From: a virus | Virus record (IMG/VR): IMGVR_UViG_3300045988_078326 | Direction: 5' to 3' (one strand) | DNA length: 64,000 nt | Shown: positions 1 through 64,000 of the stretch, piece by piece | How positions within the stretch are numbered: position 1 is the first letter of the stretch | How the letters are laid out: the number at the start of each line of letters is the position of its first letter | Notes under the pieces: model-generated | Seen by the model: the letters and a program-made list of their open reading frames with translations, nothing else | Database searches by the model: none | Told to the model about the DNA's origin: nothing | Position numbers and translations under genes: made by a program

Positions 1-3
1 TCC

Positions 4-32
4 TTGATTTTTTATCTATTTTATGATATAAT
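4..32 (+). promoter_or_regulatory. sigma-70-like promoter for the early operon
   Basis: -35 TTGATT at 4-9, 17-nt spacer, extended -10 TGaTATAAT at 24-32. It lies directly upstream of the first + strand gene. Confidence 0.5.
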
Positions 33-69
33 ATTTATATAAGATTGTTATGAAAGGAGAGCGTAATGT

Positions 70-603
70 ATGGCTAAGCACATGGTAAAATGTTTTTACT
101 GTGGAGAAGTATTTGATGCATCAACTACACCATACGTTAAACCAAATTCAAGACGTTACGCTCATAAGACCTGTGCGCAAACGGCCGAGGAAAATAAAAC
201 GCAAGAAGAAAAGGATAGACAACTATTAGAAAATTATATAAAGAAGTTATTTGGAATTAACTGTATTTCTCCAAAAATTAAAAAACAAATTGAAACCTTT
301 AGAAAAGATAATAATTATTCATATACTGGAATGTATAAAACTTTAAAATACTTTTTTGAGATAAAAGGTAATTCTATTGAAAAGGCTAATGGAGGAATAG
401 GAATAGTTCCTTTTGTCTATGATGAAGCATATCTTTATTGGAGAGCATTATGGGAAGCAAGAGAAAGAAATGAGCAAATAGATATAGGAAAGTTTATTTT
501 GCCTGTAAGAGAAGTCCATATAGAACCTCCTCAACGGCAACCAATGAAACATATACGAAAGCTATTTACTTTCTTAAATGAGGAGGAAGCGCATGAAGAG
601 TAA
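70..603 (+). CDS. N-terminal zinc-ribbon protein; possible replication-initiation or helicase-loading factor
   Basis: 177-aa ORF with an N-terminal CxxC...HxxC cluster. It is the first gene of the replication module and overlaps the dnaB-like start. The functional assignment is inferred. Confidence 0.35.
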   Translation: MAKHMVKCFYCGEVFDASTTPYVKPNSRRYAHKTCAQTAEENKTQEEKDRQLLENYIKKLFGINCISPKIKKQIETFRKDNNYSYTGMYKTLKYFFEIKGNSIEKANGGIGIVPFVYDEAYLYWRALWEARERNEQIDIGKFILPVREVHIEPPQRQPMKHIRKLFTFLNEEEAHEE

Positions 604-2131
604 TTATATAGATACAGCGGCGATTACTTAGGTAATTGGATGTGTATTCAATAATGCTTCTATTCTTGATGATACAGATAAGTATATAATTCATGAAGAT
701 GACTTCCAAGAAGATTTTCATAAGATAATTTTCGGTAGTATCTATAATATCCATCTAACAGGTAGTCAAGTTAATATAGACGCGATTATAGATTATCTAG
801 CAAACAGACCAAAGTTTGACGCCATATTTAAGCAAAACAAGGGTGTAGAATATCTCCTTGAAGCATCGCAAAATGCAAGGCAAGATACTTTTAATTATTA
901 TTATAATAGATTAAAGAAGTTTACTTTGTTAAGAGCATATAGCAATTTTGGTCTTGATGTTAGCTATCTTTATGATCCAAATAATATCCTCGATACCAAA
1001 AAACGCCAAATGCAAGAAGATTGGCTGGATAATACTAGCTTAGTTGAAATAGCTCATGCTATTGATACAAAAATAGATGAAATCAAAAGTAAGTACATAG
1101 AAGATGATCTTGGATTAGGCTATCAAGCCGGAGACGGAATCAATGAACTTATTAGTGATTTAGAACAGCATCCCGAAGTTGGTATTCCACTATATGGCCC
1201 GTTAATTAATACAGTAACAAGAGGAGCAAGATTGCGAAAATTTTATTTGCGGTCGGCGGCTACGGGAACCGGTAAAACTAGATCTATGATAGCGGATGCG
1301 TGTAATTTTGCGTGCAATGAAATCTATCATGACCAATTTGGATGGATTAAAAATGGAACCTCTCAACCAACTTTGTTTATTGCCACAGAGCAAGATAAAA
1401 GCGAAGTTCAAACAATGATGTTAGCTTTCCTATCTGACGTAGATGAAGAACATATCCTTAACGGTCAATACTTTGAGGGTGAAAAAGAGAGGGTGCTAAA
1501 GGCCGCAGAAATAATTAAACGCAGTCCAATTTGGATAGAAGAATTACCAGATTTTTCTTTACAAGATGTAGAGAATAAAATAAAAAAGAATATTAGAGAA
1601 AATGAAGTTAAATATGTTCTTTTCGACTATCTTCAAACGTCGCTTAAAATTCTTGAAGAAATTAGTAAGAAGTCTGGGGGAGTTAGATTAAGAGAGGATA
1701 ATATCTTATTTATGCTCTCCGCTAGATTGAAAGATTTAGCTAATAAATATGGTGTATTTATCATGTCTGCAACTCAATTAAACGCCGATTATTAGAGTAG
1801 TGAAACGCCAGATCAAAATCTATTAAGAGGCGCAAAAAGTATAGCCGATAGAATAGACGTTGGCATGATTCTACTAAGTGTTACAGATGAGGACTTAGTT
1901 AAGTTAGATCCAATACTAGAGGGTAACAAGAACTTATTGCGTCCGAATCTAAAATTATCTATCTATAAAAATAGACGAGGTTCGTACAAAGGAGTATATC
2001 TATGGTGTTCTGCTAACTTAGGAACTTGTAGAATTTTACCACAATTTTGTACTAATTGGAGACATGAGATGGTGGGCATTGAAGATATTCGAGTAATTGT
2101 CGATGAAGGGCCAGCAGCTTGGGAAAAATAA
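593..2131 (+). CDS. dnaB: DnaB-like replicative helicase
   Basis: ATG at 593 joins ORF fragments 926..1795 and 1865..2131 in one frame. In-frame TAGs sit at 629-631 and 1793-1795. The N-terminal domain reads ...IDYLANRPKFDAIFKQNKGVEYLLEAS..., and the Walker A is RSAATGTGKT. The C-terminal part is DnaB-like. Confidence 0.85.
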
Positions 2132-2322
2132 TGGAGGAATATATAATGAAGAATAGTCAAGGTTTAGAGTACAGAATGAGCAAGAAAATGTTTAATGAGC
2201 TTCTTTCAAGCAGAACAGAGGAAGAAAAGAAACAGAATCCTTATGTTTATGTGATACAAATTATCAATGAGCAATTTGGCTTGAAAGAAACAGTAAATAA
2301 AGTATCTTTCTATGATGCTTAA
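2119..2322 (+). CDS. hypothetical small protein
   Basis: 67-aa ORF with an RBS-like GGAGGAA upstream, sitting between the helicase and primase genes. Confidence 0.4.
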   Translation: MGKIMEEYIMKNSQGLEYRMSKKMFNELLSSRTEEEKKQNPYVYVIQIINEQFGLKETVNKVSFYDA

Positions 2323-2324
2323 TT

Positions 2325-3428
2325 ATGTCAAGATACTATGATAAAGATGAGTTAAAGAGTAAACTTGAATTAGAACAAATTTATGATTTACTCGAAGCGT
2401 GGGGTGGTGAGCCTGAATATGTAGATGGCGGGCTCATCTCCCAAACTATATGTCATAATCTTCCCGGTGAAGGATCAAGAAAGTTATATTATTACGAAAA
2501 TACAAAACTTTTTAGGTGCTATACTGGATGCATAGATCCTACTTTTGATATATTTGACCTATGTATAAAGGTTAAAAAAAAGCAAGAAGATAAGAAATGG
2601 GAATTGTATAATGCTATGGATTATATAGCAGGATACTTTGGCTTCAACGGAGTAGAATTAGAAGATGAAAAAGAAGAATTAGAAGATTGGGATATATTTA
2701 GAAGGCATAATATTCAACTTCCAAAGTCCAAACAACCTATTTCTTTGAAAGAATATAATCCAATTATTCTTACTCGTTTTGCCTATCCTAGAATTTCAGG
2801 ATGGGAAGCTGAGGGAATTTTACCAGAAGTTAATAGAAGAAATTTTATTGGTTACTATCCTGGCGGAGGGCAAATAACAATTCCTCATTTCGATATTGAT
2901 AATAGATTAGTTGGAATAAGAGGGAGAACATTATCTTCTGAGGATGCAGAAAGATATGGTAAATATAGACCTCTTATGGTAAATAGACAGTTATACAATC
3001 ATCCTTTGAGCATGAATTTGTATAATTTAAACCATAGTAAAGAAAATATAAAAAAGGTGAAAGCCGCAATTATATTTGAATCAGAAAAAAGCTGTCTTAT
3101 GTATCAGTCTTATTATGGGTATGATAATGATATATCTGTGGCTTGTTGCGGAAGTAGTGTATCTAGCTATCATATAGATTTACTTAGGTCTTTAGGAGTT
3201 AATGAAATTATAATTGCTTTTGATAGACAATTTGTTGAGATTAGCGATGATGAATTTAAGAGATTAAAAGCAAAACTAATTCATATTTATAATAAATATA
3301 GTAAAAATGTTCGTATATCAGCTATATTTGATAAAGGAATGATTTTGCCATATAAAGCAAGTCCTATAGATAGAGGGCCGCAAATCTTTGAGAAGCTATT
3401 AAACGAAAGGATAATCCCTTATGAGTAA
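2325..3428 (+). CDS. dnaG: DnaG-like DNA primase
   Basis: CHC2-type zinc finger CHNLPGEGSRKLYYYENTKLFRCYTGC, followed by a TOPRIM-like region (IIFESEKSCLM...IIAFDRQFVE). 367 aa. Confidence 0.75.
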   Translation: MSRYYDKDELKSKLELEQIYDLLEAWGGEPEYVDGGLISQTICHNLPGEGSRKLYYYENTKLFRCYTGCIDPTFDIFDLCIKVKKKQEDKKWELYNAMDYIAGYFGFNGVELEDEKEELEDWDIFRRHNIQLPKSKQPISLKEYNPIILTRFAYPRISGWEAEGILPEVNRRNFIGYYPGGGQITIPHFDIDNRLVGIRGRTLSSEDAERYGKYRPLMVNRQLYNHPLSMNLYNLNHSKENIKKVKAAIIFESEKSCLMYQSYYGYDNDISVACCGSSVSSYHIDLLRSLGVNEIIIAFDRQFVEISDDEFKRLKAKLIHIYNKYSKNVRISAIFDKGMILPYKASPIDRGPQIFEKLLNERIIPYE

Positions 3429-3705
3429 AGAAGTTCTAAACTTAGTACCTGCTATTAAATCAATAGAAAAAGAGCTAAATGAATTGGCGCAGAGATATAA
3501 TAAGAAAATTCAACCATATTTAGATAGTTTAGAAAAACTTAGAGAAATAAATCAAGCGTGTGAACATTGTAACGGTACAGGTCGTGTTCTAAGAAACAGA
3601 TCTTGCGCAGAGGATGATAGGCCAGACCCTAATGATCTAAGTGATTATATTAAATGTAGGGGCTGTAATGGAACAGGACTGGCGCATCAAAATAAAAGGG
3701 AGTGA
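3421..3705 (+). CDS. DnaJ-type zinc-finger protein
   Basis: 94 aa with two CxxCxGxG motifs (CEHCNGTGRV, CRGCNGTGLA). Confidence 0.5.
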   Translation: MSKEVLNLVPAIKSIEKELNELAQRYNKKIQPYLDSLEKLREINQACEHCNGTGRVLRNRSCAEDDRPDPNDLSDYIKCRGCNGTGLAHQNKRE

Positions 3706-3711
3706 TAAGGA

Positions 3712-5463
3712 TTGGAATATTCATTAATAAATCCAAGAAATTAGAATTATAGTGCTTTAGAGCAAGTATTAGTTAATAGGGGTATTTAGTATAATGATAT
3801 ATAGCATTATTTAACAGTATCAGAAAAAGATAATTTATCCCCCTTACTTCTCAATAACATTGAGGACGCTGCTAAATTAATTATTAAACATATTTTAAAG
3901 GACGATTCTTACATCTATATCTAGGTAGATAGCGACTGTGATGGATATACTTCTTCTGCGTTGTTATTAAACTACCTTCATGCACAATTTCCTTCGGCCA
4001 TTAACAAGTTTATTTATAACTTTCATTCTGGCAAGATTCATGGAATAAAACCAGAGTTAATCCCCGAAAATGTTTCACTTGTTATTGCGCCAGATTCTAG
4101 CTCCAATGATTATCAAGAGCATGAAGAACTAGCTAATCGCGGAATTGACGTACTGGTCATAGACCATCACTTAGCAGATAAAGTATCCGAATATGCCTGC
4201 GTTGTTAATAATCAGCTTTGCGATTATCCAACAAAATCATTATCTGGTGTAGGAGTAGTTTATAAGCTATGCCAATATATGGATAGTATTTGCGGAACCG
4301 CATATGCGGACGATTATCTTGATATTGTAGCAACTGGTCTTGTTGGAGACATGATGGATATTCGAGATTTTGAAACTCATTATCTTATCCAGTAGGGGCT
4401 ATAGAGATCGAGTCTCCGCAATCCATTTATTAAAGGTATGGCTGATAAAAATGTTTATTAGTTAGGGAAAGGAGATTTAACTCCTATAGGAGTAGCGTTC
4501 TATATTGTTCCTCTTGTTAATGCTATTACTCGTGTGGGTACTCAAGACGAAAAGTAGATTCTATTTGAAAGTATGCTTGAATGGAAAGCATATGATCTTA
4601 TTCCTTCTACTAAACGAGGATGTAAGGGACAAGAAGAAACAAGATTAGAACAAGCACTAAGAGTTTGTACTAATGTTAAAAATCGTTAGACTAGAACTAG
4701 AGATGCAGAAGTTGAATGTATAGAGAATATAATCTAGGAAAATAATCTTCTGGAGCATAAAGTTCTGGCAATTAAATTAGATAATATGTCTATTGATAGA
4801 GGTATTACTGGGTTAATTGCTAACGAGTTAATGAGTAAATATAAACGACCTGTAGTTCTTCTTTCTAAAACAGAGCATGAAGGATTGGAGGCTTGGGAAG
4901 GGTCTGCTAGAGGATATGAAAAATCTAAAATGAAAGACTTTAGATAGTTTGTTAAAGAATCAAACTTAGTATTCCTCGCCGAAGGACACGCCAATGCTTT
5001 CGGTTTTGGTATTTATGATAAAGATTTTGAAAGTTTTATTTCATGGTCAGATAAATAGCTAAAAGATATAGAATTTTCTCCAAGTTACAAGGTAGATTTT
5101 ATTTACTCTATGTCAGATATTAATTCTAAGGATATTCTCGATTTAGGCGATGCAAAATATCTTTGGGGTCAAAATATCGACGAGCCGCTTATCGCGGTGG
5201 AAAATGTTGCAGTAACAAATGATATGATTGGTCTCATGTCACGAGACAAGAATCCTACTTTGAAGATTCAATTACCAAATGGAGTTACTTGCATCAAGTT
5301 TAAATCAAGCGAAGAGGAGCTAGATAATTTATCTAGCGAATTAGGTTGCGTGAGTATAAATTTGATTGGTAAACCAGAAGTAAATAGATACTTCGGTAGT
5401 GTGACACCACAAATTATTATTACAGATTATGAAATTATAAGTAGATAGAAGTATTACTTTTAA
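3712..5463 (+). CDS. recJ: RecJ-like DHH-family single-strand DNA exonuclease
   Basis: Hand translation with TAG read as sense joins ORFs 3961..4395 and 5110..5448. DHH motif I is VDSDCDGYTSSALL, motif III is VLVIDHH, and a DHHA1-like EGHANAFGF follows. Several in-frame TAGs are present (for example 3745, 3787, 3802, 3922, 5056, 5446). Start at TTG 3712 or nearby; end at TAA 5461-5463. Confidence 0.65.
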
Positions 5464-5502
5464 TGATTGCGCAACCTCTTACTAAAGGAGGAAACAATCA
5501 CA

Positions 5503-6270
5503 ATGAGACGTTTTATGAGTATTATACTAAGTTTAATCATTTTATTATCTATAATATGTAGTTGCAATAGTCCTTTCATTTCTATTGCATCAGCATATTC
5601 AGTACCGTATAACAGCAGTATTAGTTATACCTATAATGATTTAGATACATTGGTTGAGCTTATTGCGGAACAAATCTCTAATATGAACGCCGCACATCAA
5701 ATGGCCGATGCTGCTAGACAGTTAGGCTATTCTGAAAATCATGATGTTATCGAACTAGCCGTGAATGAATATGATAAGGCGAATGAGCTAAGACAATCTT
5801 ATCAAGATGTATATGATAACCTCATGGAACATTGGCATCAAAAGGAAGAAGAGTACCCAGTGGCAACATATATTTGGAGCTATTTCAAAGACTTAGGTTA
5901 TAACGATCAAGTTTGTGCGGGCATACTTGGTAATATAATGACTGAAGTTGGTGGTAATACATTGAACATTCAATATGAATTAAGCAATTCTTCATATTAT
6001 GGAATGTGTCAGTGGAATAAAGCGTATTCTGAGGTTTGGGGAGCCTCATTAGAAGAGCAATGCAATTATTTGAAAAATACTATTGAATATGAATTTAATA
6101 CATTCGGTCACGCCTATAAGAAAGGGTTTGACTATAATGATTTTCTAAATATGACAAGTATAACTGATACCGCTTTGGCATTTGCGAAATGCTATGAGAG
6201 GTGTGGATCTGGAAGTTATACGACAAGACAAAATAATGCAATTATCGCGTATAATTATTTTGTAAGCTAA
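5503..6270 (+). CDS. secreted or membrane-anchored lysozyme-like protein (phage tail-lysozyme family-like)
   Basis: ATG 5503 has a strong RBS (AAGGAGG). N-terminal signal/TM is MRRFMSIILSLIILLSIICSC. A conserved block AGILGNIMTEVGG...YYGMCQWNKAYSEVWGAS resembles phage tail-lysozyme or glucosaminidase-like domains. Confidence 0.45.
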   Translation: MRRFMSIILSLIILLSIICSCNSPFISIASAYSVPYNSSISYTYNDLDTLVELIAEQISNMNAAHQMADAARQLGYSENHDVIELAVNEYDKANELRQSYQDVYDNLMEHWHQKEEEYPVATYIWSYFKDLGYNDQVCAGILGNIMTEVGGNTLNIQYELSNSSYYGMCQWNKAYSEVWGASLEEQCNYLKNTIEYEFNTFGHAYKKGFDYNDFLNMTSITDTALAFAKCYERCGSGSYTTRQNNAIIAYNYFVS

Positions 6271-6279
6271 AATAAATAT

Positions 6280-6315
6280 CTGCGGGCTGGCCGGAACCTA
6301 GACGACCGCCCGCAG
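6280..6315 (+). terminator. GC-rich stem-loop; putative terminator after the lysozyme-like gene
   Basis: ctgcgggc...gcccgcag is a perfect 8-bp GC stem with a 20-nt loop, conspicuous in an AT-rich genome. A T-run lies about 20 nt downstream, which is not classical spacing. Confidence 0.35.
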
Positions 6316-6380
6316 GAAACTAAAATGGCTTTAACTATTTTTTGAGGTAAAATCGTCGGTTACGCGGTTTTATAAAATTT

Positions 6381-6575
6381 TTGGACAAATCCTACGAATT
6401 ATACTATAATAATATTCAGATAAGATATAAGAAAATAGGAGGAATTATTATTATGGTAAATAAATGTGTTGTATGTGGGAAGGATTTTGAGGCCATAAAA
6501 TCCACAAAGAAATATTGCAGTAATGATTGCATGAATGCTGCCAGAAGAGCTAGATATGGAGAACGACAAATTTAG
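6381..6575 (+). CDS. small zinc-ribbon protein
   Basis: 64 aa with CVVCGK...CSNDC. Confidence 0.4.
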   Translation: MDKSYELYYNNIQIRYKKIGGIIIMVNKCVVCGKDFEAIKSTKKYCSNDCMNAARRARYGERQI

Positions 6576-6980
6576 ATGGTTACTAATTCAATGGATTTAC
6601 ATAATAAAAGCTGTCTTATTTGTGGGAAAGATTTTACGCCTAAAACCCCCGCCGCGAATAATCGTCAATGCTGTTATAATTGTATGCCAGATGGAGTTCA
6701 ACTAACTAGAGGAATGTTTCTAGCTAAAATAAAAGAGCACCTAGGTGGAAGATGTATAAAATGTGGATACGATAAATGTTTAAAAGCTCTAGAATTTCAT
6801 CATTTAGATCCCTCTAAAAAAGATTTTACTATTAGTAACGATCATTTTAAGTTAAAAGAAGCGGTTGAAGAAGTAAAAAAATGTATTTTAATATGTTCTA
6901 ATTGTCATAAAGAATTACATGATAATTTATGGACTATAGATGAACTAAATCTTGAAGAAAAGGAGGAAGTAGAACCATGA
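6576..6980 (+). CDS. HNH homing-type endonuclease
   Basis: Two Cys pairs and the HNH core (CIKCGYDKCLKALEFHHLDP...CSNCHKELH). Its stop overlaps the next start as ATGA. Confidence 0.7.
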   Translation: MVTNSMDLHNKSCLICGKDFTPKTPAANNRQCCYNCMPDGVQLTRGMFLAKIKEHLGGRCIKCGYDKCLKALEFHHLDPSKKDFTISNDHFKLKEAVEEVKKCILICSNCHKELHDNLWTIDELNLEEKEEVEP

Positions 6981-8157
6981 CTCTAACTAACATGCAAGAG
7001 CAAGGTTTGAAAATCGCTGTAGCCCGATACAAAGCTCATGAGCCCTATACTTGTATCGCTGGCTACGCCTGACCGGAACAGGGAAAAGCACCTTAATTAA
7101 ATTTATTGTGGCTGCTCTTAATATGTATGAGGAAGAGGTTGCTTATATCGCTTTTACTGGAAAGGCTTCAGAAGTACTGCGAGAAAAAGGGTGTCCTAAT
7201 GCTCAAACCGCGCATAGATTACTTTATTATAGTAAACAAATGCCTAATGGTAAGTTTGTTTATAAACCTCGGCCACATATTGAATATAGTCTTATTGTTG
7301 TAGACGAGGTATCTATGTTACCTATTGATATGTGGGAATTGTTACTTTCTCATGGAGTATATGTTATTGCTTGCGGCGACCCGTTCCAGTTGCCACCTGT
7401 AGACAAGACTAAAGAAAACCATATACTTGACAACCCGCATATTTTCTTAGATGAGGTAATGAGACAAGCTAAAGAAAGCGATATTATTGTTACAAGTATG
7501 AATATCAGAGAAGGCAAATCAATCGTTCCAATGCGAGGAAATGATACTCAAATATTTAGAAAACAAGAACTTGTAGCTGGGATGTACGGTTGGGCCGATG
7601 AAATTCTTGTTGCGACAAATAAGAATAGATTTGATATAAATTAGTTTATGAGACTTGATGCCGGAAGAAGCTCAGAACCAGAAAGAGACGATAAAGTTAT
7701 TTGTCTAAGAAATACGTGGGATATTTGTTCTGTTAAAGATGAAAACCCTCTTATCAACGGCACAATAGGTTACTTAAAAGATTTCTCTCTAGTTACTATG
7801 CAGTACAAAACTCTTACTGAATCTTTTACGGCTCAAATACTTCTTTCTAGTATTGAGACAACCTCTGGAGACACCTATCTTGATGTTCCTATTGATTATA
7901 ATTCGCTTTTAACAGGTAAGAAAACTTTTACTCCACAGCAAGAATATTATCTTAATAAAAGAAAGGATAATCCACCTCTCCCAATAGAGTTTAACTATGG
8001 GTACGCAATCACTACTCATAGAGCCTAGGGTTCACAATGGGACAATGTATTGGTTATAGAGGAAAATTTTCCTTTCGATAAAGAAGAGCATGCTAGATGG
8101 CTTTATACCGCCTGCACTAGAGCAGCAAAGAAACTAACATTGATTTTAAAGAAATAA
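6977..8157 (+). CDS. dda: Dda/RecD-like SF1B DNA helicase, frame-disrupted inside the Walker A motif
   Basis: N-terminus MTLTNMQEQGLKIAVARYKAHEPYTCIAGYA resembles the T4 Dda start and runs into TGA at 7070-7072. Frame -1 continues as LTGTGKSTLIKFIVAAL... through ORF 7051..7644. In-frame TAGs at 7642-7644 and 8026-8028 continue to TAA at 8155-8157. Motif V reads THRA(TAG)GSQ, matching HKSQGS, and motif VI reads YTACTRAAKKL. Confidence 0.7.
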
Positions 8158-8199
8158 TATAGTATAATATATTATATAGTAATATAAGAGAGGTATAAT

Positions 8200-11100
8200 A
8201 TGAGTTACTTTAACAATCATTCGCATACGGAGTTTAGTAACTTGCGTTTGCTTGACTGTATAAATAAACCAGAAGAGCTGATTGATAAAGCTATTGAAGT
8301 TGGATTAACGGGAATAGCTATCACGGACCACGAATCTCTCTCCGCGCATATGAGAGTAAATAAATATGCGAAAAAAATCAAAGAAACTAATCCCAGTTTT
8401 GTTATAGCTCTTGGTAATGAAATCTATCTTACAGATACTAGAGATTTAGGACAAAGATACTATCACTTTATCTTAATTGCTAAAGACGAAATTGGTTATA
8501 GGGGACTAAAGGAGTTATCTTCTATCGCCTGGATGAATGGTTATTATGATAGAAGAATGGAAAGAGTTCCTTTGCTTAAATCAGAATTAAAAGATGTAAT
8601 GCAGAGATTTAAAGGGCATATTATTGGCACTACTGCTTGTATTGGCGGTGAATTAGGTCAATCCATTTTAAATCTAAATAATTGTGAAGAAATAAAAGAT
8701 GAAGTAAACGCAAAGCGTTATCATCAACAGATTGTAGATTTTATTACTTTCTGTATAGATGTATTTGGTCAAGATGATTTTTATATTGAGTGCGCACCAG
8801 CGTCATATCCTGACCAGATTATTGCAAATAAAAGAATGTTAAAAATTGCAGAAGCGTTCTCTGTTAATATGTGTATCGGCACAGATGCCCACTATCTAAC
8901 AAAAGAAGATAGATATGTCCATAAAGCATATTTAAATTCTAAGGGCGGAGAAAGAGAAGTCGATAGCTTCTATGAATTTACTCGTCTTATGGACGAAACT
9001 GAAACTAGAGAATTACTTCGTTTGAGCTATGAAGATAATATTATTGATTGGATTTTTAATTGCTCAAACGAGATTAAAGATAAAATAGAATTTTACTCTC
9101 TGGAAAAGCATCAGTCTATTCCAGAAGTAGAAGTAACTGATTACCCTCCTACTGCATGGTGGGGAACTAACAATGATTATGCAGATGAAATGTCTAAGTA
9201 TCCAATCCTAAAATCACTTTTCACTTCCGATAATATTCAAGAGCGTTATTGGATAAATGAATGCTGGAAAGCGCTAGAAGCAAAAGGTATTGATTGGATT
9301 GATAGACCAGAATATCCAGAAAGACTTGAAGAAGAAGCAAGAGTAAAGAGAGTGATTGGAGAGAAATTACAAACTTGTATGTTCGCTTATCCAAATACAT
9401 TAAAACACTATGTTGATTTGTTTTGGGATTGCGGAAGTACGGTAGGTGCGGGTCGAGGTTCGGCTTGTGCAGCTCTTAATCATTATCTTCTTGGAATTAC
9501 TCAGCTGGATCCAATCGAATGGGATCTTCCTTTCTGGAGATATATCAATGACAAAAGAACAGAACTTGGAGATATTGATTTGGACTTGGCTCCATCTAAG
9601 ATTCAAAAAATCTTTGCTGAAATCAGAAAAGAACGAGGAGAATTAGGGCTAGTCCAAGTATGTACCTTCGGAACTGAGGGAACTAAATCTGCCATATTGA
9701 CAGCCTGTAGAGGTTATAGATCTGACGATTATCCAGAAGGTATTGATGTTGATATGGCTCAATATATGAGTTCCCTAATTCCGCAGGAAAGAGGCTTCTT
9801 GTGGCCCATTGAGGACGTCGTTAATGGAAACCCAGAAAAGGGACGTAAAGCAGTTACTACATTTGTAAATACTGTAAATCAATATCCCGGTCTTCTAGAT
9901 ATTATTACTAGAATTCAAGGGCTTGTAAATAAACGTTCTAGTCATGCATCCGGCGTTATTTTGTTTGATGAAAATATTTTCGACAGTGCCGCAGTTATGA
10001 GAACACCAAAGGGTGCATTAATTACTCAATGGGATTTGCATGACCAAGAGGCTGCTGGTTCTGTTAAGTATGACTTTCTCTTAACAGCAGTTCAAGATAT
10101 TATTATCCAAGCTGTTGAATTACTACAAGAAGATGGAGTTATCGAAAAAGATTTAACTTTAAGAGAAGTATATAATAAATATCTTCATCCATCTGTCTTG
10201 CCTCAAGATGATAAAAAAATGTGGGATGCTTTAGCTAATGGTGATGTTCTTGGATGTTTCCAATTTGACTCAAGCGTTGGTGCACAAGCCGCGAAGAAGA
10301 TTAAACCTCAAAATCCGCATGAGATGGCTGACGCGAATGGATTGATGCGCCTAATGACTTCCGAAAAAGGTGCTGAAACTCCAATGGAGAAGTATGTTCG
10401 ATTTAAGAATAATATTTCTCTTTGGTATCAAGAAATGGACAGAGAAGGATTAACAAAAGAAGAACAAAGGATTCTCGAACCGCATTTCTTACGTTCTTAT
10501 GGTGTTCCTCCTAGCCAAGAACAAATGATGACCATGTTACAAGACGAGAATATCTGCGGATTTACTCTTGAAGAAGCGAATGCTGCAAGAAAAATTGTTG
10601 GTAAAAAGCAAATGAATAAAATCCCAGAACTTAAAGAAAAGGTCTTAAACTCTGCGAAATCTCCCGCGTTAGGACATTATGTCTGGACTTATGGCATCGG
10701 CCCGCAAATGGGTTATTCGTTCAGTATTATCCATGCTCTTGCTTATAGTTTTGTTGGTATGCAAACTCTGTATCTTGCTACTCATTTTAATCCGGTATAT
10801 TGGAATACGGCGTATCTGATTGTAAATAGTGGTGCTATTGATGAAGAAGAAGGAGAACAATCAGATTATACAAAGATTGCAAAAGCAATAGGAGAAATTC
10901 GTAATGCAGGAATTAAGGTTTCCCTTGTGGATATTAATAATTCTGACTTTGGATTTAAGCCAGATGTAAAAAATAACTAGATTCTTTTCGGATTAAAGGG
11001 TTTGTCAAATGTTAATAATGAACTGATAAAAACTATTGTAGATAATCGACCCTATGTATCTCTTGTTGATTTCTATAACAGAGTTCATCCTAATAAACAA

Positions 11101-12102
11101 GCAATGATTTCTTTAATTAAAGGTGGAGGATTCGACCAGTTTAGTTCACGTATGGAGGCTATGATTCAATATATATGGATTACCTGCGATAAGAAAAAGA
11201 GAATTACTTTACAAAACCTTCCTGGGTTAATGAGATATGATCTTATCCCCTATGAAGAAAAGTTTGTGATGCCGAAAAGAGTGTATGAATTTAATAGGTA
11301 TCTAAAAGCAGAGTGTAAAGATCCTTACAATGTAGCAAAATATAAACTCGACGAAAGAGCAATCACCTTTCTCGTTGAAATTGATTGCGAGGATCTATTG
11401 GAAACAGATAATCTAGCATGGTATATTGACATAAAAGCCTGGGATAAAATTTATCAAAGTTACATGGACGTATTTAGAAATTGGATCTCTGAAAATAAAG
11501 AAACGATTTTAGATAATTTAAACACCACCATCTTTATGGAAGATTGGAAAAAGTATGCTTCAGGGAACATATCTTCTTGGGAAATGGAATCTCTATGTTT
11601 TTATTATCACGACCATGAGCTAGCGAATATTAACAATAGCAAATATGGATTTGTAGACTTCTTTAGCCTTCCAGAAGAACCTCAAGTAGATAAAGTATTT
11701 AAAAAAGGTGCTTCTTTAATTCCTATTTATAAACTGCATAAAATCTGCGGGACGTGCATTGCAAAAAATAAGGTGAAGAGTACTGTATATCTTCTTACAA
11801 CAACTGGAGTAGTAGCAGTTAAATTCAGACAAGAATACTTTGCTTTGTTTGATAAACAAACCTTCCAAAGAAACGCAGATGGAACAAAGAGAGTTGTAGA
11901 GAAGTCTTGGTTTAATAGAGGTAATATGATTGTTGTGCAAGGGATTAGACGAGGCGATGAATTTGTAACAAAGAAATATGCAAGTTCTGGAGGCCATCAA
12001 CTTTATCACATTGATGAAATTATCAATGGAACAGATCTAATCTTGAGAAGCGAAAGAAAACAAGGAGAAGATGAAGATGAAGATAGTAGCATTAATGGGT
12101 GA
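8200..12102 (+). CDS. dnaE: DNA polymerase III alpha subunit (DnaE-type), about 1300 aa
   Basis: ORF 8200..10980 has a PHP domain at the N-terminus, plus a polymerase core. It ends at TAG 10978-10980, and the same frame continues as ORF 11002..12102, which encodes the HhH/OB C-terminal region (ILFGLKGLSNVNNELIKTIVDNRPYVSLVDFYNRV...LIKGGGFDQF). It is therefore one gene with a sense TAG. Confidence 0.85.
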
Positions 12103-12622
12103 AGCAGGAAGCGGTAAGGATACTATTCTCCATAGAATTATGGAGAAGTATCCTTCCTATTTCAATGAAATTATTAGTTGTACGACTCGACCTCCTAGGC
12201 AGGGAGAGAAAGAAGGAGTTAATTATCACTTCTTATCCGTTGAAGATTTTATTAGAAAAATCTTAAATGGAGATATGCTAGAGGCTACTGAATTTAATGG
12301 TTGGCACTATGGAACAGATAGTCAAAGTCTAACAATAGATAAGATAAATATAGGAGTATTTAATCCAGAAGGAGTTAGATGCTTACAGGAAGATGAAAAC
12401 ATTGAACTGTATGTATTTTATGTGCGGGCCGCGGGTAAGTAGCGTCTTTTAAGATAGCTGAATAGAGAAGAAAATCCTGATGTAGACGAAATAATTAGAA
12501 GATACAAAGCGGATACAGAAGATTTTAGTTTTCTTAATGATATAAAATATATAACTCTTTAGAACAATACCTTAGATGATATTGATATAGCTGTTGATAC
12601 TATATTTGGACAATTCTATTAA
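12071..12622 (+). CDS. gmk: guanylate kinase-like nucleoside-monophosphate kinase
   Basis: P-loop GEAGSGKDT and motif SCTTRPPRQGEKEGVNYHF. The frame continues through three TAGs (12440, 12452, 12560) to TAA 12620-12622, giving a typical guanylate-kinase C-terminus. Confidence 0.65.
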
Positions 12623-12679
12623 ATAATTATATTAGAAATCACAATATATAGTGTTCAACAAAAAATATATTACAAGGAG

Positions 12680-14869
12680 TTGTATTATATGTTACAAATA
12701 AAGAAAAGAAATGGTATAGTAGTTCCATTTGATAGAGAACGAATTATCAACGCTATCAATAAAGCCTTCATCGAAGTAGATGGAGAATTATATGAAGATG
12801 ATACTGCAAATGATATTGCAGATGAAATTAAGTATGCAGTAAAAACTTCTGACGATGTGGTTTCTGTAGAAAAAATTCAAGACATGGTGGAAGATTTTCT
12901 TATGAAGTCTGAGCGGAGAGACGTTGCTAAAGCATACATTAGATATAGATATAAAAGAGAAATTGCCAGAAAAGGGCAAGACGATTTTATGAAAGCCTTT
13001 TCTGCCAAAGTGCAGGGTTCAGATATAGAGAATCAAAATGCTAATGTTGATGAAATGTCATTCGGCGGAAGAGTTGGTGCAGCTTCTGATTTGCAAATGA
13101 AGAAGTACGCTCTTGATTATCTTGTATCTAATAAATCACGCGCAAACCATGAGAATAATGAGATTTATATTCATGACTTAAATGCTTATGCAGTAGGTAT
13201 GCATAACTGTCTTTCTATTCCTTTTGATGATTTGCTTGCAAAAGGATTCAATACAAGACAAACTGATGTACGACCAGCGGGTTCAGTAAATACAGCTTTT
13301 CAACTTGTTGCTGTAATCTTTCAGCTTCAAAGTTTACAGCAGTTTGGTGGCGTTTCTGCTACACATCTTGATTGGACTATGATTCCTTATGTAAGAAAAA
13401 GTTTCTATAAACATTATATGGATGGATTGACATATATCGAACAAGTCATTAGCATGGATGATAGATTAAATAATCAACTGTCTATTGAAGATCCTATCTA
13501 TAAGGAATTTAAAGGCGCATATTCATATGCTATCGCTATGACAGAAAAGGAAGTTCATCAAGCGGTTGAGGGAATGTATCATAATCTAAATACTCTTCAA
13601 TCTCGTTCCGGCAATCAACTTCCATTTACTTCTATTAACTATGGAACTTGTACTCTTCCAGAAGGAAGAATGGTTACTAAAGCTCTTCTGGAAGTCTCTA
13701 TTGAAGGACTTGGTAGACTTCACAAGACTTCAATTTTCCCCTGTGGAATTTTCCAATGTATGAAAGGTGTAAATAGGAAGCCTGGAGATCCAAATTACGA
13801 TTTATTTAGATTAGCATTAAAGTCTACTGCCACTAGATTATATCCTAATTATGCTAATGTAGATTGGTCTGGCAATGCCGGATATGATGTAAACGATCCA
13901 AGTACATATTTCTCTACAATGGGATGTAGAACTGCTAATGGATTCGATATTAACGGCTTAAAGCAACAGAAAGACGGTAGAGGAAATATCTGTCCTGTTA
14001 CTATTATAATGCCAACAATAGCAATGGAAGCTAATGGTGACGTAGAAACTTTTATGAAACTTTTAGATATTAAGATCGAAGAAGCGAAAGATATGCTTCT
14101 TGAAAGATTTGAATATATCTGTGCGCAACCTGCGGATTCGGCAAAATTCATGTATGAAAATGGCTTAATGGCTGGATATGATGGAATTTCTACTCGAAGT
14201 GCTTTACAACATGGCACATTGAGTCTTGGGCAGATTGGATTGGCAGAAACTTTACAAATTCTTATTGGATGTGATCATACTGAGCCAGAGGGCATGAAAT
14301 TAGCAAAAAGAATAGAGCAGTTATTTAAAGATAGATGCGCAGAGTATAAAGAAAAATATAGACTTAATTTCGGAGTATATTATACTCCAGCCGAGAATCT
14401 TTGCTATACCTCTCTTAAAAAATTCCGTGATAAGTATGGTATCATTCCTAATGTAAGCGATAGAGAGTTCTTTACTAATTCTATGCACGTACCAGTATGG
14501 CACCAACTCTCTCCATTTGATAAAATTGATATTGAAAGTCAATTAACTGGATATTCTTCTGCTGGTTGTATTACTTATGTTGAGTTAGATACTGGCATGG
14601 AAAAGAATATTGATGCTATGGAGACATTAGTAAATTATGCTATGGATAAAGATATTCCATACTTTGCAATAAATGTTCCATGTGACACCTGCCTAAATTG
14701 CGGATATACTGGCGAGTTTAATGATAAGTGCCCTCAGTGCGGTAGTAAAGAAATTCAACAGTTAAGAAGGGTAACAGGCTATCTAACTGGTAACTACAAG
14801 ACCGCCTTTAATAAAGGAAAGCAGGATGAAGTAAACAATAGAGTTAAACATGTGGGGTATATGGAATGA
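12680..14869 (+). CDS. nrdD: anaerobic ribonucleoside-triphosphate reductase NrdD (class III)
   Basis: 729 aa with an N-terminal ATP-cone. The C-terminal zinc ribbon is CDTCLNCGYTGEFNDKCPQCGS, and the glycyl-radical motif is RRVTGYL. The real start is probably ATG 12689 after an AAGGAG RBS. No TAG codons. Confidence 0.85.
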   Translation: MYYMLQIKKRNGIVVPFDRERIINAINKAFIEVDGELYEDDTANDIADEIKYAVKTSDDVVSVEKIQDMVEDFLMKSERRDVAKAYIRYRYKREIARKGQDDFMKAFSAKVQGSDIENQNANVDEMSFGGRVGAASDLQMKKYALDYLVSNKSRANHENNEIYIHDLNAYAVGMHNCLSIPFDDLLAKGFNTRQTDVRPAGSVNTAFQLVAVIFQLQSLQQFGGVSATHLDWTMIPYVRKSFYKHYMDGLTYIEQVISMDDRLNNQLSIEDPIYKEFKGAYSYAIAMTEKEVHQAVEGMYHNLNTLQSRSGNQLPFTSINYGTCTLPEGRMVTKALLEVSIEGLGRLHKTSIFPCGIFQCMKGVNRKPGDPNYDLFRLALKSTATRLYPNYANVDWSGNAGYDVNDPSTYFSTMGCRTANGFDINGLKQQKDGRGNICPVTIIMPTIAMEANGDVETFMKLLDIKIEEAKDMLLERFEYICAQPADSAKFMYENGLMAGYDGISTRSALQHGTLSLGQIGLAETLQILIGCDHTEPEGMKLAKRIEQLFKDRCAEYKEKYRLNFGVYYTPAENLCYTSLKKFRDKYGIIPNVSDREFFTNSMHVPVWHQLSPFDKIDIESQLTGYSSAGCITYVELDTGMEKNIDAMETLVNYAMDKDIPYFAINVPCDTCLNCGYTGEFNDKCPQCGSKEIQQLRRVTGYLTGNYKTAFNKGKQDEVNNRVKHVGYME

Positions 14870-15339
14870 AGTATGCAGGTATTATAAAAAATGACTTTGC
14901 TGCTGCTCCCGGAGTATCCTTGAGTTTCTTTACTCAAGGATGCCCCCATAGATGTAAAGGGTGTCATAATCAAGAGACTTGGGATTTTGATAGTGGCAGA
15001 GAATTTACTCATGAAACTCTTAATTCAATCTTAGAAGGGCTAACTGCTAATGGAATTAAGAGAACTTTATGTATAATGGGCGGCGAACCATTATGTCCAG
15101 AAAATACATTTTTAACCCATCTAGTAATACAAACCGCAAAGGAGACAATTCCTGATTTGAAGGTTTATCTATGGACTGGATACTTGTATGAAGATTTAAG
15201 AAAAACAACAGATACAGTTATTTAGAATATACTTCAATTAACTGATGTGCTAATTGATGGGCCATATATTGAAAATGAAAGAGATATTACAGAGCCTCTA
15301 AGGGGTAGTCGTAATTAGAAGATAATCTACCTAAAATGA
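14866..15339 (+). CDS. nrdG: anaerobic RNR activating enzyme NrdG (radical SAM)
   Basis: CPHRCKGCHNQ (CxxxCxxC). The frame continues through TAGs at 15223 and 15319 to TGA 15337-15339, giving the conserved C-terminus ...LIDGPYIENERDITEPLRGSRNQKIIYLK. Confidence 0.8.
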
Positions 15340-15368
15340 TTTTCGTAAAAAGTATTTTTGGAGGAATA

Positions 15369-15878
15369 ATGATAGCAATAGCAAGCTATATCTATTTGTC
15401 TGTTGGTGGTATAGTTGGAGCTATTATGTTTTCCATTGGTTTATTAACCATACTAAATATGTAGTTTAAGTTGTTTACTGGTTCAGTTGGTTATATCAAG
15501 AGCAAAAATGATATAAAAGACAATCTTATTATTTTATCAGGAAATATCATTGGAGCGTGCGGGATTTTAGCTTTTCCGCACGCAGCAGCTCTATCTTTGG
15601 TCTCTGCTAAGATTGCAGTTCCGCTATATCTAGTTTTCCTAAAAGGAATTGTTTGTGGTATATTTATATATTCGGCAGTATCTTCATTTAAGAGAAATAA
15701 AGATTATATGGTGCCAGTTTGTGTAACAGGCTTTATATTATTCGGTGGAGAACATTGCATTGCCGATCTTTGTTATGCCTTGGCCGCTGGTGTGCTTTCT
15801 ATTGATATAATATTATTTCTAATAGTAGTTACATTGGGTAATTCTATAGGAGCAATAATTGTTGACAGAATACAATAA
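15369..15878 (+). CDS. short formate/nitrite transporter (FNT)-like membrane protein
   Basis: ATG 15369, with TAG at 15462. FNT-like blocks are LNMQFKLFTGS (compare LFTGN), NLIILSGNIIGA and FGGEHCIADLCYA (compare EHsIANmf). About 5 TM helices. It appears N-terminally truncated relative to FocA-type channels. Confidence 0.45.
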
Positions 15879-15914
15879 TTATGATATTATATTAAAAGAA
15901 AAGGAGGGCTAGAT

Positions 15915-16259
15915 ATGACTTTATATGAGTTAAATCAAGCTGGATATGCTTCTCTTCCAAAAATGACAAAAGCCGAGCTAGATACGGCTAAAGAAGATAT
16001 TATCACATTTTTAAAATCTCACAACTCACAATATTACATGATGCTTAATCATGATAATAAATACTTCACTTTATTTGTTTATGAAAATAATATAGACGTA
16101 GAAAAAATGGCACGTGAGATTATCTCAGTCTCCAAGTCTCTTGGAGAAATTAAATCAATAGAAGTAAATGGAGATATTATAGAAATTTGGATTCTATATG
16201 AAGGCAAATGTGATATGTACGCATTTTTCGACTATGCAAAAGGGGTGATACAAGTATGA
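15915..16259 (+). CDS. hypothetical protein
   Basis: 114-aa ORF with RBS AAGGAGGG, intact in the standard code. Confidence 0.45.
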   Translation: MTLYELNQAGYASLPKMTKAELDTAKEDIITFLKSHNSQYYMMLNHDNKYFTLFVYENNIDVEKMAREIISVSKSLGEIKSIEVNGDIIEIWILYEGKCDMYAFFDYAKGVIQV

Positions 16260-16522
16260 CAAATAGCATTATTGTTAATTATGATCCATTCGCGATGGAA
16301 TCTACTGTATATATCCTAGAAGATGGATTGCAAAAACAAATGAAAGTATGCTCTGATATTAACGGCCTGGCGGAAACTCTGGTTGGACTTTCTTACGGAA
16401 ACAATATATATAGCATACTAATTCATGCCCCTCTTGCAATTACAGGGGAAATAAAGAATTTTGTGCGAGATTTAGAAGCAAGTATGTATTCAAATAATAA
16501 AATTACAGTTGAGGGAATTTAA
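16256..16522 (+). CDS. hypothetical protein
   Basis: 88-aa ORF overlapping its neighbours by 4 nt. Confidence 0.4.
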   Translation: MTNSIIVNYDPFAMESTVYILEDGLQKQMKVCSDINGLAETLVGLSYGNNIYSILIHAPLAITGEIKNFVRDLEASMYSNNKITVEGI

Positions 16523-16766
16523 TATGGTTTATAATTTAAAGTCTACAAATACTTATAGAGTGCCAACCGTAGAAGATGCACTTAGACTGCGGAAATGGCT
16601 AGAAAAGACGGCAGTAGGAGAGTTAACCTCATTTAAATATGCTACTAAGTATATTAAGCAAAAGGGAGAAATAATTGAGGAGTATCAACTCGTTACTGCT
16701 ACAATGACTATCGACAATGAAAAAGAACCAGAAGGCGTTATGCCAATTACTATTACGGAGGAATAA
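16509..16766 (+). CDS. hypothetical protein
   Basis: 85-aa ORF. Confidence 0.4.
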   Translation: MREFNMVYNLKSTNTYRVPTVEDALRLRKWLEKTAVGELTSFKYATKYIKQKGEIIEEYQLVTATMTIDNEKEPEGVMPITITEE

Positions 16767-16767
16767 T

Positions 16768-17334
16768 ATGAGCGTATATTTCGAGAAAGTAAGTCGTTTT
16801 AATGACATTGATCTACCTATACCAACTCGCGCAACCGCAAATTCCGCAGGCTATGATTTTGTAGTTGCAGAAGATGTCGTTCTTCCTCCAATGAATTTTT
16901 TAACTTCTAAGATTCAAGATCATGTTTTTGAAAAAAATGCTGACAAGGATTTTTATGGGTTCGTAGACCCATTTACTCTTGATGATATGGCTAATCTTAC
17001 TAAAGAATTAAAATCCAAGATTACGCTAGTATCAACAGGAATGAAATGTCATTTAAATCCTGGGCAGTATTTAGAATTAAGCGTCCGCAGTTCTACTCCT
17101 CTTAAACACTGGATTATTTGCGGGAATAGCGTAGGTATTATTGATGCTGACTATTGCGATAATCCCGATAATGAAGGAGAGATTTTCTTTCAACTCGTTA
17201 ATCTATCTCCTTTTGCTATCCAACTGAAGCGAGGAGATAAGATTGGTCAAGGTATTATTAAAAGCTATGGGATTACAGATAATGATGCTGCGACTGGAGA
17301 AAGACTTGGCGGATTTGGAAGCACTTCTGTATGA
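16768..17334 (+). CDS. dut: dUTPase / dCTP-deaminase superfamily protein
   Basis: ATG 16768 after ACGGAGGAATAAT. Motifs ANSAGYDF and GIIDADYCDNPDNEGEIFFQLVN...GDKIGQGII match dUTPase motifs. Confidence 0.6.
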   Translation: MSVYFEKVSRFNDIDLPIPTRATANSAGYDFVVAEDVVLPPMNFLTSKIQDHVFEKNADKDFYGFVDPFTLDDMANLTKELKSKITLVSTGMKCHLNPGQYLELSVRSSTPLKHWIICGNSVGIIDADYCDNPDNEGEIFFQLVNLSPFAIQLKRGDKIGQGIIKSYGITDNDAATGERLGGFGSTSV

Positions 17335-17810
17335 GTAATTTATTATCATTAGACTAGAGCTCCAGAATCACGGGGTACGCGGTCTTTGAAGATAATAAGT
17401 TAAAAACATTTGGTAAATTTGTTGTCGAAGATAGTAATATAGATACTAGATTAGTAAAGATAAGACAAAAGATAAAAGATCTTATTATCTAGTTTAATAT
17501 AGATGAAGTCGTTTTTGAAGATATACAATAGCAAAATAATGTATCTAATAATGTATAGACCTTTAAAATTTTAGCGGAGGTCTATGGAGTTATTTCCGAA
17601 TTATTAGAAGAAGAGAAAATACCTCATTCAACGATTTTATCTACTTCATGGAAATCTCTTCTTGGGATAAAGGGTCGCACTAGACCAGAATAGAAAAAAA
17701 ATGCCCAGGATTATGTGTTAAATAACTATGGTACAAAACCAACTCAAGATGAAAGTGATGCGGTTTGTATCGGCCTTGCGCATATAAAATAGAATTAGTG
17801 CGCTTGGTAA
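17331..17810 (+). CDS. ruvC: RuvC-like Holliday-junction resolvase
   Basis: The ATGA overlap with dut gives the start. Translation with TAG as sense gives MSNLLSLD(Q)SSRITGYAVFEDNK...DESDAVCIGLAHIK..., with RuvC N- and C-terminal catalytic motifs. At least eight in-frame TAGs. Ends at TAA 17808-17810. Confidence 0.65.
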
Positions 17811-17824
17811 TTGGTCCAAATAAA

Positions 17825-17879
17825 AAAATCCTCCTTTCTTAACTTTAAAATACTTTGAGAAGTTAAGAAAGGAGGATTT
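17825..17879 (+). promoter_or_regulatory. 20-bp perfect inverted repeat sequestering the RBS of the downstream gene; terminator-like
   Basis: aaatcctcctttcttaactt (17825-17844), a 15-nt loop, then aagttaagaaaggaggattt (17860-17879). The right arm contains AGGAGG one nucleotide before ATG 17881. Confidence 0.55.
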
Positions 17880-17880
17880 T

Positions 17881-18312
17881 ATGTTTACATTTATAGCAGA
17901 ACATATAGTAGAAATTCTGTTTGGTCTAATTTCCGCAGGTGCTTTGGCTTTTTGTAGATATTTATATAAACAATTAATAGCTTACAAAAAGATGTTACAA
18001 GAGAAAGAGAATGATGATATAGCTGAATTGATTGACGAAAAGTTGAAACCTGTAGTAGAAGATATTGAAGAACTTCGAAGATATATACGGAGGATTGAAA
18101 ACAAAGAAAATCAAGACTTGACCTTAATTATAGCTTCGTATAGATTTCGACTTGTTCAACTGTGTAAAATATATATCAAACAAGGATATATGACGCAAGA
18201 TCAATATGACCAGTTAACAGAATTTTATAAACTCTATACCTCTCTTGGCGGAAACGGTTAGGCGAAAGAATATTACGAAAAAGCGATTGAGTTAGAAATT
18301 AAATCTGTATAA
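17881..18312 (+). CDS. membrane-anchored coiled-coil protein
   Basis: 126-aa ORF with an N-terminal TM and coiled coil. It continues through TAG 18259-18261 to TAA 18310-18312 (...GGNGQAKEYYEKAIELEIKSV). Confidence 0.45.
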
Positions 18313-18313
18313 T

Positions 18314-18348
18314 AAAAAAAATGGGGAACTCTTAATTGAGTTCCCCAT
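18314..18348 (-). terminator. bidirectional rho-independent terminator at the convergence of the + early and - late units
   Basis: Perfect 11-bp inverted repeat atggggaactc / gagttccccat with a 6-nt loop. It is flanked by an A7 run, which reads as U7 on the minus strand. It overlaps the stop codon of the minus-strand gene. Confidence 0.6.
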
Positions 18349-18658
18349 CCTTCTTTAAACGATTGAAAATTGAGTTAGTCATATTTATTATCTCTTGACC
18401 ATAAGTTGCTATCAAATCTGCTAGCAATTCCTCTTGTTCAAATGATAATTCTATCCCATAACTAAACATTGCAGCGTGTGTTAATTCATGACATAAAACT
18501 TTTTTCATCATCGTTGAAGATAATTCTTCATTGATATAAATACCTTTAGTTTTGCTATCGCAAGCTCCTATTGTTAATTGACCATCACTTCTAATTAACA
18601 TAGGATGAATAGGAGAAGTTAAGAATAATTTCCATTCTTCTCCATTTATATTAAGCAT
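18332..18658 (-). CDS. ImmA/IrrE-family (DUF955-like) zinc metallopeptidase
   Basis: 108 aa with HExxH in VLCHELTHAAMFSYG. Confidence 0.5.
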   Translation of the reverse strand: MLNINGEEWKLFLTSPIHPMLIRSDGQLTIGACDSKTKGIYINEELSSTMMKKVLCHELTHAAMFSYGIELSFEQEELLADLIATYGQEIINMTNSIFNRLKKDGELN

Positions 18659-19253
18659 GGTTTAAAGAAGATATTTTTGTAGCAAGAGCAGAGATCTTTT
18701 TCTCTAGGAGCTGTCTTTCTTCTGGACTTGCATCATCAATCATTTCTACTAAATCCTCACTTAATTCTTTCATATATTTGTCCAATTCTCTAATTTTAGT
18801 ATCCTTGTCTTTATGCAATTCTTTTGATTCCATATACATACGACGAGTAATTGGACTGCGGCCTTCGCGAGAATCTCTTAGTTCCATGGGATATTCTCTT
18901 TCGTTGTAATAGATTGGTTTTTCTCCATATCCTTTACGACTACCTGACATATCCTCCATGTATCTGCCTTGAGAATCTCTAGAGCGAGGATAATACATTC
19001 TGCCCCAATCGTCTCTATCCATATCTCTATCTGGAAGATAATATGGTGGCATCATTGGGATGTAATATTTCTTATGTTCCTCTTCTTTCTCCTCCATTGC
19101 CTTGACAATAGAACAGTAATACATCGCCTGTTCTAAGTCTTTTATCATATCAATAACTTCGCCTAATTCATGGGTATCTACATTATGAATATCGCTTAGC
19201 TATGATTGAACACATCCAATAAGAGTTTCTTTCATATGTTTAAGTCTTTCCAT
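18651..19253 (-). CDS. Tyr/Arg/Asp-rich low-complexity protein of unknown function
   Basis: ATG 19253 with RBS AAAGGGTGG. One in-frame TAG at 19200-19202. Extends ORF 18651..19148. The repetitive region reads ...YYPRSRDSQGRYMEDMSGSRKGYGEKPIYYNEREYPMELRDSREGRS... Confidence 0.4.
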
Positions 19254-19303
19254 AATTAAGCCACCCTTTCAATAATTAGATTTGCGTTTTGGACGTCGAT
19301 TGC

Positions 19304-19678
19304 CTAAGTAGAAATATTTTTTACGGCAATTTCAAAACAACATCCTCTTGGTACATCAATAAATATAGAACTTGCTACATTATTGTAGTCTCCTACTGCT
19401 GGAGCTGTAGATATCATAGTAGTAGAAGCTACACCTTCTCCGTTAATAGCAATAGCTAAAGAAATTGGGCCTATTGTTCCACCTGCGGCGATCGCAATAT
19501 TGCCGCTAAAGTGAGCTTTATATCTAGCTCTACACTGAGTAGATGTATTACCTTTTAATGTTACTAGTCCACTCCCAACGCGGTGTAGTAGGCTGTTGGA
19601 GCAGCCTACTACCGCATCGGTAAAAAGGACATTCTGATTAGCTTGTACTGTTTGTACGGCATTCGCAATAATTTCCAT
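19304..19678 (-). CDS. C1q/TNF-like (BclA C-terminal-like) jelly-roll domain protein
   Basis: 124 aa. The pattern NVLFTDAVVG...GLVTLKGNTSTQCRARYKAHFSG...ISLAIAINGEGVAS...SSIFIDVPRGCCFEIAVKN follows C1q-domain spacing. Confidence 0.35.
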   Translation of the reverse strand: MEIIANAVQTVQANQNVLFTDAVVGCSNSLLHRVGSGLVTLKGNTSTQCRARYKAHFSGNIAIAAGGTIGPISLAIAINGEGVASTTMISTAPAVGDYNNVASSIFIDVPRGCCFEIAVKNIST

Positions 19679-19707
19679 TGAACCAAATCTCTCCTTTTAA
19701 TTTCTAA

Positions 19708-20613
19708 TTAGCACCCGCAACTATTCATGCTATAGCAGCAGTTGGGGTTTGGTACTACGTAAGCGGGAATTGGATTATCACGACCTAATCTGCGGATGAG
19801 CTCGGCAGTTTGAGCTTCCTGATTAGCTGTAATAAAGTTATTCTGAGCCTGTTGAGATGCGGCAAGACGAAGAGCCTGATTCTCGTTTTGCAAATCAGAG
19901 ATTTTCTCCTGGCAGAGATAATCGAGAATTGCACGAGTTCCAGCGTTCTGGCTATCAATAATATCACGAGTATTATTAGCCATAGAAGTTTGAAGCGCAT
20001 TTGTATTAGTTGCTAGATTGTAGTTGACGTCGGCAAAACCTCTCTCAATCTAACGACCAGTCTCGCAGCAGCAATCTGCAATTTGGCGAGAAATAGCATT
20101 TTGATTTGTGAGATTATCAAAGCTTGCTTGCTGAATTGCAGATTTAGTATCGCAGCAACAGTTAGAGAGCTGTGTAGCCAAAGCATTTTGACCCTGCATT
20201 AAAGCTACATTAGTGCTGTTAAATCCTTGCTGTGTCTAATATCCGAGATTACATACTGCATTATCAACTCCATGGAATCCATTAGTTAAAGCATTATTCA
20301 GAGCATAAGTGCTGTCACAGATTCCCTGTTGAATAGCATTAATACCAGACTGGAGATTTTGGAAAGCAAAACCTTCATTAATGTCTGCGCGAGTTGCCCA
20401 GCCTTGGCCAGAAGGGGAGCCTAAACCATTGCTATTAGCTCCGTATCCACCAAAGCCTCCGAATCCGTTTCCCCATCCAGAGAAGCAGAATAGGAATAGA
20501 ATTATAATCCACCAAGCTCCTCCGTCATTCCAAATTCCGCCGTTGTTACGCTCATTACCACCTGTAGCAGCGGCGATGTCAGCTAAAGAGTATCCATTGT
20601 TAGAATTGAACAT
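19708..20613 (-). CDS. Gly-rich, single-TM, Cys-cluster protein of unknown function
   Basis: ORFs 20236..20613 and 19708..19983 share a frame. They are joined by sense TAGs at 20236-20238 and 20050-20052, with no other stops. It has a Gly-rich N-terminus, a TM segment WWIIILFLFCFSGW, repeated NALTNGF/NQNAI segments, and CCC motifs (SNCCCDTK, ADCCCETGR, NPNCCYSMNSCGC). Confidence 0.45.
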
Positions 20614-20637
20614 TTAAGTTCCTCCTTTAAGAAAATA

Positions 20638-20871
20638 TTAAAGGCCGAGCATTTTCTTAAAGTCAGCAAACTCCTTGTCATAGTCTAATCCTCTTTGGGA
20701 TAAAAGATTTCTAGCTATTTGTTCTATCTCTTCTGTTTTATTCTACTTGGCAAGATCTAACAAATTAGCTCCAAACGGATTATTCCCCATCTAGCTTTCT
20801 AGCATATTTAAAGTTAGTTGCTGAGGATTCTATCCATTCCTAATCATTTGAATTAACTACATTGGATTCAT
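20638..20871 (-). CDS. small hypothetical protein (about 77 aa)
   Basis: RBS GGAG 8 nt before ATG 20871. Two sense TAGs. Ends at TAA 20638-20640. Confidence 0.4.
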
Positions 20872-20883
20872 TTTATCGACTCC

Positions 20884-21309
20884 TTAAAAATCTAATTTTG
20901 GCTTTGATTCCTGCTATTGCGCTGTAGGCTACTTACTTGCCTATGGCGCAATTTTTTCTTTTAGTTGAGCAAGTACGGTTTCAAATTCTTCTCTAGTAAC
21001 ATACTGAGAAGGATTGACAACTGTTTCAACTGGAATATTCTTTAATTCATAAACATTAAGCGTTGAAGTTCCATCTAAATTTATCTATTTTGTATATATT
21101 TTTTTATTAGCTAAATCAGGAAAGAAAAATACAGAACCATCAAAGTCAATGCTAGTTGCCTTCACTTCTTCTATTGAAGAAACTGGGCGACCTTTAATTC
21201 CAATCTAGGGCTATTCCACATACTGCATCCTTTGTTGCGGTATATAAGGGACTGCCGCATACTAAGGCTGCTATTGTTGTGGCATATAGTATGGATAATT
21301 AACTGCCAT
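20884..21309 (-). CDS. Gln/Tyr-rich protein with very dense TAG usage
   Basis: RBS GGAGGTAAAACT before ATG 21309. Hand translation gives MAVNYPYYMPQQ(Q)QP(Q)YAAVPYIPQQRMQYVE(Q)P(Q)IGIKGRPV..., with about 9 TAG in roughly 140 codons and no TAA or TGA until 20884-20886. Confidence 0.45.
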
Positions 21310-21357
21310 AGTTTTACCTCCTTTAAAATATTCCCTTGGCCTTTCATTATTATATGA

Positions 21358-21407
21358 AATTTTGGCAAAGATAATTTTACTATTTTGCCAAAATTTTTGC
21401 CAATTTT
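21358..21407 (-). promoter_or_regulatory. promoter/operator region A with three copies of a TTGGCAAAA / TTTTGCCAA-type motif
   Basis: tttggcaaag (21361-21370), ttttgccaaaa (21383-21393) and tttttgccaatttt (21394-21407). On the minus strand this reads as TTGGCA, an 18-nt spacer, then TAAAAT upstream of the gene at 21309. Confidence 0.4.
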
Positions 21408-21416
21408 AGTGTAAAA

Positions 21417-21448
21417 ATATATAATGGGACATAGTAGTCCCATTATAT
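21417..21448 (-). terminator. rho-independent terminator after the holin gene
   Basis: Perfect 11-bp inverted repeat atataatggga / tcccattatat, followed on the minus strand by a U-run. The right arm overlaps the holin stop. Confidence 0.45.
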
Positions 21449-21837
21449 CATGATAGTCTGTGCTCATTAACAGCAGCTTCGATAAGGTTAGTTAAATAAG
21501 TATTTAAGTCACCAGTTGTCTCGATAATATACTGTTTTGCATCACTAGAAAGGATTTCCAATACAGAGTTCATAGTCTTATCAAATGCAATTTTCTATGC
21601 CTCTGCATCAAAAGCACCCTGTTCTTTTAAGCTATCTACATAGGTTTGATTTGTTGCTATTACACACTTAGTAATAGTATCAAATATCATAGTAGTATAT
21701 TTCTGAGCTGTTTCATTCTCTGTTTTAGAATTTAACTCATCTCGTTTTGCAGAGAGGAAATCTACGAGATATTTTGTTAGAATACCAAGCAGAGGAAGAA
21801 TACAAAGCTAGAATATTTGAATAACAATTTCAGGCAT
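21448..21837 (-). CDS. holin (LL-H / Firmicutes phage holin-like)
   Basis: RBS GGAGGAATTAAT before ATG 21837. N-terminal TM is IVIQIF(Q)LCILPLLGILTKYL. C-terminus is ...IETTGDLNTYLTNLIEAAVNEHRLS. Two sense TAGs. Ends at TGA. Confidence 0.5.
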
Positions 21838-21924
21838 ATTAATTCCTCCTTTATATTATATATAAAACAAGAGGAAGATGGTTTAACTTTATTTGACCTG
21901 CGGATTTCCATTCAAACGATCGTT

Positions 21925-22512
<588 letters not shown>

Positions 22513-22541
22513 CTTTATCACCTCATAGATATATGAAAAAA

Positions 22542-22585
22542 TGGCAATTTTATATAACAAAAATTGCCCAAAAATTTGGCAATTC
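22542..22585 (-). promoter_or_regulatory. promoter/operator region B with three copies of a TGGCAATTTT-type motif
   Basis: tggcaattttat (direct), aaaattgccc (inverted) and tttggcaattc (direct). Together they form a 26-bp imperfect palindrome GGCAATTTTATAT|AACAAAAATTGCC. It lies upstream of the recombinase and resembles region A. Confidence 0.4.
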
Positions 22586-22638
22586 GGCGTTTTGATTTAT
22601 ATAAAATTTTATTATATAATATATAAAGAAAGTGAAAA

Positions 22639-22890
22639 TTACCAGGGATAATCTCTTGCAATTAAAACATTACCTTTGGGCATAACAAAATACATTTTGC
22701 CTTGTCCAAATGAATAATCCACGGAACTTCCATCCTCTAATAAATAAAAAGAATCTGAAATACCTGGAGATATATTTTTACCACTATAAACTATCTCTCC
22801 TGGAGATGCTCTTAATGGGAATTCATATTTAAAGCCTGACTTATCTATTATAGAATATCTTTCCGTTTGAGCGCTTGAATTAAAAATCAT
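22639..22890 (-). CDS. hypothetical protein
   Basis: 83-aa ORF with RBS GGAGGTAGTAGAAA. Confidence 0.4.
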   Translation of the reverse strand: MIFNSSAQTERYSIIDKSGFKYEFPLRASPGEIVYSGKNISPGISDSFYLLEDGSSVDYSFGQGKMYFVMPKGNVLIARDYPW

Positions 22891-23287
22891 TTTCTACTAC
22901 CTCCTATAAAATAATATACAGTCGTATACTATCAGTTGGAGTTATTAATGCTTTAAAAGTTAATTCATCCAATCCTTGATTAATACATAATATCCCAGCA
23001 TTAAAATATACTTCTTGAGATTCAATAGTTGGCATTACATAAATTAGCTATTTGCTTTCATCTGCGAGTACACCTGGAACCATTACTGTGCAGGTGTCAT
23101 CAGACCATTCAGATTCAAGAATAGCAATAAGTATAGCCTTCGGTTTAAGAGCTGTATTTGCTAAAATTTCATTAAATTCTTGTTCAGTTCCAGTAAACCC
23201 TCCTTCTTTAGCTGTTTCATAAGCAGACTTTCCATTGAGACCGGGCTGACCTATTCCGGCTACTTTCTTACCATTTATTTTAATCAT
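22880..23287 (-). CDS. small tail-fibre protein with collagen-like GxxG segment and SAYE...GF.GTE motif
   Basis: ORF 23048..23287 is (MIKINGKKVAGIGQPGLNGKSAYETAKEGGFTGTEQEF...). It continues through a sense TAG to about 22880. RBS GGAGGTAAATATAT. The low-coordinate end is approximate. Confidence 0.45.
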
Positions 23288-23308
23288 AATATATTTACCT
23301 CCTAAATT

Positions 23309-23951
23309 TTAATTACTACTTCCACCACCGCCAGAAGTAATTGTAGCAGAGTCAATAATTTTATATGCTATAACTTGACTATTATTATTTATCTGTATAG
23401 CACCTAATGCTTTGTATGCAGACTAAGGAGTAATTTTAAGTCCTGAAGAAGAGCCGCCGTTTATAGTTAAAATACTATTTTTTATTACTTTATAATTATT
23501 TTTCTACACTACCCATACTGACATTGGTGCATTTTCATGTTCTATTATTACTGTGCATCCACTTACGCCTGATAATGATTCAAATGTAATATCTACTGTT
23601 TCTATTGGAGTTTCAGTCTCAATTTGACTTATATTTTCTGCCATCTATTGAAAGCTATCGGTCGCCGCAGTTTCTATTCCCTTGTCAGTGACTGCGGTCG
23701 CTATTAGGGTTTTGCCCTCACTGACATCTGTAAAAAGTTCATCTATGGCCTCCTAAACATTGGTAGCGGCCATGCTCGAGGTGCTATTGTTATACTCTAT
23801 CAACGATGCAGTTAGACTTTCATTTTCTTCTTCATCAAATTCGATAGTGTAAGGTCCAACTCCCAAAGATTCTCCCATTTCTGCAATACCACCGCCCGGC
23901 ACAGTAATGGCATCTTTGTTCTTAACCTATCCAGTTAAAATACATTCCATG
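23309..23951 (-). CDS. tail-fibre N-terminal-domain protein
   Basis: RBS GGAGAAATTTTC before ATG about 23951. Hand translation gives ...TASLIEYNNSTSSMAATNVQEAIDELFTDV..., the NVQ.A.DEL motif common in Firmicutes phage fibres. Ends ...SGGGGSSN with TAA. Several sense TAGs. Confidence 0.45.
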
Positions 23952-24267
23952 AAAATTTCTCCTTTCATTTTTAAAAAAGTACACTTTACTGAACTTGGTC
24001 AAACATATATAATCAATCTATACTCTTTTTCAAGTATATTTGAAAAGAGTAAGATACTCACTTTTGGGAAAAGGGTTTCTTACCCTTTTCCCAATTTTTT
24101 GTTATCTAGGAAGAAAAAGTATTTTTCCTGTTAAAAAGTGTACTTTTTCTCGGAAATTGTTTATGGCTTTCTAAAAGACTGGAGCGAAGATCGCTTCCAT
24201 CCTCGACCTTCTATCTAGTAGTTTAGATTTGTTTGAAACAATAGCTAGATAGAAGGAGGTAAATAAT
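23952..24267. promoter_or_regulatory. divergent control region between the minus-strand fibre/lysis unit and the + strand retroelement island
   Basis: Direct repeats aaaagtacacttt (about 23977) and aaaagtgtacttttt (about 24133). Perfect hairpin gggaaaagggt/acccttttccc (24066-24092) followed by a T6 run. Inverted repeat ctatctag...ctagatag (24211-24254). RBS GAAGGAGG before the target gene. Confidence 0.4.
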
Positions 24268-26034
24268 TTGCCTAAATGTATTTTAGCTGAATAGGGTGGA
24301 AAAGGTGGAGGTTCTCTTTCTCTTGTAAAAATTGAAGTAACCACTCCCCCTACTAAAACGAGCTATCTTGCTGGTGATACTTTTAATCCCGCGGGAATGG
24401 TAGTCACCGCATCTTACGGCGTGGACGGCGTTATTGTAACAACAGCAGAAGTAACTGGGTATCAAGTTACTCCAAACCCTTTAACTGATGGGGTTACTAA
24501 AGTAACAATTACTTACTCTGAATCAGGAGAAACTTGTTAGACCACTCAAGACATTACTGTTATTCATAAACTTCTTAGTATTTAGGTTACTACTAACCCA
24601 ACTAAGACAACTTATGAATATGGAGACACTCTCCAAACAACAGGAATGGTAGTTACAGCAAGTTATTCTGATAGTACATCATCCGCGGTTACCGGGTATA
24701 GTTGCTCTCCAACGTCATTAACTGCGGTTGGCACCTAGAAAATTACTGTTTCTTACACAGAAAATGGAGTAACTCAGTCTGCTTCTTTCAATGTTACTGT
24801 TGAAAGAAAATCGGTGCCGAAACCAACATGGAAGAATAATCTTACCTATACTGGTAGTAGCCAATCAGTAAGTGGTGCTTCCTATTGGAATAACTTTAAT
24901 ACCACTTATATGACGATTGGCGGGACAACTTCCGCGACTAACGCTGGAACCTATACTGCTACTTTCACACTAAATAGTAATTATAGATGGGCCGATGGAA
25001 CTACATCAAATCTTGATGTAAACTGGACTATCAATAAAGCTGCTGGGACTTTAACAGTAAGTCCAACTTCTGTAGCTCTTGATGGAGATAACTATAGTGC
25101 AGGCGTAAAAGTTACTATTACCCGTCCTGGAGATGGAGCTATTAGTTATAGCCCAACTAGCGTTTCTGGCTTAACTTTATCTTTAAGTGGGAACGTTCTT
25201 ACAATTAAAGGCGACGGTAGTACAGCTATTTCTTCTACAACTATTACTATCAAGGTTGCAGCAGGAACTAACTATACGGCTCCAAGTAATAAAACTGTTA
25301 CAGTAACAGCTAGCTATTGGGAGTGGGGATCTGAAACTGCTGTTGGTGATGCTAAATGGTGGGCTGGATTAAAAACATGGGCCGCTAAGGCATCATCTGG
25401 AGAGCGACAAAATTGCGTAGGTAAGACTAAAAGAGTAAGTTTATCATCTTCTGTTTTAGGTGGTAATCAAGTATTAATGAGATGCGTTGGCGCAGATTAG
25501 GATGGAACAGGAACTTTAGCTTTTAATGCTGTCTCCGCTCTTCCTAATTCTACAGATTTTGGTAGCAATGCAATATGGATTGGATCAACTGCTAGAGATC
25601 TATGTCAAGATTTCTATAACCGCTGTAGCGCGAAAGATTCTATTAAGACAGTAAAGAAGGGTACTTGTCCTAGTACAAATAGCTCTAGAAATGGTTCTGT
25701 AACCTATAATGATGAAACAGTATTCTTATTATCCGAAAGAGAATACGGATTAGATTCTTACTCTCCTATCTCCACTTCAAACAGTACTACCTCTAAAGCA
25801 GAGTGTACTCAAGGTTATAATGCTGCGTATAGTTACTACACAAGCAACTCTAGAAGGGTTATGTACTTAGGAGATGCAAACGGTAATCCAACTAGCTCAT
25901 ATGTGTATCAATGGGAGAGGTCCCGTTACTACAACTACTCGTACAACGTTTGCTATGTCGACACCGATGGTTCTGCGAACTACACCGGCTACAACATCAG
26001 CCGTGGGCTCGCGCCGGCTTTCGTTATCGGATAA
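24268..26034 (+). CDS. retroelement target protein: Ig-like (Big) repeats plus C-terminal C-type-lectin-fold domain carrying the variable repeat
   Basis: TTG 24268 after GAAGGAGG. The frame is continuous through sense TAGs (24292, 24538, 24583, 24736, 25498) and contains ORF 24814..25500. Repeated domains read VTT(N)PTKT.Y..GDT....GMVVTASY. The C-terminus ...ECTQGYNAAYSYYTSNSRRVMYLGD...YNYSYNVCYVDTDGSANYTGYNISRGLAPAFVIG ends with TAA at 26032-26034. Confidence 0.8.
25919..26017 (+). repeat. retroelement variable repeat
   Basis: 99 bp aligned without gaps to the template repeat. All 14 mismatches lie at template adenines. Ends in the GC-rich box gggctcgcgccgg, 15 nt before the target stop. 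Confidence 0.9.
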
Positions 26035-26115
26035 CACAATAAAATAACAATTCGGGACAGTTAAGATTAAATTGTCCAACTAAAATTTTATATATTCAAG
26101 TGAGGGAGATTTTAA

Positions 26116-26610
26116 ATGTCTGTAAAAGTAAAAGATAGACACATATCAAAGCAAGATTGTCTTTATAAAGCACGCGACTTAATGGGATATATTTTAGTCT
26201 TAACTCGTCCTAGAGAATATGATAAGGATGGAAAACAAATTTGTAAGCCTGGACTGCTTGGAGAGGGTCAACCTCTTCAAGCGTTCGGGTACGATATAAT
26301 TAAGTGCGGAAAGGGCTTACATGCTTGCTGTTATGAGGCATGTAAGATAAACTTGAAAGACAAAGAAACCCTTGCAAAGAGAAATGACTATCATAATAAA
26401 GCACTAGAATATTGTGATAGTATATTTCGACAAATCGACCTATGTATTTATTAGTATGCTCAGAACAGCAAAAAGAAAAGACGCTCTTTTGAACATCTAG
26501 CTAGATTGACAAAGAGAGTAAAAGAGTCAATCCAAGATAGAAAAAATAGAGATAAACTTATAACAGAGCATAGATATTCAGCTCCTAAGAGATATAGGAG
26601 AGGTCGATAA
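26116..26610 (+). CDS. avd: putative accessory variability determinant (Avd-like)
   Basis: About 164 aa from ORF 26116..26454 extended through sense TAG 26452-26454 to TAA 26608-26610. Basic C-terminus. It sits between the target and template repeat, as avd does in canonical cassettes. Sequence similarity to Avd is not clear by eye. Confidence 0.35.
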
Positions 26611-26641
26611 TATTTTTCTACGGTTAAGTTCTGTATCTTTC

Positions 26642-26740
26642 GGTCCCGTAACTACAACAACTCGAACAACGTTTGCAATGTCAACAACGATGGATCTGCG
26701 AACAACAACAACTACAACAACAGCAATGGGCTCGCGCCGG
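26642..26740 (+). repeat. retroelement template repeat
   Basis: ggtcccgtaactacaacaactcgaacaacgtttgcaatgtcaacaacgatggatctgcgaacaacaacaactacaacaacagcaatgggctcgcgccgg. It is AAC-rich, and the variable repeat differs only where this repeat has A. Confidence 0.9.
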
Positions 26741-27051
26741 ATTAGATGGAGCTATCATGTTGCGAGTTAAGCTGCGGAGCAGCGCAAACGAGCAACGCCT
26801 AAATAGTACCCCGGAGTATATTATTATCCATCTAATTAAGGTTTACTCTGGATTGCACTCACTTTATGTGGGGAAGAGATTGAGAGACCATTAAAGAGCT
26901 TTGCTCTACAACTATCGAATAATATACTATAGGTAGATCTGCCTTTTCATCTAAGGAGAACTTAACCATTTCACTGAAAAAGTGGATAAAGTAAGACTGT
27001 AGACGTGGAGCTCGAGTAGCTACCACTATAGCTACATGATAAGGAGAAAGT

Positions 27052-28176
27052 ATGTCTGAAATAAAACAAGATACTGCTTTCGAGCGTTTTTGTAGTTTTG
27101 ACGCTATGTATGAGGCGTCTTATAAGGTATGTCGAAACGTTCGATGGAAAGATAGTACAATTAATTTTGGAGAGAATAGGATAGAAACAATTTTAAAAAC
27201 AGAAGCTGACCTGCGAGCGTGTGAATACGAACAGCTTGTGTTTAGTTGTTTTTCGATAATCGAACGAGGCAAACCAAGAGATATAAGAGCGTGTCATATC
27301 AACGACAGACTGGTACAAAATGCGTTATGTGAACAAGTTTTGCTACCAGAATTAACTCCTAGATTTATCTATGATAATTGTGCAACCCTAAAAGGAAAGG
27401 GAATAGACTTCGCTCTGGAAAGAGTTAAGAAACATCTCCAATAGGCTCATAAAGAGTATGGGTTAGGAAAAGATTTTTATGGATTAAGAATTGATATACA
27501 GAAATATTTTGATTCTATTGACCATGAATCTTTAAAGAAAGCAGCTAAACGGCTAATAAAAGATAAACTTGTTTATTAGTTATGTTGTTACTTGATAGAT
27601 ACATTTTCTTTTAAGCTAACAAAAGACACTTCGCCTATACCCGGTAAAATATATTACACAAGTAAGCGACACAAGTATGAAAGAGTTAATGTTACTCATT
27701 TCTAGCCTGGTCGTAAGTATTATGAATATGAAAGAAAGAGCCTGGGATTAGGAAGTCAAACGTCACAATTATTCGCATTGCTAGCATTGAACGAAATTGA
27801 CCACTTCATAAAAGAAGAGTTACATATTAAGTATTATGGTCGTTATATGGATGATTTATACTTGCTCCATAATGACAGTAAATACTTGGCCGAATGTGAG
27901 AAACAAATAGAAATTCGCTTAAATAAACAAGGATTAAAGATGAATAAGAAGAAAACTACTATCACTAGAATTTCTCCTATTCACGCAGATGGCGAACGCC
28001 ACGCTCCTTTTAAATATTTAAAGTGGAATTTTCATCTCACAGAAACTAATCATATAATACAACTTCCTTTCAAGAAAAAAGTAGCTCATCAGCGCAGAAA
28101 ACTAAAGAAAATGTAGGCTTTATGGTTAGATAATAAAATTTCAACTGAAGAAGTTTAGAAATCTTATTAGGGCTGA
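27052..28176 (+). CDS. retroelement reverse transcriptase
   Basis: ORFs 27052..27444 and 27778..28116 share a frame and are joined through sense TAGs. Reverse-transcriptase motifs 1-2 sit in the N-terminal part, plus YYGRYMDDLYLL (YMDD). It continues past TAG 28114 to TGA 28174-28176. RBS AAGGAGA. A hairpin gtagcta/tagctac lies just upstream. Confidence 0.85.
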
Positions 28177-28268
28177 AGGGCGCATATTTCTAAAGGAACT
28201 TGCTTTTATATAATTCAGGACATGGACAATTATTTTCGTTCATTATTCAAAGGAGTTGAAATAAAGTA

Positions 28269-28931
28269 ATGTATATTCTATTAAATAGAGAGAATATAGT
28301 AGTTGATATTCTTTCAGAAGCACGTTACATTAAACTGCAATCCTCAAATGGTATTGTCGTTGCCTGCGAGGAAGAAGAGGGAACTGGGGTTATCGGCTCA
28401 GATAGTGATACTCATTACACTCTAGTCAAAGCCGATGTATTAAATCAACCTAATGCTGTTACAGTATTAGAGTTGGAAACAATTCCATCAAACGTCATTC
28501 CTAACTATTCAAAGTATAATCAAGAAGATGGTACTTTCATCGCTGATTTAGATTAGGCAAAATATGATAAACAAGAGGAAAACAAGAAACTATTCGCAGA
28601 GTATCTTGCTACCCACCCGTTAACTTGGGTCGATGGAAAAGAATATGGAATTACGTAGGAGGACCAATCTGAGATTAGCTTAAATCTCAATCAATTCTAG
28701 GTGGCTGTAGCTGCTGAAGTAGAAAATCCTACGCTTGAGTGGCACGCTCGACACGAAGAGTGTGTACCATGGACTTTAGAGCAATTATCCGCTCTAAGTT
28801 TAGCTATTTCTAATGCGGTATATCCAAAATACCACTTAATGCAAGAATATAAAACCTAGATATTTGGAGCTAATTCAATAGATGAATTAAAAGCTATTGA
28901 ATTGAGTTATGAAGACACAGACAGCGAATAA
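28269..28931 (+). CDS. hypothetical protein
   Basis: ORF 28269..28556 continues through several sense TAGs to TAA 28929-28931 (about 220 aa). Confidence 0.4.
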
Positions 28932-29367
28932 AAATATAATTCTATTCGTAGTAGGAGGAACTCTATATTACAGTATAGAGTTCCTCTATAAAACTTTTAT
29001 TAGCCTTGGAGTTTGTCATTGGTCTATGTTTTTGCTAGGTGGCTTATGCTTTCTATTAATTGGACTAATGAATGAGAATATTCTTTGGGAAGAATCTATC
29101 TTAACTCAAGGAGTAAAAGGATCTTTAATTATAACTGCTTTAGAATTAATTTTTGGATTAGTTTTAAATATAAGACTAGGTTTAGGTATTTGGGATTATT
29201 CTAACATTCCACTTAACTTTATGGGGCAGATTTGCTTGCCCTTCTCTATTGCATGGTTCTTCTTGAGCCTTTTAGCAATAGTGTTAGATGATTACCTTAG
29301 ATGGAAATGGTTTGGAGAAGAAAAACCGCATTATCACTTATACAGTAGACCTCCTTGCGAGGAATAA
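28909..29367 (+). CDS. polytopic membrane protein
   Basis: 152-aa ORF with 4-5 predicted TM helices. Confidence 0.45.
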   Translation: MKTQTANKNIILFVVGGTLYYSIEFLYKTFISLGVCHWSMFLLGGLCFLLIGLMNENILWEESILTQGVKGSLIITALELIFGLVLNIRLGLGIWDYSNIPLNFMGQICLPFSIAWFFLSLLAIVLDDYLRWKWFGEEKPHYHLYSRPPCEE

Positions 29368-29421
29368 AAAAAATAGGGAGAACCTTAATTAAAAGGTTCT
29401 CCCTATTTTTTTTTTATTTTA
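29366..29421. terminator. bidirectional rho-independent terminator
   Basis: Perfect 14-bp stem atagggagaacctt/aaggttctccctat, preceded by an A8 run and followed by a T10 run. It separates the + island from the minus-strand fibre gene. Confidence 0.65.
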
Positions 29422-30196
29422 CATCAATAATAACAATAGCAATATCGCTTTCTGGTTTATCTTTTGTGTAGAAAGTGATTCCAGATCCTACAGTTGCATC
29501 AGCATGATCAATTTTACTATATTCCTCTAAATTAGAAGTATAAGTAATGATAGGTGGCACATTTCCCGCTTTTCCGCAAGTTAAAGCAGTATTAGAGTAT
29601 GTCTATGTATACATATCTCCGTTCAATACCCATGATGCCGCGGCAAGAGTGGTTGTATAAGCTACAGATGTGCTACCAGTAATTTGGTTATCTGTTTCTG
29701 ACTTGCTATATACATCCAAATTAGTTCTGGCTCGCGCGGCTGTCGTGCCTCCAGTTCCTCCAACCTAGATTGGAAGTGTACCAAATGTAGGTGCACCCGC
29801 AGTAATCGCGTATAAAGCACCAGCACCTTGTAAACCAGCCACACCATTTTCCGCATTTCCGATTACTAAACTGCCGGCTGCAATTTCAATCATTTTTAAT
29901 GCTTCTGTTCCATTTCCTACTAGCAAAGCATTAACAGTTAATGTATCATGTCCAGTTCCACCCTACGCTACAGTAGCAGTCATATTTTTAAGAAAAATGT
30001 CGTCAATATCAATTTCAGTAACATTATTCTTTAAAACTTGAGCAGCATAGGCATTGACCTGTAGACGTCCGCCCTCTATATTACTTACATCAATAAATAA
30101 ATTTCCTGTGTCCTCGCAGAAATAGGCGTATCCTTCATGAAGAGGTACATCATTAAGATCCTCTTCTGCGCCTTTAAAAATCTTAAATAAAGCCAT
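29414..30196 (-). CDS. tail-fibre protein with GGTG..TAA.AR.NL motif
   Basis: ORF 29963..30196 (MALFKIFKGAEEDLNDVPL...) continues through sense TAGs to TAA 29414-29416. It contains ...PIQVGGTGGTTAARARTNLDVYSK... Confidence 0.5.
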
Positions 30197-30229
30197 TTTA
30201 GGCCCTCCTTTATACTCTCTAAATATAAA

Positions 30230-32140
30230 TTAAGGTATTAAATCACTAAAACTTCCCCAAGATAGTAATTCTTCAATCTATGTTGCAGAATATGTCTATC
30301 TATCCTTATTTGTAATAGTTCCACCTATTAAGCTATTAATATAGTGAATACTGTAAGTTTTATTTGTTACTTCTCCACCATCTTCACTATTATAACTATT
30401 ATCAATAAGGTTAGAAATACCGCCAGTTAGCTAGACTCTTCCCCACACTCCATCTGCGGCTTTATAATACCAGTAAGAAGTTTCTTGGTTAGTTTCATAT
30501 TCTACCCACGTAATAGAGAAAATATCCTACGCGCTAATTTCTCCATCATAGTTTTCTTCAATATAATCTACACCATTCTATAAAGAATCTTTTAGCGTGT
30601 CTGTCTCATTTATTGTGTAGCTCTTAACGATATTAAGAGCCTCGCCAACAGGGCCTTTTAAATTGCCGGAATTTTTCTCCCATATACCAGAAGAATTTAA
30701 TTCATATATATCTCCGGTTTCTGTATTTAAATATAAATCTCCAGCTTTCGCACCCTCAATAACAGTAGATGTTGTTGAATCAGAAATCTAAGTTCCAGAG
30801 TATAATTTTGATCCTCTAGGAATCTTAAAATCAATATTTATAGTGTCATCTGCTGTAATTTCATTGGATACAGAGCCAGTTTCGTCAATTCCAACAAAAG
30901 CAAATGAAGTAGTGTATTTAACCGCGGATGGCAGCCCAAAAACTAGCTTCCAGGCAGTTTGTTCTTCGTTAGTAAACTCCCTTGTAACCGTAGGAATTGT
31001 CGGCTCAAACTCAGAACCTTTATCTGTATATGGCTTTAATTCTGTAACTTCTATAGTAGGAAGAGGAGACTAAATACAAGCTATATACTAAAAAGTACAA
31101 GTGGTTCCAGTTTTATTGATTACTTTATAAATAAAACCGGTTGGTGCATTAATGTAATAATCACCAACATTATAATCCACAAAAGAATCATTAGTTTCTT
31201 CGTAAGTTCCTTCTGTTCTCTCGCCTAGTAACTCGCCATAGTAAAATTTAACCGCTTCTGGTAAACTAAATTTCAATACTGGCGCATTAATATTCGAATC
31301 ATCCATTACTACAGATGGATTCTCCTCGGGTCCCACTACCGTAGTTTCTGGATCTCCCATCACCTAACTTTGAGGCAAGAAGAAATTAATAATTGGATTG
31401 TTTATATCATCAAAATTTATTTCAAATCTAGGTTTTTCATTAGCATCTAAAGTTGTAGTAATACCTTCCTATAATGACTAAGATACAGGTAGATAAAACT
31501 TAATTGCCGGTTTGTTGATAGAATAATCTCCTGAAACTTCTAAAGATACTCTTGGATTTTCACCTACATCTAATAATTCTACTAATGCAGTATTAATTAC
31601 CTAAGATTGCGGTAAGGACAACTTTAAGCTAGGATTATTTATATCGGTCGTGTCTAAAGACGCTTCTGGAAGTTCATTACAATCCAGAATAGTAGTCTCT
31701 CCTAACTAGATATTCTAACTCTATGGTAACTGAAAAGTAAGCCAAAGTCTATCTAGATCGGTATTATCCCAAACCACGTTTGGATCTTCATCTGCATCCA
31801 AGACTTCTGTGTCATTTAAGCTAATTCTTGGTGTATTACCAGTCATGGAAGCTATCATCTTATAGTATAGGCCGCCCGCAGATCCGCTTCCATCTTTATC
31901 ATTATAACATTTTTGCCAAAGAGTAGAGTTATAGCTTTTCCCATAATTCTATAAATCTTCATTCTTATAAATATCATAGTTTGTATCGCTTGGCAAACCA
32001 TATGATACAACAACGAGATCACCTGGGAAGATAGAAGATGTCCAACCCTTTGATAAATCTCTATCCATCTAATATTTGCTAGTAAAGATTTCCTTAATAT
32101 CAAAATCTCTACCTTTAGGTCCTCCATAGAAACTTTCCAT
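30230..32140 (-). CDS. large tail fibre / baseplate repeat protein (about 636 aa)
   Basis: RBS GGAGGTGTCAAACT before ATG 32138-32140. Same frame as ORF 31088..31363. Repeat units ...LKLSLPQSQ / KFYLPVSQ / NFFLPQSQ / KFSLPEAV occur. Ends at TAA 30230-30232. Many sense TAGs. Confidence 0.45.
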
Positions 32141-32154
32141 AGTTTGACACCTCC

Positions 32155-34666
32155 TTATACATAGATAAAATCAATAATAACATTATACAAATCCTAATAG
32201 TTCTCTGGAGCATCAATATTATCAGGATTGGGTAACACATATATACCGTTTACACCCTAATTATACAAACTTAATGCTGTCTAATAAGCCTCTATATAGG
32301 TAGTCTAAATATTATTATATGAATCCCAGTAAGCTCTATATCCCTCTGGATCTGTATCCGGGTCTGGCATAACTGGATTTTCTTTATAAAATTGTTCCAA
32401 ATCGTCTGCTCGTTTTTTATCCGCAGCCTACATTCCTTCAGTTCCCTACTCAATCGCCTACTAGGAGGCTTCTTCATCTTTTTCATACTTTCTAGGTCTA
32501 ATAAAATACATATTAGTAATAGCTATGTCATCATCTAGTTCATATATTCCAGTTCTACCAACCATAATAGTCTTTGATTCATTCATAACTATTTTTGTGC
32601 CGGCAGGAGCCTATACCCCAACTTTATTAAATTGAGAGGCTCCTACCTAGGCAATAATATCACTAAATATATTCTACCCACTAGAGACGTAGCTACCACT
32701 GTTATTATCTATTACATTATAATATACTTGACCAACAGTTGGCATTATCTCCTACTCCTCCTTATACTCTCGTTAATACTTCCGTTGCAGTAATGCTCAT
32801 AGTTCCATTATAAGCAAGAGGCAAAGTAAACTGAGTTATCTAGTAATTTCCACTAATGCCGCTATCTTTATCTTCAATATAGAGAATATTATTTGGCTCC
32901 ATATAATACTTTGGTAAGCAAGTAATAGATATGGTTGTATTATAATTTAAATTCTAATACAACATTTCTCTAATCTTATCAAAACAACTCGCATTAGTAG
33001 AGCTTATTGAAAATAAATCATAGTATTCAGAAGTAAGAACAAAAAATCTCTAACCTATCCCTCGATATTCTGCTATCAAGTCCTAATCAAGTCCTTCAAT
33101 AAAAATAATATCAGGGGCTTCCATATTATATACGGAAGTTATATCAGAACCATTAACCACTTTAGTCCTTCTGCCTATTTCATTTATTGAATATTTTCCC
33201 ATCTCTGAACCCGTATCTATAAAATCTAACCAATAGTTCAAATTTTCTGGATTGTTAAAAACATCAGGGTTCCAATGATCGTATTCATCCCATTTCTCAT
33301 TCAATGGATCATATAAATTACGCCATTCCGCGATTAATTCGGAATCATAGTAGTTATCATATACGCTATTAGTTACCTGCGCATTTAATGCTCTACGGTA
33401 CAGCTCTTCTCGCCACTCATCACATGGAGACCCGATTAATTTTGTTTCATATCCAGATACAGAGTAATCACTAGCTATATTATTAAAATCATATCTTACT
33501 ATTAGTCCAGTTTCTTTATCACTAATAGCCCACATATAATACCCAGCCAAATCTATAATAGGTTTGGTATCAATAGCTAAATGGTATCTAATGTCCACTT
33601 CTACATCAGATGTAGTTTTTCTTTTACCCCAAACATAAAAATCATTTTTAATATTATCAAACTTTGGACTGCGGGTTATCGCAGTCGTGGTATCAAGCTC
33701 GGTTAAAGAATATAAGAATTTAGCATTATTATAACTCTTTACATAGTTTGCTGGCGTAAGTTCAGTTAAAGGGCTTCCAGTATTAAGATAGTTCTTTATC
33801 TCCTAAAAGATAAAACGACCGTTTATATCATAGAAATATTCAAAATTTCCAAGAACATCCACTATCTTATCTAGTAATGCAGTTACAGTATCACCAGCAT
33901 CTAAAATCAATTCACCGGGATATGTAAATTCTGTTTCTTTATATCCAGCATCCTATCCATAGCTTACCATATGCGGGAAGTCTGAGCTGGGAGAGAAATC
34001 CATACTCTCATAATTATTACTAAAATATACTGGTTTGTCACCAATATACTTAACCAACATTTTACAGGTTTCCTCTATATCTGTAATAATTATATTCTCT
34101 ATAGCTTCCCCTCCCCAGTGGTTTACCGCTTCATATATAATCTGGAATATGGTCGGATATACAATCTCTATATCTCCATCATTCTTCTATATGTAACTTT
34201 CATGGAGGGTAATAGAACCTGGAAAGGTACCTCCCGCAGTTCCATCTAATAAACACATCTTATCTTTTCCATTTATAGAAATTGTCCATCCAGAAGTCGA
34301 TCTTGCTATTGATGCATTAGACAAGACAAATAGTCCGCAAGGAAACCAAATTATATCTCCATAACTAGAATAAGATCTTAAGGGGTTATTATATCCAACA
34401 AACACTTTAACCTTTTTGTTTATCGAAATCTCGTTATCTATATTCTCTATATCGCTATTATTTCCATCGGCTAGCATAGTTAAACTAATTGTTCTGCGCA
34501 CTGAAGATGAACCATTAACACTTAAACTTCCTGCTGTTATGCGACCTTGTATCTCTCTAATAGGTTTTTCATCGAAAGAAAGCAAAATAATTTTCGCATA
34601 ATGGGTTTTAATGTTTAACTTATCAAGGGCAGTAAGAAATTCCATATCGTTTAAATAATCAAACAT
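32155..34666 (-). other. tail-associated protein region (prophage-tail / Tal-like N-terminal domain); gene boundaries unresolved
   Basis: ORF 34187..34666 (MFDYLNDMEF...DIIWFPCGLFVLSN...) and ORF 33083..33598 share a frame. The 3' end near 32155 lies in another frame, so this span holds one or two genes. Confidence 0.35.
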
Positions 34667-34670
34667 AATA

Positions 34671-37448
34671 CTATTCCACCTTCATACGCATTTGATTTGT
34701 TAAACACTTATAGTTTATTACACAGAATTGAGCGCTTTCTAGAGCGATATATTTAATCATATTATCCAATGGGTTAAGTGTATATCTCCCTGTGGGACCG
34801 ATTTTTACAGTAATAGGATTACTTCCATCAGCATTTGAGCTAAGAAGAATAGTAGTTCCTTCGTCTGCTTCTATATCGAACAAAGTAATATCACTAAAAG
34901 TGTAATAAATCTCTCCGTCTGTTAGCTGTCCATCGCTACTTAATTCAAAGTGTGTATTATATATAAGCTCAACTTGCTTTTGTGTCTCTTCTTTTATTAT
35001 CTCGTAGATATTTACCGTTTTATATAGATTAAAAGTCGTATTATCAACAATAATATCTCCTTGTTTATCCCTAACTAGAAATTTTTCCATATTCGCAGGA
35101 ACATTACTAAATATGCGATATGTGTCACTATTCTTATAATCATAGTTATAAAACTTTAAAACACCATCTGTTCCTGTAAATATTCCAGAAATCTAACCCC
35201 AAATACGAGAAGCATCAATAGCAGAAACAACTCCCACTGAAACATCTTCAACCTAATTTAACTGACAAACATAATTCACAATAATAGGAACTGTTGATGC
35301 AGATAGAGATAGAGAATTAACATTCTCACTTAAATGATACATTCTACCTGGTGCAACTAAGATCCTTGAACCATTAACATTAATTTCAATAGTCGCAGAT
35401 TCAGGCCCATCAAGAGCAAGAATTAAATTTTCACATTCCTCAATCTATCTATCATACTCAGAAGTATCTTCTTCATTACCTGCGGCTTCCGCTCTAAGAG
35501 CTTCTAATTCTAGTAGCTACGCGGTTAGATCTATCTTTGGGTATTGTTCAACTAGGATATCAGTAACCTAAACTAAGTTTAGTTTATACCCTCCACCTAT
35601 GCTAACCTCTTCCTATTCTCTTATCTTTGCGTATAAGTCTATATTTCGACCATAAATTCCGCTTATCTGCCCAAAGGAATTTATTCTATCTTCGCTTGCT
35701 AAACTCTCAAATTCACCAATATCAATTATATTAACTTCATTTAAATTTTCTATGGTGTTCTCTAATACTTCATATGCCGTAGCAGAAAAAGAATAGAGCA
35801 TGCGGCCGACCGTATTATTCGGAGTCAAAGAAATATTAAGCAAGCCTATAACTATATTCCCTTCGGTTGGAGACTTAAATAATTTATAGTTAAAATCATT
35901 TAAAAATTCTTCTACCTTTTCTCTAAAAGCTCTTTCAATGAAAACATTATCATCTGTTAAATCAGTTGAAATAGATAATTTACTCTCATTAGTTGAGACT
36001 TCTGAATGAGTTGTCTATCTCTCTTGACATTTTCCTCTAACCACATTTTTGATAGTAAACTTATCTTCTGGGATTGCAAGTTTGCCATTATAATAAAGGC
36101 CATCATCATCTAGAGAGAAGAATGTCTAATATTCATCCATCTAAAAACTAATCAAACCAGAAATAGGAAATTCTGCATAGTAAGCATTACCATTCTAAAT
36201 TAAATGAGGGTATTTATCTCCTAAAGTATCCTATTTACTTCTTAAAGTGGTATGTTTAAAGCTGGATAAGGTTTGATTGAGTGATAGTTTTAACTATACT
36301 CCATCTCTATAAATATAGCTGTGCTCAAAATCAACACTACGACCTTGGTTAGAGGTTTCATATACCTAGGAAGTCCGCAATCCTGCGGAGTTCTCTTGCT
36401 ATATAGCGTATTTGTATCTAATTCCGCTTTCAATAATAAAATCGGTATAGATTAGTGAATCGTTCAAAACCTAATTAGAAAATTTAAGATACTTCAAATC
36501 TTCCCATATCTAATAATTATCTTTCTCTGAACTTCTAGTTATTACATAACTTCCACTTAATCCATCTTTTGCTGTGCAAAAAATCTTTATACAACCATTC
36601 TCTTTGCAATATATATCGCTATCTTCAACTCTTATAGATACTCCTTCTAAATCACCTAGATAAGTTCGACTAACAGAAAAATTATACTAATCAGACTCTC
36701 CCTCATAACCATTGACGGTAATAATAGAGTACACAACAGTATAATCTTCACTATTAGTTAATACTGTTTTAAATCTATGAGTATCTGTATTATTAATAGA
36801 GCCATTATGCTAGATCCACCCAGAGCTTTCGATTAAATCACTGAGATCCTACGAAGAACCTTTGTATAAATCAAATTTATATTTATCCAATAATTCATTA
36901 CTACTAGATTCAATCTTGTAACTGCCAATAAATAGCGGTGTTAAAGTTGCTTCTACTCGTTCTGTAGATATAACATCTTCTCGCTTTGCCTCGTCGTTTT
37001 CTATAATAATAGTCGGAGTATCTATCGCTTTAATTACCATTACAGTAGACCATTCAGAGAAAGCTCCTTCATCTATTTGCTATTGTTTCCATGTTGCAAA
37101 TTCATCTACCGAGGTATACATAGGATTAATTCCAAAGCGCATCTGCACTTTATATAAATACCCTGGCTACCAAGATTCGAACAATTCATTTTTATTGATT
37201 GATACAAAATACTAATTGCCCAGGGAACCAATAGCAGAGGGTGCTTTATAGATTGTCCCATCTGGGTATTGATTTGTATTAACAATGCTTTTATTATTCG
37301 ACTAACGCACTATTCTTACCTATATATGTCCTATATCATTAAAAGATGTAATTGACTGTAAGGTAAAATAGATTTGATATACATTCACACTGGCTAGAAA
37401 CGCTGGCTATGTGCTCTACAGAGTAGGCGGGTAAATACTAATTGGCAT
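34671..37448 (-). CDS. large baseplate / structural protein (about 925 aa)
   Basis: RBS GGAGGCGTTAACT before ATG about 37448. ORFs 36849..37040, 35613..35843 and 34671..35090 all lie in this frame and are joined by sense TAGs, with no TAA or TGA. Confidence 0.5.
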
Positions 37449-37536
37449 AGTTAACGCCTCCTTTTTCTCATCTAAGATATTTAAAAAATCTTATATCATT
37501 AATAAAGATAATTGGCCAAAAGGCTGACGAGTTTTA

Positions 37537-37905
37537 TTCCTCGTCAGCCTCCACCATAAAGTATAGAATATTCATAACCTTTAAAGGAATATCATATCCC
37601 TACAAAATATCAATAGAAAAGGTAGCTAATGGAACGCTAGTATTTACAGCTAATAAGTTATTTAGTTCTTTATTCGCCGCGTCTCTTTTCTCTTCTGGGA
37701 TTGAATAAGTAATATCGTCTACTTGTTCTCCATACCTTTCAATAATTTTCTTGCGCTCATTATAAATATCCTCAGCAATAGAAGAAAGAATTTTTAAATT
37801 TCTTATCACCGAATATGACACACTTGCGGGAAGGCATGATTGATCTTGAACTATATTACTTAATCCCTCGGTTATTTCTAAAATATCCTTGTTTGACATT
37901 TTCAT
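37537..37905 (-). CDS. hypothetical protein
   Basis: ORF 37600..37905 continues through a sense TAG to about 37537. Confidence 0.35.
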
Positions 37906-37930
37906 AATTAAAACTCCTTTTTCTCTTATG

Positions 37931-38666
37931 GCGAAACCGCATCCGCCAATGCTTCAAATAATGCTGCACTAATCAAGGTTTCATCCGCAGTAACTCTTGA
38001 AGTCCCGCAGGCAGATGCCATAGAATTATAAATGCTTGCGGTTATCCAATCTCCACTTGAAACTTTCAAATAATCATATGAAGAATACTAACTTGATTGA
38101 TTGCGCCAACTTTTATATTTACCAACCTAATCGGCTAATTCATTCCAGTTAGCTGCGGTGGCATAATCTGCTATATAATCTCCCGGGCTACACCCAAAAG
38201 AAAAACCAGTTGGTTGTGTATATACAGTTACACTATCTGATGCAGACCCCAAGCTAACTGTTGTCCTAGATGTAGTCGGACCAGTTGTTGTTGTTACATC
38301 TTCATAAATTGGATTTCCTTCCTCGTCTTTTCCTACCTCTTCTCTATGGGTAGACCATCTAGTTACAGTAGTGGTTTTTGTGCATCTAGCACTCAACGTC
38401 CCTCTTACCGTATTTGCCCTGCCCGCAGTTAAACCAGTAAAGGTATGAGTTGGTTCTTTAGAGCTAGAAGTTCCTCCATCACTAAAACTCCAACTCCATA
38501 CTGTATTACTATAAGAGATAGTAGTTCTAGAACCATTTTTACTATCTCCGGTTGTGGTTGTTCCAGAATCGCTTGGATATACCCATCCTACCGCAGTACA
38601 ACTTATTGAAGCATATCTCTATCCAACACTAGAATAAGAGGGAGAGTGTAAGGTTACAGAACCCAT
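37931..38666 (-). CDS. hypothetical structural protein (about 245 aa)
   Basis: RBS GGAGTGATTATAT before ATG about 38664. Same frame as ORF 38127..38396. Ser/Thr-rich. Confidence 0.4.
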
Positions 38667-38679
38667 ATATAATCACTCC

Positions 38680-41600
38680 TTATGCAAACTAGGCATAAAT
38701 ACCTTTCTATCCAGATTTTGGTACATTCATGTTGAAATTTTCTGCATTTACCCAGATACCTGCTCCCTCAGCATTTAAAGCTATATTTCTTGCAGACTAA
38801 AGAATAATACTCTATCCCTAATCAAGTGTCCTAATACCAATATTGTCAGTAACACCATCATCATCTCTACCTGGTACATATCCTAAAAATCCAAGATAAG
38901 TATTCCAGCGACCATGATCATTATAATATATTTGTACCTATTCTGTCTATACTAAGCCGTTAAACAATCTTGTAGTACCATTCTCTAATCCATCTTCACT
39001 AATAGTCCACCCGCCGATTTCGCCATTATCACAGGTTAAAGTAGTCGCATTAATATCTCCACTAATATCTACGTTATCAGATTCAAAATCCTCACATACA
39101 ATCCTACCATTTGAATATAGAGTGGTTCCGCCTCCAGAGATTCTACTTGGACTAATAGTCCACCCGCCGATTTCGCCATCGTCTGCATAAATAGAGCCAT
39201 TAATCGTTGCATTTTTACACTACATCTCACCTGAACTGGTAACATAAAAATAAGAAGAACCAGAGAAAACAGGTCTATCTGCTGTGCTGCTAGAACTAGC
39301 TCCAGCCCAGAAACGATAAGTTCCTGAACTTGCTATACCGGTTCTGTAATTATCGCTAGTAAGTTTATTAGAAGAAAGAATCCATCCTCCAATATTTCCC
39401 TATTTAGCAGTAATTAATCCACCTTTAGAGACAGAAAACTTAGCGCTTGAAGCAGTTGCACTACCAGCCCACATAGCAAAATCATTATTATTTGTAGGTG
39501 TAGATGTATTAGTAGGCGACTGGCTATTCAATTCGACTCTTGTTGAACCAGAACCGCTATACAGTCTATTGGTTTCAATAGTCCAACCATTAGACCCAGT
39601 TTTTGTACCACCTATCTTGCCGGAAGAAGCATAAATAGTTCCTGAAATTTCAGCATTGGCCGCATTTACAGTACCATTATACTTTACTGTGAAAACACCG
39701 CCACCGATTTTAATAGCCTCTGTAGAGCCATCAGCTTTAAGATCTGCTAGTGTAATAGTCATTCCATTGGATGCGTCTCCACCTTCACCAGAAGAATTTC
39801 CTCCTCCATAAATTTCGGCAGAGGTACCATCAATAATAATCTACCCACCACCAGTTTTGGATCCAAAGAAGGCTGTACCATCTTCCATTAGACCAAAGGT
39901 ATTAACTCCTGCTTTATATCCATACAAACCAATTTTAGACTAGACACTATCTTTCCCCATTACTACACCAGTAAAACGATTAAAGCTATCTTTTTCTCCT
40001 GCGCCTATCTATGGTGCCAAAATATACTGACCATTTTCTTCATCAATTTCAAGCTATGTACCATCCCACCCATTGATTAATTCATTTCCATAGGTGTCAA
40101 GATACAAGATGATTGGATGATAAATATATTTCCCTTCATACTCACACTTTAATAATGCGATGCTATTATCTTCAAAGATAAAGCTAGAAGCTGGTTCCAA
40201 ATAGTAAAGACCATCCTATTCTTTTATTGTTAGTATTTCTTCTATAATAGAAGTAATATTCTTGCTCTAATCAACTTCGTTGACAATAAATTCAATATTA
40301 TTACTATAGAACTAGGGATTTACTCCAGAAGCAGTATATTTAATATAAGAAGGAATAGAGCTAATATCAATACTCTCTATTTCTTGATCAGAAAAATTAA
40401 CAGCGACATCAATAGGATAATTACTATAAATATCATAAGTTCTATTATTCTTATTATCATTAATAGTAACTTGTACTTTCACATAACCGCCAATGGGAGT
40501 AGATACCAGTTGATTATCTCCACTAATTATCTTGCGGTCATCCAAGGTGCTATCCCCAATATTAACATTAACCCCTGTCCATTTATAGGTCAATGTATAG
40601 TTTCCATTGTCGTTAATTAACTCTCCATCTTTATATACGTAACATCTTAAAGGTAAAGTATTTTGCCATGAGTTATCCCTATAGATAAGAGGAACCAGGC
40701 CAGAAAGTTTTAGACCAGTATTTTCATCAAAAGGACGAATTGCAGTAACATAGGTCGTACCATTAGTACCCTAATCTCCATCTTTTAAGAATAAAATCTC
40801 TTTCTAGAAAGAGTATCTCTATTCATCCATAGTAACTATACGAACTAAGATAGTATTATTATTAAAATTAACTTTATACTTCTATTTAATAGTATAATGT
40901 AAAATATTGCTATTGTCAACCCAAAGATTTTCTATCATAGATTCACTAGGATTATATCTTGAATTAGTGATATTTTTCCCATCTGGGCCAATCCATTCAA
41001 CCTTATAAGAAGTTCCAACTCCATCTTTCCAAGTTAAAACAACCTAAAGAGTTCGTTCCTTCTCAGCATCTTCTATTGTTATATCTCCGTTTGCATCATA
41101 TCTAAAGGTATCTTCTCCATTATAAATGATTGTAACATCTTCCTCGGAAGAACTATTTGTGACAAGATGCTCTAATACACAAATAATCTAGCTATGCTCT
41201 TTATTATAAACGCCGCAAACAAAAGTAACAGAAGAATATAGCAGTAAATTAGTTACAGTGATAGAATTTTGTTTTAACCCTACTGCGGTATAACTTCCAT
41301 CTGGATAAAGCATATACCAATCTCCAATTAAAACAGTATCATCTACATTGTTCTAAATTTGAATGATAATATCTTCACCAACCGTAGTTTGATCTAACTC
41401 AAAACTATAGTCACTTGTTAAGTTATAAATCGTTGTTTCTGCGCTTAATGTCACGCTATCATTATATACAACGATCAATTTATACTACTTTTGATACTCA
41501 ACCTATTCAGCATTAAGTGTCAGCGTATTGCTCTCGGACGCTGTGACGGGAGCCCATCCTACCCCAGCATTTTTGTCATACAAATCGCTCCCTAGTAAAA

Positions 41601-42600
41601 CGCTTACATCCCTCTCAAACCATTTACATTCACAGGTTTCTTCGTCCATAATATTATCGCCCTAATAAATCAATCTACCAACCAAATCAAGAGAAGAGAT
41701 CTCGTTAGTGAATGAGTTTCCTCGCGGGGTTGATATATCTAAGTAATATAAATTATCAGTTAAATCTTTCTATTCAACAAACTGAATCTCTATATCCTTT
41801 ACAAAAATATTAGGTACAGTTCTATTCTCTTTATCTGTAACTACACCAGATTCTACATAACGATCATAGACAAAGTTTTCTTCAAATAATTTAATCTGTT
41901 TAAGTCCAGTTAAATAATTCTTTTGAGTTTTTATGACTACAGATTGCGGGCTATAGACCTAAAAGCGATATGGATCTCCATTAAAAGAGCTTAGATCTAG
42001 TTTGTAAGAAACTATATCTCCACTTTTTGTGAAAAACTATATATCTAAACCATAATTTCCTTTTGTATGCTCACAGTGGAAGGTGGTCAAGAAAGAAGCC
42101 TTGATTCTAATAAGTTCATTATTGTTTGCGTATTGTTGGAATAATCCATGATAACCCTCTTCAGCACCATCATAAATAATCTATTGACTTAGATCACTAT
42201 CGGCAGGTGCTCCAGCTACAACGCCCCTTTCCGCACTCTTATCATATTCATACATAGTATCAAAGGTTGGACTTTTCTCTATTATTGAATTGGATAGGGA
42301 CAACATCTCTCCATATGATAGCGACTATTCACTTGTTTTACATACTATTCTTTTCCTTGCTGACAAATCGTCTTGAGGTATGGTAACGTATACGGTATCT
42401 CCCACTTTATATTGTTTCTTTACATCATCGGAAAAAGCAGATACTATATTACCAGAATATTTAACTTTATATTCTCCAGTATCCAAATTAACTATACTAT
42501 TAATCTCTGCTGAAACAGTTTTATCATAAGTTAATTTTGATAGTGCTTTATCAACAAGAATATCTATTGTCTAAAAGATAGATTCAGAAGCTGTATTCAT
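38680..42600 (-). CDS. giant tail fibre / tail spike with GEIGGWTI beta-helix-like repeats (about 1300 aa)
   Basis: RBS AAGGAGG before ATG 42598-42600. Same frame as ORFs 40312..40593 and 39400..39762. The C-terminal part has repeated ...DDGEIGGWTISPSRISGGG...DNGEIGGWTISEDGL... Ends at TAA 38680-38682. Dozens of sense TAGs. Confidence 0.5.
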
Positions 42601-42624
42601 ATTCTTCCTCCTTTTACTCATAGG

Positions 42625-42657
42625 GAATAATAGGGGAGATTTTCTCCCCTATTATTC
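42625..42657 (-). other. stable stem-loop at the 3' end of the tape-measure gene
   Basis: 15-bp perfect inverted repeat gaataataggggaga/tctcccctattattc with a 3-nt loop. It overlaps the tape-measure stop codon and has no adjacent U-run. Confidence 0.35.
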
Positions 42658-45600
42658 TTTTCTTCTATTCGCCCATTGAGTAGCATCATCCGCCAAACTA
42701 CGAATAGCATCTTGAATTTCATCAGAAGATGTCGCATTGGGGAATTCAACTCGTTCAATATTTATATTTGGCTAAACCACATTATCTGTCGGCGCAATCT
42801 AGGTATTAGTTCCCAATCTAGATGCCATAATACTAGAAATAGATAATGCATTTCCATCAAGAGTTTTCTCAATAGAGGCTATAAAACTAGGTCCAAAGGC
42901 TCTCATAGCAGAGACCGCCGCCAAGATATTTTTCGTATCCTCTTGATTTAAAACTAGCTCTTTTTCATGCAAGAAAGCTAATTTAGCATTATCAAATTCT
43001 CCGGTATATCCTCCAGTATCGAAACCACTTATCTAACTTTCTTTTAGCCATCCATAGGCAGAATTATTAGACTGCACATGGATTGGATATGGTCTACCCT
43101 TAGCTATATTTGTTATTCTAACCTTTTTACCTGGACCACGTCTACCAGCAGGATCAGTACCATAAGAGTCATGATAATAAGTTCCGCCAATATAAGTAAC
43201 TTCGTCTCCTACTTCGGGGATTCCATTACCCCCTCCGGTTCCACTGCTAGAAGACCCACTACCACTATTACCTGAGTTACCTTTATCAGTATCAGAAGAT
43301 TGACTTGAATCAGAAGAAGGTAAGTCATCTTTATCTATACTTCCTGCACTTTCTATTGTGCTACCAGCAGCTCTAGCGGCTTCTTCAAGCGCTCTTATAT
43401 ATTCTCTGACTGAATCGGCCATATCTAAATACTCTTGACTTAAATCTTGAATAGTGCTTATCTATTCTAACATCTAAGTAACGGCATTTGATCCAGCCTC
43501 AGAGCACAAATCAGTAGAAGTTGAAACATCGTCGATATAATCTTTTAAATCATCGAGACTTGTTCCAGTCTAATCGGCTACTCCAGAAACAGTAGTTTGA
43601 TAATCTTCCATCGCTCCGCTAGCTTCATCCATTGCATTAGATAAAAACTCTTCAAAGTTACCAGCATTAGCGGTCATATTGGCTAAGTCTTTCGCAAATA
43701 CATTATCAAATAGGTCAATAAGTTTTGTATTACTTCCTACTATATCTTGAATCTACTCGTTATCTGATAGTAACAAATCAATAATGCTAGAGCCAGAGTT
43801 AGCTATAATATCTTGAATTTCTTGACTTGTAATTCCAGTTAGGTCACTTACCTCGTCTCCCGCAACAATAGCCATATCAATTAAAGCTTTATTGCCGGCT
43901 TCGGTCATATCCTAAATAGCGATCTATTTTTCGTTCTCTAGGTCCTTAACCTTCTGCGTATAATAAGAATAGATTTCTTGCGCGCGGGCAGATCTTTCTT
44001 CATCAGTCAAGGTCATATCAGAATAGATTTCTTTTATCTTATCTTGACATTCTTGCCAAGTAGAAATAATCTCTCCTGTAACATCCTCTACCTACTGCTT
44101 TGCTATATTATACCACTCATTCTCCGCATCAAGCAAATTCTATTCTGCGTCAGCTATCTGGCTCGCATCTGCGGTGTATTGATAATTCCAGTTACCTTGA
44201 CTATCTCTCACTAGTCTAAGTTGATTTTTCGCATTTTGAGCATCTTCAAGTGCCATCTAAGCCTAAAGAACATTATACTTAGCTTCGAGAATTTCTAAAT
44301 CGTATTCAGATAAGGTATTGTTCTCTCTACGTATATCAATTTCCTCTTGTAGCTATTTTAACTAATCTTTCATCTTAGAGTTAGTAGCCTTATCAATATC
44401 CTGTTGTAGTTTATTATACCAAGAAGATACCTCATACGCTTCATTTACTTTATCTAAATATCTATCCTCTTGCTCGATATAATGATCAAACTTGTCTTGT
44501 AGTAGATCTAATCCTACTCCGCCAGAAACAGCCTATCCAAATTCATATACTGCTCTCTCAATAGCTTGAGTATACATCTCCTAGGCAGTTTCCATAGCGG
44601 CTTGCGCAGAACTTAACATAGCCTCTTGTGCTTCATTATATTCTTCTAGTAGAGCATCTCTATTAGCTTTTAGACCATCATATGCAGGATCCGTTTCATC
44701 TCCGCCTAATGCGTCTAGTGCAGCTTGAGCTTCCAATAGTTCTTGACGGATTCCATCGTACCATTGTTTATTTAGCTGCGCATTGGCGACCTGAGCCTTC
44801 ATAGTTTCTTCGCTTACTTCCTGAAGCTACTCAAATCCTTCCTCAGTCTTATATGTAACTCCCTAAAGAGCATATAGTTCTTTGATAAGTCCTAGAACGG
44901 ATTCATTATGGTCAAGCTAATCAGTAAAAGCTGCAAATCTTTCTGACGCGGCATCTAATGCATCTGGTAGCATTTCTTCAAGACCTTCTACCCAATCAAG
45001 CAAAGCTTCCGCAGTAGAAATCATTTTACCTTGCAAGTCAGATAACTTGCTTACAATCTCATCAATATTAGTCGCATCTGTGGCATTAGCTAATTCTTCC
45101 TGATAACTTTTAAGGGCTTCTTCATAGCTCTTGATGATTTCCTTATTCTCATTCATACTGTTTTCATCAATACGAGCGACTTCCATTCCATGAGTTAGTT
45201 CATCACCAAAAGATTCTGCTATTTGTCTTGTTAGCTCATTAACCGCATCTTTAGCATCTTTTATATCTATTGCAACTTCAAGTTTATATTCAATCTAATT
45301 TAATCTATTATCTGCAATATTTCTTTCTAGCTCTTCTTGCTCATCTTTTACATCTTGAATCTTGTCAAGAGTTTCTTCATATTGAGCTAAAGCGTCCTAA
45401 CGAGCCTAGAATAATTCATCAGCAACTTCTTTTTGTAATTGCCAACTATCATATTCTGCCTATCTAGCCTCCTATTCATCTTTAGTAAGACTGCTAAACA
45501 TTAATAAGAAAGCGTTGTAATCGGTTAAGAAGTTATTATTATAATCATCAACAATAGATTGAAGAACGTCTTGATAACCTTCAATTTCTCCATTTTCATC

Positions 45601-48600
45601 AAAAGTAAGAGAATTGTTGAATAATCCTTGAAGGTCTGATCTATCTTTCTCAAGATAGGTCTCAGCCTCATCAAGCATCTTATTATAATTAGCTTGCTGT
45701 TTTTCTAACTCTTGAAGCTCTTTCTAATAAGCCTATAATTTCTTCGCTCCATATGCTCTATCTATATTATTACCAATATCATCTAATAAATTATTCTAAT
45801 TCTCAATCTCACGAGTTATTTCATGGTATCTATCTTCTATATCTTCAAGAGTTTTTTCATCTTCGGCATCATATTTTGTACCTTCGTTATCTCCGCCAGA
45901 ATCTTTATTTCTAATATTGTCTGTTGCTATTCTATTCGGATCTAATGCTCCATCAGGATCAAATGCAAATGGCTCCTAACCATAATCAAAAATACCATTC
46001 TATCCAGATCCCGTACCCTAAGAAGATAAATATGAACCAGCTTCTTTTAGAGCATTAGTAAAATTACCAATAGCATCTCCGCCCTCGCCGGAAATTTTTA
46101 ATCCTAGAGTGGGAAGCTCAAAAGGAAGATCCGCTTTGCCAGCTAGCCAATCATCTATCTATAATTTTCCCCATGATTTTACATATGGAGTAAAACCTAA
46201 ATCATATTCAAAATTAGAAATTAAATCTCCTAGTGCTGTTAGAACAGCCCCAGCCGCCTATGAAGTTGAGCTAATTGTATTAGCACTCTCGGACATAGTA
46301 GAATTAATAACGGCTCCAGCGATACTAGCATCAGTGGACATTGCTTGCATTAAAGCATCGGCGCTTGTATCTAGTCCATTTGCTAGCGTTATTCCCTAAT
46401 CAAGAACACCCTAGAGAATCCTTTTATAAGATTCGTTATTAGTCTATTCTAGTCCTACGAGCTATTGTCCAATACTTGATACCATTGCCTAAAATTCTGT
46501 CGCAGTAGTATCGAAATTATTATCAATGGTAAAATCTATCGCTCCAAAGCTATCAGCATAGTTTAATAAGTAATCGTAATTATCTACTAAACTATTTACA
46601 ATTCCCATCATGTCTTGGGCATCGCTCACTTGTTTTTCCCAAGTATTTAAATTAGATATATCAGACATGGTTCTGGCATATTCTTCCTCAGAAATTGTAG
46701 TTTGATCTACTCCATCTTTGAGTTCCCAAACTCCGTCTGTATTTTTTGTAATATTCTAATTTAATTTAGACTAAGCCGTAATTAATGCTTTCGTGGCAGC
46801 GATTGTTCCCTCATAGTAATCATCCATATTGATGGTTCCAGATTTAAACTTTTTATTTAAATCTATCAGTCCATCCCCTATAGACCCGGTTGCAGCGACC
46901 AAAGTAGCTTCATATAAATCAGTTTCTTCTATATTATCGTCAATTTCTTCGTTTAATCTATGAAAGCCTGCATTTATATTACTTAATCTTTTATTAATCG
47001 TATCAAAATATTCTTGGGCAGATATTGCCCCCTCCTGATACGCTTTCGCATTATCACTAAGGGCCTATGTTCTCTCTTTAAACAATTCTACATCAGTTTC
47101 ACTTGTAAACGTATAATCATTTATTGCATTTGAATCACTGGCTCGCGATACTAATTCATCCCACATATTAATATAATTCTAGAGATAATCAGTATTTACC
47201 CCATATTTTTCTTTCATAGATTCTATTGTAGCATCAAGAATTTGCTCTTCTTGTCGTTCAGAATCTAAAAATGTCTAAAGAGACTAATTTGTTAGTTTAT
47301 ACGCATCTCCAACTTTAACAATATACTAAGCATATCTTTCATCTGCATTAATGAGTTCTTGAACTTGATCCATGGTTAGATAGCCTTCTTGATCCTTATA
47401 TGACTATAAGGCAGATTCAAGAGCACTCTAACTATTATTTAATTCTTCCAATATAGATTTTAAGTCGTCTATTCCCTTTACATTTATATTTATTTCATTA
47501 ATTTTATAATTATCTAAAAATTCCTATAATTCTTCAACCGTATCAAAATTATCTATATTGACATCCATAAGGATTTCCCAATCCTCATTTGATAGAGAAT
47601 CAAAATCAAAATCACTAAATTTACTTTCTACTTTTTCCTTTGCTTCATCTACTCTGCTATCTACAAAAGTTAAAAACTCATCTACGCTGACTCCAGCTAA
47701 CATTAATTCATTTTTAATGGATTCTGTTATCAAACCAGAGGCTGCACTAATATCACTACTAGCCAAAGTGCTATAAAGCTAAGTAGAAATCTATTTAACT
47801 GATTGGTTATCTAAAATTGGTTTTAATATAACCTCTTCATATTCACTTTGACTGCCATAAAGATTTTTACGAATAAGAGATAACTGCTCCTGCATTGAAG
47901 CTATCATTTCTGGATTATACTCAATAACCCCGTCAGTAACAGATTTAATATATGCAGCATAATCATCTTCTGCTTGCTATATAGCTTCAGAATTGTCAGT
48001 TACCCACTGTGCCGTAATCTATTCATTTTGAGTAACCCAATCTTGATACTCTACTAAGTAATCACGATAGGCATCAGAATTTTTATCAAGGCCCTAAGTA
48101 ATACTATTAAACCAAGTGTCTGCATCTACGTACTAATCTTTATAAGTATATCTATTCTATTCAAGTACAGATTGAGCATTTGGATCATTTAAATCCATGC
48201 TCTATTCTAACTCTTTAAACCAGTCCTAGTCTCCATTGTATTCATTCCAACTTCTCCACTAGGTTAAATCTGGTCCTCCTGCCAAACTCTTAGTAGATTT
48301 ATCATAATTCTCTTCGATAGTTTTTGCCTAGGCTTTTTGCGCTTCTTCTGTTAACTTCTCTTGTAACTCAACCTATCTCTACAAAGAAGATTCTGCCTAT
48401 TTAAGTTTTTCTAATTCTTCTTGTTCGACTATACTTAAAGAATCCTAATTATTTAATTCTTCTATTCTATCTTTCGTTGTCTATAATTCAGAATTTAAAG
48501 ATTCTAATGCAGATTTCTAATCCTCATAAGCCTAGGTAGCATTAGATATTTTTTCTCTAGCCTCTTCTTCCGTAACAATAATGAGAGAAATAACATTAAC

Positions 48601-51351
48601 AAGTAAGGTTACTCCCAAAGTGATTAACCCAATAAGTGGTAAAGCAGTTGAGATAGCCGCACCAACAGTAGTAATACCAGCAGCCGCAGTTTTAGCTGAA
48701 GCTCCAACTGTTAAATACGATATTGCAGTTAAACTATTTTGTAATGCCTGCTTTTTAAACAAGGTAGAGATTGTTGGTAATAACATTCCAAAGTTAGTAA
48801 GAATAACTGTAAAATCTTCAACAGTAAACTCTCCCTCTTTCACAGAATTTGTAAAAGTAGAGAACATGGAATTAATACTTGTCATTCCCATTGTAACTTG
48901 CGATAAAGTGGTTCCTACTTTAACCAATGTCTCAGCCCAGTCTAAAGTAGCATATCTGTTATTCTTTAACCCCTCACTAATTTCTTTTGTTTTCTACTGT
49001 AATAATTCTAATCCCTATCTAAAAGCCTCAGCACTAATTTCATTATTCTTAAAAGCTGCTACAAGACCACTTAGATCATTTTTAAATTTAACAGAACCAT
49101 CACCTAAAGAAGTAATAACTCTATTTAATGCAGCAACGTCTGATTCTGCCCCCTTTAATGCTTCCTAAAACTACTAAGAGGTAGTAAGATATTCTATTAT
49201 CTCCTAATTTGTTGCATCTTGAGCACCTTCAAAAAGATTTAGGCTTCTTACTAAATTAATAGTTTCTTGAGAGATTTCATTGGTTCCAGAACCAACTAAT
49301 TTCTATACTTGCTAAAACTTAGAAAGACTTACGCTCGCCACTTTTAATTTGTCAATTAAACTCTAAAGGGCTTGCTAATTTGTCTTTGAACTATAGAGAA
49401 TTTCTGTTTCTATGTCCTCATAAAAAGAAAATTTATTTTCATCTTCTAACACAAGCGCCGATAGTAGATTATCCTTCCATTTTTTATTGGGAACTAAACG
49501 CTCAGACAAACTATTTGTATAAGCTGTAATAAGTTCATCTGATTTGCTAACCTACTACCCAATTAAATTAACCTATGTCTATAAAACCTTTACTCTATCT
49601 AAATCTTGTTGTAAAATACCAGCCTAGCGCTCAGATAGTTGTGTGGCCGCAGCGGACGCTTCTCCTTCAAGCTAAACAATCTAAGCTTGAGTATTTACCA
49701 TCTATCCCTAAATAGTATTATCAAGTGCGGATTTCGCGATAATATCAGCCATCTATGCGGCTTCAGTTCTCAAAGTTTGCGCTCTATCCTTTTCTCTCTA
49801 TCCGATAATACCAAGATTAGAAGCAATATCTCTCATTCCTTGCGCAATCTTATCACCAAAAGCCTTATTCATCAGTAAAGCAGTTGTTGCTAAAACGCCA
49901 GACATTCCGCCTAAACCATCAATAATATCAGCAGTTGTACTTAAAATAGGACTAAGAACATCATCTACCCCAATATAAAAATCAGGATTTATTAAACTAT
50001 CATAAATATCTTCCGCGGATGCTCTTACTCTATCTCTTGCCGCCTCCCAAGATTCAGCATAAATATCTGCTTGTTCTTGTAGAGATCCTTCTGCTCCATA
50101 AGAACTCTCCAAATTTTCCTAGAAGAAATCCCAGTTATCCATAAGAGCAATAAGACGAGTATATTGACGTACTCCAGCTACAGTCTGTGCTAATGCAATC
50201 TATTGATCATTAGATAGAGTTTCCCATTTCTCTCCCATTTCATCTAATAAAGTATCCATAGTCTTGATTTCTCCATTAACGTCAAAGATGTTAATTCCAA
50301 CTTTATCAAGAGCCTAAGAATATTTATTTAGAGTAGTTCCATCATCAAGTGTTTCTCCAAGATTTAAGCCCTGAATACGTGCAAATAATGTTCTAAATGC
50401 AGTACCTACAGTATTCGCAGATTCACGAGTTGTAGCAGTAACAGTAGCAAGCGCAGATGCGGCATACTCATAACTCAAACCTACCGTCTCTGCAACTGCG
50501 GCAAACTGCTAGATACCTTCTGAAATTTCATCAGAGCTTGATGCAGTATCTGCACCTAAGCGCACCATGACGTCTGCATAATACTCAAGACTTTTACTTC
50601 CATCATAGAAGTTATTCCATACCGCAGTTAACTAGTCAGATGCAGTCTAAGCGCTAACACCCGCGGCGTTTGCCATTTTTATAGTAGTTTCAGTTCTATC
50701 TAAAACTTCCTACTCAGTAAGGCCCTACTGATAGTAAATCAGAGCTGCGTCAGTATAATCTACTGTAGTTGTACTCAATGCCTTAGCTGCTTCGTTAGCC
50801 TACTTAGCAAAAACAGCCATATCCTCGGCAGAATTTTCAGTAACTATACGAATGTTTGTCAGAGATTCATTTAAATCTTTTGCATAACCATAAGCTGTCT
50901 CTAAAGAGCCAATAAAACCCTATAAAGTGCTTGCTGTAATCTACCAACGAACCGTATTTTTCATTGTAATCCACAAATCAGACATTAACTTATTAGTTCT
51001 GATTAACGGAGTTTCCGCCGCCATAATAGCCTGAGAAAGATTTAAGAATGTTTCTTGCCCCTAAATTCCCAGTTTGCTTAGTTGATTATAATAGTCTGTT
51101 AAAGTCTTTCCGCTTTTTACTAAACTATCATTAAAAGCAGTCAAATCTAACTTACCTGAATTTCCATTAGTAGCCATCTAAAGATTACGGCTCAATTCAA
51201 GGGCCGCCAAAGATGCCTACTGAAGTTCACTAGAAATAGATGGCTAATTGCCTAATTTCTATAAACTATTTATAACTTCATTAACAGAGGTTTTTAGCTG
51301 ACTCGCGTCAGCGGTAAACCCAATCTAATAGTTTAATCTTTTATTAGCCAC
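42652..51351 (-). CDS. tape measure protein (about 2900 aa) with a C-terminal globular domain
   Basis: GTG 51349-51351 after AAAGGAGGAAAAGGACT. Seven ORF fragments (49798..50112, 48532..48927, 47524..47766, 45472..45678, 44917..45186, 44581..44802, 43033..43422) all lie in the same frame and are joined by sense TAGs. It is a coiled-coil-rich protein with TM-like segments. The C-terminal region is ...VTYIGGTYYHDSYGTDPAGRRGPGKKVRITN... Ends at TAA 42652-42654. Confidence 0.6.
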
Positions 51352-51388
51352 AGTCCTTTTCCTCCTTTATCTCTACGATAAAACAAAT

Positions 51389-51423
51389 AAGGCTCTTGAG
51401 AATTATATCTTCTCAAGAGCCTT
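51389..51423 (-). terminator. rho-independent terminator/attenuator between the chaperone and tape-measure genes
   Basis: Perfect 14-bp stem aaggctcttgagaa/ttctcaagagcctt with a 7-nt loop, followed on the minus strand by AUUUGUUUUAU. Confidence 0.5.
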
Positions 51424-51461
51424 TTAATTCTCTATCTAATTTGTAAATTTTATTAGATTTA

Positions 51462-51992
51462 TTAATCTTTTCCAACCACATCTTTAATTACTGATAGTGT
51501 TTCAAGATTTTCACCATTCTTAATCTTTTCTAGCATATCAGTAATATATGTATCAAGACCAGAAGCATTTTTATTCATCATCTGAATAATGCCGGCCGCA
51601 GAACTATTATATCTTGAAATATCGCTTATAGTATCCTTAACTAAATCCTCAATAAAAGATAGTTCCTCCACCGGAATAATATCACGAATTGCATCAATTA
51701 CACCGTTTGTCTCAAGAGTGTCATAGGTTTTTGCGATATTTTCATGCACATCTTCTGGCTCAAAAGTAATTCCGCCATACCATCTGCATATAGCAATAGC
51801 AAAATAGGTCTCCACTCTAACTGGACTAAAACAGCCAGTTGCCTCATCTATTGATAAATCAGTGACAAACATAATAAGATTTGTTTTATCAGCAATAGGA
51901 AGATAATTAGCCACAGACAAAATCTTATCTGCTCCAACCTTTACTTCTGTATATTTAACTTTAGGCTCAAGCCCCAAATCTTTAAAAGTCAT
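51462..51992 (-). CDS. XkdN-like tail assembly chaperone
   Basis: 176 aa with RBS GGAGATTTTACA. It sits immediately before the tape-measure gene, in the same position and size class as PBSX XkdN-family chaperones. No TAG codons. Confidence 0.5.
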   Translation of the reverse strand: MTFKDLGLEPKVKYTEVKVGADKILSVANYLPIADKTNLIMFVTDLSIDEATGCFSPVRVETYFAIAICRWYGGITFEPEDVHENIAKTYDTLETNGVIDAIRDIIPVEELSFIEDLVKDTISDISRYNSSAAGIIQMMNKNASGLDTYITDMLEKIKNGENLETLSVIKDVVGKD

Positions 51993-52055
51993 TGTAAAAT
52001 CTCCTTTATCTCATTTATATTTTTATTATACTAGAAAAATTAACTATTGTCAAGT

Positions 52056-53492
52056 TTAATATGCGTATTTAGATAGTATATTATTATTTAAAGTTGCTGC
52101 AATAGTTAATTTATTTATAACTCCATTGACTATATCACTACGAGTAATTGCATCTAATATGTTTGCTCCAGAATTACCATACCACTTATTACCTAAAACG
52201 CCTTCTCCACCGATAGAAACCACTTCATGAGCACTATTTCTAACAATATCATCACAGATATTATTAATAATTCGCTAGATAGAAAATACTCTACCATTAA
52301 CTATGATAAACTATCCTAAATGGCCTTTCTATGAGCTAAACTCTCCTGACTAAATCCACTAATTAAAGAAAGATGCCGCGACAGAGGCTCGTATATTATT
52401 AAATGATTCTTCAAAATCAGCTCCAGTATATCTGTGAGCAATCATATTATAAGCAAGATATTTTTCTGGCTAACCAGAAAAATATTCTCCAACATTCATA
52501 CTTGAAGAAGCAGAAATTTTATTCTAAGATACTTTCTTATTTTGCCATCTTGCATTTACATTTGTCCCTATTTCTATATTAAAAGTCTAATTACCCTTGG
52601 TTACTTGTAAACTAAAAGTATCATTATTAAATATATTTGTAGTACCTTTAGACTTAGAGACATTATTCTATCCTTTATCAGCCCATCTCAATTTCCCACC
52701 AGATTGCGCGATTACCTTATCTAATATACTATCCGCGGTATTAACTCCTATTGATATACCTTCTGCTACTATCGCCTAGCTAATCTAATTTCCAATAACT
52801 TTTCTAAATATATAAGCAATAGTATTAGCAAAAGAACGAGAATTTACTGATCCCTATTCACTTAAACGAGTAACAGCTCTATTTAAAGAATCTATTACAT
52901 CTTTCGCGATATTTATATCCCCTTCCCCAACTGCCATAACATAACTTTGCTATGCCTAATCTATCTAAAAACTAGTTCCTATTAGCTATCTTCCAATCTA
53001 TGTTAAAGCATCAAGAACATTAACATTTATCATATTCGCTTTCGTTAAAGCTGATATAAGTAATCTAAAGAAATCATTCACTCTCTATATTTCCGGTGTA
53101 CCAGTTGATAACAAGTTATTAAAACTTCCAGCCTATTGCAATATAGTATTATAGTTTTCAAAATCTACCTATCCGCCAGCTAATTCAATACCTTCATTAA
53201 TACCAGCGGCAATCTAATCAAGAGTAGAATCCAATAGAGTTCCCATTTCTAGATCACTTAGAATCTTTAATCCACTTGCTGCGGAAGGCGCCTTTAGCTG
53301 CATCTATTCTTGAATTGAGGAGATCTAAGCCTCAATTCCCGCGGTCTATGCTTTATTTACTGCCTATTGATACTATGCGCTGAATAAGGTATTCGCTGAT
53401 TCTACGTCGCCATATTCTCTCAAATGGCTACTGTGATATACAATATAGTTAATAGACCAACGCTAAACATAATCATAAATATCAATATCCAT
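52056..53492 (-). CDS. extremely TAG-rich structural protein in the tail-tube position (about 478 aa)
   Basis: RBS GGAGTAATTGGAGTT before ATG 53490-53492. Hand translation is continuous (MDIDIYDYV(Q)RWSINYIVYHSS...LTIAATLNNNILSKYAY), with about 40-45 sense TAGs against about 8 CAA/CAG codons. Ends at TAA 52056-52058. No standard-code ORF longer than 60 aa is seen here. Confidence 0.5.
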
Positions 53493-53520
53493 AACTCCAA
53501 TTACTCCTTATAAAAAGAAA

Positions 53521-53545
53521 AAGGGAGGACATTAAGTCCTCCCTT
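53521..53545 (-). terminator. rho-independent terminator/attenuator after the sheath gene
   Basis: aagggaggac/gtcctccctt is a perfect 10-bp stem, followed on the minus strand by UUUUCUUUUU. Confidence 0.5.
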
Positions 53546-53549
53546 TAGA

Positions 53550-54944
53550 TTAAATTCCGTCATCCTCGGTGACAGAGACTAACTTATTGCGGGTGCTAGT
53601 CTTAGCTTTTGCTGCGGCAGATGTAGCAAAGCTAAGTTTGTTATTAATGGTATAAGTCTTTTCAAAATCACCATTAATCTTATTAATCTTTGCGGTAATA
53701 GGAGTTGCCTGATCTTCGCTAGTAAGAATTACAAGCAATCCTTGAGCTAACTCTTCGCCGCTAACGGTTTGAGTCTTTGTATTACCTTCAATTCTTGGGT
53801 CTGTAGAGAAGTATCTCTCATAAGCTGGGTTTGTAGTTACCACATTATATTGGGTACTATCACTCTCTACTGGGATTTGCAGGCTGATCTGAGCAGCTTC
53901 TGCTATAGTATCGCCATAAGCCTCAGTGTCATAAGCCTTTCCTGTTACACTACCAGTAACATCAAGCTCTGCGGCTGTAGCACTATTAGATACGAAACTT
54001 ACAGTCACATCAGCAGCTTCGCTCTCATAAGTACCTACATTCTCAGAGCATGGCTCACGAGTTTCCTCGGTTTCACCGCTTTCATCAGTGATTACTTGAA
54101 TTGCAGCCAATACCTTATGGGTTTGGTCGAACTTGGTGTAATCAGGGAAAGCGTCCATTGTAAAGGTAAAGGTAGAAGGATCTCCGTTAGCTGCCATGCT
54201 GAATGTGAAGTTACTCTGAACTTTACAGTTAGGAATAATAAATTCAGCAGGCATATCTACGCCATCGCTCTCACGACGGAATAGAGTTGAAGCCTCAAGA
54301 TAATAGTTACCACCAAACTTATCAGCAGTAATTTCAATCATCTGTGCTCCACCGGTACGCTTTACATAGTAGTCAACTAAAACAATGGTTCCCGCAGGAA
54401 GTACGCCAGCATGAGAATAACAAGTTAAAGTTGTTTTGCCATCTTCTGTGTAACTTACAGAAACAGGAATACAAGGCTCGGCATTAACTTGACCATCATC
54501 GCCTAACACCATCACAAAGATGTCGGCAGAACGGTGATACATTTCATTATCATGGTCAGTAAATCCATTCCAGCAAGCCTTGTCTGGAACAATAATAGTA
54601 TTGGCAGTCTCAACTTCAATCTGAGAAGTCTGGTGAACATAGATAGGAGCTTCTTTTGTTGCATCAAGTAGGCCAGCACCAGAAAGAATAGAGAAGCTTT
54701 CTGGAGAAAGTAGAGCATCTTCCATTGTAAAGGTTAGAGTACGCTCACCTTCCCAAGCAATCAATCTAGAATATCCACGTCCGCCCTGCGCATATACTGT
54801 TGTTGCAGCACCCTCAAGAGTAGAGGTTCTTAAAGTGTCGAAATATAAAACTGGTTCATTTTTGTAGAACTTACGATTACCAAGGGTTTGATAACTCTTC
54901 GCACGAAGCACTACATCGCAAATCTCACGAATACCAAAACGCAT
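53550..54944 (-). CDS. contractile tail sheath protein
   Basis: 464 aa. The N-terminus ...SYQTLGNRKFYKNEPVLYFDTLRTSTLEGAATTVYAQGGRGYSRLIAWEGERTLTF resembles PBSX XkdK-type sheath proteins. RBS GGAGGAATTAGCTC. No TAG codons. Confidence 0.75.
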   Translation of the reverse strand: MRFGIREICDVVLRAKSYQTLGNRKFYKNEPVLYFDTLRTSTLEGAATTVYAQGGRGYSRLIAWEGERTLTFTMEDALLSPESFSILSGAGLLDATKEAPIYVHQTSQIEVETANTIIVPDKACWNGFTDHDNEMYHRSADIFVMVLGDDGQVNAEPCIPVSVSYTEDGKTTLTCYSHAGVLPAGTIVLVDYYVKRTGGAQMIEITADKFGGNYYLEASTLFRRESDGVDMPAEFIIPNCKVQSNFTFSMAANGDPSTFTFTMDAFPDYTKFDQTHKVLAAIQVITDESGETEETREPCSENVGTYESEAADVTVSFVSNSATAAELDVTGSVTGKAYDTEAYGDTIAEAAQISLQIPVESDSTQYNVVTTNPAYERYFSTDPRIEGNTKTQTVSGEELAQGLLVILTSEDQATPITAKINKINGDFEKTYTINNKLSFATSAAAKAKTSTRNKLVSVTEDDGI

Positions 54945-54958
54945 GAGCTAATTCCTCC

Positions 54959-55684
54959 TTAATTTTTAGGATGTATATCTCGCATCCATGATTCAACTGG
55001 TTTATCCGGTTTGCCGCCTGCAAGACGAATCCGCAGATCAACATCCCATTCAATAAATGCATTATATCTTTCCATCAAGTCAAATATCTAAAACATATTG
55101 AGATTAAGGCAATCCTCCAAGCTCATTGTCTAAGATCCAACTGTTAGGATAGATACATAACGTGTTAAAACACTTTCATTATTTCCCTTATTCTTTATTT
55201 CCGCTACTTTACGACGTCCCCGCATTAACTTCTCTGCTATTTCTTTTGCTCTATCATTCGCAGGATTATAGATAACATTATTACCTTGAAATATGCTATT
55301 TACACATAAGACCTCTTTTAATGTATCTTGGAAAATATCAAAGTTATTATCATCTATCAAAATAGGTTGCTTTTCATTCTATTTTGTTAAAATAATAGAA
55401 TTTCTCGTAAATAGTGGTATATAGTCAGGAAATAATAACGTAAGAAGCATGATAATTGCATCTTTCTTATCCTTATCCTAAGATTGTTCTAACACCTTCA
55501 TCAATACTTGAAAATTAGTTAAGGATGATGAAAGAATTTCGTCCTATATTAATGATTCTTTGTCTAAACAAAGATATTGAACTGCCATAAAAAATTTTGT
55601 CTCGCCTATAAGAGCTATTTCTTTAATGGTGGGAACATGAATAATAAGTTGTAATTCAGGAATGGGAATATCAATCCCAGCCAT
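54959..55684 (-). CDS. hypothetical virion protein upstream of the sheath gene (about 241 aa)
   Basis: ATG 55682-55684. It contains ORF 55130..55360 in frame and is joined through sense TAGs to TAA 54959-54961. Confidence 0.4.
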
Positions 55685-55700
55685 TAAAGCTAATCTATAA

Positions 55701-56237
55701 TCAGACAAGTGGATTTACCTTATCCTCATTACCACGAATTGCAAGATAGGTAAGAGACAAACCGGCAAACTCTTCATCATAAATATACGGAACAGCGGAT
55801 ACAAATTCAAGTTCTCCTATCCCAGTTAAATGAGTTTTATCCAACATTGAATCTATCTCTCCGGCTATCCTATAAGGACGCAAATCATAATCTCCTAAAT
55901 CCCAATTATCATAATGACATATAATATCTATTCCAAAGGTATTATCTCTATATTCAGGATTAGTAGAATTTCTAACCATCGTACCATAAATTAATCGCAA
56001 ATATGATTTTTCTGGCCTATCTACTTTAATTTTAGGCACAGGAGAAATTTGCTATGTTTCAATCATTTCCTTTATCATATCTCCGGTAACCGCAGGTTTA
56101 CTTTTCCAATCTCTAGTATTATAAGCTAATAACTTTAAAACATTCTAATTAGAAAGTATCCTCTCCATAATCAATGAAGCGTCTTTCTAAATTCCCAATA
56201 AACTAGATTTAGGATATTTATAGGTATTCTTTTTCAT
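55701..56237 (-). CDS. hypothetical head-tail or tail-completion protein (about 178 aa)
   Basis: RBS GGGGTGAAATTA before ATG 56235-56237. Contains ORF 55701..56039 in frame. Three sense TAGs. Confidence 0.4.
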
Positions 56238-56249
56238 TAATTTCACCCC

Positions 56250-57050
56250 TTAGAACAAAGACTCTACCACAATAACTTTTTCTAGCGTAATATTTTCTTT
56301 TTCCCATATTAGAGTGAATTGACCATGAGTAGATTTATTCCATACTAAATCTACTGCTTTATTTCCATTCGGACATAAAGTTACAGGGAAATCTTTTTCT
56401 AGTATTGACCAAGTTCCATTAGGTTCTTCAACAGAATAAGTCTCTTTTATTAAGGGCTTAATGAAAGTTTCACCTAATATTCCACTTTCTGGAGTAGGAT
56501 CAACAGGCTCAAAAACTAATCCATCTTTCATACTATTCTCAATATCGTCTGTATCTCTATTGATATAGTCCTCTTCTGCATTGACTTCAATAACATTTCT
56601 CATGCTAATATCGTCTGGAGCCTAGACTTTCCAGCACCGTCCCGCAAATAGAAATTCTTTATATCTATCAAAAGCATGAATTGTTTTCTCATTTCTTGGC
56701 ATGAGGATATTTAAACTTAAATTAGGTTTATCTAATCTCTCTTGATTTTTCTGAATAGATTCTATCTAAGTTTCAACTGGCCCTCTAATTGCCGCCCATG
56801 TTTCACACCATTTTCCATCCTAATCTTTAAATTTAATCTTATATCTACAACGTCTTATTTCTCCTCTAAAGTAAGCATCCTCGGTTATTTCTTCTAAATA
56901 GATAATCCAATAAGTCCCAGTTCTTTTCCACTCAAAGACATCTCCCGGTTCATATTTTGCCATATGATCTATTGAAATTATCTTATCATCATAATCTTGT
57001 TTTACTTTATCGGGATTAATAAGCGCTCTATATATAGGATAAATACCCAT
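56250..57050 (-). CDS. hypothetical head-tail connector region protein
   Basis: ORFs 56820..57050 and 56250..56603 share a frame and are joined by sense TAGs. It may start further upstream, near 57198. Confidence 0.35.
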
Positions 57051-57218
57051 TTCATTATCAATAGCATCTAAAGATGCATCTAATACCTAAGATGATTTTT
57101 GTACCATCTAAACTGAACAACTTTGATAAGAATACTATAACGCTTTTTGAAGAGTGCGCCATTTATCCTTTATCATTCTATCTTCTTGCCGAACGCCGCC
57201 TTGCCACTCGAGTCTTTT

Positions 57219-57453
57219 CCTCATTAATTCAAGATTCGTCATCTTTTATTACCTATGCCAATAAATCTATACATCTAAAGACTGTTTTTCGATAAATCAT
57301 AAAATCTTCTTTACATACACTTGAAGTTAAACCTTCTAATTTAGATAATAAGATAAGACCTTCGACTTTATCTTTATATATCCTAACCAAACCACTAATT
57401 TCCTCTATCATAGTATTTAAATGATTTATCCAGTCTTCATCGTTTTCCTTCAT
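57219..57453 (-). CDS. small hypothetical protein
   Basis: ORF 57253..57453 extended through a sense TAG to TGA about 57219. Confidence 0.3.
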
Positions 57454-57538
57454 TGGTATTAACTTCCATAACTAATTGATTAGCCTCTTTAAGTCTTGCT
57501 CTCTAGTATCTAATGGAAAATCAATTTCATATTTATCC

Positions 57539-58069
57539 ATCAAAAACACTCGTTTCTCTAAGAGTAGACCAATTCGACTTATAAGACCCTTCATTATCAA
57601 TTAGTTTTCTTCTTTTATAAAGACGTTGCATATGGTGGCTTTGACGCTCAGCTTCCTTCTTTAGCTCTATCAATTTTGCTAAATGATTAGCCTAAGAAGT
57701 CATTTTAAAATCTGTACCAGAATATTTCATTCTCGTCTACTCTATTGATGCTACCTAACGCTATAACCAAGTATTATACATCAATAATGCAAGAATGTTT
57801 ATTTCTTCAGTTGTTAAATGTGCGGAAAAGGCTGGAACAGCAACCGTCCCAGTCTCTTCACTAGCTATCTCAACATTGGTAAAACTATATAATGGAAATC
57901 TAGGAAATTCAAACCCTGGGAGCGCATCCATTAAAATATTATACAAATCTTTCTCGGTATCTTCCTTAGTCCATTCCATATACATATCATCAGTAATTTT
58001 ACCAAAAAATCTATCGTACACTTCTTCAAAAAGGGTAGGATCGCCCTAAATTGGATACTTATTATCCAT
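57539..58069 (-). CDS. hypothetical head-tail connector region protein (about 176 aa)
   Basis: Strong RBS TAAGGGAGGTTATAGCC before ATG 58067-58069. Contains ORF 57761..58021 in frame. Sense TAGs. Ends at TAA about 57539. Confidence 0.4.
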
Positions 58070-58088
58070 GGCTATAACCTCCCTTATC

Positions 58089-58646
58089 TTACTCGGATAT
58101 AGTTACTCTACGCTTTGGAGTATCATCACTTGCAACCGATGCTCTTCTAACAGGCTTAACCTCATTTTTAGAATTTTTTCCTTCGTCCGCGGTTAATTCC
58201 AACGCTTTAGTAACGTTAAAACCTAATTGTTTTTCTATCGCATCTCGCTTTGAAATATCATTCAAAGGAAGAGAAACCGCGTGAGCCTTAATCAAATCTT
58301 TTGTCCCATCAGGGGCAAAATCAAGAGCATCCTTGAATTCATCCAAAGAGCATGACTGCATCCACGAATCAATATCTTTCTCTTTTAACCAATATTCTGG
58401 TTCAACTTTCCCATTAATAAGATATTCAATAATTTCTTTATCATCAATTAATAGATAATTATAAATCAGCTTGCGGCCTCCGGGTGTTTGAACCAACTTT
58501 TCAAGCTCAGATACACTAATCTCTTTATGCTCACCTGGATAGAACATACGACGTACACCAAGCTCAGGCAGTTTATATACCGCGCGGCCCGCACTTTTAT
58601 TATAAACAATACACTTATCTTTCATATTATATCTCCTTTTTCTCAA
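58089..58646 (-). CDS. hypothetical protein downstream of the major capsid gene
   Basis: 185-aa ORF. The likely true start is the internal ATG about 58625 after AAAAGGAGATATAAT. Confidence 0.4.
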   Translation of the reverse strand: MRKRRYNMKDKCIVYNKSAGRAVYKLPELGVRRMFYPGEHKEISVSELEKLVQTPGGRKLIYNYLLIDDKEIIEYLINGKVEPEYWLKEKDIDSWMQSCSLDEFKDALDFAPDGTKDLIKAHAVSLPLNDISKRDAIEKQLGFNVTKALELTADEGKNSKNEVKPVRRASVASDDTPKRRVTISE

Positions 58647-58651
58647 TAAAT

Positions 58652-58684
58652 AAAGGGGATAGGGATATTTCCCTATCCCCTTTT
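58652..58684 (-). terminator. rho-independent terminator/attenuator after the major capsid gene
   Basis: Perfect 14-bp stem aaaggggataggga/tccctatccccttt with a 5-nt loop, and a U-rich run on the minus strand. Confidence 0.5.
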
Positions 58685-58686
58685 AA

Positions 58687-59739
58687 TTAACCATTATTTG
58701 GATTTGGGTTAGTATTATCAAGCTCACCTTGAAGTTCAGTATCAACGTAAGAGAAAATGTTATTTGCCATCATTACGCCAACTCCGACCTTGCGGTAAAC
58801 CTGAATATCACGAGACCAGTCGTCGTTATCATCGCGCTCGCGCACGTGAGTAGTACCCTCAAAAGCAACTTTAACAGGACGAGTATCTGCTCCACCGGGG
58901 ATAACCCAAGCATAACCAGGGTCAATCATCTTTCTAGAGTTAGTCTCATCCTCAAGGGTTTGAGGTAGAATTACCACTCTAGTTCCCTTGTAGTTAGCAA
59001 GGTATCCAGTTCCCCAATACTGATCTCTCATGTTATCAGAAATCCAAGCCTCGTTGTCTGGAATCATCTTTACTGCAAACTCACGAGTACAGTAAATAGT
59101 GGGCTGACCATAAGCACTAGCAGTATTTACAAGATAATCCATAGTAGCTTCATCAAAACCAGCAACGGCACAACGGTTTGCCGCGGGAAGCTGATTAATA
59201 GAACCCATAAGAGCTTGAGCAATCTCTCTATAAATAAGCTCTTGCATACCCTCAGTTACAATCTGAGTAAGTTCTGCGAAGTTTACTCTTCCGTCGAGGA
59301 ACTCCTCGAATCCGATACGAGCAGCTCCGCCGATAGCACTTGTACCAACTTCGAAGCTCTCAGAACCGAGCTTAAAGGTCTCGTATACGCCAGCAAGTCC
59401 CACACGAGTGATGAATTGCTTAGCACGGGTAAGTCCAGTTCTACGAGTAAATACAGGTTTATCTCCCTGTCCGAAAGTTCTAATCTCGGCAAAATTGCCA
59501 TAAGAATTGAGTAAACGATTAGGAACAACTTCATCCATAGTTTGCTCAATTAAAGAGAATAGAGTATGTTTATTTTCTCTATAAAGTTCATCTGTGCCAA
59601 CAAGCTCATTTAACTCATTGCGCAAAGTGGTGTTCAAAGCGTCGTAGCTAAAGGATTCTCCTTGATAGCTATAGGTACCAGAAGGATTTGCATTGGCGAC
59701 AGTCTTCATTAAACTAAGTAAATTAGCTTTATCTAACAT
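58687..59739 (-). CDS. major capsid protein (HK97-fold family)
   Basis: 350 aa. It sits between the scaffold and head-completion genes, with composition and length typical of Firmicutes myophage/siphophage major capsid proteins. No TAG codons. Followed by a strong terminator hairpin. Confidence 0.65.
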   Translation of the reverse strand: MLDKANLLSLMKTVANANPSGTYSYQGESFSYDALNTTLRNELNELVGTDELYRENKHTLFSLIEQTMDEVVPNRLLNSYGNFAEIRTFGQGDKPVFTRRTGLTRAKQFITRVGLAGVYETFKLGSESFEVGTSAIGGAARIGFEEFLDGRVNFAELTQIVTEGMQELIYREIAQALMGSINQLPAANRCAVAGFDEATMDYLVNTASAYGQPTIYCTREFAVKMIPDNEAWISDNMRDQYWGTGYLANYKGTRVVILPQTLEDETNSRKMIDPGYAWVIPGGADTRPVKVAFEGTTHVRERDDNDDWSRDIQVYRKVGVGVMMANNIFSYVDTELQGELDNTNPNPNNG

Positions 59740-59758
59740 TCTTCTTCACTCCTTCCAA

Positions 59759-60448
59759 TTAACCTACACGCTGTACTTTTACACCGGGTTGAAGATCGGG
59801 CATGGTGTATACTTTTACTACTGTAAAGATAGGATCTAAATCTCCACCCTTAGCAGAAGATTCAGTATCCTCGGTTAAATAACCATCAGTACCAATCTTT
59901 AAACGATCTCCAACAGCAAGTGAACCGGCATCAGCCTTAATAGTATTAGTTGTCCAAATATCACCAATACTAATCTTAATTACACGTGGAACCATTTTAG
60001 TTCCTTCTGGCATCAAAGCTGGATAAGTAAATGTTTCCATATTCTTTTTATATGCTACGTTACTACCTTCACGTACAGCTTCACCAGTATAGTCATTAAT
60101 GGTAGCGAGTGTAGAAACGGTCTGTCCGATTGGGCTATAAACACGAGCGTTATAGTTATCTTTAATCATAGCAAAATCGGCATCAGTCTCACGATCTCTA
60201 TAAATTTTTACCTCATTGAATACCATCATCCAAGCACCAGAAGTAGCCTCTGTGCTAAAATCACATACACCCTTAGCATAGTCATACTTTACGAATTGAC
60301 CATTCTCAAGAAGGGTGATTGTGCTAGCAGCAGGAAGCTGGGCATATACCTGACCATTTCTTGGAGCGGAAAGATGGTTTGGTTCTACTTGACCATATCC
60401 ATATTGGACAAAAGTAGCATTACCTAATCTTTTAGAACTCTTAGCCAT
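59759..60448 (-). CDS. capsid-associated protein of unknown function
   Basis: 229-aa ORF between the scaffold and major capsid genes. No TAG codons. Confidence 0.4.
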   Translation of the reverse strand: MAKSSKRLGNATFVQYGYGQVEPNHLSAPRNGQVYAQLPAASTITLLENGQFVKYDYAKGVCDFSTEATSGAWMMVFNEVKIYRDRETDADFAMIKDNYNARVYSPIGQTVSTLATINDYTGEAVREGSNVAYKKNMETFTYPALMPEGTKMVPRVIKISIGDIWTTNTIKADAGSLAVGDRLKIGTDGYLTEDTESSAKGGDLDPIFTVVKVYTMPDLQPGVKVQRVG

Positions 60449-60461
60449 TCTTTAATCCTCC

Positions 60462-61589
60462 TTAAATACTGCTCTTAGCAGTCTCACGAATTGCTTTTAC
60501 CCAATCAGGAACATTATCTGTCTCTGGATGCTCCAAATTGAAAAGTCCTTTTGGGGTCTTATCATCCTCTTCATGTTTATCCTCAAGGTTAAAGTTTACC
60601 TTATTTCTAACACAAAGAATAGATAACTTAGCTTCAATATCATCTAAAGAATAAGTGTCAATATGCTCCACGACGTCTTTCTTATCATCATCGCTAAGCA
60701 TATAGAAACTATCAATCATTTGTTGCTTATTTTGACGTTCAGCTTTGAGCTTAAACTCTTTCAATTCATCAACTTCGGTATCTAGAGTATTCTTCTCTTG
60801 CTCAAGAGCAGAATATTTACTCTCTAATTCATTAAATTTAGCAAGCAACTCTGTATATTCAGTTACATCTTCGAGATTATACTTGCCTTTCTTATCCTTA
60901 TCCTCTTTTCCCTCTTTCTCAGGGGCAGGAGTTCCAGAAGAATTTTCTTTCTCCTTGTTTTTATCCTCTGGATTAGGATTATTTTTCTCGAATTCGGTAA
61001 GTGCTTTATTCTCATTATCCATAGGTTCTTGAGAGCCTCCTTTATTAAAAGTTTCTTTTAATTGATCCATCATAGAGTATACCATAGTTTTAAGTTTCTA
61101 AAACTCTTGATTACCCTCTAAAGAAAATTGAGAACTAAATTGAGCTCCCTCGAAACAAGGCTCAACATTTTCTCCGAGAACACATAATTTCTCAATCAAT
61201 GCTTCATTGTAGATAAAGATTCTTTCATTTGTTTTTTCATCTTTTGTCCAAAATCCTGACTGATTTTTTTCATTTAATTCCATAGAATGGTTGTTTCCAT
61301 TTTCTAAAATTCTCTTAGATTCTGGATAAACACCAGTCCAAATATATACATCAGTAACTAGATATTCTCTTTCTACACCTTCATCATTGAACTTCTAAAA
61401 CCATACATTAGCGTTATCTGGAACAAATCCATAAGGTCTTGTTACATCAACAATAGCAAACTTGCCGTCTTTAATATCAATCGCTCTATTGTGACCTTCA
61501 AAATCCTTTGTCTCTTGATTAAAATAGCCAACAATAGGACTTCCCGGCAATTTACGCCCCATCTCTACAGCTACTTCCTTAGTAATCAC
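60462..61589 (-). CDS. scaffolding-like protein (acidic coiled-coil C-terminal half)
   Basis: ORFs 61395..61589, 61098..61283 and 60462..61085 share one frame and are joined by sense TAGs at 61395-61397 and 61098-61100. GTG start 61587-61589 overlaps the portal stop as GTGA. The C-terminal half is Glu/Lys-rich coiled coil. Confidence 0.5.
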
Positions 61590-63358
61590 TGTATGATTGC
61601 GGTTTGGCTGTTGACCGACATAACAAACTTTACAAACGCCTTTGCTAACTAGAGGAGAAATCTAAGTGTTCTAAATATATTCCATTGTGTTTAAAATAGG
61701 AACACTAATATGCAAGTTCAATCCCTCCTTTATGACGAACTTTCTTGATTAGCTATTGTCTTATCAGACTTTTCGCCATCTTCCTTCTTTGGCCTTCCGG
61801 CTCCATTATTGTTAGTTGAACTTGTCTATTTATTCTAAGAATTAGTATTAGATGACTAATTATTATTACCCAAATCTTTTCCGCTTCTGGTATTAGAACT
61901 CATAGGAGGAATCATAATCTCCGCCAAGTTCAATACTTCATTCTCAAACGTTAATGTAGCTAAAATGCTTGATTGAGAATGCCCTAAAGCGATTTGTGGC
62001 AACATCTTAGAATATCCTAACTGAGCGTGTTCTTTATACAACTTTGATAATTCTTTATAATTAAACTATGTTGTTTCTAACATCTCAGCTCTAAATTCAT
62101 AATGATTCTTGCGATTGAATTTTTCTACCACTCTATTTAGTAATTCTGTAAACATGAGAGGTATATCTCTAACGCTAGATTCATCAGTCAATATAGAATT
62201 TGTTACAGCAATATTTCCATCGGCATTAAACAAATTATGAGTTACACCTGAATTGTTGTAAACTGTACGTTCAACCTTTTCCAAATCGTCGGTTGTTGTA
62301 TTGGAGTTATTGTCTTTTGTATCAATTTTTTCAATATCCGCAAAAGTTGTCAATACATCTACTCCAATAGCTCTTTTAAGCATTGCAACTGCGTTATTAT
62401 GAATATCTCTGGCTTCATCAACGTCAAAAATTAAATCACCATTCTTATCAAGAGGCAACTTCTAAATGATGATTTTCAATAGTTGCTACATTGTTTTTTG
62501 ACGATCCAATTCTTGCGCCTAATCCAAATCAATAATAGAAGGAATAACTCCCGCAAGAAAGGGAAATTCATTATCGTTTAAGCTAAACTTAACTGAAACA
62601 CTAGGATCTAGAGGATACCAAACAGTTGTACTCCCCGGGTAATCTCCCTTTAATTTCCCCTACTTATAAAGAATATAAGCCTTCTATATATCTTGAGGAA
62701 AAATCTTTAATATCTGAACCTTATACTGTGGGTTTGGGAAATAAACATCAAAAAACTCAAGATTTAATTCAACAATAGGATTAGGGCCTTGGAAATATCT
62801 ATTGCGACAATATGAAGCAGGTAGCTTCTAAATGGCAAACCTATCTCCGAAGTCAACAATTATACCATAATATGCCCCTTCTTTGATGATATCTAATGAT
62901 ATATTACCAAACATTCTCTTTATATTAGATTTATCAAGATAAAGCAATACTTTAGAAAAGTCTTTTAATAACTTCTCCTTATCTTTCTGCGCGCTTACGG
63001 TATATGGGGTTATATACCAATCAAATCTGTATAAGAAAGCTAGGTATTTACATAATCTGTAATATATACCGCTACTTTCATAGAAATAATTAGAGATTTC
63101 TCTTAGAGTTCTATAATCATGCTTATAAATAGCATTTAATACGAACTTCTTATCTCCATAATTTCTATTTATTTTCTTATATGTACCTAGATTAATAAGC
63201 GCATCATCTACCGAGCGAAGCCCCACCCGCATCTTAGCATAATCAATGCTCTTATAATCTAAGTCATCTTCTTCCTCTTGCTGCTAATAGCGAGTAACGT
63301 CTTGATTTAATAAATCAAAACCTTTGGCTCTAATACTTTCTTGTCTACTCTTTAACAA
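61586..63358 (-). CDS. portal protein (about 590 aa)
   Basis: TTG 63356-63358 after GGAGGTGA. ORFs 62828..63232, 62066..62458 and 61856..62041 share a frame. It continues through sense TAGs (61856, 61835, 61826, 61749) to TGA 61586-61588. Ser/Asn-rich acidic C-terminal tail. Confidence 0.5.
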
Positions 63359-63377
63359 AATATCACCTCCCGGATTC

Positions 63378-63738
63378 AGTATCCAGCCTTGCTCATTAAG
63401 TAATCATAAGAGATGATATTTTCCTCGGTATAGGGAACTTCTATAAGCGTAATTCCTTTTAAGGCACAAAATCTACGCTTTTGATTATCATTATATTTCT
63501 ATTGATATAATCCTCTATTTCCACCAAATTTACTTACAGCCTAATAGTGCTATTTTCCTTGATATTCAATTAAAAAATCAAGATTTCCATCGTCATCAAA
63601 AACAGCAAAATCAAAACGAAGTGGTCTACCGCTTGGCGCTTTTAACCCAGGAAATTCATACTCTTCTTTAAAGTTTATGCCATTTTGCTCTAGTATTTCA
63701 TGAATTTTAATTTCTCCACGACTAGCTTTCATACTCAC
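63378..63738 (-). CDS. Vsr-like / DUF559-type PD-(D/E)XK endonuclease domain protein
   Basis: ORF 63550..63738 extended through sense TAGs. Motif GRPLRFDFAVFDDDGNLDFLIEYQGKQHY...DNQKRRFCALKGITLIEV. Confidence 0.4.
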
Positions 63739-63803
63739 ACCTCGCTCATAAACATAAAGTCTGAAAATCTTCTACTTTTACGCTTGCGTTTACTATCTTC
63801 TTC

Positions 63804-63986
63804 CTATTTAATATAATACAACCCATATTCAAGCGCAGAGAATTTATCTTTAGGCACGGATTTATTTGCTTGTTTCAAAATAATATTCACGCCTTCATTT
63901 TCTTCTCGCAAATTCAGCATTTCTTCTCTTAATATAGAAGTTAAAGTGAACGGTTTTAAATATTCTGCCCGTTCTTCTGGTTTCAT
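63804..63986 (-). CDS. hypothetical protein; may continue upstream beyond the window
   Basis: 60-aa ORF at the window edge. The upstream frame is open to the window end. Confidence 0.25.
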   Translation of the reverse strand: MKPEERAEYLKPFTLTSILREEMLNLREENEGVNIILKQANKSVPKDKFSALEYGLYYIK

Positions 63987-64000
63987 AGCCTAACCTTTTT

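What the first reader, a model, noticed from the sequence alone, without database searches (positions are those of the whole stretch)
1..64000. No suppressor tRNA (CUA anticodon) was recognisable in this window, although early genes depend on TAG read-through
I scanned the intergenic stretches at 1-69, 6271-6380, 8158-8199, 12623-12679, 17811-17880, 21313-21447, 21838-21924, 22513-22638, 23952-24267, 26035-26115, 26611-27051, 28177-28268 and 51352-51461. I found no cloverleaf-like tRNA with T-loop (GTTCGAATC-like) and acceptor-arm features. An early replication module needing TAG decoding implies one of three things: a suppressor tRNA and perhaps release-factor modulators encoded elsewhere in the phage genome and expressed before replication genes are translated; a host that already tolerates or decodes UAG; or a prophage sitting in a natively recoded host.
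Basis: inference. Interest (0 to 1): 0.6.

Follow-up and report, generated by a model that had tools for sequence, protein, structure and literature searches.

The report
Suppressor tRNA lies outside the window
The window really has no tRNA, but it covers less than half of a roughly 145-kb gut phage that reads the TAG stop codon as glutamine; the phage's own TAG-decoding tRNA sits about 31-36 kb upstream of the window, so this is an ordinary case of a known phage strategy.

Summary
The negative observation is correct. ARAGORN (default and relaxed), Rfam down to E=10, and a BLAST with the phage's own tRNAs find no tRNA in the 64-kb window.

The premise is also correct. Counting TAG as sense raises long-ORF coverage from 52% to 97%. 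45 of 62 genes carry in-frame TAGs, including DnaB, PolIII-alpha, a helicase, a RecJ-like protein and RuvC. TAG aligns with Gln, which is genetic code 15.

The window is under half of a 141-149 kb SPbeta-like siphovirus, distantly related to phage phAss-1 and found in more than 1,000 human-gut assemblies. Walking along same-species contigs (98-99.9% identical, joined by overlaps) finds at least 29 tRNA genes. One is a Gln-type CUA tRNA at L194:8903-8977, about 31-36 kb upstream of window position 1.

That tRNA lies on the same strand as the replication genes, behind a perfect sigma-70 consensus promoter. The roughly 22 kb that follow it are TAG-free. TAG density then rises from 0.5 to 6.7 to 24 per 1000 codons (early, replication, late).

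No release factor or synthetase gene was found. The system is a known kind (Borges et al.; Babkin et al. 2023), so interest is low.

The parts
1..64000 (.). Whole window: no tRNA or tmRNA gene on either strand. It covers about 44% of a 141-149 kb TAG-recoded (code 15) phage genome.
   Evidence: no tRNA; ORF coverage 51.5% rising to 96.7% with TAG as sense; contig lengths 141-149 kb, with 290-297 kb concatemers.
70..18312 (+). Replication and nucleotide-metabolism module with sparse in-frame TAGs. Genes: YorH-like, DnaB 578-2131 (2 TAG), primase 2325-3428 (0), RecJ-like 4279-5463 (9), helicase 7123-8157 (2), PolIII-alpha 8200-12102 (1 TAG at 10978-10980), guanylate kinase 12071-12622 (3), NrdD 12689-14869 (0), NrdG, dUTPase, RuvC 17331-17810 (7).
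   Evidence: TAG map; exact TAG coordinates; Pfam; 6.7 TAG per 1000 codons in the middle/replication block.
12623..12688 (.). Short spacer just upstream of nrdD. In the relative phAss-1 this position holds two tRNA-Sup(CUA) genes and a tRNA-Leu. Here it is 66 bp and empty.
   Evidence: phAss-1 annotation: tRNA-Sup-CTA x2 and tRNA-Leu directly upstream of the class III RNR large subunit; sequence of the spacer; no tRNA.
29414..64000 (-). Late structural block with dense TAG use (about 24 per 1000 codons; TAG is about half of all Gln-type codons). It includes the tape-measure protein 42652-51177 (2841 aa, 99 TAG) and continues beyond the window end.
   Evidence: (Pfam YonB, YomU_Tube, YomW, YonD, YonG, PhageMin_Tail).
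58687..59739 (-). Major capsid protein (YonB family), TAG-free although it sits inside the TAG-dense late block. The tail tube gene 53550-54944 and the genes at 59759-60448, 58089-58625 and 51462-51992 are also TAG-free.
   Evidence: 0 TAG; PF27364 YonB, PF27173 YomU_Tube; tblastn hits to major capsid genes.
24397..28176 (+). Diversity-generating retroelement, a side feature.
   Evidence: 102-nt direct repeat, 85% identical; all mismatches fall at adenines of the 26642 copy; YMDD motif in the RT translation.

Best explanation
The window is an internal piece of a roughly 141-149 kb SPbeta-like tailed phage from the human gut. The host is probably a member of the Clostridia. The phage uses genetic code 15 (TAG = Gln).

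Its TAG decoder is a phage-encoded, glutamine-type suppressor tRNA with anticodon CUA. This tRNA lies outside the window, about 31-36 kb upstream of window position 1, within a conserved Ser(UGA)-Sup(CUA)-Leu(CAA)-Cys(GCA) cluster at the downstream end of a 29-gene tRNA array.

Shown:
- The tRNA exists in contigs of the same species.
- It is a well-formed cloverleaf with covariation.
- TAG aligns with Gln.
- The genes that follow the tRNA on the same strand are TAG-free for about 22 kb. TAG density then climbs through the replication genes to the late virion genes.

Inferred:
- On infection, the host RNA polymerase and the unmodified standard-code ribosome express the TAG-free early block and the tRNA array.
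- A host enzyme charges the CUA tRNA with Gln, either GlnRS or GluRS followed by GatCAB.
- Once the tRNA accumulates it outcompetes RF1 at UAG. This first permits synthesis of the replication proteins (1-9 TAGs each), and then of the TAG-rich tail, portal and tape-measure proteins.
- The most abundant virion proteins (capsid, tail tube) avoid TAG so that their yield is not limited by suppression efficiency.
For: (1) There is no tRNA in the window, but the window is under half of the genome (contigs of 141-149 kb).

(2) Same-species chain:
- The window is 98.7-99.7% identical to L001-L012.
- L178 is 99.9% identical to L001.
- L191 comes from contig ERZ28521505 NODE_11, which also carries an exact window protein (L010). 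L191 is 98% identical to L001 and L178.
- L194 and L195 are 99.4-99.8% identical to L191 over 8.7 kb.
- L194 and L195 each carry a CUA tRNA, at 8903-8977 and 8905-8979.

(3) The tRNA scores 61.6 bits against RF00005, whose threshold is 29. Across 14 distinct CUA tRNAs of the family, 16 of 20 cloverleaf pairs show compensatory changes.

(4) Gln-type features: U1 unpaired with position 72, G73, a D-arm nearly identical to the phage's own tRNA-Gln(UUG), and an encoded CCA.

(5) TAG = Gln:
- In relatives at least 85% identical, window-species TAG sites align with TAG (252) or Q (110), and only 8 with anything else.
- At lower identity Q remains the top residue, followed by E, K and R. The reverse tally agrees.

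(6) TAG gradient: 3 TAG in 6067 codons in the tRNA-proximal early block, 6.7 per 1000 in the middle/replication block, and 24.1 per 1000 in the late genes. All stops are TAA or TGA.

(7) A perfect TTGACA-17-TATAAT promoter with an upstream TG lies 445 nt upstream of the tRNA. A 9/12 match ends 17 nt before the tRNA.

(8) The same cluster with a CUA tRNA is present in three other lineages and in phAss-1 (PMC10607447).

(9) The arrangement matches the published model for alternatively coded phages (bioRxiv 10.1101/2021.08.26.457843).
Against: - The tRNA was found on other contigs of the same species (98-99.9% identity), not on the physical molecule from which the window was cut. Strain-level loss cannot be formally excluded.
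- Expression timing, charging with Gln and competition with RF1 are inferred from gene order, consensus promoters and sequence features. None of them is measured.
- Three in-frame TAGs are counted in the 'TAG-free' block. At least one lies in an ORF that overlaps a tRNA gene and is probably not real.
- About 20-25 kb of the window species itself was not read (between about 6 kb past the window end and the far upstream end of the tRNA array). That interval was only covered in species A, which is 72-89% identical.
- No helper factor (RF2, GlnRS) was found, so how suppression becomes efficient enough for a protein with 99 TAGs is unexplained.
Confidence: 0.88

Rival explanations
1. The host itself reads or tolerates UAG, either through a natively recoded host or a host-encoded amber suppressor, so the phage needs no tRNA of its own.
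For: There is no tRNA in 64 kb that includes essential TAG-bearing genes. Published surveys detect suppressor tRNAs in only about 40% of TAG-recoded phages. Some recoded relatives of phAss-1 were reported without one.
Against: - The same species encodes a CUA tRNA.
- About 22 kb of early genes avoid TAG entirely, as sense and as stop. That has no rationale in a recoded host.
- Code-matched phages of recoded hosts use the codon in about 90% of genes, whereas here use is graded.
- The MAG bins holding this phage are Eubacterium and Oscillospiraceae, taxa not known to be recoded (my own knowledge).
Confidence: 0.03
2. This particular strain has lost the suppressor tRNA and depends on a co-infecting relative, or is a defective genome.
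For: The window's own contig was not available beyond the window. Strains of this species differ by kilobase-scale indels: the NAD-salvage module is present or absent (L191 versus L192), and the tmRNA is present in L198 but not called in L196.
Against: - Every contig of the species that spans the site has the tRNA (L194, L195; 22 further similar places were not shown). So do all contigs of the three sister lineages.
- The window's genes are intact under code 15, with conserved TAG positions. That implies ongoing selection for read-through.
Confidence: 0.04
3. TAG encodes something other than Gln, for example pyrrolysine (ARAGORN labels the tRNA 'Pyl'), or Ser, Leu or Tyr through the long-variable-arm CUA tRNAs seen in sister lineages.
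For: ARAGORN calls every CUA tRNA 'tRNA-Pyl'. Lineage C and others carry a 91-nt CUA tRNA with a 16-nt variable arm, which resembles class II tRNAs.
Against: - TAG aligns with Gln in close and distant homologues.
- In the long-arm lineages the substitution profile of TAG fits Gln far better than any other residue (log-likelihood -365, against -536 for Lys and -712 for Ser).
- The window-species tRNA has a 5-bp anticodon stem, a normal D-loop with GG and a canonical GGTTCGAATCC T-loop. These are not the Pyl-tRNA shape as I know it.
- No pyl genes appear in any Pfam listing.
Confidence: 0.02

Closest known systems
Alternatively coded (genetic code 15, TAG to Gln) gut phages with a phage-encoded tRNA-Sup(CUA), as described by Borges et al. 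(bioRxiv 10.1101/2021.08.26.457843), with proteomic validation in crAss-like phages (PMC9523058)
   Same: - TAG aligns with Gln.
- The suppressor tRNA is phage-encoded.
- Early genes are standard-code-compatible and late structural genes are heavily recoded.
- Replication genes are variably recoded.
- The predicted host is standard-code Firmicutes.
- No dedicated synthetase is present.
   Different: - This is a different lineage: an SPbeta-like siphovirus of about 145 kb. Membership of any of the named clades (Agate, for example) was not tested.
- No RF2 was found, unlike some Lak and Agate phages.
- The suppressor is embedded in a near-complete 29-gene tRNA array, with a ROOL RNA and, in some strains, a tmRNA.
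Phage phAss-1 and the proposed genus Phassvirus (OQ749652.1; Babkin et al. 2023, PMC10607447)
   Same: - It is a human-gut phage of about 136 kb, placed in NCBI's 'Caudoviricetes code 15 clade'.
- It shows a syntenic NAMPT, PRPP synthetase and nicotinamidase block, and PolIII-alpha followed by NrdD and NrdG.
- It has a large tRNA array (36 genes).
- Its second Sup(CUA) tRNA is nearly identical to the one in this family.
   Different: - The major capsid protein is only 51% identical and there is no megablast match, so this is not the same genus.
- phAss-1 has three Sup genes, two of them directly upstream of nrdD. Here that site is empty, and a single Sup lies in the early tRNA cluster.
Bacillus phage SPbeta and SPbeta-like phages of Firmicutes (Enterococcus EF1, Staphylococcus, Mammaliicoccus)
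   Same: - Virion and replication proteins hit the SPbeta-derived Pfam families YorH, YorF, YonG, YonD, YonB, YomW, YomV and YomU.
- Genome size is 130-150 kb.
- The major capsid protein is 38% identical to that of Enterococcus phage EF1.
   Different: Those phages use the standard code (stated for EF1 in PMC10607447) and lack the suppressor tRNA.

Membership tests
Genetic code 15 (TAG to Gln) phage | Genes are fragmented under the standard code and restored when TAG, and only TAG, is read as sense. | tested here: met
   coverage by ORFs of at least 100 aa is 51.5% under the standard code, 96.7% with TAG as sense and 54.8% with TGA as sense; 349 in-frame TAGs, and all genes end in TAA or TGA.
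Genetic code 15 (TAG to Gln) phage | In-frame TAG aligns with glutamine in homologues. | tested here: met
   in relatives at least 85% identical, 252 TAG, 110 Q and 8 other; at 60-85%, Q 231, then TAG 117 and E 64; the TAG substitution profile fits Q best.
Genetic code 15 (TAG to Gln) phage | The phage encodes a suppressor tRNA with anticodon CUA. | tested here: met
   It is not in the window. It is present in same-species contigs at L194:8903-8977 and L195:8905-8979 (species chain). Rfam score 61.6 bits; covariation.
Genetic code 15 (TAG to Gln) phage | Early genes and the code-change machinery are standard-code-compatible, and late structural and lysis genes are recoded. | tested here: met
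   0.49, 6.7 and 24.1 TAG per 1000 codons in the early, middle and late blocks. Timing is inferred from gene order only.
Genetic code 15 (TAG to Gln) phage | Gln is incorporated at UAG in the proteins. | not testable with these tools
   This needs virion proteomics, as was done for crAss-like phages in PMC9523058.
tRNA (Rfam RF00005) | Cloverleaf secondary structure and conserved D and T loops, scoring above the family threshold. | tested here: met
   61.6 bits against a gathering score of 29. ARAGORN drawing; 16 of 20 pairs have compensatory changes.
Pyrrolysine tRNA (the ARAGORN label) | Atypical Pyl-tRNA shape (6-bp anticodon stem, 3-nt variable loop, small D-loop, no canonical T-loop; features recalled from my own knowledge) together with pylS and pylBCD genes. 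| tested here: not met
   5-bp anticodon stem, normal D-loop with GG, and a GGTTCGAATCC T-loop. No Pyl genes in the Pfam listings. TAG aligns with Gln.
Proposed genus Phassvirus (phAss-1) | Genus-level nucleotide similarity to phAss-1. The three named members are 80-86% identical to one another. | tested here: not met
   no megablast match for window 1-25000 in the phage collection that contains OQ749652.1; the major capsid protein is 51% identical. This phage is related, but outside the genus.
SPbeta-like siphoviruses | The SPbeta-type set of virion and replication protein families in conserved order. | tested here: met
   PF26927 YorH, PF27337 YorF, PF27269 YonG_N, PF27290 YonD_N, PF27364 YonB, PF27256 YomW, PF27211 YomV, PF27173 YomU_Tube. 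This is domain-level evidence only, with no phylogeny.
Code-change module with a release factor or synthetase (Jade, Lak or Agate type) | A phage-encoded RF1 or RF2, and/or a GlnRS or TrpRS, next to the suppressor tRNA. | tested here: not met
   There are no PF00472 or PF03462 hits and no aaRS hits in the precomputed Pfam, nor. A six-frame screen with a GGQ-domain peptide written from memory gave only E>1 noise. Not every ORF of the window's 18-50 kb stretch was scanned with Pfam.

The most novel reading that the evidence does not exclude
The phage may use graded TAG density as a translational timer that needs nothing beyond a single Gln-type CUA tRNA, with no RF2 and no synthetase. In this reading:
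- One or two 'checkpoint' TAGs in DnaB and PolIII-alpha hold back replication until the tRNA has accumulated.
- 2-6% TAG in the tail and tape-measure genes delays virion assembly further.
- The capsid and tail tube genes are kept TAG-free for maximal yield.

The unusual conserved features of the tRNA (the U1/U72 mismatch and, in sister lineages, a 16-nt expanded variable arm), or neighbouring early genes (a Thg1-like enzyme, an RNA ligase/kinase/phosphatase repair set, a YqeY/GatB-like protein, PTH2, a tmRNA, a ROOL RNA), might be what makes suppression efficient enough to read 99 TAGs in one protein.
Probability: 0.12. Interest if true: 0.55.

Novelty: new member of a known kind. Interest (0 to 1): 0.2.

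Why it matters
As a finding it matters little. The missing tRNA is an effect of where the window was cut, and the system fits the published model of stop-codon-recoded gut phages.

It is useful in three practical ways:
- It shows that a negative tRNA scan of a partial genome says nothing about how a recoded phage decodes its codon.
- It documents that a very widespread human-gut phage (its proteins are indexed in roughly 1,000-1,400 blocks of the public-assembly collection searched) is a code-15 phage. Standard-code annotation pipelines will shred its genes.
- It gives an unusually clean early, middle and late gradient of TAG use around a single suppressor tRNA. That would make the phage a good experimental model for testing the 'code switch as timer' idea if a host were found.

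Tried and rejected
- Megablast of window 1-25000 against GenBank phages found no match. A second query was rejected for being one base too long.
- An exact 39-mer from the upstream flank found nothing in IMG/VR. IMG/VR holds only sister species at 72-89% identity.
- I expected the tRNA array at the position syntenic with phAss-1, just upstream of the nicotinamidase gene. In this lineage that stretch is protein-coding and has no RNA hits.
- I expected tRNAs upstream of nrdD, as in phAss-1. That spacer is 66 bp and empty.
- L170 (a 147,161-bp contig) looked like the window species because of its length, but it is only about 70% identical to species A, so I rejected it. L180 and L185 were rejected in the same way.
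- The first Thg1 look-up landed at a contig end (L178). The route that worked went through cluster members P0456 and P0437.
- Release-factor search: Pfam on the large unannotated proteins and a GGQ-motif six-frame screen were both negative.
- Host search in GTDB genomes returned only binned free-phage contigs, so host codon usage could not be examined.
- Relaxed ARAGORN settings with introns produced about 100 calls with kilobase-sized introns. I discarded these as noise.
- The idea that long-variable-arm CUA tRNAs signal a different amino acid was tested and rejected.

Full report
**1. The observation**

Both halves hold.
- ARAGORN finds no tRNA or tmRNA in 1-64000. Relaxed thresholds also give nothing, and only intron-permitting settings at very low stringency produce calls. 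Those calls have kilobase-sized 'introns' and are noise.
- Rfam finds nothing at gathering thresholds and no tRNA-family hit even at E<=10.
- After I recovered the phage's own tRNAs (below), a BLAST of all of them against the window gave only 11-17-nt chance matches, and none for the suppressor.

**2. The premise**
- Open frames of at least 100 codons cover 51.5% of the window under the standard code, 96.7% if TAG is sense and 54.8% if TGA is sense.
- With TAG as sense, 62 genes tile the window. 45 of them carry 349 in-frame TAGs in total, and every gene ends in TAA or TGA.
- The plus-strand module at 70-18312 is a replication and nucleotide-metabolism module: DnaB, primase, a RecJ-like protein, a helicase, PolIII-alpha, guanylate kinase, NrdD and NrdG, dUTPase and RuvC.
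- That module does contain TAGs. DnaB has them at 629-631 and 1793-1795, and PolIII-alpha at 10978-10980. The helicase has 2, the RecJ-like gene 9 and RuvC 7.
- So these proteins cannot be made without TAG decoding.

**3. What the window belongs to**
- TAG-free proteins from the two ends of the window occur, letter for letter, in roughly 670-1,400 blocks of the public assembly collection. Their contigs are 141-149 kb, with 290-297 kb apparent concatemers. These contigs are 98.7-99.7% identical to the window.
- The window is therefore under half of the genome.
- Pfam hits to the SPbeta-derived families YorH, YorF, YonG, YonD, YonB, YomW, YomV and YomU show an SPbeta-like siphovirus.
- The nearest GenBank genome is phage phAss-1 (OQ749652.1), with a major capsid protein 51% identical. 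NCBI places it in the 'Caudoviricetes code 15 clade'.
- phAss-1 was described with 36 tRNA genes, three of them tRNA-Sup(CUA). The same paper notes that some divergent recoded relatives have no detectable suppressor (PMC10607447). It was therefore an open question which case applies here.

**4. Finding the tRNA**
- No tRNA lies within 10 kb of either window end.
- In phAss-1 two Sup genes sit directly upstream of nrdD. The same spot in the window, 12623-12688, is a 66-bp empty spacer.
- I walked upstream through IMG/VR relatives. The closest is 'species A', contig IMGVR_UViG_3300045988_084596, which is 80-89% identical to the window species.
- The walk passed gyrase, a PhoH-like gene, a Thg1-like gene, an NAD-salvage block syntenic with phAss-1, an RNA ligase and a metallophosphatase, all without tRNAs.
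- It then reached a cluster of tRNA-Ser(UGA), a CUA-anticodon tRNA, tRNA-Leu(CAA) and tRNA-Cys(GCA).
- Two further lineages have the same cluster (L170; L180 and L185). Both proved not to be the window species.

To reach the window species itself I chained overlapping contigs:
- L178 is 99.9% identical to L001.
- L191 comes from contig ERZ28521505 NODE_11, which also holds an exact window protein (L010). It is 98% identical to L001 and L178, and its upstream end enters a 507-aa DUF2828 gene.
- Looking up the matching DUF2828 variant gave L194 and L195, which are 99.4-99.8% identical to L191 over 8.7 kb.
- L194 and L195 each carry the CUA tRNA, at L194:8903-8977 and L195:8905-8979, in the same four-tRNA cluster.
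- By the overlaps, the tRNA lies about 31 kb upstream of window position 1 in strains without the NAD-salvage block, and about 35-36 kb upstream in strains that have it.

A JGI/ENA metagenome scan extended the window species a further 10 kb upstream. L196 is 97.7-98.5% identical to L194 and revealed 24 more tRNAs. In total the species has 29 tRNAs for 19 amino acids plus the suppressor. Some strains also have a tmRNA (L198).

I closed the whole genome of species A by overlaps. It contains exactly one CUA tRNA.

**5. The tRNA and the meaning of TAG**
- The CUA tRNA scores 61.6 bits on the Rfam tRNA model, whose threshold is 29.
- Among 14 distinct CUA tRNAs from this phage family, 16 of 20 cloverleaf pairs show compensatory changes.
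- It has U1 unpaired with position 72, G73, a D-arm almost identical to the phage's own tRNA-Gln(UUG), and an encoded CCA. From general knowledge of Gln identity elements, these features fit a glutamine acceptor.
- ARAGORN's label 'Pyl' merely reflects the anticodon. The shape is not that of a Pyl tRNA.

Independent evidence for Gln:
- At window-species TAG sites, relatives at least 85% identical have TAG (252) or Gln (110), and only 8 have anything else.
- At 60-85% identity, Gln (231) leads, ahead of TAG, E, R and K.
- The reverse comparison agrees. In-frame stop-type codons in relatives are almost all TAG.
- Sister lineages whose CUA tRNA has a 16-nt expanded variable arm also fit Gln best (log-likelihood -365, against -536 for Lys).

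**6. How it most likely works**

On a composite of the window species, the plus-strand genes that follow the tRNA cluster contain 3 TAGs in 6067 codons between -36.3 and -12.9 kb. That is 0.49 per 1000, and at least one of the three lies in an ORF that overlaps a tRNA gene. These genes also never use TAG as a stop.

The next block, from -12.9 to +18.4 kb, includes the window's replication genes and has 6.7 TAG per 1000 codons. The minus-strand late block has 24.1 per 1000, with TAG making up 52% of Gln-type codons.

A perfect sigma-70 consensus promoter (TTGACA-17-TATAAT, with TG) lies 445 nt upstream of the tRNA, and a weaker one lies immediately upstream of it.

These are the shown facts. 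The inference is the published model:
- The host polymerase and the standard-code ribosome express the TAG-free early genes and the tRNA array.
- A host enzyme charges the CUA tRNA with Gln.
- Suppression then unlocks first the sparsely recoded replication genes, and later the heavily recoded virion genes.

The major capsid, tail tube and three other late genes are TAG-free. I read this as avoidance of a slow codon in the most abundant proteins, which is inference.

**7. The rivals**
- A natively recoded or suppressor-bearing host is disfavoured by the phage's own tRNA and by the TAG-free early block.
- The only bacterial-genome hits are free, phage-length contigs binned into Eubacterium and Oscillospiraceae MAGs, not prophages.
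- Strain-specific loss cannot be excluded without the window's own contig. However, every contig spanning the site in four lineages has the tRNA.
- No release-factor or synthetase gene was found in the precomputed Pfam lists, in my Pfam scans, or in a coarse GGQ-motif screen. Novel RF1-targeting factors cannot be tested here.

**8. Comparison and novelty**

This is a code-15 phage of the kind surveyed by Borges et al. It is a distant, different-genus relative of phAss-1 (Babkin et al. 2023), and its Thg1-like protein is already in GenBank as a 'Caudoviricetes sp.' TPA protein (DAO08478.1). It differs from phAss-1 in having one suppressor gene rather than three, placed at a different position.

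It is a new member of a known kind. The finding itself is explained by where the window was cut. I score interest at 0.2.

Noticed in passing
window 24397-28176 (VR 25919-26020, TR 26642-26743, RT 27052-28176): A complete diversity-generating retroelement. A 102-nt repeat pair is 85% identical, and every mismatch falls at an adenine of the copy upstream of the reverse transcriptase. The variable copy forms the 3' end of a 545-aa Ig-like/lectin-type gene.
   Followed up: partly
L194:181-776 (+), about 43 kb upstream of window position 1 in the window species: A full-length ROOL RNA (Rfam RF03087, 353 bits, E=1e-81) lies between tRNA-Gln(UUG) and tRNA-Gln(CUG) inside the phage tRNA array.
   Followed up: no
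L198:1957-2272, L202:6707-7022, also L210, L223, L230 and L240: A phage-encoded tmRNA (tag peptide DNDYFENYLAA or variants) sits inside the tRNA array in some strains and sister lineages. ARAGORN does not call it in L196 of the window species.
   Followed up: no
L170:8407-8497; L210, L223, L228, L230, L232; phAss-1 L076:12445-12532: Many sister lineages carry a 91-nt CUA tRNA with the same Gln-like body plus a 16-nt expanded variable arm. In some it has moved to a different place in the array (between tRNA-Asp and tRNA-Ala). TAG still fits Gln best in those lineages.
   Followed up: partly
L191/L192 1-12000, L178 1-3500, L194 14000-21500 (window species, -32 to -16 kb): The TAG-free early block encodes a tRNA-repair-like set: a Thg1-like guanylyltransferase, an AAA_33/KTI12 kinase, two metallophosphatases and an RNA ligase. 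It also encodes an NAD-salvage block (nicotinamidase, PRPP synthetase, NAMPT, NAD synthase) with an embedded YqeY/GatB-like protein. The whole NAD block, including YqeY, is absent in strain NODE_11 (L191), so it is dispensable.
   Followed up: partly
L194:10001-14340 (DUF2828/DUF7788 protein followed by an MVP-shoulder/Vault_3 protein): Directly downstream of the suppressor tRNA cluster, in all lineages, is a conserved pair: a 500-510-aa DUF2828 protein and a roughly 810-aa protein with major-vault-protein shoulder homology. Their function is unknown.
   Followed up: no
L009:1-930 and L012 (about 6 kb beyond the window's right end): A PARG-like poly(ADP-ribose) glycohydrolase and a PTH2-type peptidyl-tRNA hydrolase are encoded just past the late operon. 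They are followed (in species A) by about 25 kb of small, nearly TAG-free plus-strand genes leading into the tRNA array.
   Followed up: partly
L194:1043-1161 and 1359-1443: Rfam finds two further tRNA-like hits (49.6 and 32.4 bits) that ARAGORN does not call. The first is 119 nt long, so it may carry an insertion or intron. tRNA-Tyr is the one isotype missing from the ARAGORN list for the window species.
   Followed up: no
L281:13264-14211, L158:2861-3763, window-species composite -4270..-3359 (GIY-YIG): Homing-endonuclease-like genes are scattered through the otherwise TAG-poor early and middle regions and are themselves TAG-rich (4-11 TAGs). They include proteins with a repeated 'LTGQRFG' zinc-ribbon motif plus DUF2726, and GIY-YIG genes. 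This suggests mobile genes adapted to the phage's code.
   Followed up: no
L194:3841-7460 (window species, -39.9 to -36.3 kb): Three 354-445-aa proteins with weak Mtd_N (major tropism determinant N-terminal) matches, and 1-3 TAGs each, sit between the two parts of the tRNA array, far from the structural module.
   Followed up: no

What the first reader, a model, noticed from the sequence alone, without database searches (positions are those of the whole stretch)
593..63358. Genome-wide reassignment of the amber codon TAG to a sense codon, in early as well as late genes
Under the standard code many conserved genes break into fragments exactly at TAG. Read in the same frame, the fragments rejoin into canonical full-length proteins. 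The clearest cases are listed here.
- DnaB: in-frame TAGs at 629 and 1793.
- DnaE: TAG at 10978, with the conserved HhH/OB C-terminus immediately after it.
- NrdG: the C-terminal GSRNQ box is recovered.
- RecJ, RuvC, the guanylate-kinase-like enzyme, the retroelement reverse transcriptase, the tape measure protein (seven co-framed ORF fragments) and the giant fibre gene behave the same way.

None of these reconstructions contains TAA or TGA, and both of those codons terminate genes at the expected positions. This fits a TAG-recoded phage rather than pseudogenisation. Most recoded phages described to date confine the reassigned codon largely to late genes. Here the very first replication genes already need it: codon 13 of dnaB is TAG.
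Basis: seen in the sequence. Interest (0 to 1): 0.9.

Follow-up and report, generated by a model that had tools for sequence, protein, structure and literature searches.

The report
Amber-to-glutamine recoded gut phage
This is part of a common SPbeta-like human-gut phage that reads the stop codon TAG as glutamine using its own suppressor tRNA, a real but already described kind of recoding that is, as usual, concentrated in late genes.

Summary
In 56 tiled genes there are 345 in-frame TAG codons and no in-frame TAA or TGA. All 56 genes end in TAA (44) or TGA (12). Full-length Pfam domains run straight through the TAGs.

TAG means glutamine. Opposite the TAGs, the standard-code relative Enterococcus phage EF1 has Gln in 23% of columns against a 3.7% background. 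Among strains about 99% identical, 32 of 35 changes at TAG codons are to or from CAG/CAA.

The window has no tRNA. The same phage species carries a tRNA with anticodon CUA about 32 kb upstream of the window, in the early region.

The "early as well as late" emphasis is overstated. TAG supplies 15% of Gln codons in the replication block and 51% in the virion block (p = 3e-20). It is absent from the capsid and tail-tube genes.

This phage group is published as TAG-recoded, DNA-processing genes included (Babkin 2023, phAss-1 relatives). Variable recoding of replication genes is also published (Borges 2021).

Verdict: real, well explained, already known, low novelty.

The parts
593..2131 (+). DnaB-type replicative helicase, 512 codons, in-frame TAG at 629 (codon 13) and 1793 (codon 401)
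   Evidence: PF00772 and PF03796 span the TAGs. The same TAGs are present in the independent contig L008.
3712..5463 (+). RecJ-like DHH exonuclease, 583 codons, 13 in-frame TAG (52% of its Gln codons), probable TTG start
   Evidence: DHH, DHHA1, RecJ_OB. Conserved in L008.
8200..12102 (+). DnaE (Pol III alpha), 1300 codons, a single TAG at 10978 (codon 927)
   Evidence: The collection's gene call of 1300 aa carries PHP, DNA_pol3_alpha, finger and HHH_6.
12071..12622 (+). Guanylate-kinase-like enzyme, 183 codons, 3 TAG
   Evidence: PF00625, residues 3-177, crosses all three TAGs.
12689..14869 (+). NrdD anaerobic ribonucleotide reductase, TAG-free (31 CAA/CAG)
14866..15339 (+). NrdG activase, 157 codons, TAG at 15223 and 15316. 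The second lies in the C-terminal GSRN(Q) motif.
   Evidence: PF13353, residues 15-154, reaches profile end 137/137, beyond the TAG at codon 151.
17331..17810 (+). RuvC-like resolvase, 159 codons, 7 TAG
   Evidence: PF02075, residues 5-151, profile 2-148/148.
27052..28176 (+). Reverse transcriptase of the diversity-generating retroelement, 374 codons, 6 TAG
   Evidence: RVT_1. TR/VR pair.
29414..42600 (-). Tail-fibre and baseplate genes: 8 genes carrying 101 TAG in all, including genes of 1306, 929, 636 and 634 codons with 32, 27, 17 and 7 TAG
   Evidence: Homologs in EF1 and phAss-1.
42652..51351 (-). Tape measure protein, 2899 codons, 104 in-frame TAG (51% of its Gln codons)
   Evidence: PF10145 on the collection's call of 2841 aa.
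52056..53492 (-). Virion protein of 478 codons with the highest TAG load among the longer genes (27 TAG, 77% of Gln codons)
53550..54944 (-). Tail tube protein (YomU_Tube), 464 codons, 15 Gln codons, none TAG
   Evidence: PF27173; P of zero TAG = 2e-5 at the late-block share.
58687..59739 (-). Major capsid protein (YonB family), 350 codons, 13 Gln codons, none TAG
   Evidence: and (P = 1e-4).
61730..63358 (-). Portal-position protein, 542 codons, 11 TAG
   Evidence: Aligns to EF1 and phAss-1. No Pfam hit.

Best explanation
The window is about 44% of the roughly 140-148 kb genome of an SPbeta-like siphovirus of the human gut. It belongs to the group that contains phage phAss-1. In this phage TAG is decoded as glutamine (genetic code 15), and TAA and TGA are the only terminators.

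Decoding is done by a phage-encoded class-I tRNA with anticodon CUA. It lies outside the window, about 32 kb upstream, in the early region and on the same strand as the replication genes. It sits in the cluster tRNA-Ser(UGA), tRNA(CUA), tRNA-Leu(CAA), tRNA-Cys(GCA), DUF2828.

Inferred steps, not shown here:
- The host uses the standard code.
- The suppressor is transcribed from the start of infection and is charged with Gln by host enzymes.
- It competes with host release factor 1, so every TAG costs some yield.

That cost would explain three features of the distribution. TAG is rare in early and replication genes. It makes up half of the Gln codons in most virion genes, which are made once the suppressor has accumulated. 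It is excluded from the most abundant virion proteins, the capsid and tail tube.
For: TAG is a sense codon:
- 345 in-frame TAG against 0 TAA or TGA in 56 genes, and all terminators are TAA or TGA.
- The ORF gain is specific to TAG.
- Pfam domains are continuous across TAGs.
- There is no excess of TAG in the last 10 codons of genes: 12 observed, 9.7 expected.

TAG means Gln:
- Opposite 103 TAG columns, standard-code phage EF1 has Q in 23.3%. The background is 3.7%, and the figure opposite ordinary CAA/CAG codons is 24.6%.
- phAss-1 gives 22.5% Q.
- The log-likelihood for Q beats the next residue, E, by 23 units.
- In 12 loci about 99% identical to the window, 32 of 35 changes at TAG codons are TAG to or from CAG/CAA.

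Suppressor tRNA:
- ARAGORN finds a 75-nt tRNA(CUA) in L156 and L157 at about 8903-8979. It has a clean cloverleaf, an encoded CCA end and G73. Of the tRNAs in that locus it is most similar to the phage's own tRNA-Gln(UUG), at 71%.
- L156 and L157 are 99.4-99.8% identical over 8.7 kb to L161.
- L161 lies on contig NODE_11_length_290702, which carries the window sequence at 99.3% identity.
- An orthologous tRNA is present in phAss-1 and in other relatives.

Gradient: Fisher p = 2.6e-20 for early against late genes. MCP, tube and the 229-aa protein are TAG-free. Flanking early regions have 2.6-6.9 TAG per 1000 codons.

Literature:
- PMC10607447.
- bioRxiv 10.1101/2021.08.26.457843.
- Metaproteomic proof of code 15 in crAss-like phages, PMC9523058 (abstract).
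Against: - No tRNA lies in the window itself, by ARAGORN or by Rfam at E <= 1.
- The suppressor was found on contigs of the same species, not on a contig shown to carry the window end to end.
- The charging identity of the tRNA is inferred from alignments, not measured.
- The host and its code are unknown. The only bacterial-genome hits are whole-phage contigs binned into Bacillota MAGs.
- About 25 kb of the genome was not examined, so a phage release factor or GlnRS cannot be excluded.
- The partition is not clean. Genes upstream of the suppressor, and the first genes of the presumed early operon right of the window, also hold TAGs. These include a 112-aa gene with 3 TAG and FolD with 6. Temporal control is therefore at best a gradient.
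Confidence: 0.93

Rival explanations
1. The phage simply follows its host. The host bacterium already decodes TAG as a sense codon, so no phage-driven code switch takes place and the TAG distribution only reflects codon-usage drift.
For: The host is unidentified. TAGs occur in some genes upstream of the suppressor tRNA and in the first genes of the presumed early operon.
Against: The phage carries its own tRNA(CUA). TAG is strongly depleted in early genes and absent from the most abundant proteins, which is the pattern expected when TAG decoding is costly or delayed. Borges et al. report that phages following a recoded host have about 90% of genes recoded, while those on standard-code hosts have 26-71%. 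Here the figure is 71% in the window and far less in the early flanks. Relatives with known hosts infect standard-code Bacillota (EF1 on Enterococcus). To my knowledge no bacterium with TAG reassigned to Gln is known.
Confidence: 0.04
2. TAG is read as a sense codon but for an amino acid other than glutamine, for example Glu, Lys or pyrrolysine (ARAGORN labels CUA tRNAs 'Pyl').
For: ARAGORN's label. E and K are the next most frequent residues opposite TAG.
Against: The residue profile opposite TAG matches the profile opposite ordinary CAA/CAG Gln codons. Q wins the likelihood comparison by 23 log units. TAG interchanges with CAG/CAA in 32 of 35 strain differences, including two-base changes to CAA. 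No Pfam family of pyrrolysine biosynthesis (PylBCD) or of PylS appears on any gene call in the roughly 122 kb surveyed.
Confidence: 0.02
3. The TAGs are real stops: a decaying or defective phage, or assembly or sequencing error.
For: Under code 11 the genes are fragmented.
Against: Only one of the three stop codons is ever in frame: 345 against 0 and 0. The positions are conserved across independent assemblies from many samples. Exact proteins of this phage are indexed in about 740 to 2,250 blocks of public assemblies. Domains continue beyond the TAGs.
Confidence: 0.01

Closest known systems
phAss-1 and its monophyletic group of SPbeta-like gut phages (Babkin et al. 2023, PMC10607447; NCBI 'Caudoviricetes code 15 clade')
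   Same: - TAG decoded as Gln, with recoded TerL, portal, tape measure and tail-fibre genes plus several DNA-processing genes.
- A phage-encoded tRNA-Sup(CTA). The window species' tRNA is clearly orthologous to phAss-1 'sup2'.
- A genome of roughly 135-148 kb and the same gene order. MCP is 51% identical.
- No phage aminoacyl-tRNA synthetase seen.
- One listed relative, BK048656_ctOa11, is recoded, has a Sup tRNA, and matches this phage in size and GC: 147,880 bp and 35.3% GC. The window is 34.8% GC, and contigs of the species run 139-148 kb.
   Different: - A different genus from phAss-1 itself, which has 44.5% GC and only about 50% amino-acid identity.
- One suppressor tRNA was found, against three in phAss-1.
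- There is no tRNA next to nrdD, and the large tRNA array beside the NAD-salvage genes is missing.
- Identity with BK048656 could not be tested, because that record is not in the searchable collections.
Stop-codon-recoded phage clades of Borges et al. (Lak, crAss-like, Garnet, Topaz and others; bioRxiv 10.1101/2021.08.26.457843) and the code-15 crAss-like phages validated by metaproteomics (PMC9523058)
   Same: - TAG is concentrated in structural genes.
- Replication genes are variably recoded.
- The suppressor tRNA lies in the less recoded part of the genome.
- The proposed model is the same: standard-code early translation followed by suppression.
   Different: - An unrelated lineage (SPbeta-like siphovirus, probable Bacillota host).
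- No phage release factor or aaRS was found in the 122 kb surveyed.
- The most abundant virion proteins (MCP, tube) are TAG-free.
Enterococcus phage EF1 and Bacillus phage SPbeta
   Same: Homologous virion and replication modules: the Pfam Yon/Yom/Yor families and 38% MCP identity to EF1.
   Different: EF1 uses the standard code. Treating TAG as sense lengthens its ORFs only 1.05-1.11-fold, against more than 2-fold here.

Membership tests
Genetic code 15 (TAG = Gln) recoded bacteriophage | Conserved genes are interrupted only by in-frame TAG. TAA and TGA are absent from the reconstructed frames and serve as terminators. | tested here: met
   345 TAG, 0 TAA and 0 TGA in frame. Terminators are 44 TAA and 12 TGA. 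Pfam domains are continuous across TAGs.
Genetic code 15 (TAG = Gln) recoded bacteriophage | TAG positions correspond to glutamine in standard-code homologs | tested here: met
   Q at 23% of TAG columns against a 3.7% background, equal to the profile of CAA/CAG codons. The likelihood for Q exceeds E by 23 log units. TAG to or from CAR accounts for 32 of 35 strain changes.
Genetic code 15 (TAG = Gln) recoded bacteriophage | Phage-encoded suppressor tRNA with anticodon CUA | tested here: met
   Absent from the window. Present in the same species about 32 kb upstream (L156 8903-8977 and L157 8905-8979). The link is 99.4-99.8% identity to a contig that carries the window.
Genetic code 15 (TAG = Gln) recoded bacteriophage | Host uses the standard code, so the code is switched during infection | not testable with these tools
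   Host unknown. Only whole-phage contigs binned into Oscillospiraceae and Eubacterium MAGs were found. The early-gene depletion of TAG is consistent with this feature but indirect.
Genetic code 15 (TAG = Gln) recoded bacteriophage | Peptides with Gln at TAG positions | not testable with these tools
   Requires proteomics. This has been done for crAss-like phages only (PMC9523058).
phAss-1-related SPbeta-like phage group (Babkin 2023) | Homologous signature proteins (MCP, TerL, tape measure, DnaE) and shared gene order, with a genome of about 90-150 kb | tested here: met
   23 of the 56 window proteins align to phAss-1 and 26 to EF1. MCP is 51% identical to phAss-1. Module order is collinear. 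Contigs of the species are 139-148 kb.
Diversity-generating retroelement (side feature) | RT, accessory Avd-like gene, and a template/variable repeat pair differing at template adenines | tested here: met
   RVT_1. The repeats are at 25919-26020 and 26642-26743, 85% identical, and the mismatches are at TR adenines. The call on the accessory gene at 26116-26610 rests on its position and size only.

The most novel reading that the evidence does not exclude
TAG may work here as a genome-wide expression dial rather than a simple early/late switch. Its share of Gln codons falls from 50-79% in most tail and baseplate genes to about 9-20% in early genes, and to zero in the capsid and tail-tube genes. 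Even dnaB needs it at codon 13. That would imply that suppression is incomplete, that the suppressor must be among the very first transcripts, and that selection tunes the TAG load gene by gene to the required protein yield.
Probability: 0.3. Interest if true: 0.4.

Novelty: already known. Interest (0 to 1): 0.15.

Why it matters
Practically, this very widespread gut phage is badly mis-annotated under code 11. Its exact proteins are indexed in hundreds to thousands of blocks of the public-assembly collection. Gene callers need code 15 to recover its tape measure, fibres, terminase, RecJ and other genes.

Biologically it adds one more well-documented, abundant example to the known pattern: amber-to-Gln recoding with a phage suppressor tRNA and late-gene enrichment. 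It does not overturn that pattern.

Tried and rejected
- A megablast of dnaE against the GenBank phage collection found nothing. The closest deposited genomes match only at the protein level.
- Walking right of the window with the FolD protein in IMG/VR found no relatives.
- The first look-up of the 119-aa protein landed on a contig that ended there.
- No tRNA lies in the window, in the 10 kb to its left, in the 15 kb to its right, or in the 30 kb to the left in relatives. The suppressor only appeared after walking further left.
- A crude comparison of ORF gain under code 11 and TAG-sense could not tell whether relatives that lack a called CUA tRNA (L087, L089, L092 and others) are recoded. 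Early regions carry too few TAGs.
- I considered YqeY (a GatB-tail-like tRNA-Gln-binding domain), PTH2 and Thg1, all encoded in the flanks, as code-switch helpers. YqeY has no homolog in recoded phAss-1, and PTH2 is present in non-recoded EF1, so there is no support.
- The bacterial-genome scan gave no integrated prophage and so no host.
Full report
**1. The observation**

The window is 34.8% GC. Treating TAG as a sense codon doubles the summed length of ORFs of at least 100 aa, from 12,017 to 25,839 aa. It raises the longest ORF from 930 to 2,904 aa and the number of ORFs over 500 aa from 2 to 11. Treating TGA as sense gives 14,805 aa with no longer maximum.

I tiled the window with 56 genes covering 19,848 codons, about 93% of the sequence. 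These genes contain 345 in-frame TAG and no in-frame TAA or TGA. The two other frames of the same genes hold 1,770 TAA and 1,305 TGA. All 56 genes end in TAA (44) or TGA (12).

TAG at 629 is codon 13 of dnaB, 1793 is codon 401 of dnaB, and 10978 is codon 927 of dnaE.

With Q placed at the TAGs, Pfam models run through them end to end:
- DnaB N-terminal and C-terminal domains
- DHH, DHHA1 and RecJ_OB
- Guanylate_kin, residues 3-177
- Fer4_12 in NrdG, to the last profile position and beyond the TAG in the GSRN(Q) motif
- RuvC, profile positions 2-148 of 148
- RVT_1

The TAGs are not assembly noise. The DnaB and RecJ TAGs checked in an independent assembly (L008) are the same. Across 12 public loci about 99% identical to the window, 683 TAG codon comparisons are conserved.

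One detail needs correcting. The tape-measure frame has 104 TAGs and 106 fragments, not seven.

**2. Which amino acid**

I aligned the 56 proteins, with X at each TAG, to the standard-code relative Enterococcus phage EF1. The residue opposite 103 TAG columns is Q in 23.3%. The background is 3.7%. Opposite ordinary CAA/CAG codons of the window the figure is 24.6%. K and E follow, as they do for true Gln. phAss-1 gives 22.5% Q, plus six TAG-on-TAG columns.

A likelihood comparison used the window's own substitution profiles. It puts Q 23 log units ahead of E, the next best residue.

Among strains 99% identical to the window, 35 codon changes involve TAG. Of these, 32 are TAG to or from CAG (24) or CAA (8). 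TAG is therefore glutamine, that is, genetic code 15.

TAG is not enriched in the last ten codons of genes: 12 observed against 9.7 expected. There is therefore no sign that it doubles as a terminator.

**3. What the phage is**

The public gene calls on identical contigs carry the SPbeta-specific Pfam families YonB, YonD_N, YonG_N, YomU_Tube, YomV, YomW, YorF and YorH.

The major capsid protein is 51% identical to phage phAss-1 (OQ749652, filed by NCBI under 'Caudoviricetes code 15 clade'). It is 38% identical to Enterococcus phage EF1.

Exact proteins of this phage are indexed in about 740 to 2,250 blocks of public assemblies. They also exist in GenBank as TPA 'Caudoviricetes sp.' proteins, DAO08457.1, DAO08478.1 and DAO08629.1.

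Contigs of the species are 139-148 kb.

Babkin et al. [quoted passage not shown] They list a divergent relative, BK048656_ctOa11 (147,880 bp, 35.3% GC), as recoded and carrying a Sup tRNA. That is probably this species or a near neighbour, but I could not test it.

**4. The decoding device**

The window has no tRNA by ARAGORN and no tRNA hit in Rfam at E <= 1. ARAGORN does find the three CUA tRNAs of phAss-1, which serves as a positive control.

I walked outwards on contigs of the same species and of relatives. I found no tRNA in these stretches:
- the 10 kb to the left of the window;
- the 15 kb to the right of the window;
- the 30 kb to the left in relatives.

Further left, every close relative carries the cluster tRNA-Ser(UGA), tRNA(CUA), tRNA-Leu(CAA), tRNA-Cys(GCA) just upstream of a DUF2828 gene.

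The link to the window species runs as follows:
- L161 lies on contig NODE_11_length_290702.
- That contig also yields L158 and L006, which match the window at 99.3%.
- L161 overlaps L156 and L157 over 8.7 kb at 99.4-99.8% identity.
- L156 and L157 carry the tRNA(CUA) at about 8903-8979.

This places the suppressor about 32.4 kb upstream of window position 1, on the same strand as the early and replication genes.

The tRNA is 75 nt long and folds into a clean cloverleaf. It has an encoded CCA end and a G73 discriminator. It is nearly identical to the tRNA of relative 084596 and clearly orthologous to phAss-1 'sup2'. Of the tRNAs in that locus it is most similar to the phage's own tRNA-Gln(UUG), at 71%.

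No Pfam family for a release factor or a GlnRS appears on any gene call in the roughly 122 kb surveyed. About 25 kb was not examined.

**5. Distribution of TAG**

| Region | TAG per 1000 codons | TAG share of Gln codons | Genes with TAG |
|---|---|---|---|
| Replication and nucleotide block (1-18312) | 5.9 | 15% | 10 of 18 |
| Virion block (29414-63777) | 24.1 | 51% | 18 of 23 |

The difference gives a Fisher odds ratio of 0.18 and p = 2.6e-20.

The early regions that flank the window in the same species are lower still, at 2.6-6.9 per 1000 codons. There, 63 of 82 genes are TAG-free.

Inside the virion block the most abundant proteins avoid TAG altogether:
- tail tube: 15 Gln codons, P = 2e-5 at the block's TAG share
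- major capsid protein: 13 Gln codons, P = 1e-4
- the adjacent 229-aa protein: 8 Gln codons, P = 0.003

The base after TAG is A in 40% of cases, against 27% after CAA/CAG. T is depleted, 14% against 23%. From memory, a purine at this position favours amber suppression in E. coli.

The partition is a gradient, not a boundary. Some genes upstream of the suppressor contain TAGs. So do the first two genes of the presumed early operon right of the window, a 112-aa gene with 3 TAG and FolD with 6.

**6. Mechanism**

Shown here:
- TAG is sense and means Gln.
- The species encodes a CUA tRNA in its early region.
- TAG load is graded by gene class.

Inferred:
- The host is a standard-code member of the Bacillota.
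- The suppressor is made from the onset of infection and is charged by host enzymes.
- It competes with RF1, so TAG-rich genes are translated efficiently only once the suppressor has accumulated, and genes needing the highest output avoid TAG.

This is the model of Borges et al. They also state that recoding of replication machinery is variable between clades and is extensive in Lak phages.

**7. Rivals**

- A host that already reads TAG as sense is unlikely. The phage has its own suppressor, and TAG is depleted in early genes.
- Another amino acid is excluded by the alignments and by the strain polymorphisms.
- Pseudogenisation or sequencing error is excluded by the codon specificity and the conservation across assemblies.

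**8. Novelty**

The phenomenon, the lineage and the presence of TAG in DNA-processing genes are all published. But it is neither exceptional nor evidence against the late-gene bias, which is strong here.

I rate the finding as already known and of low interest. The only mildly new details are the TAG-free capsid and tube genes and the graded TAG load.

Noticed in passing
window 24268-28176: A complete diversity-generating retroelement. The target gene (24268-26034) has its variable repeat at 25919-26020. An Avd-like gene lies at 26116-26610, the template repeat at 26642-26743 and the reverse transcriptase at 27052-28176. The repeats are 85% identical and the mismatches sit at template adenines. 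The DGR genes themselves contain TAG codons.
   Followed up: partly
window 53550-54944, 58687-59739, 59759-60448: The tail tube, the major capsid protein and the adjacent 229-aa protein contain no TAG at all. They are embedded in a block where half of all Gln codons are TAG (P = 2e-5, 1e-4 and 0.003). The corresponding phAss-1 genes are also annotated as intact under code 11.
   Followed up: partly
window, all 345 in-frame TAG: The base after TAG is A in 40% and T in 14% of cases. After CAA/CAG the figures are 27% and 23%. This is a context bias that may favour suppression over termination.
   Followed up: no
window 21889-22596 (- strand): A small serine recombinase or invertase-like gene (N-terminal [11 protein letters not shown] motif) carries 4-5 in-frame TAG. 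This differs from the TAG-free integrases reported for recoded temperate phages. Its role (inversion or integration) is unknown.
   Followed up: no
window 3712 (start of RecJ): RecJ seems to start at a TTG directly after the stop codons of the upstream gene. The public gene call for this gene is truncated to 394 aa even though the caller read through TAG.
   Followed up: no
L162 4643-11999, L165 10560-11746, L161 7492-8766 (same species, outside the window): The early region encodes a set of tRNA, RNA and NAD-related functions:
- Thg1 (tRNA-His guanylyltransferase)
- an AAA_33/KTI12-like kinase
- metallophosphatases
- RNA ligase
- PTH2 peptidyl-tRNA hydrolase
- a PARG-like protein
- a stand-alone YqeY (GatB-tail-like) protein
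- an NAD salvage cluster

YqeY has no homolog in phAss-1 or EF1. PTH2 is also present in the non-recoded EF1.
   Followed up: partly
contigs behind L006, L007, L012, L163 (290,702, 293,444, 297,083 and 294,660 bp): Several independent assemblies give contigs close to twice the 145-149 kb genome length. This suggests head-to-tail dimers from assembly of a circular or circularly permuted genome, rather than prophages with host flanks. Not verified.
   Followed up: no
L087, L089, L092, L094, L096, L107, L133 (IMG/VR relatives): These relatives keep the tRNA-Ser(UGA), tRNA-Leu(CAA), tRNA-Cys(GCA) cluster, but ARAGORN calls no CUA tRNA between Ser and Leu. I could not decide from the early-region loci whether they are recoded or keep a suppressor elsewhere.
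   Followed up: partly

Follow-up and report, generated by a model that had tools for sequence, protein, structure and literature searches.

TAG as a probable glutamine codon in an SPbeta-like phage of the human gut, examined from a conserved helicase motif outwards

A helicase-like gene in the 64,000-nt stretch of viral DNA analysed here (the window) carries a TAG triplet within a conserved motif, which raises the question of whether TAG is read as sense in this phage and, if so, as which amino acid. The sequence-only reading had placed a TAG within positions 8020-8034 at a conserved helicase Gln, and had proposed that TAG is read as Gln.

The helicase gene and its two TAG codons

The body of the gene occupies a stop-to-stop frame at positions 7042..8157 (+) with two in-frame TAGs, and is translated as ...EFNYGYAITTHRA-TAG-GSQWDNVLVIEE...LYTACTRAAKKLTL. 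A Walker A sequence (TGTGKST) lies near its start, and GTGKST, DEVSM, THRA(TAG)GSQW and YTACTRA were all found in the ORF. When the helicase was compared with all PDB chains by phmmer, RecD2 of D. radiodurans (3e1s) was matched over two aligned stretches with an E-value of 1.2e-16, the putative deoxyribonuclease 9kwf with an E-value of 5.5e-14, and T4 Dda (3upu) with an E-value of 1.9e-5. Pfam analysis of the same gene in same-species contigs gave AAA_19, AAA_30 and UvrD_C_2, and PIF1 on an intact 391-aa form. The similarity extends across both RecA-like domains and is accompanied by Walker A and by the C-terminal H-(K/R)-x-Q-G-S and T-R-A motifs, as in a RecD/Dda/Pif1-like SF1B helicase. The Dda/RecD-like identity that had been assigned from the letters is therefore borne out, both by the PDB matches and by the Pfam families of near-identical proteins.

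The gene is not contained in one frame. A 5-nt insertion before Walker A shifts the first 31 codons to another frame, and the 31-codon N-terminal piece that is split off in this way (6977..7072, +) ends at TGA. The insertion is found in five same-species assemblies and is missing from locus L318, where the 391-aa gene is intact.

The motif segment G-Y-A-I-T-T-H-R-A-(TAG)-G-S-Q-W (7999..8040, +), which we take to be motif V of SF1B helicases, was aligned by phmmer to residues 488-533 of RecD2 3e1s and to 9kwf; a text search of the literature for HKSQG returned no paper that supports this motif numbering. GYAITTHRAxGSQW lies opposite GYALTVHRAQGSEW in 3e1s and opposite HKAQGS in 9kwf, and the TAG at 8026..8028 (+) faces the Gln within the HRAQGSEW stretch of RecD2 from D. 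radiodurans. On the basis of this alignment to the C-terminal stretches of RecD2 and 9kwf, the TAG is placed opposite the conserved Gln of the T-H-(K/R)-(A/S)-Q-G-S motif. When the segment was aligned with 12 database homologues, its columns were invariant, including the TAG column, where Q was found; in database proteins TAG may already have been translated as Q, and the Q of near-identical entries, e.g. P0001, is possibly circular. Since the gene calls of the public collection run through TAG, codons were counted from the DNA instead. At the column of 8026-8028 a Gln codon was present in 65/65 aligned related phage loci (CAA in 56 and CAG in 9), and the sequence at 8027-8029 was identical across six same-species assemblies. 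The proposed position of a TAG at the conserved helicase Gln is thus confirmed by both the PDB alignment and the DNA of the relatives. The first TAG of the gene (7642..7644, +) falls in a column where relatives have N (29), T (11), Q (8), S (5), R (4), K (3) and others, and because this column is variable only one of the two helicase TAGs is informative.

TAG across the window and the residues aligned with it

Recoding was observed along the window as a whole (1..64000). Under the standard code the reading frames of the window are heavily broken up: when ORFs of 100 codons or more are summed over both strands, they cover 36,237 nt, compared with 77,802 nt when TAG is sense, and the longest ORF grows from 931 to 2905 codons. 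Unlike TAG, TGA read as sense did not double the coverage, which reached 44,667 nt only. A total of 334 in-frame TAGs, many of them in conserved genes, are spread over 40 of the 52 ORFs, and the ORFs themselves terminate at TAA (40) or TGA (12) and never at TAG. The inferred Gln codons of the window are accordingly 334 TAG, 410 CAA and 127 CAG, so that TAG accounts for 38%. Comparison with relatives by tblastn revealed frame-preserving homology on both flanks of 301 window TAGs, and the in-frame stops inside the alignments to relatives were TAG in 2300 cases, TAA in 34 and TGA in 10. The frequency of TAG and the pattern of ORFs are far beyond chance.

The phage from which the window derives is very common in human gut metagenomes: in exact-protein look-ups, individual window proteins were indexed in 1158 to 2358 collection blocks of human gut assemblies. 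A contig of 147,169 bp (ena:ERZ28625867 scaffold_7) matches the window with 99.0-99.4% identity across ~52 kb, in three stretches. Pfam analysis of genes on same-species contigs gave YonB (capsid), YonD, YomU_Tube, YomV, YomW and PhageMin_Tail, and on the strength of these hits we consider it an SPbeta-like tailed phage. No match was obtained when positions 5000-25000 of the window were compared with GenBank phages by megablast. A protein-level search identified phAss-1 as the nearest described phage, with a major capsid protein that is 51% identical.

To identify the amino acid, 339 related loci were gathered from IMG/VR, metagenomes and GenBank phAss-1, as the DNA around relatives of several window proteins. 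We translated this DNA ourselves with TAG kept as a stop, aligned the window proteins to it by tblastn, and recorded the codon opposite each window codon. Alignments were obtained for 301/334 window TAGs, and for 282 of these a relative from a different species offered a sense residue at the aligned position. With each of these 282 columns weighted as one, Q was the commonest residue (0.397), followed by K (0.106) and E (0.088), and in relatives with at least 80% identity Q rose to 0.79. Gln is thereby enriched ~10-fold at TAG columns (40%, against a background of 3.9% in these proteins). Where at least 80% of relatives agreed on one residue, that residue was Q in 25/36 columns, and the conserved columns with K, S, N or E instead were mostly sets of 9 or 10 near-duplicate loci. 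Conservation was lower at TAG columns than at ordinary Gln columns (Q 0.36 vs 0.57), and K and E occurred opposite TAG at about the same rate as opposite ordinary Gln codons.

A Codetta-style likelihood was then computed, in which substitution profiles for the 20 amino acids were built from ordinary codons in the same alignments and the best profile for the TAG columns was sought. Q led the runner-up, K, by 279 nats with all hits, by 94 nats with hits below 70% identity and by 60 nats with hits below 50% identity. When columns were bootstrapped, Q was best in 1000/1000 replicates in each of the three identity bins and in at least 999/1000 in every set of relatives that was tried. Ten loci lack in-frame stops entirely; they are standard-code relatives and as such independent of recoding, and with only these 10 loci Q was ahead by 30 nats, again in 1000/1000 bootstraps. 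Both analyses that the sequence-only reading had named, a tabulation of the residues at TAG across many conserved proteins and a Codetta-style inference, here applied to the TAG columns of the window, therefore returned Gln, which came out ahead of the 19 other amino acids in each identity bin and in the stop-free relatives. Two window proteins other than the helicase were compared with PDB to no effect: the alignment of a guanylate-kinase-like protein was loose at its TAGs and uninformative, and a RuvC-like protein had no match.

We considered whether Gln could appear at these columns merely as a one-step mutation between TAG and CAG. The commonest sense codon opposite TAG was CAA (0.208), with CAG at 0.083, a ratio of 2.5:1 that is near the 1.75:1 found in the relatives generally. 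The other one-step neighbours of TAG were rare, namely AAG 0.030, GAG 0.020, TAT+TAC 0.011, TCG 0.003, TTG 0.002 and TGG 0. The mutational explanation is ruled out, because CAA lies two steps away and yet exceeds CAG 2.5-fold, and because the remaining one-step neighbours are seldom seen. The same counts show that the residues which would speak against Gln are all but missing: TGG makes up 0.0%, TAT+TAC 1.1%, TTG 0.2% and TCG 0.3% of the aligned codons. In the reverse direction, at columns where relatives have an in-frame TAG, the window shows TAG in 27% and Gln in 24%. Across 7007 columns aligned to near-standard-code relatives, the relatives have 3.94% Gln and the window has 3.18% as CAA+CAG, which becomes 3.92% when TAG is included; TAG exactly fills the shortfall of Gln codons in the window. 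Furthermore, among assemblies with 98.7 to 99.7% identity to the window, 6/7 codon differences that involve TAG were exchanges with CAG or CAA, and 1/7 was an exchange with GAA.

The small Gln/Pro/Tyr-rich protein encoded at 20884..21309 (-) had been cited in support of Gln for its TAGs within a Gln-rich stretch. These were indeed observed: the protein starts with MAVNYPYYMPQQ-TAG-QP-TAG-Y and contains 8 in-frame TAGs, and at three of these columns 77-95% of the residues in relatives are Gln. We conclude that the comparison of DNA is by itself enough to recover the identity of the amino acid with high confidence. What such alignments reveal is the meaning of the codon to selection, and not the residue inserted each time.

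A tRNA(CUA) outside the window

No tRNA was detected in the window (ARAGORN in standard and permissive modes, and Rfam) or in ~115 kb of sister IMG/VR contigs around it. A metagenome scan revealed, in sister types, a cluster of tRNA-Ser(UGA), tRNA(CUA), tRNA-Leu(CAA) and tRNA-Cys(GCA). In the window's own species one suppressor tRNA was found, inside a four-tRNA cluster that lies in a TAG-free block of small genes. This tRNA(CUA) maps to L335:3227-3301 on ERZ28625867 scaffold_7, ~35 kb upstream of the first base of the window. The cluster was linked to the species through exact-protein look-ups that chain GyrB, Thg1 and a nucleotidyltransferase, and through loci that overlap: the identity of L330 is 99.85% to the window and 99.97% to L313, that of L332 is 100% to L313 and 99.95% to L330, and L335 shares its contig with L313, L322 and L323.

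The tRNA(CUA) gene is 75 nt long and has an encoded CCA end, and five other assemblies carry the identical sequence. Its match to the general tRNA model runs from end to end (Rfam RF00005, 61.6 bits, threshold 29), and it forms a canonical cloverleaf in which U1 and U72 are unpaired, the discriminator is G73 and the anticodon loop reads CUCUAAA; in the tRNA(CUA) of a sister type, the T stem carries a compensatory change from G-C to C-G. ARAGORN labelled the gene tRNA-Pyl, its default for a CUA anticodon. A tRNA-Pyl is compact, with a short D-loop, a 3-nt variable loop and a long anticodon stem, and is accompanied by pylS and pylBCD. The label was rejected, as the molecule folds into a class I cloverleaf of the ordinary kind, its D-loop is 8 nt long and its variable loop is normal. 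In the Pfam gene lists, which cover the genome bar roughly 20 to 25 kb, there was no Pyl-related family and no release-factor or tRNA-synthetase domain.

The GlnRS of E. coli recognizes G73, a weak or open 1-72 pair, G2-C71, G3-C70, G10, U35 and G36. Measured against these rules, tRNA(CUA) has G73, the unpaired U1/U72, G2-C71, G10 and U35, and differs by C3-G70 and by A36; the latter is unavoidable, because the anticodon is CUA. Its sequence is 85% identical to a tRNA-Sup-CTA gene of phAss-1 (Sup2), 68% identical to the tRNA-Trp of phAss-1, 60-64% identical to the phAss-1 tRNA-Gln genes, and 54% identical to the lineage's own tRNA-Gln(CUG). With its unpaired U1/U72 end and a tRNA-Trp-like anticodon arm it is not a recent copy of a tRNA-Gln, and the body does not appear to be clearly of the Gln type.

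Amber suppressors insert whatever amino acid the body of the tRNA specifies. In E. coli, supE is a tRNA-Gln with CUA, and su7 is a tRNA-Trp with CUA that is charged mostly with Gln; such a CUA tRNA reads UAG in competition with RF1 and inserts Gln, and GlnRS recognition is favoured by U35, by G73 and by weak pairing of 1 with 72. In the phage tRNA(CUA), U35 and G73 are present and U1/U72 is unpaired. The E. coli suppressors, however, bring about partial read-through of rare nonsense mutations, whereas in the window phage TAG is routine (38% of Gln codons) and occurs in essential genes. The sequence-only reading had regarded Gln as the usual outcome of suppression by a CUA tRNA. The tRNA itself was found, in the same species and outside the window, but Gln does not follow automatically from a CUA anticodon. 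Since the body is not clearly Gln-like, the Gln assignment rests on the alignments and not on the tRNA: tRNA(CUA) shows how UAG is read, and does not itself prove which amino acid is attached.

Use of TAG, competing readings and known code-15 phages

TAG is dense in the tail, baseplate, portal and lysis genes. Its densest use is in the late tail/baseplate block (29414..57594, -), at 40-79% of Gln positions in most genes, and the tape measure protein of 2841 aa in this block has 99 TAGs. Expressed as TAG/(TAG+CAA+CAG), the share lies between 0.4 and 0.79 for most genes of the tail and baseplate, and DnaE, NrdD, DnaB and the helicase have values of 0 to 0.15. TAG is therefore rich in late genes and rare in early ones, with the exception of the major capsid (58687..59739) and tail tube (53550..54944) genes, which have none. 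The late ORFs 59759..60448, 58089..58625 and 51462..51992 are also free of TAG, and hardly any TAG occurs in the small-gene blocks bordering the window in sister contigs. The alignment of TAG with Gln, the restoration of long ORFs, this distribution and the suppressor tRNA are those of genetic code 15, and we estimate a probability of roughly 0.92 that the window comes from a roughly 147-kb SPbeta-like gut phage that uses code 15, with TAG as a sense codon for Gln.

In the mechanism that we propose, tRNA(CUA) would be made during infection, would be charged with Gln by a host enzyme and would outcompete host release factor 1 at UAG. This suppression would let the late genes rich in TAG (those for tail, baseplate, portal and lysis) and some replication genes be translated, and the TAG-free genes would be translatable in the unmodified host. 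The same regulatory model has been proposed for other recoded phages (bioRxiv 10.1101/2021.08.26.457843). The TAG-free capsid, tail tube and three further late genes fit a suppression that is costly or incomplete.

It is possible, although we hold it with some doubt, that decoding of TAG is ambiguous or timed, with TAG acting as a stop through host RF1 early in infection or in part, and as Gln once the phage tRNA has become abundant. TAG is missing from the most abundant virion proteins while their neighbours use it at 40-79% of Gln positions, as would be expected if suppression is costly or incomplete, and the near absence of TAG from the flanking blocks of small genes points the same way; timed decoding is likewise part of the model put forward for other phages (bioRxiv 10.1101/2021.08.26.457843). 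On the other hand, a full-length product of the 2841-codon gene with its 99 TAGs needs near-complete read-through at each of these codons. Decoding of this kind would yield a mix of truncated and full-length products, and would refine the reading of TAG as Gln and not replace it.

The residue inserted at TAG could also be other than purely Gln. From its SPbeta-like genes, the phage likely has a host among the Bacillota. GlnRS is absent from many Bacillota, in which Gln-tRNA arises by transamidation. Unusual charging of tRNA(CUA), through mischarging followed by transamidation or by a non-cognate synthetase, could lead to mixed residues at TAG, and if so would account for the avoidance of TAG by the most abundant virion proteins. 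We consider a mixture of this sort improbable as a description of the codon, although a minor share of non-Gln residues may be present at TAG.

It is very unlikely that TAG is a sense codon for another amino acid altogether, i.e., Lys, Glu, Trp or pyrrolysine. Lys and Glu are second and third opposite TAG, but they trail Q by 60 to 309 nats and occur at the rate that is ordinary for Gln codons. For Trp, the anticodon stem-loop of phAss-1 Sup2, the closest match to the window species' tRNA(CUA), differs from that of the phAss-1 tRNA-Trp(CCA) only at the middle anticodon base; TGG, however, was never found opposite TAG. Pyrrolysine was raised by the ARAGORN label, and stands against a tRNA(CUA) structure unlike tRNA-Pyl and against Pfam lists in which no pyl gene was seen. 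That TAG exactly fills the Gln-codon shortfall argues against all four. Lastly, the idea that the TAGs are real stops, in a degraded phage or through assembly or sequencing errors, could appeal to the fragmentation under the standard code and to the true frame disruption of the helicase, but is effectively refuted by the same-frame homology on both sides of the 301 aligned TAGs, by the excess of TAG over TAA and TGA in relatives, by the recurrence of the same TAGs in independent assemblies of many samples, and by the matching tRNA(CUA) in the species.

Code 15 is already on record in phages. One of them is the relative phAss-1, a tailed phage of the human gut with 136 kb, for which the genus Phassvirus was proposed (Babkin et al. 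2023, PMC10607447; GenBank OQ749652) and which NCBI lists under 'Caudoviricetes code 15 clade'. In phAss-1, TAG was assigned to Gln from terminase alignments, and tRNAscan-SE gave Gln to the tRNA-SUP-CTA gene that was analysed; the phage has three tRNA-Sup-CTA genes and no dedicated aminoacyl-tRNA synthetase (PMC10607447). The window phage resembles phAss-1 in its size, in the presence of TAG inside virion and DNA-metabolism genes, and in its NAD-salvage genes, anaerobic ribonucleotide reductase and ThyX. The two are nevertheless distant, with no megablast match and a rearranged gene order, and differ in their tRNAs: phAss-1 has 36 tRNAs with 3 suppressors, 2 of them beside nrdD, whereas the window has no tRNA beside nrdD.

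Among crAss-like phages, code 15 was also described by Yutin 2021 (PMC7886860), and the reading of TAG as Gln was confirmed by metaproteomics (Peters 2022, PMC9523058); in a survey of recoded phages, TAG aligned best with Gln (Borges et al., bioRxiv 10.1101/2021.08.26.457843). As in the window phage, TAG as Gln is concentrated in the structural and lysis genes of recoded gut phages and is variable in replication genes, and a suppressor tRNA is encoded. The hosts of those phages are thought to use the standard code, and Gln was inferred there by the same alignment logic as here. The crAss-like phages are Crassvirales, whereas the window lineage has the SPbeta-like YonB, YonD, YomU, YomV and YomW families, and the assignment to Gln is proven proteomically in the former and comes from sequence alone in the latter.

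The finding leaves existing knowledge of recoding unchanged. To the phages with code 15 it adds an SPbeta-like lineage with very heavy use of TAG, at 38% of Gln codons and with 99 TAGs in one gene. For annotation of the window phage translation table 15 is needed, as otherwise about three quarters of its genes look shattered.

The helicase start and the HNH-like ORF upstream

In the window sequence, the gene for the RecD/Dda/Pif1-like SF1B helicase is interrupted and divided between two frames: the first 31 codons occupy a frame of their own, from an ATG at 6977 to a TGA at 7070-7072 (+), whereas the Walker A motif and the remainder of the protein lie in another. The frames are split because of a 5-nt insertion at ~7069-7073 (+). 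Directly upstream lies an ORF resembling an HNH endonuclease (6453..6980, +). L318, an assembly of the same species that is elsewhere 99.5% identical to the window, lacks both the HNH-like ORF and the insertion; its helicase is an unbroken protein of 391 aa. Furthermore, the 5′-most ~95 nt of the helicase gene differ from L318 at many positions. The HNH-like ORF together with the helicase start resembles a homing-endonuclease cassette whose flank has been co-converted. The split form of the helicase may be expressed from an alternative start, since the N-terminus of a relative that is 69% identical (P0008), MYLWLRLAGSGKT, agrees with the shifted-frame reading.

The HNH-like ORF contains a single in-frame TAG, immediately followed by an ATG (6574-6579, +), and a similar zinc-ribbon motif, C-x-x-C-G-K-x-F, opens each half of the ORF on either side of this codon. 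Here TAG could be a true terminator that divides two small genes, rather than a Gln codon.

TAG in gene calls, late genes and a retroelement

The gene calls for this phage in the public protein collection read through TAG (P0001-P0003; L313-L339), and the near-identical proteins of the collection carry Q at both helicase TAG positions (7642-7644 and 8026-8028, +). Because these calls already pass through TAG, homologues at the protein level do not independently show which amino acid TAG stands for.

Five late genes in the 51462-60448 region (-) carry no TAG at all. They are those for the major capsid protein (58687..59739, -) and the tail tube (53550..54944, -), and three further late genes (59759..60448, 58089..58625 and 51462..51992, all -). 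In the genes adjoining them, TAG accounts for 40-79% of the Gln positions.

A diversity-generating retroelement was found at 24397-28176 (+). Six in-frame TAGs occur in its gene for reverse transcriptase (Pfam RVT_1; 27052..28176, +), and the template repeat is located at ~26642-26750 (+). The variable repeat (25919-26027, +) lies 3′-terminally within a Big_3/DUF6273 gene (24397..26034, +), and all mismatches between the two repeats sit at template adenines.

CUA tRNAs of the phage and its relatives

The region L335:2479-4193 with its neighbours, located ~35 kb upstream of the window on the same-species contig, holds a cluster of four tRNAs that includes the suppressor. Beside the cluster are a gene for a DUF2828/DUF7788 protein and one for an 811-aa protein with Pfam matches to the major-vault-protein shoulder and Vault_3; a vault-like protein is unusual in a phage. 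Farther away are genes for an RlaP-like nucleotidyltransferase, an RNA ligase, a Thg1-like tRNA-His guanylyltransferase and an AAA_33 kinase, and an NAD-salvage set.

In nine relatives (L277, L279, L281, L285, L289, L292, L298, L299 and L302), whose nucleotidyltransferase is ~59% identical, the Ser(UGA), Leu(CAA) and Cys(GCA) tRNAs are clustered with no intervening CUA tRNA. A related sister group, which may comprise contigs other than these nine loci, has ~4 in-frame TAGs per 1000 aligned residues. The suppressor of the nine relatives may be located elsewhere, or be missing. Within the wider group, some CUA tRNAs measure 91-92 nt and have a long variable arm like that of Ser, Leu or Tyr tRNAs (phAss-1, L133:12442-12532; L255:1662-1753). 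Unlike these long-arm tRNAs of phAss-1 and L255, the CUA tRNA of the window species is of the 75-nt type.

Follow-up and report, generated by a model that had tools for sequence, protein, structure and literature searches.

The 64,000-nucleotide stretch of viral DNA analyzed here (IMG/VR record IMGVR_UViG_3300045988_078326; hereafter 'the window') carries, in immediate succession, a gene for an HNH homing endonuclease and a gene for a Dda-like helicase whose coding sequence is interrupted (Table 1). The frame opening at ATG 6977 (MTLTNMQEQGLKIAVARYKAHEPYTCIAGYA) comprises 31 helicase codons, the last three being GGC-TAC-GCC, and is closed directly afterwards by TGA; the -1 frame runs on as (L)TGTGKSTLIKFIVAAL... 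up to TAA 8155-8157. The original prediction had described this arrangement as a Dda-like frame broken by five nucleotides inside the Walker A motif, and the coordinates, the TGA and the -1 continuation were all reproduced. Removal of five nucleotides – tgacc 7070-7074 or, equivalently, ctgac 7069-7073 or cctga 7068-7072 – gives ...IAGYAGTGKST, which restores a Walker A motif (GYAGTGKST). This contiguous motif is a proper one, as had been proposed, and agrees with the consensus SGYAG[ST]GK[ST]T of 12 uninterrupted homologs. The gap thus lies exactly between the alanine and glycine codons of the motif (GYA/GTGKST).

Table 1. Features of the interrupted helicase locus (positions counted from the first nucleotide of the window).
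Feature	Position	Strand	Remarks
Mobile cassette, limits from recent transfer, 739 bp	6344..7082	+	100% identical to IMGVR_UViG_3300029726_000071 (L105/L039)
Predicted sigma-70-like promoter, TGGACA-17-TATAAT	6382..6410	+	11/12 consensus matches; inside the 100%-identical block
HNH homing-endonuclease gene, 175 aa	6453..6980	+	PHROG 2255 'HNH endonuclease', 5.5e-22
Cassette-borne copy of helicase codons 1-31 (MTLTNMQEQGLKIAVARYKAHEPYTCIAGYA)	6977..7069	+	Ends at take-off codon
Hairpin specific to gapped alleles	7016..7068	+	-19.1 kcal/mol, z = -3.6 in the window
Proposed take-off codon GCC (Ala31)	7067..7069	+	Ala codon in all 43 take-off/gap types
Coding gap TGACC	7070..7074	+	TGA stop 7070-7072; proposed landing triplet ACC 7072-7074 overlaps the stop
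Helicase body, 360 codons	7075..8157	+	From resume codon GGA (Gly32) to TAA 8155-8157
In-frame TAG (Gln) in helicase body	7642-7644, 8027-8029	+	Read as sense

Once repaired, the protein is a Dda/RecD-like SF1 helicase, with matches to Pfam AAA_30 (6e-22), AAA_19 (3e-21) and UvrD_C_2 (9e-17), and to PHROG 325 'Dda-like helicase' (2e-86, residues 1-390). Walker A, Walker B (DE), motif III (GDPxQLPPV) and motif V/VI (HxxQGS) all fall in one polypeptide, and such a single-polypeptide SF1B helicase with all motifs requires both that the gap be skipped and that TAG be read as glutamine. The second of these requirements accords with the recoded-phage context recognized in the original prediction, which proved right: the position of TAG 8027 is glutamine in 31 of 31 homologs, and treating TAG as sense increases the long open stretches of the window from 5,443 to 17,748 codons. 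TGA stays a stop codon in this phage. No tRNA genes were found in the window.

Comparison with related phage genomes, the check suggested at the outset, revealed 77 non-redundant junctions with a gap at the same helicase codon, in viral and metagenome assemblies that are independent of one another. These comprise 40 distinct gaps of 5, 6, 7, 8 or 10 nt, covering all three frame offsets, and 43 combinations of take-off codon and gap. Most of the junctions were retrieved by DNA patterns fixing GGCTAC or the arms of a hairpin described below; searches free of this pattern bias recovered 2 gapped genes among 14 loci, plus two further examples (L118 and L119). With 77 non-redundant junctions, the interruption is far beyond chance or error. 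A sequencing or assembly indel in the window, one of the readings initially considered, has the prior plausibility of such indels and nothing else in its favor; it is refuted by the recurrence of the identical TGACC junction in independent assemblies (L039/L105, L159, L196, L202 and L211) and by 39 other gap variants interrupting the same codon, and its probability is practically nil.

The gaps obey a common grammar: an alanine take-off codon, a stop codon, 0-4 nt, a G[C/T]N triplet (usually another alanine codon) and then GGN. GCC, GCT, GCA or GCG serves as the take-off codon in 43 of 43 types, and the first gap triplet is a stop in 42 of them (TAA 30, TGA 11, TAG 1), the single non-stop triplet being the rare codon CGG in L119. 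The last triplet of the 35 gaps of at least 6 nt is GCN in 22, GTN in 9 and xCN in 4; G[C/T]N therefore occupies this position in 31 of 35, against an expectation of about 8%. Where it is GCN, the triplet is synonymous with the take-off codon; gaps of the 5-nt class, whose sequence is always T[AG]AC[CT], end in AC[CT] (ACC in the window), two of whose three positions pair with tRNA(Ala). Natural variants include TAAGCT, TAAGGTA and TAAAGGCA, and three loci display textbook stop-hop layouts: GCT-TAA-GCT-GGT (L199), GCT-TAA-GCC (L178) and GCC-TGA-GCA (L207). Gap length varies even between close relatives, as in L110 (TAAGGTA, 7 nt) and L109/L071 (TAAATGCA, 8 nt), whose loci are 92-98% identical. 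A gap-less allele (L165), 96.5% identical to the gapped L172, encodes exactly the product predicted for a hop, with no extra residues.

Comparative genomics suggests that the gap is translated through, most likely by a ribosome that hops over it. The ribosome would pause when TGA has entered the A site and peptidyl-tRNA(Ala) occupies GCC; the peptidyl-tRNA would then unpair from GCC while the mRNA moves by 5 nt (5-10 nt in relatives), and the same tRNA(Ala) would re-pair with the last gap triplet, ACC in the window and GCN in most relatives. Decoding would resume at GGA, producing a continuous helicase (...IAGYA-GTGKST...), with AHEPYTCIAGYAGTGK as the predicted tryptic junction peptide. Such a natural stop-hop would amount to translational bypassing of the T4 gene 60 kind over a short distance. 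A hop is the only reading that yields a consensus Walker A motif for every gap.

Among the possibilities initially raised was a programmed frameshift or short bypass at the stop codon. The bypass is favored by the occurrence of all three offsets, the 7/8-nt switch in close relatives and the 31 of 35 last triplets that read G[C/T]N; a fixed -1 or +2 frameshift was discarded, since gaps of 5, 6, 7, 8 and 10 nt span all offsets and cannot be explained by one. Programmed +1/-1 frameshifting was likewise rejected as a candidate: net shifts are -1, 0 and +1, their direction flips between close relatives, there is no slippery sequence, and re-pairing on overlapping codons would be poor. A more elaborate alternative invokes a separate recoding event for each gap length – a -1 frameshift at 5 nt, readthrough at 6 nt, +1 at 7 nt, and +2 or -1 at 8 nt – leaving one to three extra residues in the P-loop. 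A precedent for +1 frameshifting stimulated by a stop is familiar from prfB, and [AG]xxxxGK[ST] would still be matched by several of the resulting products (in the window, for example, by A-LTGT-GKS, the predicted junction peptides there being AHEPYTCIAGYALTGTGK for a -1 and AHEPYTCIAGYATGTGK for a +2 frameshift). This scheme would nonetheless place four mechanisms in one gene family, switching among relatives that are 92-98% identical; it needs readthrough of both TAA and TGA, offers tRNA(Ala) only poor re-pairing at -1 (CGC), +1 (CCU) and +2 (CUG), and leaves unexplained both the G[CT]N last triplet and a natural gap-less allele without extra residues. We regard it as quite improbable.

A truncated or two-piece helicase, whose body initiates on its own (at TTG 7051 in the window), would dispense with recoding altogether, and 18 of 20 five-nt junctions do have a body-frame TTG, 8 codons ahead of the resume codon. 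This TTG, however, arises incidentally from the Thr-Cys codons ACT TGT, and 7051 is not preceded by a Shine-Dalgarno sequence. The body frame has no start codon in 29 of 64 junctions, including all 8 in-frame gaps, and the product would lack the conserved P-loop beta-1 strand and helix that are present in all homologs. Initiation at 7051, as envisaged earlier, must accordingly be rejected as a general mechanism, and independent initiation in any form carries almost no weight. The hop also appears to be independent of the genetic code of its host phage: the majority of gapped helicase bodies contain no in-frame TAG, so that it would not be a by-product of code reassignment, and the earlier idea that stop-codon recoding supplies a context favorable to it is unneeded.

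Gapped alleles are further distinguished by a hairpin immediately 5' of the take-off codon. Its 5' arm is GC.GUAGCCCGAUACAA (codons A-V-A-R-Y-K) and its 3' arm UUGUAUCG..GGCUACGC, the latter ending inside the take-off codon, as it does in 62 of 66 sequences. All 25 gapped N-terminal segments that were folded form the hairpin (mean -25.1 kcal/mol, z = -3.4), whereas 9 un-gapped homologs lack it (-11.3 kcal/mol, z = +0.3). It is this contrast, rather than covariation, that constitutes the evidence for the structure, since in a codon alignment RNAalifold finds support just for the outer stem, which is nearly invariant and shows 1 compensatory pair; column-wise covariation is scarce because the inner stems shift register between lineages. 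Conservation of GLK[IV]AVAR[YHF] in gapped alleles might reflect a nascent-peptide signal in the ribosomal exit tunnel, although the constraints on peptide and hairpin are inseparable, the same codons also forming the hairpin 5' arm. A take-off stem-loop at the gap, analogous to that of gene 60, was sought and rejected: CCUG/CAGG-type pairings are suggested by inspection of the helicase gaps, but the best helix anchored on take-off codon and stop has a mean of 3.75 bp, no better than chance (3.59 bp in shuffles).

By refolding once the ribosome has passed, the hairpin may draw the mRNA forward, in keeping with reports that refolding of an upstream hairpin promotes forward shifts (PMC6321510, PMC3639245). 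The sense-strand preference expected for a role in RNA was not found: folding energies are -22.4 kcal/mol for the sense and -24.1 kcal/mol for the antisense strand, and G.U pairs make up 2.5%. Because it is almost purely Watson-Crick, with the antisense fold slightly more stable, the hairpin may act on DNA rather than mRNA. A strong hairpin that terminates at the junction, occurs in gapped alleles only and lacks strand preference would also suit a process acting on the nucleic acid itself and eliminating or skipping the 5-10 nt, through hairpin-guided mRNA cleavage and ligation or through polymerase realignment. We know of no system that acts in this way on inserts of 5-10 nt, and no known RNA family matches the region. 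Such a process would moreover leave unexplained both the obligatory stop or rare codon after alanine and the match between take-off codon and last triplet, features that a ribosomal hop would account for; we consider it very improbable.

The gap also marks the end of a block of transferred DNA. Identity between the window and IMGVR_UViG_3300029726_000071 ceases 8 nt past the gap, the flanks of the 739-bp identical block showing only 50-75% identity and the helicase bodies being 48% identical in amino acids. The HNH protein encoded within the block combines two CxxCGKxF...C..C zinc-ribbon modules with an HNH domain (its Pfam HNH_2 match is weak, 0.03). Its gene reads TAG 6573-6575 as glutamine and terminates at TGA 6978-6980, overlapping the helicase start codon (ATGA). 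Homologs with 53-100% identity occupy the same position in 34 gapped loci. A gap is present whenever the HNH gene is present: 34 gapped genes have it and 26 lack it, in contrast to 0 and 11, respectively, of the un-gapped genes (Fisher p = 4.5e-4, although shared descent among junction variants means that p-values overstate independence).

Traces of invasion are visible elsewhere. Upstream of the HNH gene, four loci (L028, L038, L077 and L088) retain a second, decaying original N-terminus that ends at GYA. L105 and L111 differ in their cassettes between flanks that are 96-100% identical, and the gapped L077 body is 90% identical to the un-gapped body of L019. The element thus encodes its own replacement for the target coding sequence it displaces, in the form of helicase codons 1-31. 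Judged from these sequence comparisons, the gap is the right-hand edge of a mobile homing-endonuclease cassette comprising a predicted promoter, an HNH gene and fresh helicase codons 1-31, which has replaced the 5' end of the Dda-like helicase gene, and the gap is inherited together with the cassette. The original prediction had not recognized this element. The probable role of the gap, judged from MobA/gene 60, is to keep the cassette-bearing genome safe from its own nuclease by destroying the target (the intact Walker A coding sequence), a role supported here by the association of HNH gene and gap.

Searches for DNA similarity to deposited phages returned HNH fragments only, and the cassette was not found in cultured phages. 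A scan of bacterial genomes yielded only two Clostridia MAG contigs, so the host assignment is weak. The same helicase gene harbors other insertions. In L016, an intein-like insert follows GTGK of the P-loop; an insert of ~1.2 kb that contains an ORF is found at motif III in L016, L018 and L032. Neither the motif III inserts nor the cassette region match any Rfam family.

Whether the interrupted genes still function bears on a further alternative, in which no bypass takes place: the cassette would be purely parasitic and would kill the helicase on invasion, and the intact bodies would be those of recently killed or dispensable genes. Several observations fit this account: the transfer between the window and L105 is very recent (100% identity), nucleotide identity of the cassette N-terminus is 0.96-1.0 against a body dS of 0.25-1.6, and the gap-less allele L165 exists. 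Cassettes are thus often younger than the bodies they adjoin, and part of the purifying selection may predate invasion. All 22 complete gapped bodies (354-386 codons) are intact, however, with omega of 0.03-0.07 at dS 0.25-0.6. The HNH-less pair L053/L102 is ~93% identical uniformly over flanks, gap and body; the body therefore diverged while gapped. Both this pair and L107/L110 have co-diverged over the whole locus with omega of 0.03-0.07, and at least 7 HNH-less lineages retain N-terminus, gap and body. A pure parasite, in addition, would not be expected to keep a 31-codon N-terminus with start codon and ribosome-binding site, an immediate stop and a matching landing triplet. From these substitution patterns, gapped helicase genes are kept under strong purifying selection; the pseudogene reading entertained in the original prediction is unlikely, and so, distinctly, is the loss of the helicase to a parasite. 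We consider it likely that a mobile cassette and a tRNA(Ala) hop over the gap together yield an uninterrupted helicase.

Efficient natural bypassing is known from few cases: phage T4 gene 60 and its homologs, the yeast mitochondrial 'byps' and a Streptomyces phage candidate. The gene 60 bypass and the MobA HNH mobile element were reportedly treated by Bonocora et al. in 2011. In the MobA element, the HNH gene is accompanied by a homologous replacement region and by a bypass cassette that contains a stop or 'hungry' codon and has been termed 'unique'; the gap there blocks self-cleavage (Manning & Atkins, bioRxiv 10.1101/2022.08.31.505936). The helicase cassette shares with T4 gene 60/MobA the order of HNH gene, replacement coding stretch and non-coding gap at the right edge of the element; a gap that opens with a stop or, rarely, a 'hungry' codon; take-off and landing codons that would be read by a single tRNA in most of the helicase family, though only approximately in the window; loss of the endonuclease with persistence of the gap; the existence of gap-less derivatives; and repeated invasion of one conserved site in one replication gene of related phages.

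The two systems nevertheless differ in most particulars. The helicase cassette targets a P-loop, that of a Dda-like SF1 helicase, whereas the target of MobA/gene 60 is the Toprim domain of topoisomerase II (large-subunit gene). Gaps are 5-10 nt, as opposed to 50 nt (20 at minimum) in gene 60/MobA, and bear no similarity to the 50-nt cassette; the take-off stem-loop of the gene 60 gap is undetectable in the helicase gaps. The proposed tRNA is that for alanine, its landing often only near-cognate, instead of glycine or aspartate. The 5' hairpin adjoining the take-off codon is strongly conserved, in contrast to the poor conservation of the gene 60 5' stem-loop. The HNH protein has 175 aa and two zinc ribbons, compared with 269-279 aa for MobA. 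Finally, unlike in MobA, the helicase is not split into two proteins, and the replacement extends over the entire 5' end of the gene, start codon and predicted promoter included. With a different target gene and a gap unlike the 50-nt cassette, the helicase cassette is an analog, not a member, of the MobA/gene 60 family.

Synthetic stop-hops have been shown to work in E. coli constructs (Weiss, Dunn, Atkins & Gesteland 1987, reviewed in PMC5009743). In these, a stop lies between matched codons and re-pairing of peptidyl-tRNA takes place at a distance of 5-6 nt or more downstream, 9 nt encoding one amino acid; L199 reproduces this configuration exactly (GCT-TAA-GCT-GGT). Those hops are artificial and of low efficiency, whereas the helicase arrangement is natural, conserved and apparently required for expression of a replication gene. 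Shorter counterparts with matched take-off and landing codons have been 'long presumed', with no natural in-frame stop-hops known (Atkins et al. 2016, PMC5009743). Short-distance bypass at rare UUA codons in the terminase genes of Streptomyces phage phiHau3 (PMC10732093) likewise concerns a phage gene, with a slow-to-decode A-site codon as trigger and a proposed 5' stem-loop stimulator. There, in contrast, the trigger is a rare sense codon dependent on the bldA tRNA, the proposed role is regulatory, gene and host are different, and no homing endonuclease cassette is involved.

Homing endonuclease genes are otherwise tolerated in open reading frames by way of group I introns, inteins or split genes with new termini (MobE/NrdA; 'fractured genes', PMC2677866). 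Such arrangements address the same difficulty, even within the same helicase gene (the intein-like insert of L016); the gapped helicase, unlike them, would involve neither RNA or protein splicing nor a split protein, and its continuity would depend on 5'-end replacement and the inferred hop. Our literature search did not find a description of the helicase HNH/gap element. With somewhat less assurance than for the hop itself, we think it rather probable that the locus represents a second, independent natural family of programmed bypassing – an obligatory tRNA(Ala) stop-hop over 5-10 nt, possibly driven by a hairpin, evolved by a homing-endonuclease cassette that lives in the most conserved motif of an essential helicase without intron or intein.

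Dozens of uncultured phages carry the cassette. In gut and rumen phage genomes, helicases of this kind will be split or truncated by gene callers. Some 40 natural gap variants at a single site, together with gap-less controls, provide a ready mutational series for take-off, hop length and landing. If the proposed reading is true, natural translational bypassing would have a second family after phage T4 gene 60, in which selfish DNA has converged, in another gene and host group, on the same solution of joining an HNH gene to a replacement coding segment and a protective gap. T4 gene 60 would then be no curiosity, and replacement of a gene end combined with a hopped-over gap would be a general strategy of selfish DNA.

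The helicase gene in the window is interrupted within its Walker A motif, where an alanine take-off codon and the glycine codon at which the motif resumes are separated by a 5-nt gap, TGACC. Once these 5 nt are deleted, the sequence reads IAGYAGTGKST, matching the consensus of uninterrupted homologues, and the gene encodes a Dda/RecD-like SF1 helicase of full length (Pfam AAA_30 and UvrD_C_2; PHROG 325, 2e-86), so that the coordinates and the restored consensus both bear out the frame break of the original prediction. Two in-frame TAG codons in the gene (7642-7644 and 8027-8029) are sense codons: TAG 8027, inside the motif HxxQGS, corresponds to Gln in 31 of 31 aligned homologues. When TAG is read as sense across the whole window, open stretches of at least 200 codons triple from 5,443 to 17,748 codons. 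TAG is most likely a Gln codon in this phage, while TGA is a genuine stop; no suppressor tRNA gene was found within the window.

Features of the interrupted helicase locus in the window
Feature	Position	Details
Putative near-consensus promoter, TGGACA-17-TATAAT	6382-6410	Consensus match; inside the block identical to IMGVR_UViG_3300029726_000071
HNH endonuclease gene	6453-6980	Reads through TAG 6573-6575
Helicase N-terminal segment, MTLTNMQEQGLKIAVARYKAHEPYTCIAGYA	Opens at ATG 6977	Read from window sequence
Hairpin	7016-7068	-19.1 kcal/mol, z = -3.6
Take-off codon GCC	7067-7069	Followed by TGA 7070-7072; window sequence
Helicase body, -1 frame, from (L)TGTGKST	Ends at TAA 8155-8157	Window sequence

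A protein-based search of viral contigs recovered 14 homologues with an N-terminus, of which 12 are continuous and two (∼47% identity) are interrupted at the very codon affected in the window, by gaps of 8 nt (TGAAATCC) and 7 nt (TAAGGCG). Combined with scans of viral contigs using DNA patterns, an HNH-anchored scan, a scan of bacterial genomes, and a metagenome scan in which the gap was left free, this yielded 88 non-redundant junctions, 77 of them gapped, most of the examples coming from pattern searches in which part of the sequence context was fixed. The gapped junctions fall into 43 take-off/gap types with 40 different gaps (5 nt, n = 5; 6 nt, n = 7; 7 nt, n = 10; 8 nt, n = 17; 10 nt, n = 1). 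A sequencing or assembly indel, one of the readings initially proposed, is rejected by this recurrence of so many different gaps at a single codon across many loci.

The gaps obey a strict grammar. The preceding codon is always Ala (GCC, GCT, GCA or GCG), the resume codon is GGN without exception, and 42 of 43 types open the gap with a stop triplet (TAA 30, TGA 11, TAG 1), followed by an A-rich spacer of 0-4 nt. The last, or landing, triplet of the 35 gaps of at least 6 nt is GCN (22), GTN (9) or [A/T]CN (4) and nothing else, where G[CT]N would be expected in ∼8%, the variants being phylogenetically non-independent. Some members display a textbook stop-hop layout, such as GCT-TAA-GCT-GGT in locus L199. 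Gaps of 5 nt, such as that of the window, invariably read T[AG]AC[CT]; their landing triplet, AC[CT], overlaps the stop and pairs at just two of three positions. The sole non-stop type, at homologous locus L119 (∼3100-3125; GGC TAT GCC [CGGTG] GGA), carries the rare Arg codon CGG after the take-off codon, paralleling the ‘hungry codon’ variants of the T4 gene 60 cassette; the N-terminus of this locus is more divergent (GLELAVNRYH). Skipping from Ala to GGN restores GYA-G[TSV]GK[ST]T in all cases, which upholds the suggestion of a bypass at the stop codon; a fixed frameshift, suggested alongside it, fails because net offsets of -1, 0 and +1 all occur and no single direction restores the motif.

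The original prediction also allowed for a pseudogene, or for a helicase initiated at 7051. All 22 complete bodies 3′ of the gap are intact (354-386 codons), and gap-sharing pairs show omega of 0.03-0.07 at dS of 0.25-0.6, as do un-gapped pairs, which speaks against decay. As cassettes are often younger than bodies, locus-wide identity was examined: the pairs L053/L102 (lacking the HNH gene) and L107/L110 (bearing it) diverge evenly across flanks, cassette, gap and body, so purifying selection acted on their bodies while the gap was already present. Nor can separate initiation of the body serve as a general mechanism: in 29 of 64 junctions, among them every in-frame gap, the body frame contains no start codon.

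A long hairpin is formed by the 93-nt N-terminal segment in 25 of 25 first-round gapped variants (mean -25.1 kcal/mol, z = -3.4), whereas the same protein region of un-gapped homologues (n = 9) lacks it (-11.3 kcal/mol, z = +0.3). Among 66 non-redundant sequences, 62 have the 3′ end of the hairpin within the take-off codon. The inner stem varies between lineages with pairing preserved, and column-wise covariation is weak because this stem shifts register. Pairing in the helix is nearly all Watson-Crick, and folding is slightly better for the antisense than for the sense strand, so the hairpin may act either in mRNA or in DNA. No support was obtained for an additional, small hairpin located at the gap.

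Directly upstream of the 31-codon N-terminal segment, 34 gapped loci carry an HNH endonuclease gene (53-100% identical to that of the window), compared with 0 of 11 un-gapped helicases (Fisher p = 4.5e-4). Four loci (L028, L038, L077 and L088) retain, upstream of the HNH gene, a decaying additional helicase N-terminus that stops at GYA (e.g. ...VISGYAV followed by two stops, or ...IAGYASLDKTSLVEFV followed by one); these are remnants of the original, left behind by insertion. The mobile element therefore comprises the HNH gene, a fresh copy of codons 1-31 and the gap, and its insertion point is exactly between GCN and GGN of Walker A. The L038 remnant is fused to an unrelated zinc-ribbon-like tail (...CIGGYDTIYHISCSNCKKPSP...).

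In the window, a 739-bp block (6344-7082) is shared at 100% identity with IMGVR_UViG_3300029726_000071; it contains the putative promoter, HNH gene, codons 1-31 and TGACC. Outside this block the flanks are 50-75% and the helicase bodies 48% identical; identity ends 8 nt 3′ of the gap. Other comparisons reveal cassette replacement (L105 vs. L111: flanks 96-100% identical, cassettes just 48-87%), independent insertion (gapped L077 and un-gapped L019 share 90% identity in the helicase body), a change of gap length in place (TAAGGTA in L110 vs. TAAATGCA in L109; loci 92-98% identical) and precise gap loss (a 5-nt indel, TAACT of L172 missing from L165, in a 96.5% identical pair). L165 (∼2790) and L163 (∼7160) have cassette-type N-termini with hairpin arms, in-frame to the body, with neither gap nor nearby HNH gene, and appear to be revertants. 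Between the lysozyme-like gene (5467-6270) and the cassette of the window lies a GC-rich inverted repeat (6276-6316; CTGCGGGC...GCCCGCAG), partly kept in L105, which may be a terminator; a terminator scan did not call it, its loop being too long.

Other interruptions were observed among the homologues. L016 (298-1791) contains an in-frame intein-like insertion directly after GTGK of the P-loop (continuing AQPIDTIIPTPSGN...); together with the cassette, Walker A is therefore targeted by at least two kinds of selfish element. An insertion of ∼1.2 kb follows GDP[A/G] of motif III in L018 (1735-3000), L016 (1792-3000) and L032 (1210-2468), with an ORF of ∼330 aa that bears zinc-ribbon-like CxxC motifs and is probably an endonuclease gene. 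That the exon resumes at QLPPV without a start codon suggests an intron; the insertion had no Rfam match at gathering thresholds. In the cultured Bacillus phage vB_BpuM-BpSp (KT895374.1:49551-51075) the homologue matches in two parts, each annotated as a hypothetical protein, and may carry another kind of interruption.

We infer from sequence comparisons that a ribosome hop over the gap would be the simplest model covering all variants. The ribosome would stall at a stop or rare codon in its A site, its P site being occupied by peptidyl-tRNA(Ala); pairing at the take-off codon would break, the mRNA would slide by 5-10 nt, and the peptidyl-tRNA would re-pair with the landing triplet, after which Gly-tRNA would decode GGN. 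Hypothetically, a hairpin acting in mRNA would have its 3′ arm inside the ribosome at take-off, and refolding at the mRNA exit would pull the message forward, as proposed for gene 60 (bioRxiv 10.1101/2024.12.09.627546); refolding upstream hairpins have been shown to promote +1 shifts and reduce -1 shifts (PMC6321510, PMC3639245). ‘Stop-hop’ was demonstrated with synthetic constructs in 1987, with no natural case known (PMC5009743); the proposed helicase hop would be of this type, but in a natural sequence, and a short-range analogue of gene 60 bypass.

No description of the helicase cassette was found in the literature, and none of the deposited phages carries it, the nearest isolates being Enterococcus phages (39.5% identity). 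The bacterial genome scan matched only two genome bins, both Clostridia MAGs, in agreement with the strong AAGGAGG ribosome-binding sites. The cassette parallels in architecture MobA, the HNH mobile element of gene 60-type bypass, but is outside the MobA family. Both combine an HNH gene with an element-encoded replacement of the displaced coding sequence, a gap opening with a stop or ‘hungry’ codon, endonuclease loss with the gap kept, and occasional gap loss; they differ in target gene, gap length, tRNA and protein outcome, and the helicase cassette has a conserved 5′ hairpin but lacks the take-off stem-loop of gene 60. In MobA the gap has been shown to break the endonuclease's own target (bioRxiv 10.1101/2022.08.31.505936), and by analogy this is the probable purpose of the helicase gap, compatible with the association between HNH gene and gap.

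Follow-up and report, generated by a model that had tools for sequence, protein, structure and literature searches.

Class III ribonucleotide reductase (RNR) oxidizes one formate to CO2 for each dNTP made. [quoted passage not shown] FocA (E. coli, Salmonella and Vibrio; PDB 3KCU, 3KLY and 3Q7K) is a 285-residue protein with an aquaporin-like, six-transmembrane (TM) hourglass fold in which the omega and S loops break TM2 and TM5, and its gene lies in an operon with those for a glycyl-radical enzyme and a radical-SAM activase (focA-pflB-pflA). The related channels HSC (FNT3; Clostridioides difficile, PDB 3TDO) and NirC (Salmonella, PDB 4FC4) have 250–270 residues and are genetically linked to sulfite and nitrite reductases. 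A typical FNT has about 25–55 cytoplasmic N-terminal residues before TM1 (PMC5525234) and is about 250–300 residues long. The one viral FNT in the literature is linked to nitrite: a focA that adjoins the nitrite reductase gene nirA in an oxygen-minimum-zone (OMZ) cyanophage (PMC8115048).

We analysed a 64,000-nucleotide stretch of phage DNA (the window) in which the genes for a class III RNR (nrdD) and its activase (nrdG) are followed by one for a 180-residue FNT-family protein, here called mini-FNT. As in the focA operon, the channel gene is accompanied by genes for a glycyl-radical enzyme and a radical-SAM activase; PflB, however, produces formate whereas NrdD consumes it, and the net flux expected through mini-FNT is therefore inward. 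The arrangement also recalls the OMZ cyanophage scaffold (PMC8115048), where a phage-borne FNT-family auxiliary metabolic gene (AMG) likewise sits beside an enzyme that would use the transported anion. That scaffold, however, belongs to a marine T4-like phage and pairs nirA with a full-length cyanobacterial-type nitrite transporter, whereas the window phage comes from the gut and pairs a minimal FNT with a class III RNR. An earlier note on this DNA, made from the letters alone, did not recognize a phage mini-FNT beside nrdDG as a described combination, and our literature search agrees with it: we found no paper describing a phage FNT–nrdDG pairing.

Genetic code and operon structure of the phage

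The window is phage genome sequence, with PHROG matches for portal, DnaB and RuvC. Its source is a TAG-to-Gln-recoded, siphovirus-like gut phage of about 146 kb, and the host is probably a low-GC Bacillota anaerobe. Across the whole window, read-through of TAG gives ORFs of up to 2841 residues with 99 in-frame TAGs; of the 72 listed read-through ORFs of at least 90 residues, not one ends in TAG. Three traits of genetic code 15 are present: TAG stands in frame in conserved genes, is not used as a terminator, and interchanges with CAA at nrdG codons 24 (CAA in the window phage, TAG in two relatives) and 151 (TAG in the window phage and relative L066, CAA in L002–L007 and L065). At nrdG codon 120, TAG is found in all eight of the eight close relatives. 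TAG is a sense codon (probably Gln) across the genome, and standard-code gene models were rejected because the stop-codon analysis shows TAG read as sense. In the 64-kb window, which covers part of the roughly 146-kb genome, a search found no tRNA gene and so no suppressor tRNA(CUA).

Other gut phages with TAG-to-Gln recoding (Phass-1, OQ749652; crAss-like and Lak phages) resemble the window phage in their large siphovirus type and in the concentration of in-frame TAGs in late and structural genes. Phass-1 is 35% identical to the window phage in its portal protein and 40% in NrdD. The FNT gene of the window is absent from Phass-1 and from all other GenBank phage records searched, and at the DNA level 12 kb of the locus matched no GenBank phage.

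Standard-code gene calling splits nrdG, the channel gene and the genes for guanylate kinase (gmk) and DNA polymerase III alpha, which shows that, where TAG recoding goes unrecognized, even early genes of such phages are truncated and misdescribed. gmk (12071..12622, + strand; 183 residues) contains three in-frame TAGs read as Gln, matches Pfam Guanylate_kin over residues 3–177 (2.2e-24) and is cut at 123 residues under the standard code. It is the upstream neighbour of nrdD within one nucleotide-metabolism block, is syntenic in loci L001 and L111, and has a start that overlaps the end of the gene for DNA polymerase III alpha. nrdG (14866..15339, + strand) encodes 157 residues with in-frame TAGs at 15223–15225 and 15316–15318 read as Gln, and under the standard code stops at 15225 after 119 residues. 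The read-through protein scores 137.4 bits against TIGR02491 (cut-off 126.1) over residues 2–156, a match that needs both TAGs to be Gln. It also matches Fer4_12 (6.4e-37), carries the CxxxCxxC cluster motif as C26-x3-C30-x2-C33, and evolves with a dN/dS of 0.06–0.12. The three genes of the earlier note are real, but its gene boundaries were wrong: reading TAG as Gln gives 157 residues for NrdG and 180 for the membrane protein, not 119 and 135.

nrdD (12689..14869, + strand; 726 residues from the ATG at 12689, with an alternative TTG start at 12680) has no in-frame TAG. Its product contains the Pfam domains NRDD (5.8e-151, 504 bits), ATP-cone (2.2e-21) and Gly_radical (9.8e-11), and its best solved relative is Prevotella copri NrdD (PcNrdD, 8p23; 7e-122), which requires formate by experiment (PMC11226230). 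The signature of formate-type enzymes is two catalytic cysteines, no third cysteine on β-strand 6 and no active-site glutamate (PMC11226230, PMC4493059). Aligned to PcNrdD, the phage protein has C174, M411-G-C413-R-T415, N433 and G697, with asparagine at the third-cysteine position and no active-site glutamate. These residues point to a formate-dependent enzyme (NrdD1 of Wei et al.) like the NrdD proteins of E. coli, T4 and P. copri, in keeping with the earlier statement that the class III RNR uses formate. Of the 15 other NrdDs that are encoded beside an FNT and can be aligned across the thiyl loop, 13 keep M-G-C and the asparagine. The FNT-adjacent NrdD of L055 has N-C-C-R in this loop and falls outside a clear reductant class, and the nrdD genes of L043 and L056 carry an insert, with K at the cysteine position in local alignment. 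Formate-type residues beside an FNT are a weak test of a link to formate, as most phage NrdDs may be of the formate type anyway.

nrdD and nrdG overlap by ATGA (14866–14869, the nrdG ATG lying on the nrdD stop), as do nrdG and the mini-FNT gene (15336–15339, the FNT ATG lying on the nrdG stop), and the three genes form a translationally coupled operon. Together with the Pfam and TIGR matches, these overlaps bear out the earlier description of nrdD-nrdG followed by an FNT-family membrane protein ending at 15878. No terminator-like site was found in a scan from nrdD to 16955. A promoter-like site (15862..15890, + strand; TTGACA-17-TATTAT with an upstream TG, 11 of 12 matches) lies over the last FNT codons; this is a weak, consensus-scan prediction from a region in which promoter-like sites total fewer than the shuffle expectation and the promoter and terminator scan gave nothing beyond it. 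The site may start transcription of the genes from 15915 on, in which case the FNT gene would be the last of the nrdD-nrdG-FNT unit.

Fold and pore of mini-FNT

The mini-FNT gene (15336..15878, + strand; 180 residues) has one in-frame TAG, at 15462–15464 (codon 43), read as Gln. The protein scores 56.9 bits against PF01226 (gathering score 34.6; E 2.6e-15), with residues 2–175 aligned to profile positions 21–232 of 240, an alignment that requires this TAG to be Gln. PF01226 is carried by 66 of 66 homologues of 169–190 residues, and the LFTGS, GNIIGA and EHCIAD blocks from which the family had originally been suspected are found in the protein; the similarity is not compositional.

Under the standard code the membrane ORF starts at TTG 15471 and has 135 residues, and the earlier note took the channel to lack the first one or two helices of FocA. 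All six TM helices are present in a model of a close homologue and its structural matches (below); the helices seemed to be missing because the TAG-to-Gln recoding went unrecognized. It is very improbable that the gene is a truncated FNT fragment without TM1–TM2a (135 residues from TTG 15471) or a stop-interrupted pseudogene. The standard code does place an in-frame TAG at 15462–15464 and gives a longest ORF of 135 residues, but TAG is sense throughout the genome, and the match of the full-length protein to the FNT profile begins at profile position 21. Moreover, the 42 codons 5′ of the codon-43 TAG encode TM1 and TM2a, are conserved in homologues and are under purifying selection, and codon 43 itself is AGA or GGA in relatives L065 and L066 and Gln in proteins P0001–P0003. 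A split, two-piece FNT (42 + 135 residues) is ruled out by the sense codon at position 43 in relatives. Over all 180 codons dN/dS is 0.056–0.090, a range like that of nrdG, indicating purifying selection.

The fold was modelled on P0007, a protein 77% identical to that of the window, as an AF2 monomer with 38 homologues (pLDDT 96.2, pTM 0.91). The model has helices at residues 2–22, 24–41, 46–52, 56–78, 83–92, 96–118, 124–135, 140–149 and 155–177, and all 50 listed Foldseek matches in the PDB are FNT channels (TMq up to 0.89). HSC and NirC are the top matches (TMq 0.82–0.89, 22–25% identity), with HSC marginally the best (0.88–0.89), and FocA gives 0.80–0.86. As modelled, mini-FNT is a complete six-TM FNT protomer with broken TM2 and TM5, and so has the Pfam family and hourglass fold of FocA. 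It is, however, 105 residues shorter than E. coli FocA, because termini and loops have been trimmed: TM1 starts at residue 2 with no cytoplasmic N-terminal segment, the N-terminal domain of about 30 residues and the C-terminal tail are absent, and all loops are shorter. Its mechanism may differ from that of FocA because the N-terminal domain is absent. The protein falls far below the cut-offs of the FocA equivalog TIGR04060 (18.1 bits against 290.1) and of the canonical fnt subfamily model TIGR00790 (26 bits against 232.3), and the name FocA is therefore unsuitable.

FNT channels have a central constriction formed by F75/F202/H209/A212 and a cytoplasmic slit formed by L79/L89/T91/V175 (3KCU numbering; PMC5525234). 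Alignment with E. coli FocA gives an identical constriction in mini-FNT (F32/F133/H140/A143) and the slit residues L36/L46/T48, while V175 corresponds to I111, an allowed variant, in profile alignments to 3KLY, LCIA and HSC. The conserved polar residues are kept at K156 (the vestibule lysine; K92 by profile alignments), E208 (E139) and N262 (N169), and deviate at N172 (G108) and N213 (D144). FocA N213D is functional, and at N172 glycine is the sole variant that occurs naturally (PMC9380403); these two changes are tolerated deviations, yet deviations nonetheless. In TM4 (the K156, N172 and V175 columns), which the MAFFT alignment to FocA mis-gapped, three concordant HMMER alignments were used.

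The state of the pore bears on whether mini-FNT could be a membrane-acting protein (a leak channel or depolarizer, a superinfection-exclusion factor or a lysis-timing factor) whose FNT ancestry is incidental. With the FocA N-terminal domain absent the channel could be ungated, no PHROG family matches the protein, and several viral lineages carry a mini-FNT away from nrdD among unrelated small genes. Against this, the residues lining the selective pore are, but for the two tolerated changes, kept under strong purifying selection, which a mere leak would not need, and the gene is translationally coupled to nrdG and lies in the replication/nucleotide block, not in a lysis or structural block. We regard such a role as quite unlikely.

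The FFHA constriction is common to formate, nitrite (NirC-beta/gamma) and hydrosulfide (HSC) channels as well as FdhC, so that the pore does not reveal the substrate. Mini-FNT might thus be a working channel whose substrate is some other weak acid or small anion (nitrite, hydrosulfide, bicarbonate, lactate or acetate) and that serves detoxification, pH or redox balance, its adjacency to nrdDG reflecting only a shared early-expression module. Besides the shared constriction, this reading is favoured by the place of HSC at the head of the Foldseek list, by profile matches of the family to NirC and the bicarbonate channel LCIA as well as to FocA and HSC, by the JGI labels of close homologues ('NirC' or 'nitrite transporter NirC') and by the link to nitrite of the sole published viral FNT (PMC8115048). 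We nevertheless think it rather unlikely, on the evidence of gene neighbourhoods.

Recurrence of the FNT–nrdDG link

The 50%-identity FNT cluster to which the window belongs has 43 further loci, and 40 of them keep the synteny. More widely, nrdD or nrdG lies within 6 kb in nine of the 18 viral FNT clusters in IMG/VR (50% identity; binomial P ~6e-8 against a generous 5% chance rate), in the orders D-G-F, D-F-G and F-D-G and as F with G-D encoded on the other strand. The co-occurrence that the earlier note had proposed to look for thus recurs across many divergent phages, and the shuffling of gene order suggests that the linkage itself is selected, contrary to a mere shared-expression module. 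HSC and NirC genes are linked to sulfite and nitrite reductases, whereas none of the 110 mini-FNT loci examined showed a gene for either reductase as a neighbour; the recurring neighbours are instead formate-consuming NrdDG in phages and formate-producing PflBA in cells. A crude ORF-coverage test on 12-kb loci, suggestive only, points to a mixture of codes among the FNT–nrd phages, some TAG-recoded, some TGA-recoded and some standard. That the link is found again in many lineages of uncultivated gut phages suggests that it has real selective value.

Cellular mini-FNTs (Clostridia, Bacilli and Methanomassiliicoccales MAGs; 176–220 residues) have the compact architecture and motifs of the window protein at 30–40% identity, but mostly other neighbours (Na:Ala symporter, pflBA and purine genes). 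They adjoin pflB-pflA in two Clostridia MAGs, one of them in the E. coli order focA-pflB-pflA; another adjoins formyltransferase and IMP cyclohydrolase genes, and one bacterial contig has FNT-nrdD-nrdG-recX. The pfl and formyltransferase neighbours tie the subfamily to formate independently of the phage loci. Conserved-neighbour clustering of the bacterial loci yielded no more than Na:Ala symporter, GroES and CarA-like genes, in Flemingiibacterium, which are uninformative on substrate. In one half of the viral FNT lineages and almost all cellular ones, nrdD is absent within 6 kb, and at cluster level viral lineages do not differ significantly from cellular ones (Fisher P = 0.09). NrdD occurs without any such channel in over 3000 GenBank phage records, so the channel is dispensable. 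The sole tblastn match of the FNT in GenBank phages, MT839063 (30%), is probably not a phage fragment; by eye, the ORFs flanking its FNT-like match begin like bacterial dnaX, ybaB, recR and smpB.

Formate supply as the proposed role

On balance we favour the view that mini-FNT is a channel by which the phage takes up formate for its class III RNR, although only the genomic context points to formate as the substrate. Mini-FNT would assemble as a pentamer in the host membrane, like other FNTs, and admit formate or formic acid into the infected cell, where NrdD, activated by NrdG, would oxidize it to CO2, one molecule per dNTP. The phage would thereby be independent of host pyruvate formate-lyase for reductant while replicating its large genome. 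More speculatively, because nrdG and the FNT gene contain TAGs that must be suppressed and nrdD does not, active RNR and channel would appear only after the phage has switched codes. The inward direction is an assumption, because FNT channels are bidirectional. The earlier note had allowed for either supply or export of formate; only supply is plausible, because NrdD consumes formate.

If about 100 genomes of 146 kb are made, they need about 3e7 formates, equivalent to about 50 mM in a 1-fL cell (arithmetic with an assumed burst size). Reductant supply could limit phage replication in low-formate anaerobes, because each deoxynucleotide takes one formate. A phage-borne formate inlet would, if real, be a new kind of AMG, one that ties formate cross-feeding in the gut to the synthesis of viral DNA.

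A broader version of the uptake proposal, which we put forward tentatively and think doubtful as a whole, is that a minimal FNT devoid of the N-terminal domain has been captured repeatedly by phages of anaerobic habitats, which linked it to class III RNR as a dedicated and perhaps ungated inlet for formate or formic acid. In the recoded lineage of the window phage, the TAGs of nrdG and of the channel gene, which nrdD lacks, would hold back activation of RNR and insertion of the channel until the switch of codes. Were this version true, the supply of reductant, and not the enzyme alone, would be a phage-encoded step of dNTP synthesis.

The mini-FNT subfamily (176–220 residues) has no characterized member. 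It comprises 279 clusters (50% identity) at an E of 1e-30 or better; the 150 top-scoring hits are mostly 176–220 residues long. If the broader version is right, these proteins would be the smallest functional FNTs and a minimal scaffold for studies of FNT mechanism, and as stripped-down channels without the FocA N-terminal domain they lend themselves to testing channel gating and the choice of direction. BFVD contains one structural match to mini-FNT, and the compact architecture is also seen in UniProt entry A0A8S5NWF3 (Siphoviridae sp. ctTnV63, 191 residues), which is automatically named 'Formate/nitrite transporter'. Within the subfamily, the clade of the window protein has Asp after EH-x-IA, where other mini-FNTs usually have Asn.

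TAG recoding and gene models

Matches to phage portal, DnaB and RuvC proteins (PHROGs) confirm at the sequence level that the window belongs to a phage genome. Its portal shares 35% identity with the portal of Phass-1, a gut siphovirus with published TAG recoding, and about 30% with those of Enterococcus EF1-like phages. The NrdD protein shares 67% identity with its counterpart in Thomasclavelia ramosa phages, which makes a Bacillota host likely.

Under the standard code, an ORF scan of the nrdD-nrdG-FNT region yields four plus-strand ORFs, of 729 aa (12680–14869), 119 aa (14866–15225), 42 aa (15336–15464, hydrophobic) and 135 aa (15471–15878), the last two sharing a frame. Translation through stops extends the NrdG-like sequence beyond the TAG at 15223 (TDTVI*NILQLTDVLIDGPYIENERDITEPLRGSRN*KIIYLK) and the membrane protein across the TAG at 15462 (LTILNM*FKLFTGS). 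The resulting plus-strand genes are nrdD (12689–14869; NRDD match at 5.8e-151 plus ATP-cone and Gly_radical domains), nrdG (14866–15339, 157 aa; 137 bits with TIGR02491, whose cut-off is 126) and, with its TAG read through, a formate/nitrite transporter (FNT) gene (15336–15878, 180 aa; PF01226). The genes of the nrdD-nrdG-FNT locus described in the earlier note are therefore real, but read-through shows that the boundaries assigned to them were wrong. The nrdD/nrdG and nrdG/FNT junctions are both ATGA overlaps, suggesting that the three genes are translationally coupled, and a terminator scan found no terminator-like site between them.

With TAG read as sense, ORFs of 100 aa or more hold 78 kb of sequence rather than 36 kb, and ORFs of 2905, 1324 and 1305 codons appear; TGA read-through has little effect. 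The 72 listed read-through ORFs of at least 90 aa terminate in TAA (54) or TGA (18) and never in TAG. One tape-measure-sized ORF of 2841 aa (42652–51177, minus strand) contains 99 in-frame TAGs, and tail-region ORFs of 1313, 929 and 636 aa contain 17–32 each. Within the conserved RGSxNQ motif at the NrdG C terminus, the Gln codon (codon 151) is TAG in the window and in the related locus L066 and CAA in seven relatives, whereas codon 24 is CAA in the window and TAG in two relatives. We assign TAG to Gln across the whole window on this sequence evidence. Standard-code gene calling breaks up most of the late region. TAG recoding of this kind is already known, and its weight here lies in the altered gene models.

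In most genes for tail and structural proteins, 40–79% of Gln codons are TAG, and TAG use within the structural block is bimodal, with several TAG-free genes beside neighbours in this range. The TAG-free genes (53550–54944, 58089–58625, 58687–59739 and 59759–60448, minus strand) include those for a capsid-like phrog_4088 protein and a phrog_2729 protein named 'virion structural protein' in PHROGs, and are probably highly expressed virion genes. Among early-block genes, TAG is absent from nrdD, dUTPase and primase and present in gmk, nrdG, FNT, RuvC (7) and the ORF at 4279–5463 (9); TAG makes up 0/31 Gln codons in nrdD, 2/6 in nrdG, 1/2 in FNT, 3/7 in gmk and 1/48 in the DNA polymerase gene. 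ARAGORN detects no tRNA gene, and hence no suppressor tRNA(CUA), in the 64-kb window. Relatives of the phage are about 137–149 kb in size, so any suppressor would be encoded in the rest of the roughly 146-kb genome or supplied by the host.

DNA polymerase III alpha is one 1300-aa gene (8200–12102, plus strand) with a single TAG (10978–10980), at which the standard code cuts it into 926 and 366 aa. The gene is uninterrupted in the related contig L001 (1298 aa) and split by a LAGLIDADG endonuclease gene in L111. A GC-rich hairpin with an 11-bp stem (18321–18348), which looks like a bidirectional terminator, lies exactly at the junction of the plus-strand early block, whose end is at 18312, and a minus-strand block starting at 18332.

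The membrane protein as a compact FNT

The 180-aa read-through protein scores 56.9 bits against the PF01226 profile (threshold 34.6, profile positions 21–232), upholding its earlier description as FNT-like, and falls far under the cut-offs of the FocA equivalog and canonical fnt subfamily models. Of 66 homologues, the full-length ones measuring 166–202 aa, 64 have a precomputed PF01226 match. Residues encoded 5' of the TAG are conserved in homologues; at position 43 the closest homologues have Gln, and further ones carry G, D, N or E. Comparison with four relatives gives dN/dS values of 0.056–0.090.

A structural model of P0007, a homologue 77% identical to the window protein and modelled in its place (pLDDT 96.2, pTM 0.91), has nine helices (TM1, TM2a, TM2b, TM3, a loop helix, TM4, TM5a, TM5b and TM6). 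In a Foldseek search of this model against the PDB, all 50 listed matches are FNT channels, headed by HSC (TMq 0.89) and followed by FocA, NirC and PfFNT. The earlier note had considered the first one or two FocA helices to be missing, but neither this model nor alignment to E. coli FocA leaves a helix absent; the 105 extra residues of FocA are located in its N-terminal domain, its C terminus and every loop. The window protein is a compact but complete FNT.

Pore-residue definitions were taken from PMC5525234, and the E. coli FocA reference sequence was verified against 19 published residue numbers. FocA F75, F202, H209 and A212 align with window F32, F133, H140 and A143; L79, L89 and T91 with L36, L46 and T48; and E208 and N262 with E139 and N169. 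Three concordant profile alignments place K156, N172 and V175 at K92, G108 and I111. FocA N213 corresponds to D144; the N213D variant of FocA still functions, and position 172 has no natural variant other than Gly (PMC9380403).

A whole-library profile search returned 279 clusters (50% identity) at E 1e-30 or better, and most of the 150 best matches are 176–220 aa long. Judged by sequence, these mini-FNTs are a distinct FNT subfamily, and we found no paper characterising it. A 2017 survey of the FNT family describes N-terminal segments of 25–55 residues (PMC5525234). Database names for the homologues are automatic only (JGI 'NirC'; UniProt A0A8S5NWF3 'Formate/nitrite transporter', from a gut siphovirus).

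Linkage of mini-FNT to nrdDG

The co-occurrence of nrdD, nrdG and FNT (D, G and F below) recurs across IMG/VR. Among the 63 loci examined there, every member of the window clade with sufficient flank has the order D-G-F, and the contigs L001 (145 kb) and L111 (137 kb) share the window order of PolIII-alpha, gmk, nrdD, nrdG, FNT and, further on, dUTPase. More distant viral FNTs (33–49% identity, contigs of 9–237 kb) also adjoin nrdD or nrdG, in differing orders: D-F-G (L043, L046 and L064), F-D-G (L045 and L055), F-D (L056), D-G-F (L042, L054, L057 and L058) and F with G-D on the opposite strand (L048). Nine of 18 viral lineages (50%-identity clusters) are linked to nrdD/nrdG (binomial P ~6e-8 against a 5% chance rate), and the rest have no nrdD within 6 kb.

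Among the 42 cellular MAG loci left once L065–L067 had been set aside as wrongly binned phage contigs, L078 alone has nrdDG next to the mini-FNT (mini-FNT, nrdD, nrdG at 5980–9990; 23% GC; recX and RNase HII (rnhB) downstream). This contig looks chromosomal, suggesting that the linkage exists in at least one cellular genome, and viral and cellular clusters do not differ significantly in linkage (Fisher P = 0.09). None of about 3000 GenBank phage records with NrdD carries this FNT. In agreement with the earlier note, which did not recognise the combination as described, full-text literature searches turned up no description of phages in which an FNT is linked to NrdD; the sole published viral FNT, from a cyanophage, is a nitrite-type focA adjoining nirA (PMC8115048).

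Only one GenBank 'phage' record has an FNT homologue (MT839063, 'Bacteriophage sp.', 4.6 kb), and it is probably a piece of bacterial DNA, because the ORFs beside its FNT, read by eye, begin like dnaX, ybaB, recR and smpB. Several distant FNT contigs (L043, L046, L052 and others; 9–237 kb) gain much ORF coverage when TGA rather than TAG is read through, in a crude test of 12-kb pieces, so the FNT-nrdDG pairing may span phages with different genetic codes. Some relatives carry a mobile ORF of ~211 aa with no Pfam match and a C-terminal PPYHPNC(C/S)C motif, placed between nrdG and FNT or between nrdD and nrdG (L001 7382–8017; L009 ~4880–5520; also L017, L021, L025–L031 and L036–L038). The window lacks it.

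Formate enzymes and a possible role for the channel

The closest solved relative of the window NrdD is P. copri NrdD (7e-122), which requires formate by experiment (PMC11226230) and has Asn in place of the third Cys, in beta-strand 6 (PMC11226230; PMC4493059). Alignment to this enzyme gives a window active site of C174, M411-G-C413-R-T, N433 and G697. Fifteen other FNT-adjacent NrdDs can be aligned over the thiyl loop, and 13 of them keep the M-G-C and Asn residues; the exceptions, L043 and L056, have K at the Cys position in a local alignment and contain an insert in nrdD. A divergent FNT-adjacent NrdD in L055 (6798–9210, 645 aa) lacks the ATP-cone and has N-C-C-R for the M-G-C-R thiyl loop. 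The NrdG motif of this locus is also unusual (CCTFKCGNEFC).

In two Clostridia MAGs the mini-FNT adjoins pyruvate formate-lyase and its activase (PFL-like match, 738 bits), as F-pflB-pflA, the order of the E. coli focA operon, in L084 (1566–6067) and as pflB-pflA-F in L104 (2806–6564). The L104 PFL ORF seems to stop within the glycyl-radical domain. Together, the pfl and nrdDG neighbours tie the mini-FNT subfamily to formate-making and formate-consuming glycyl-radical enzymes. Another mini-FNT adjoins formyltransferase and IMP cyclohydrolase.

We propose that the phage puts a compact, putative FNT pentamer into the membrane, which would admit formate or formic acid for NrdD; genomic context points to this substrate and direction of flux. 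The suggestion in the earlier note that an nrdDG-linked FNT channel serves formate supply or export gains partial support, on the side of supply. The FocA N-terminal domain is absent, which suggests that the phage channel is not gated by PflB. The kept His140 and Thr48 fit proton-coupled uptake; FocA H209N is reported as efflux-only (PMC8914244). The aligned pore residues do not discriminate between a formate, a nitrite and an HS- channel.

In L020, L039, L065, L066, L043 and L056, nrdD spans 3.1–3.5 kb, about 1 kb above the length in the window, which suggests an intron, intein or homing-endonuclease insert. The tblastn alignment is interrupted at the thiyl-loop Cys in L043 and L056, and the annotation of the Thomasclavelia phage nrdD places an HNH endonuclease inside it.
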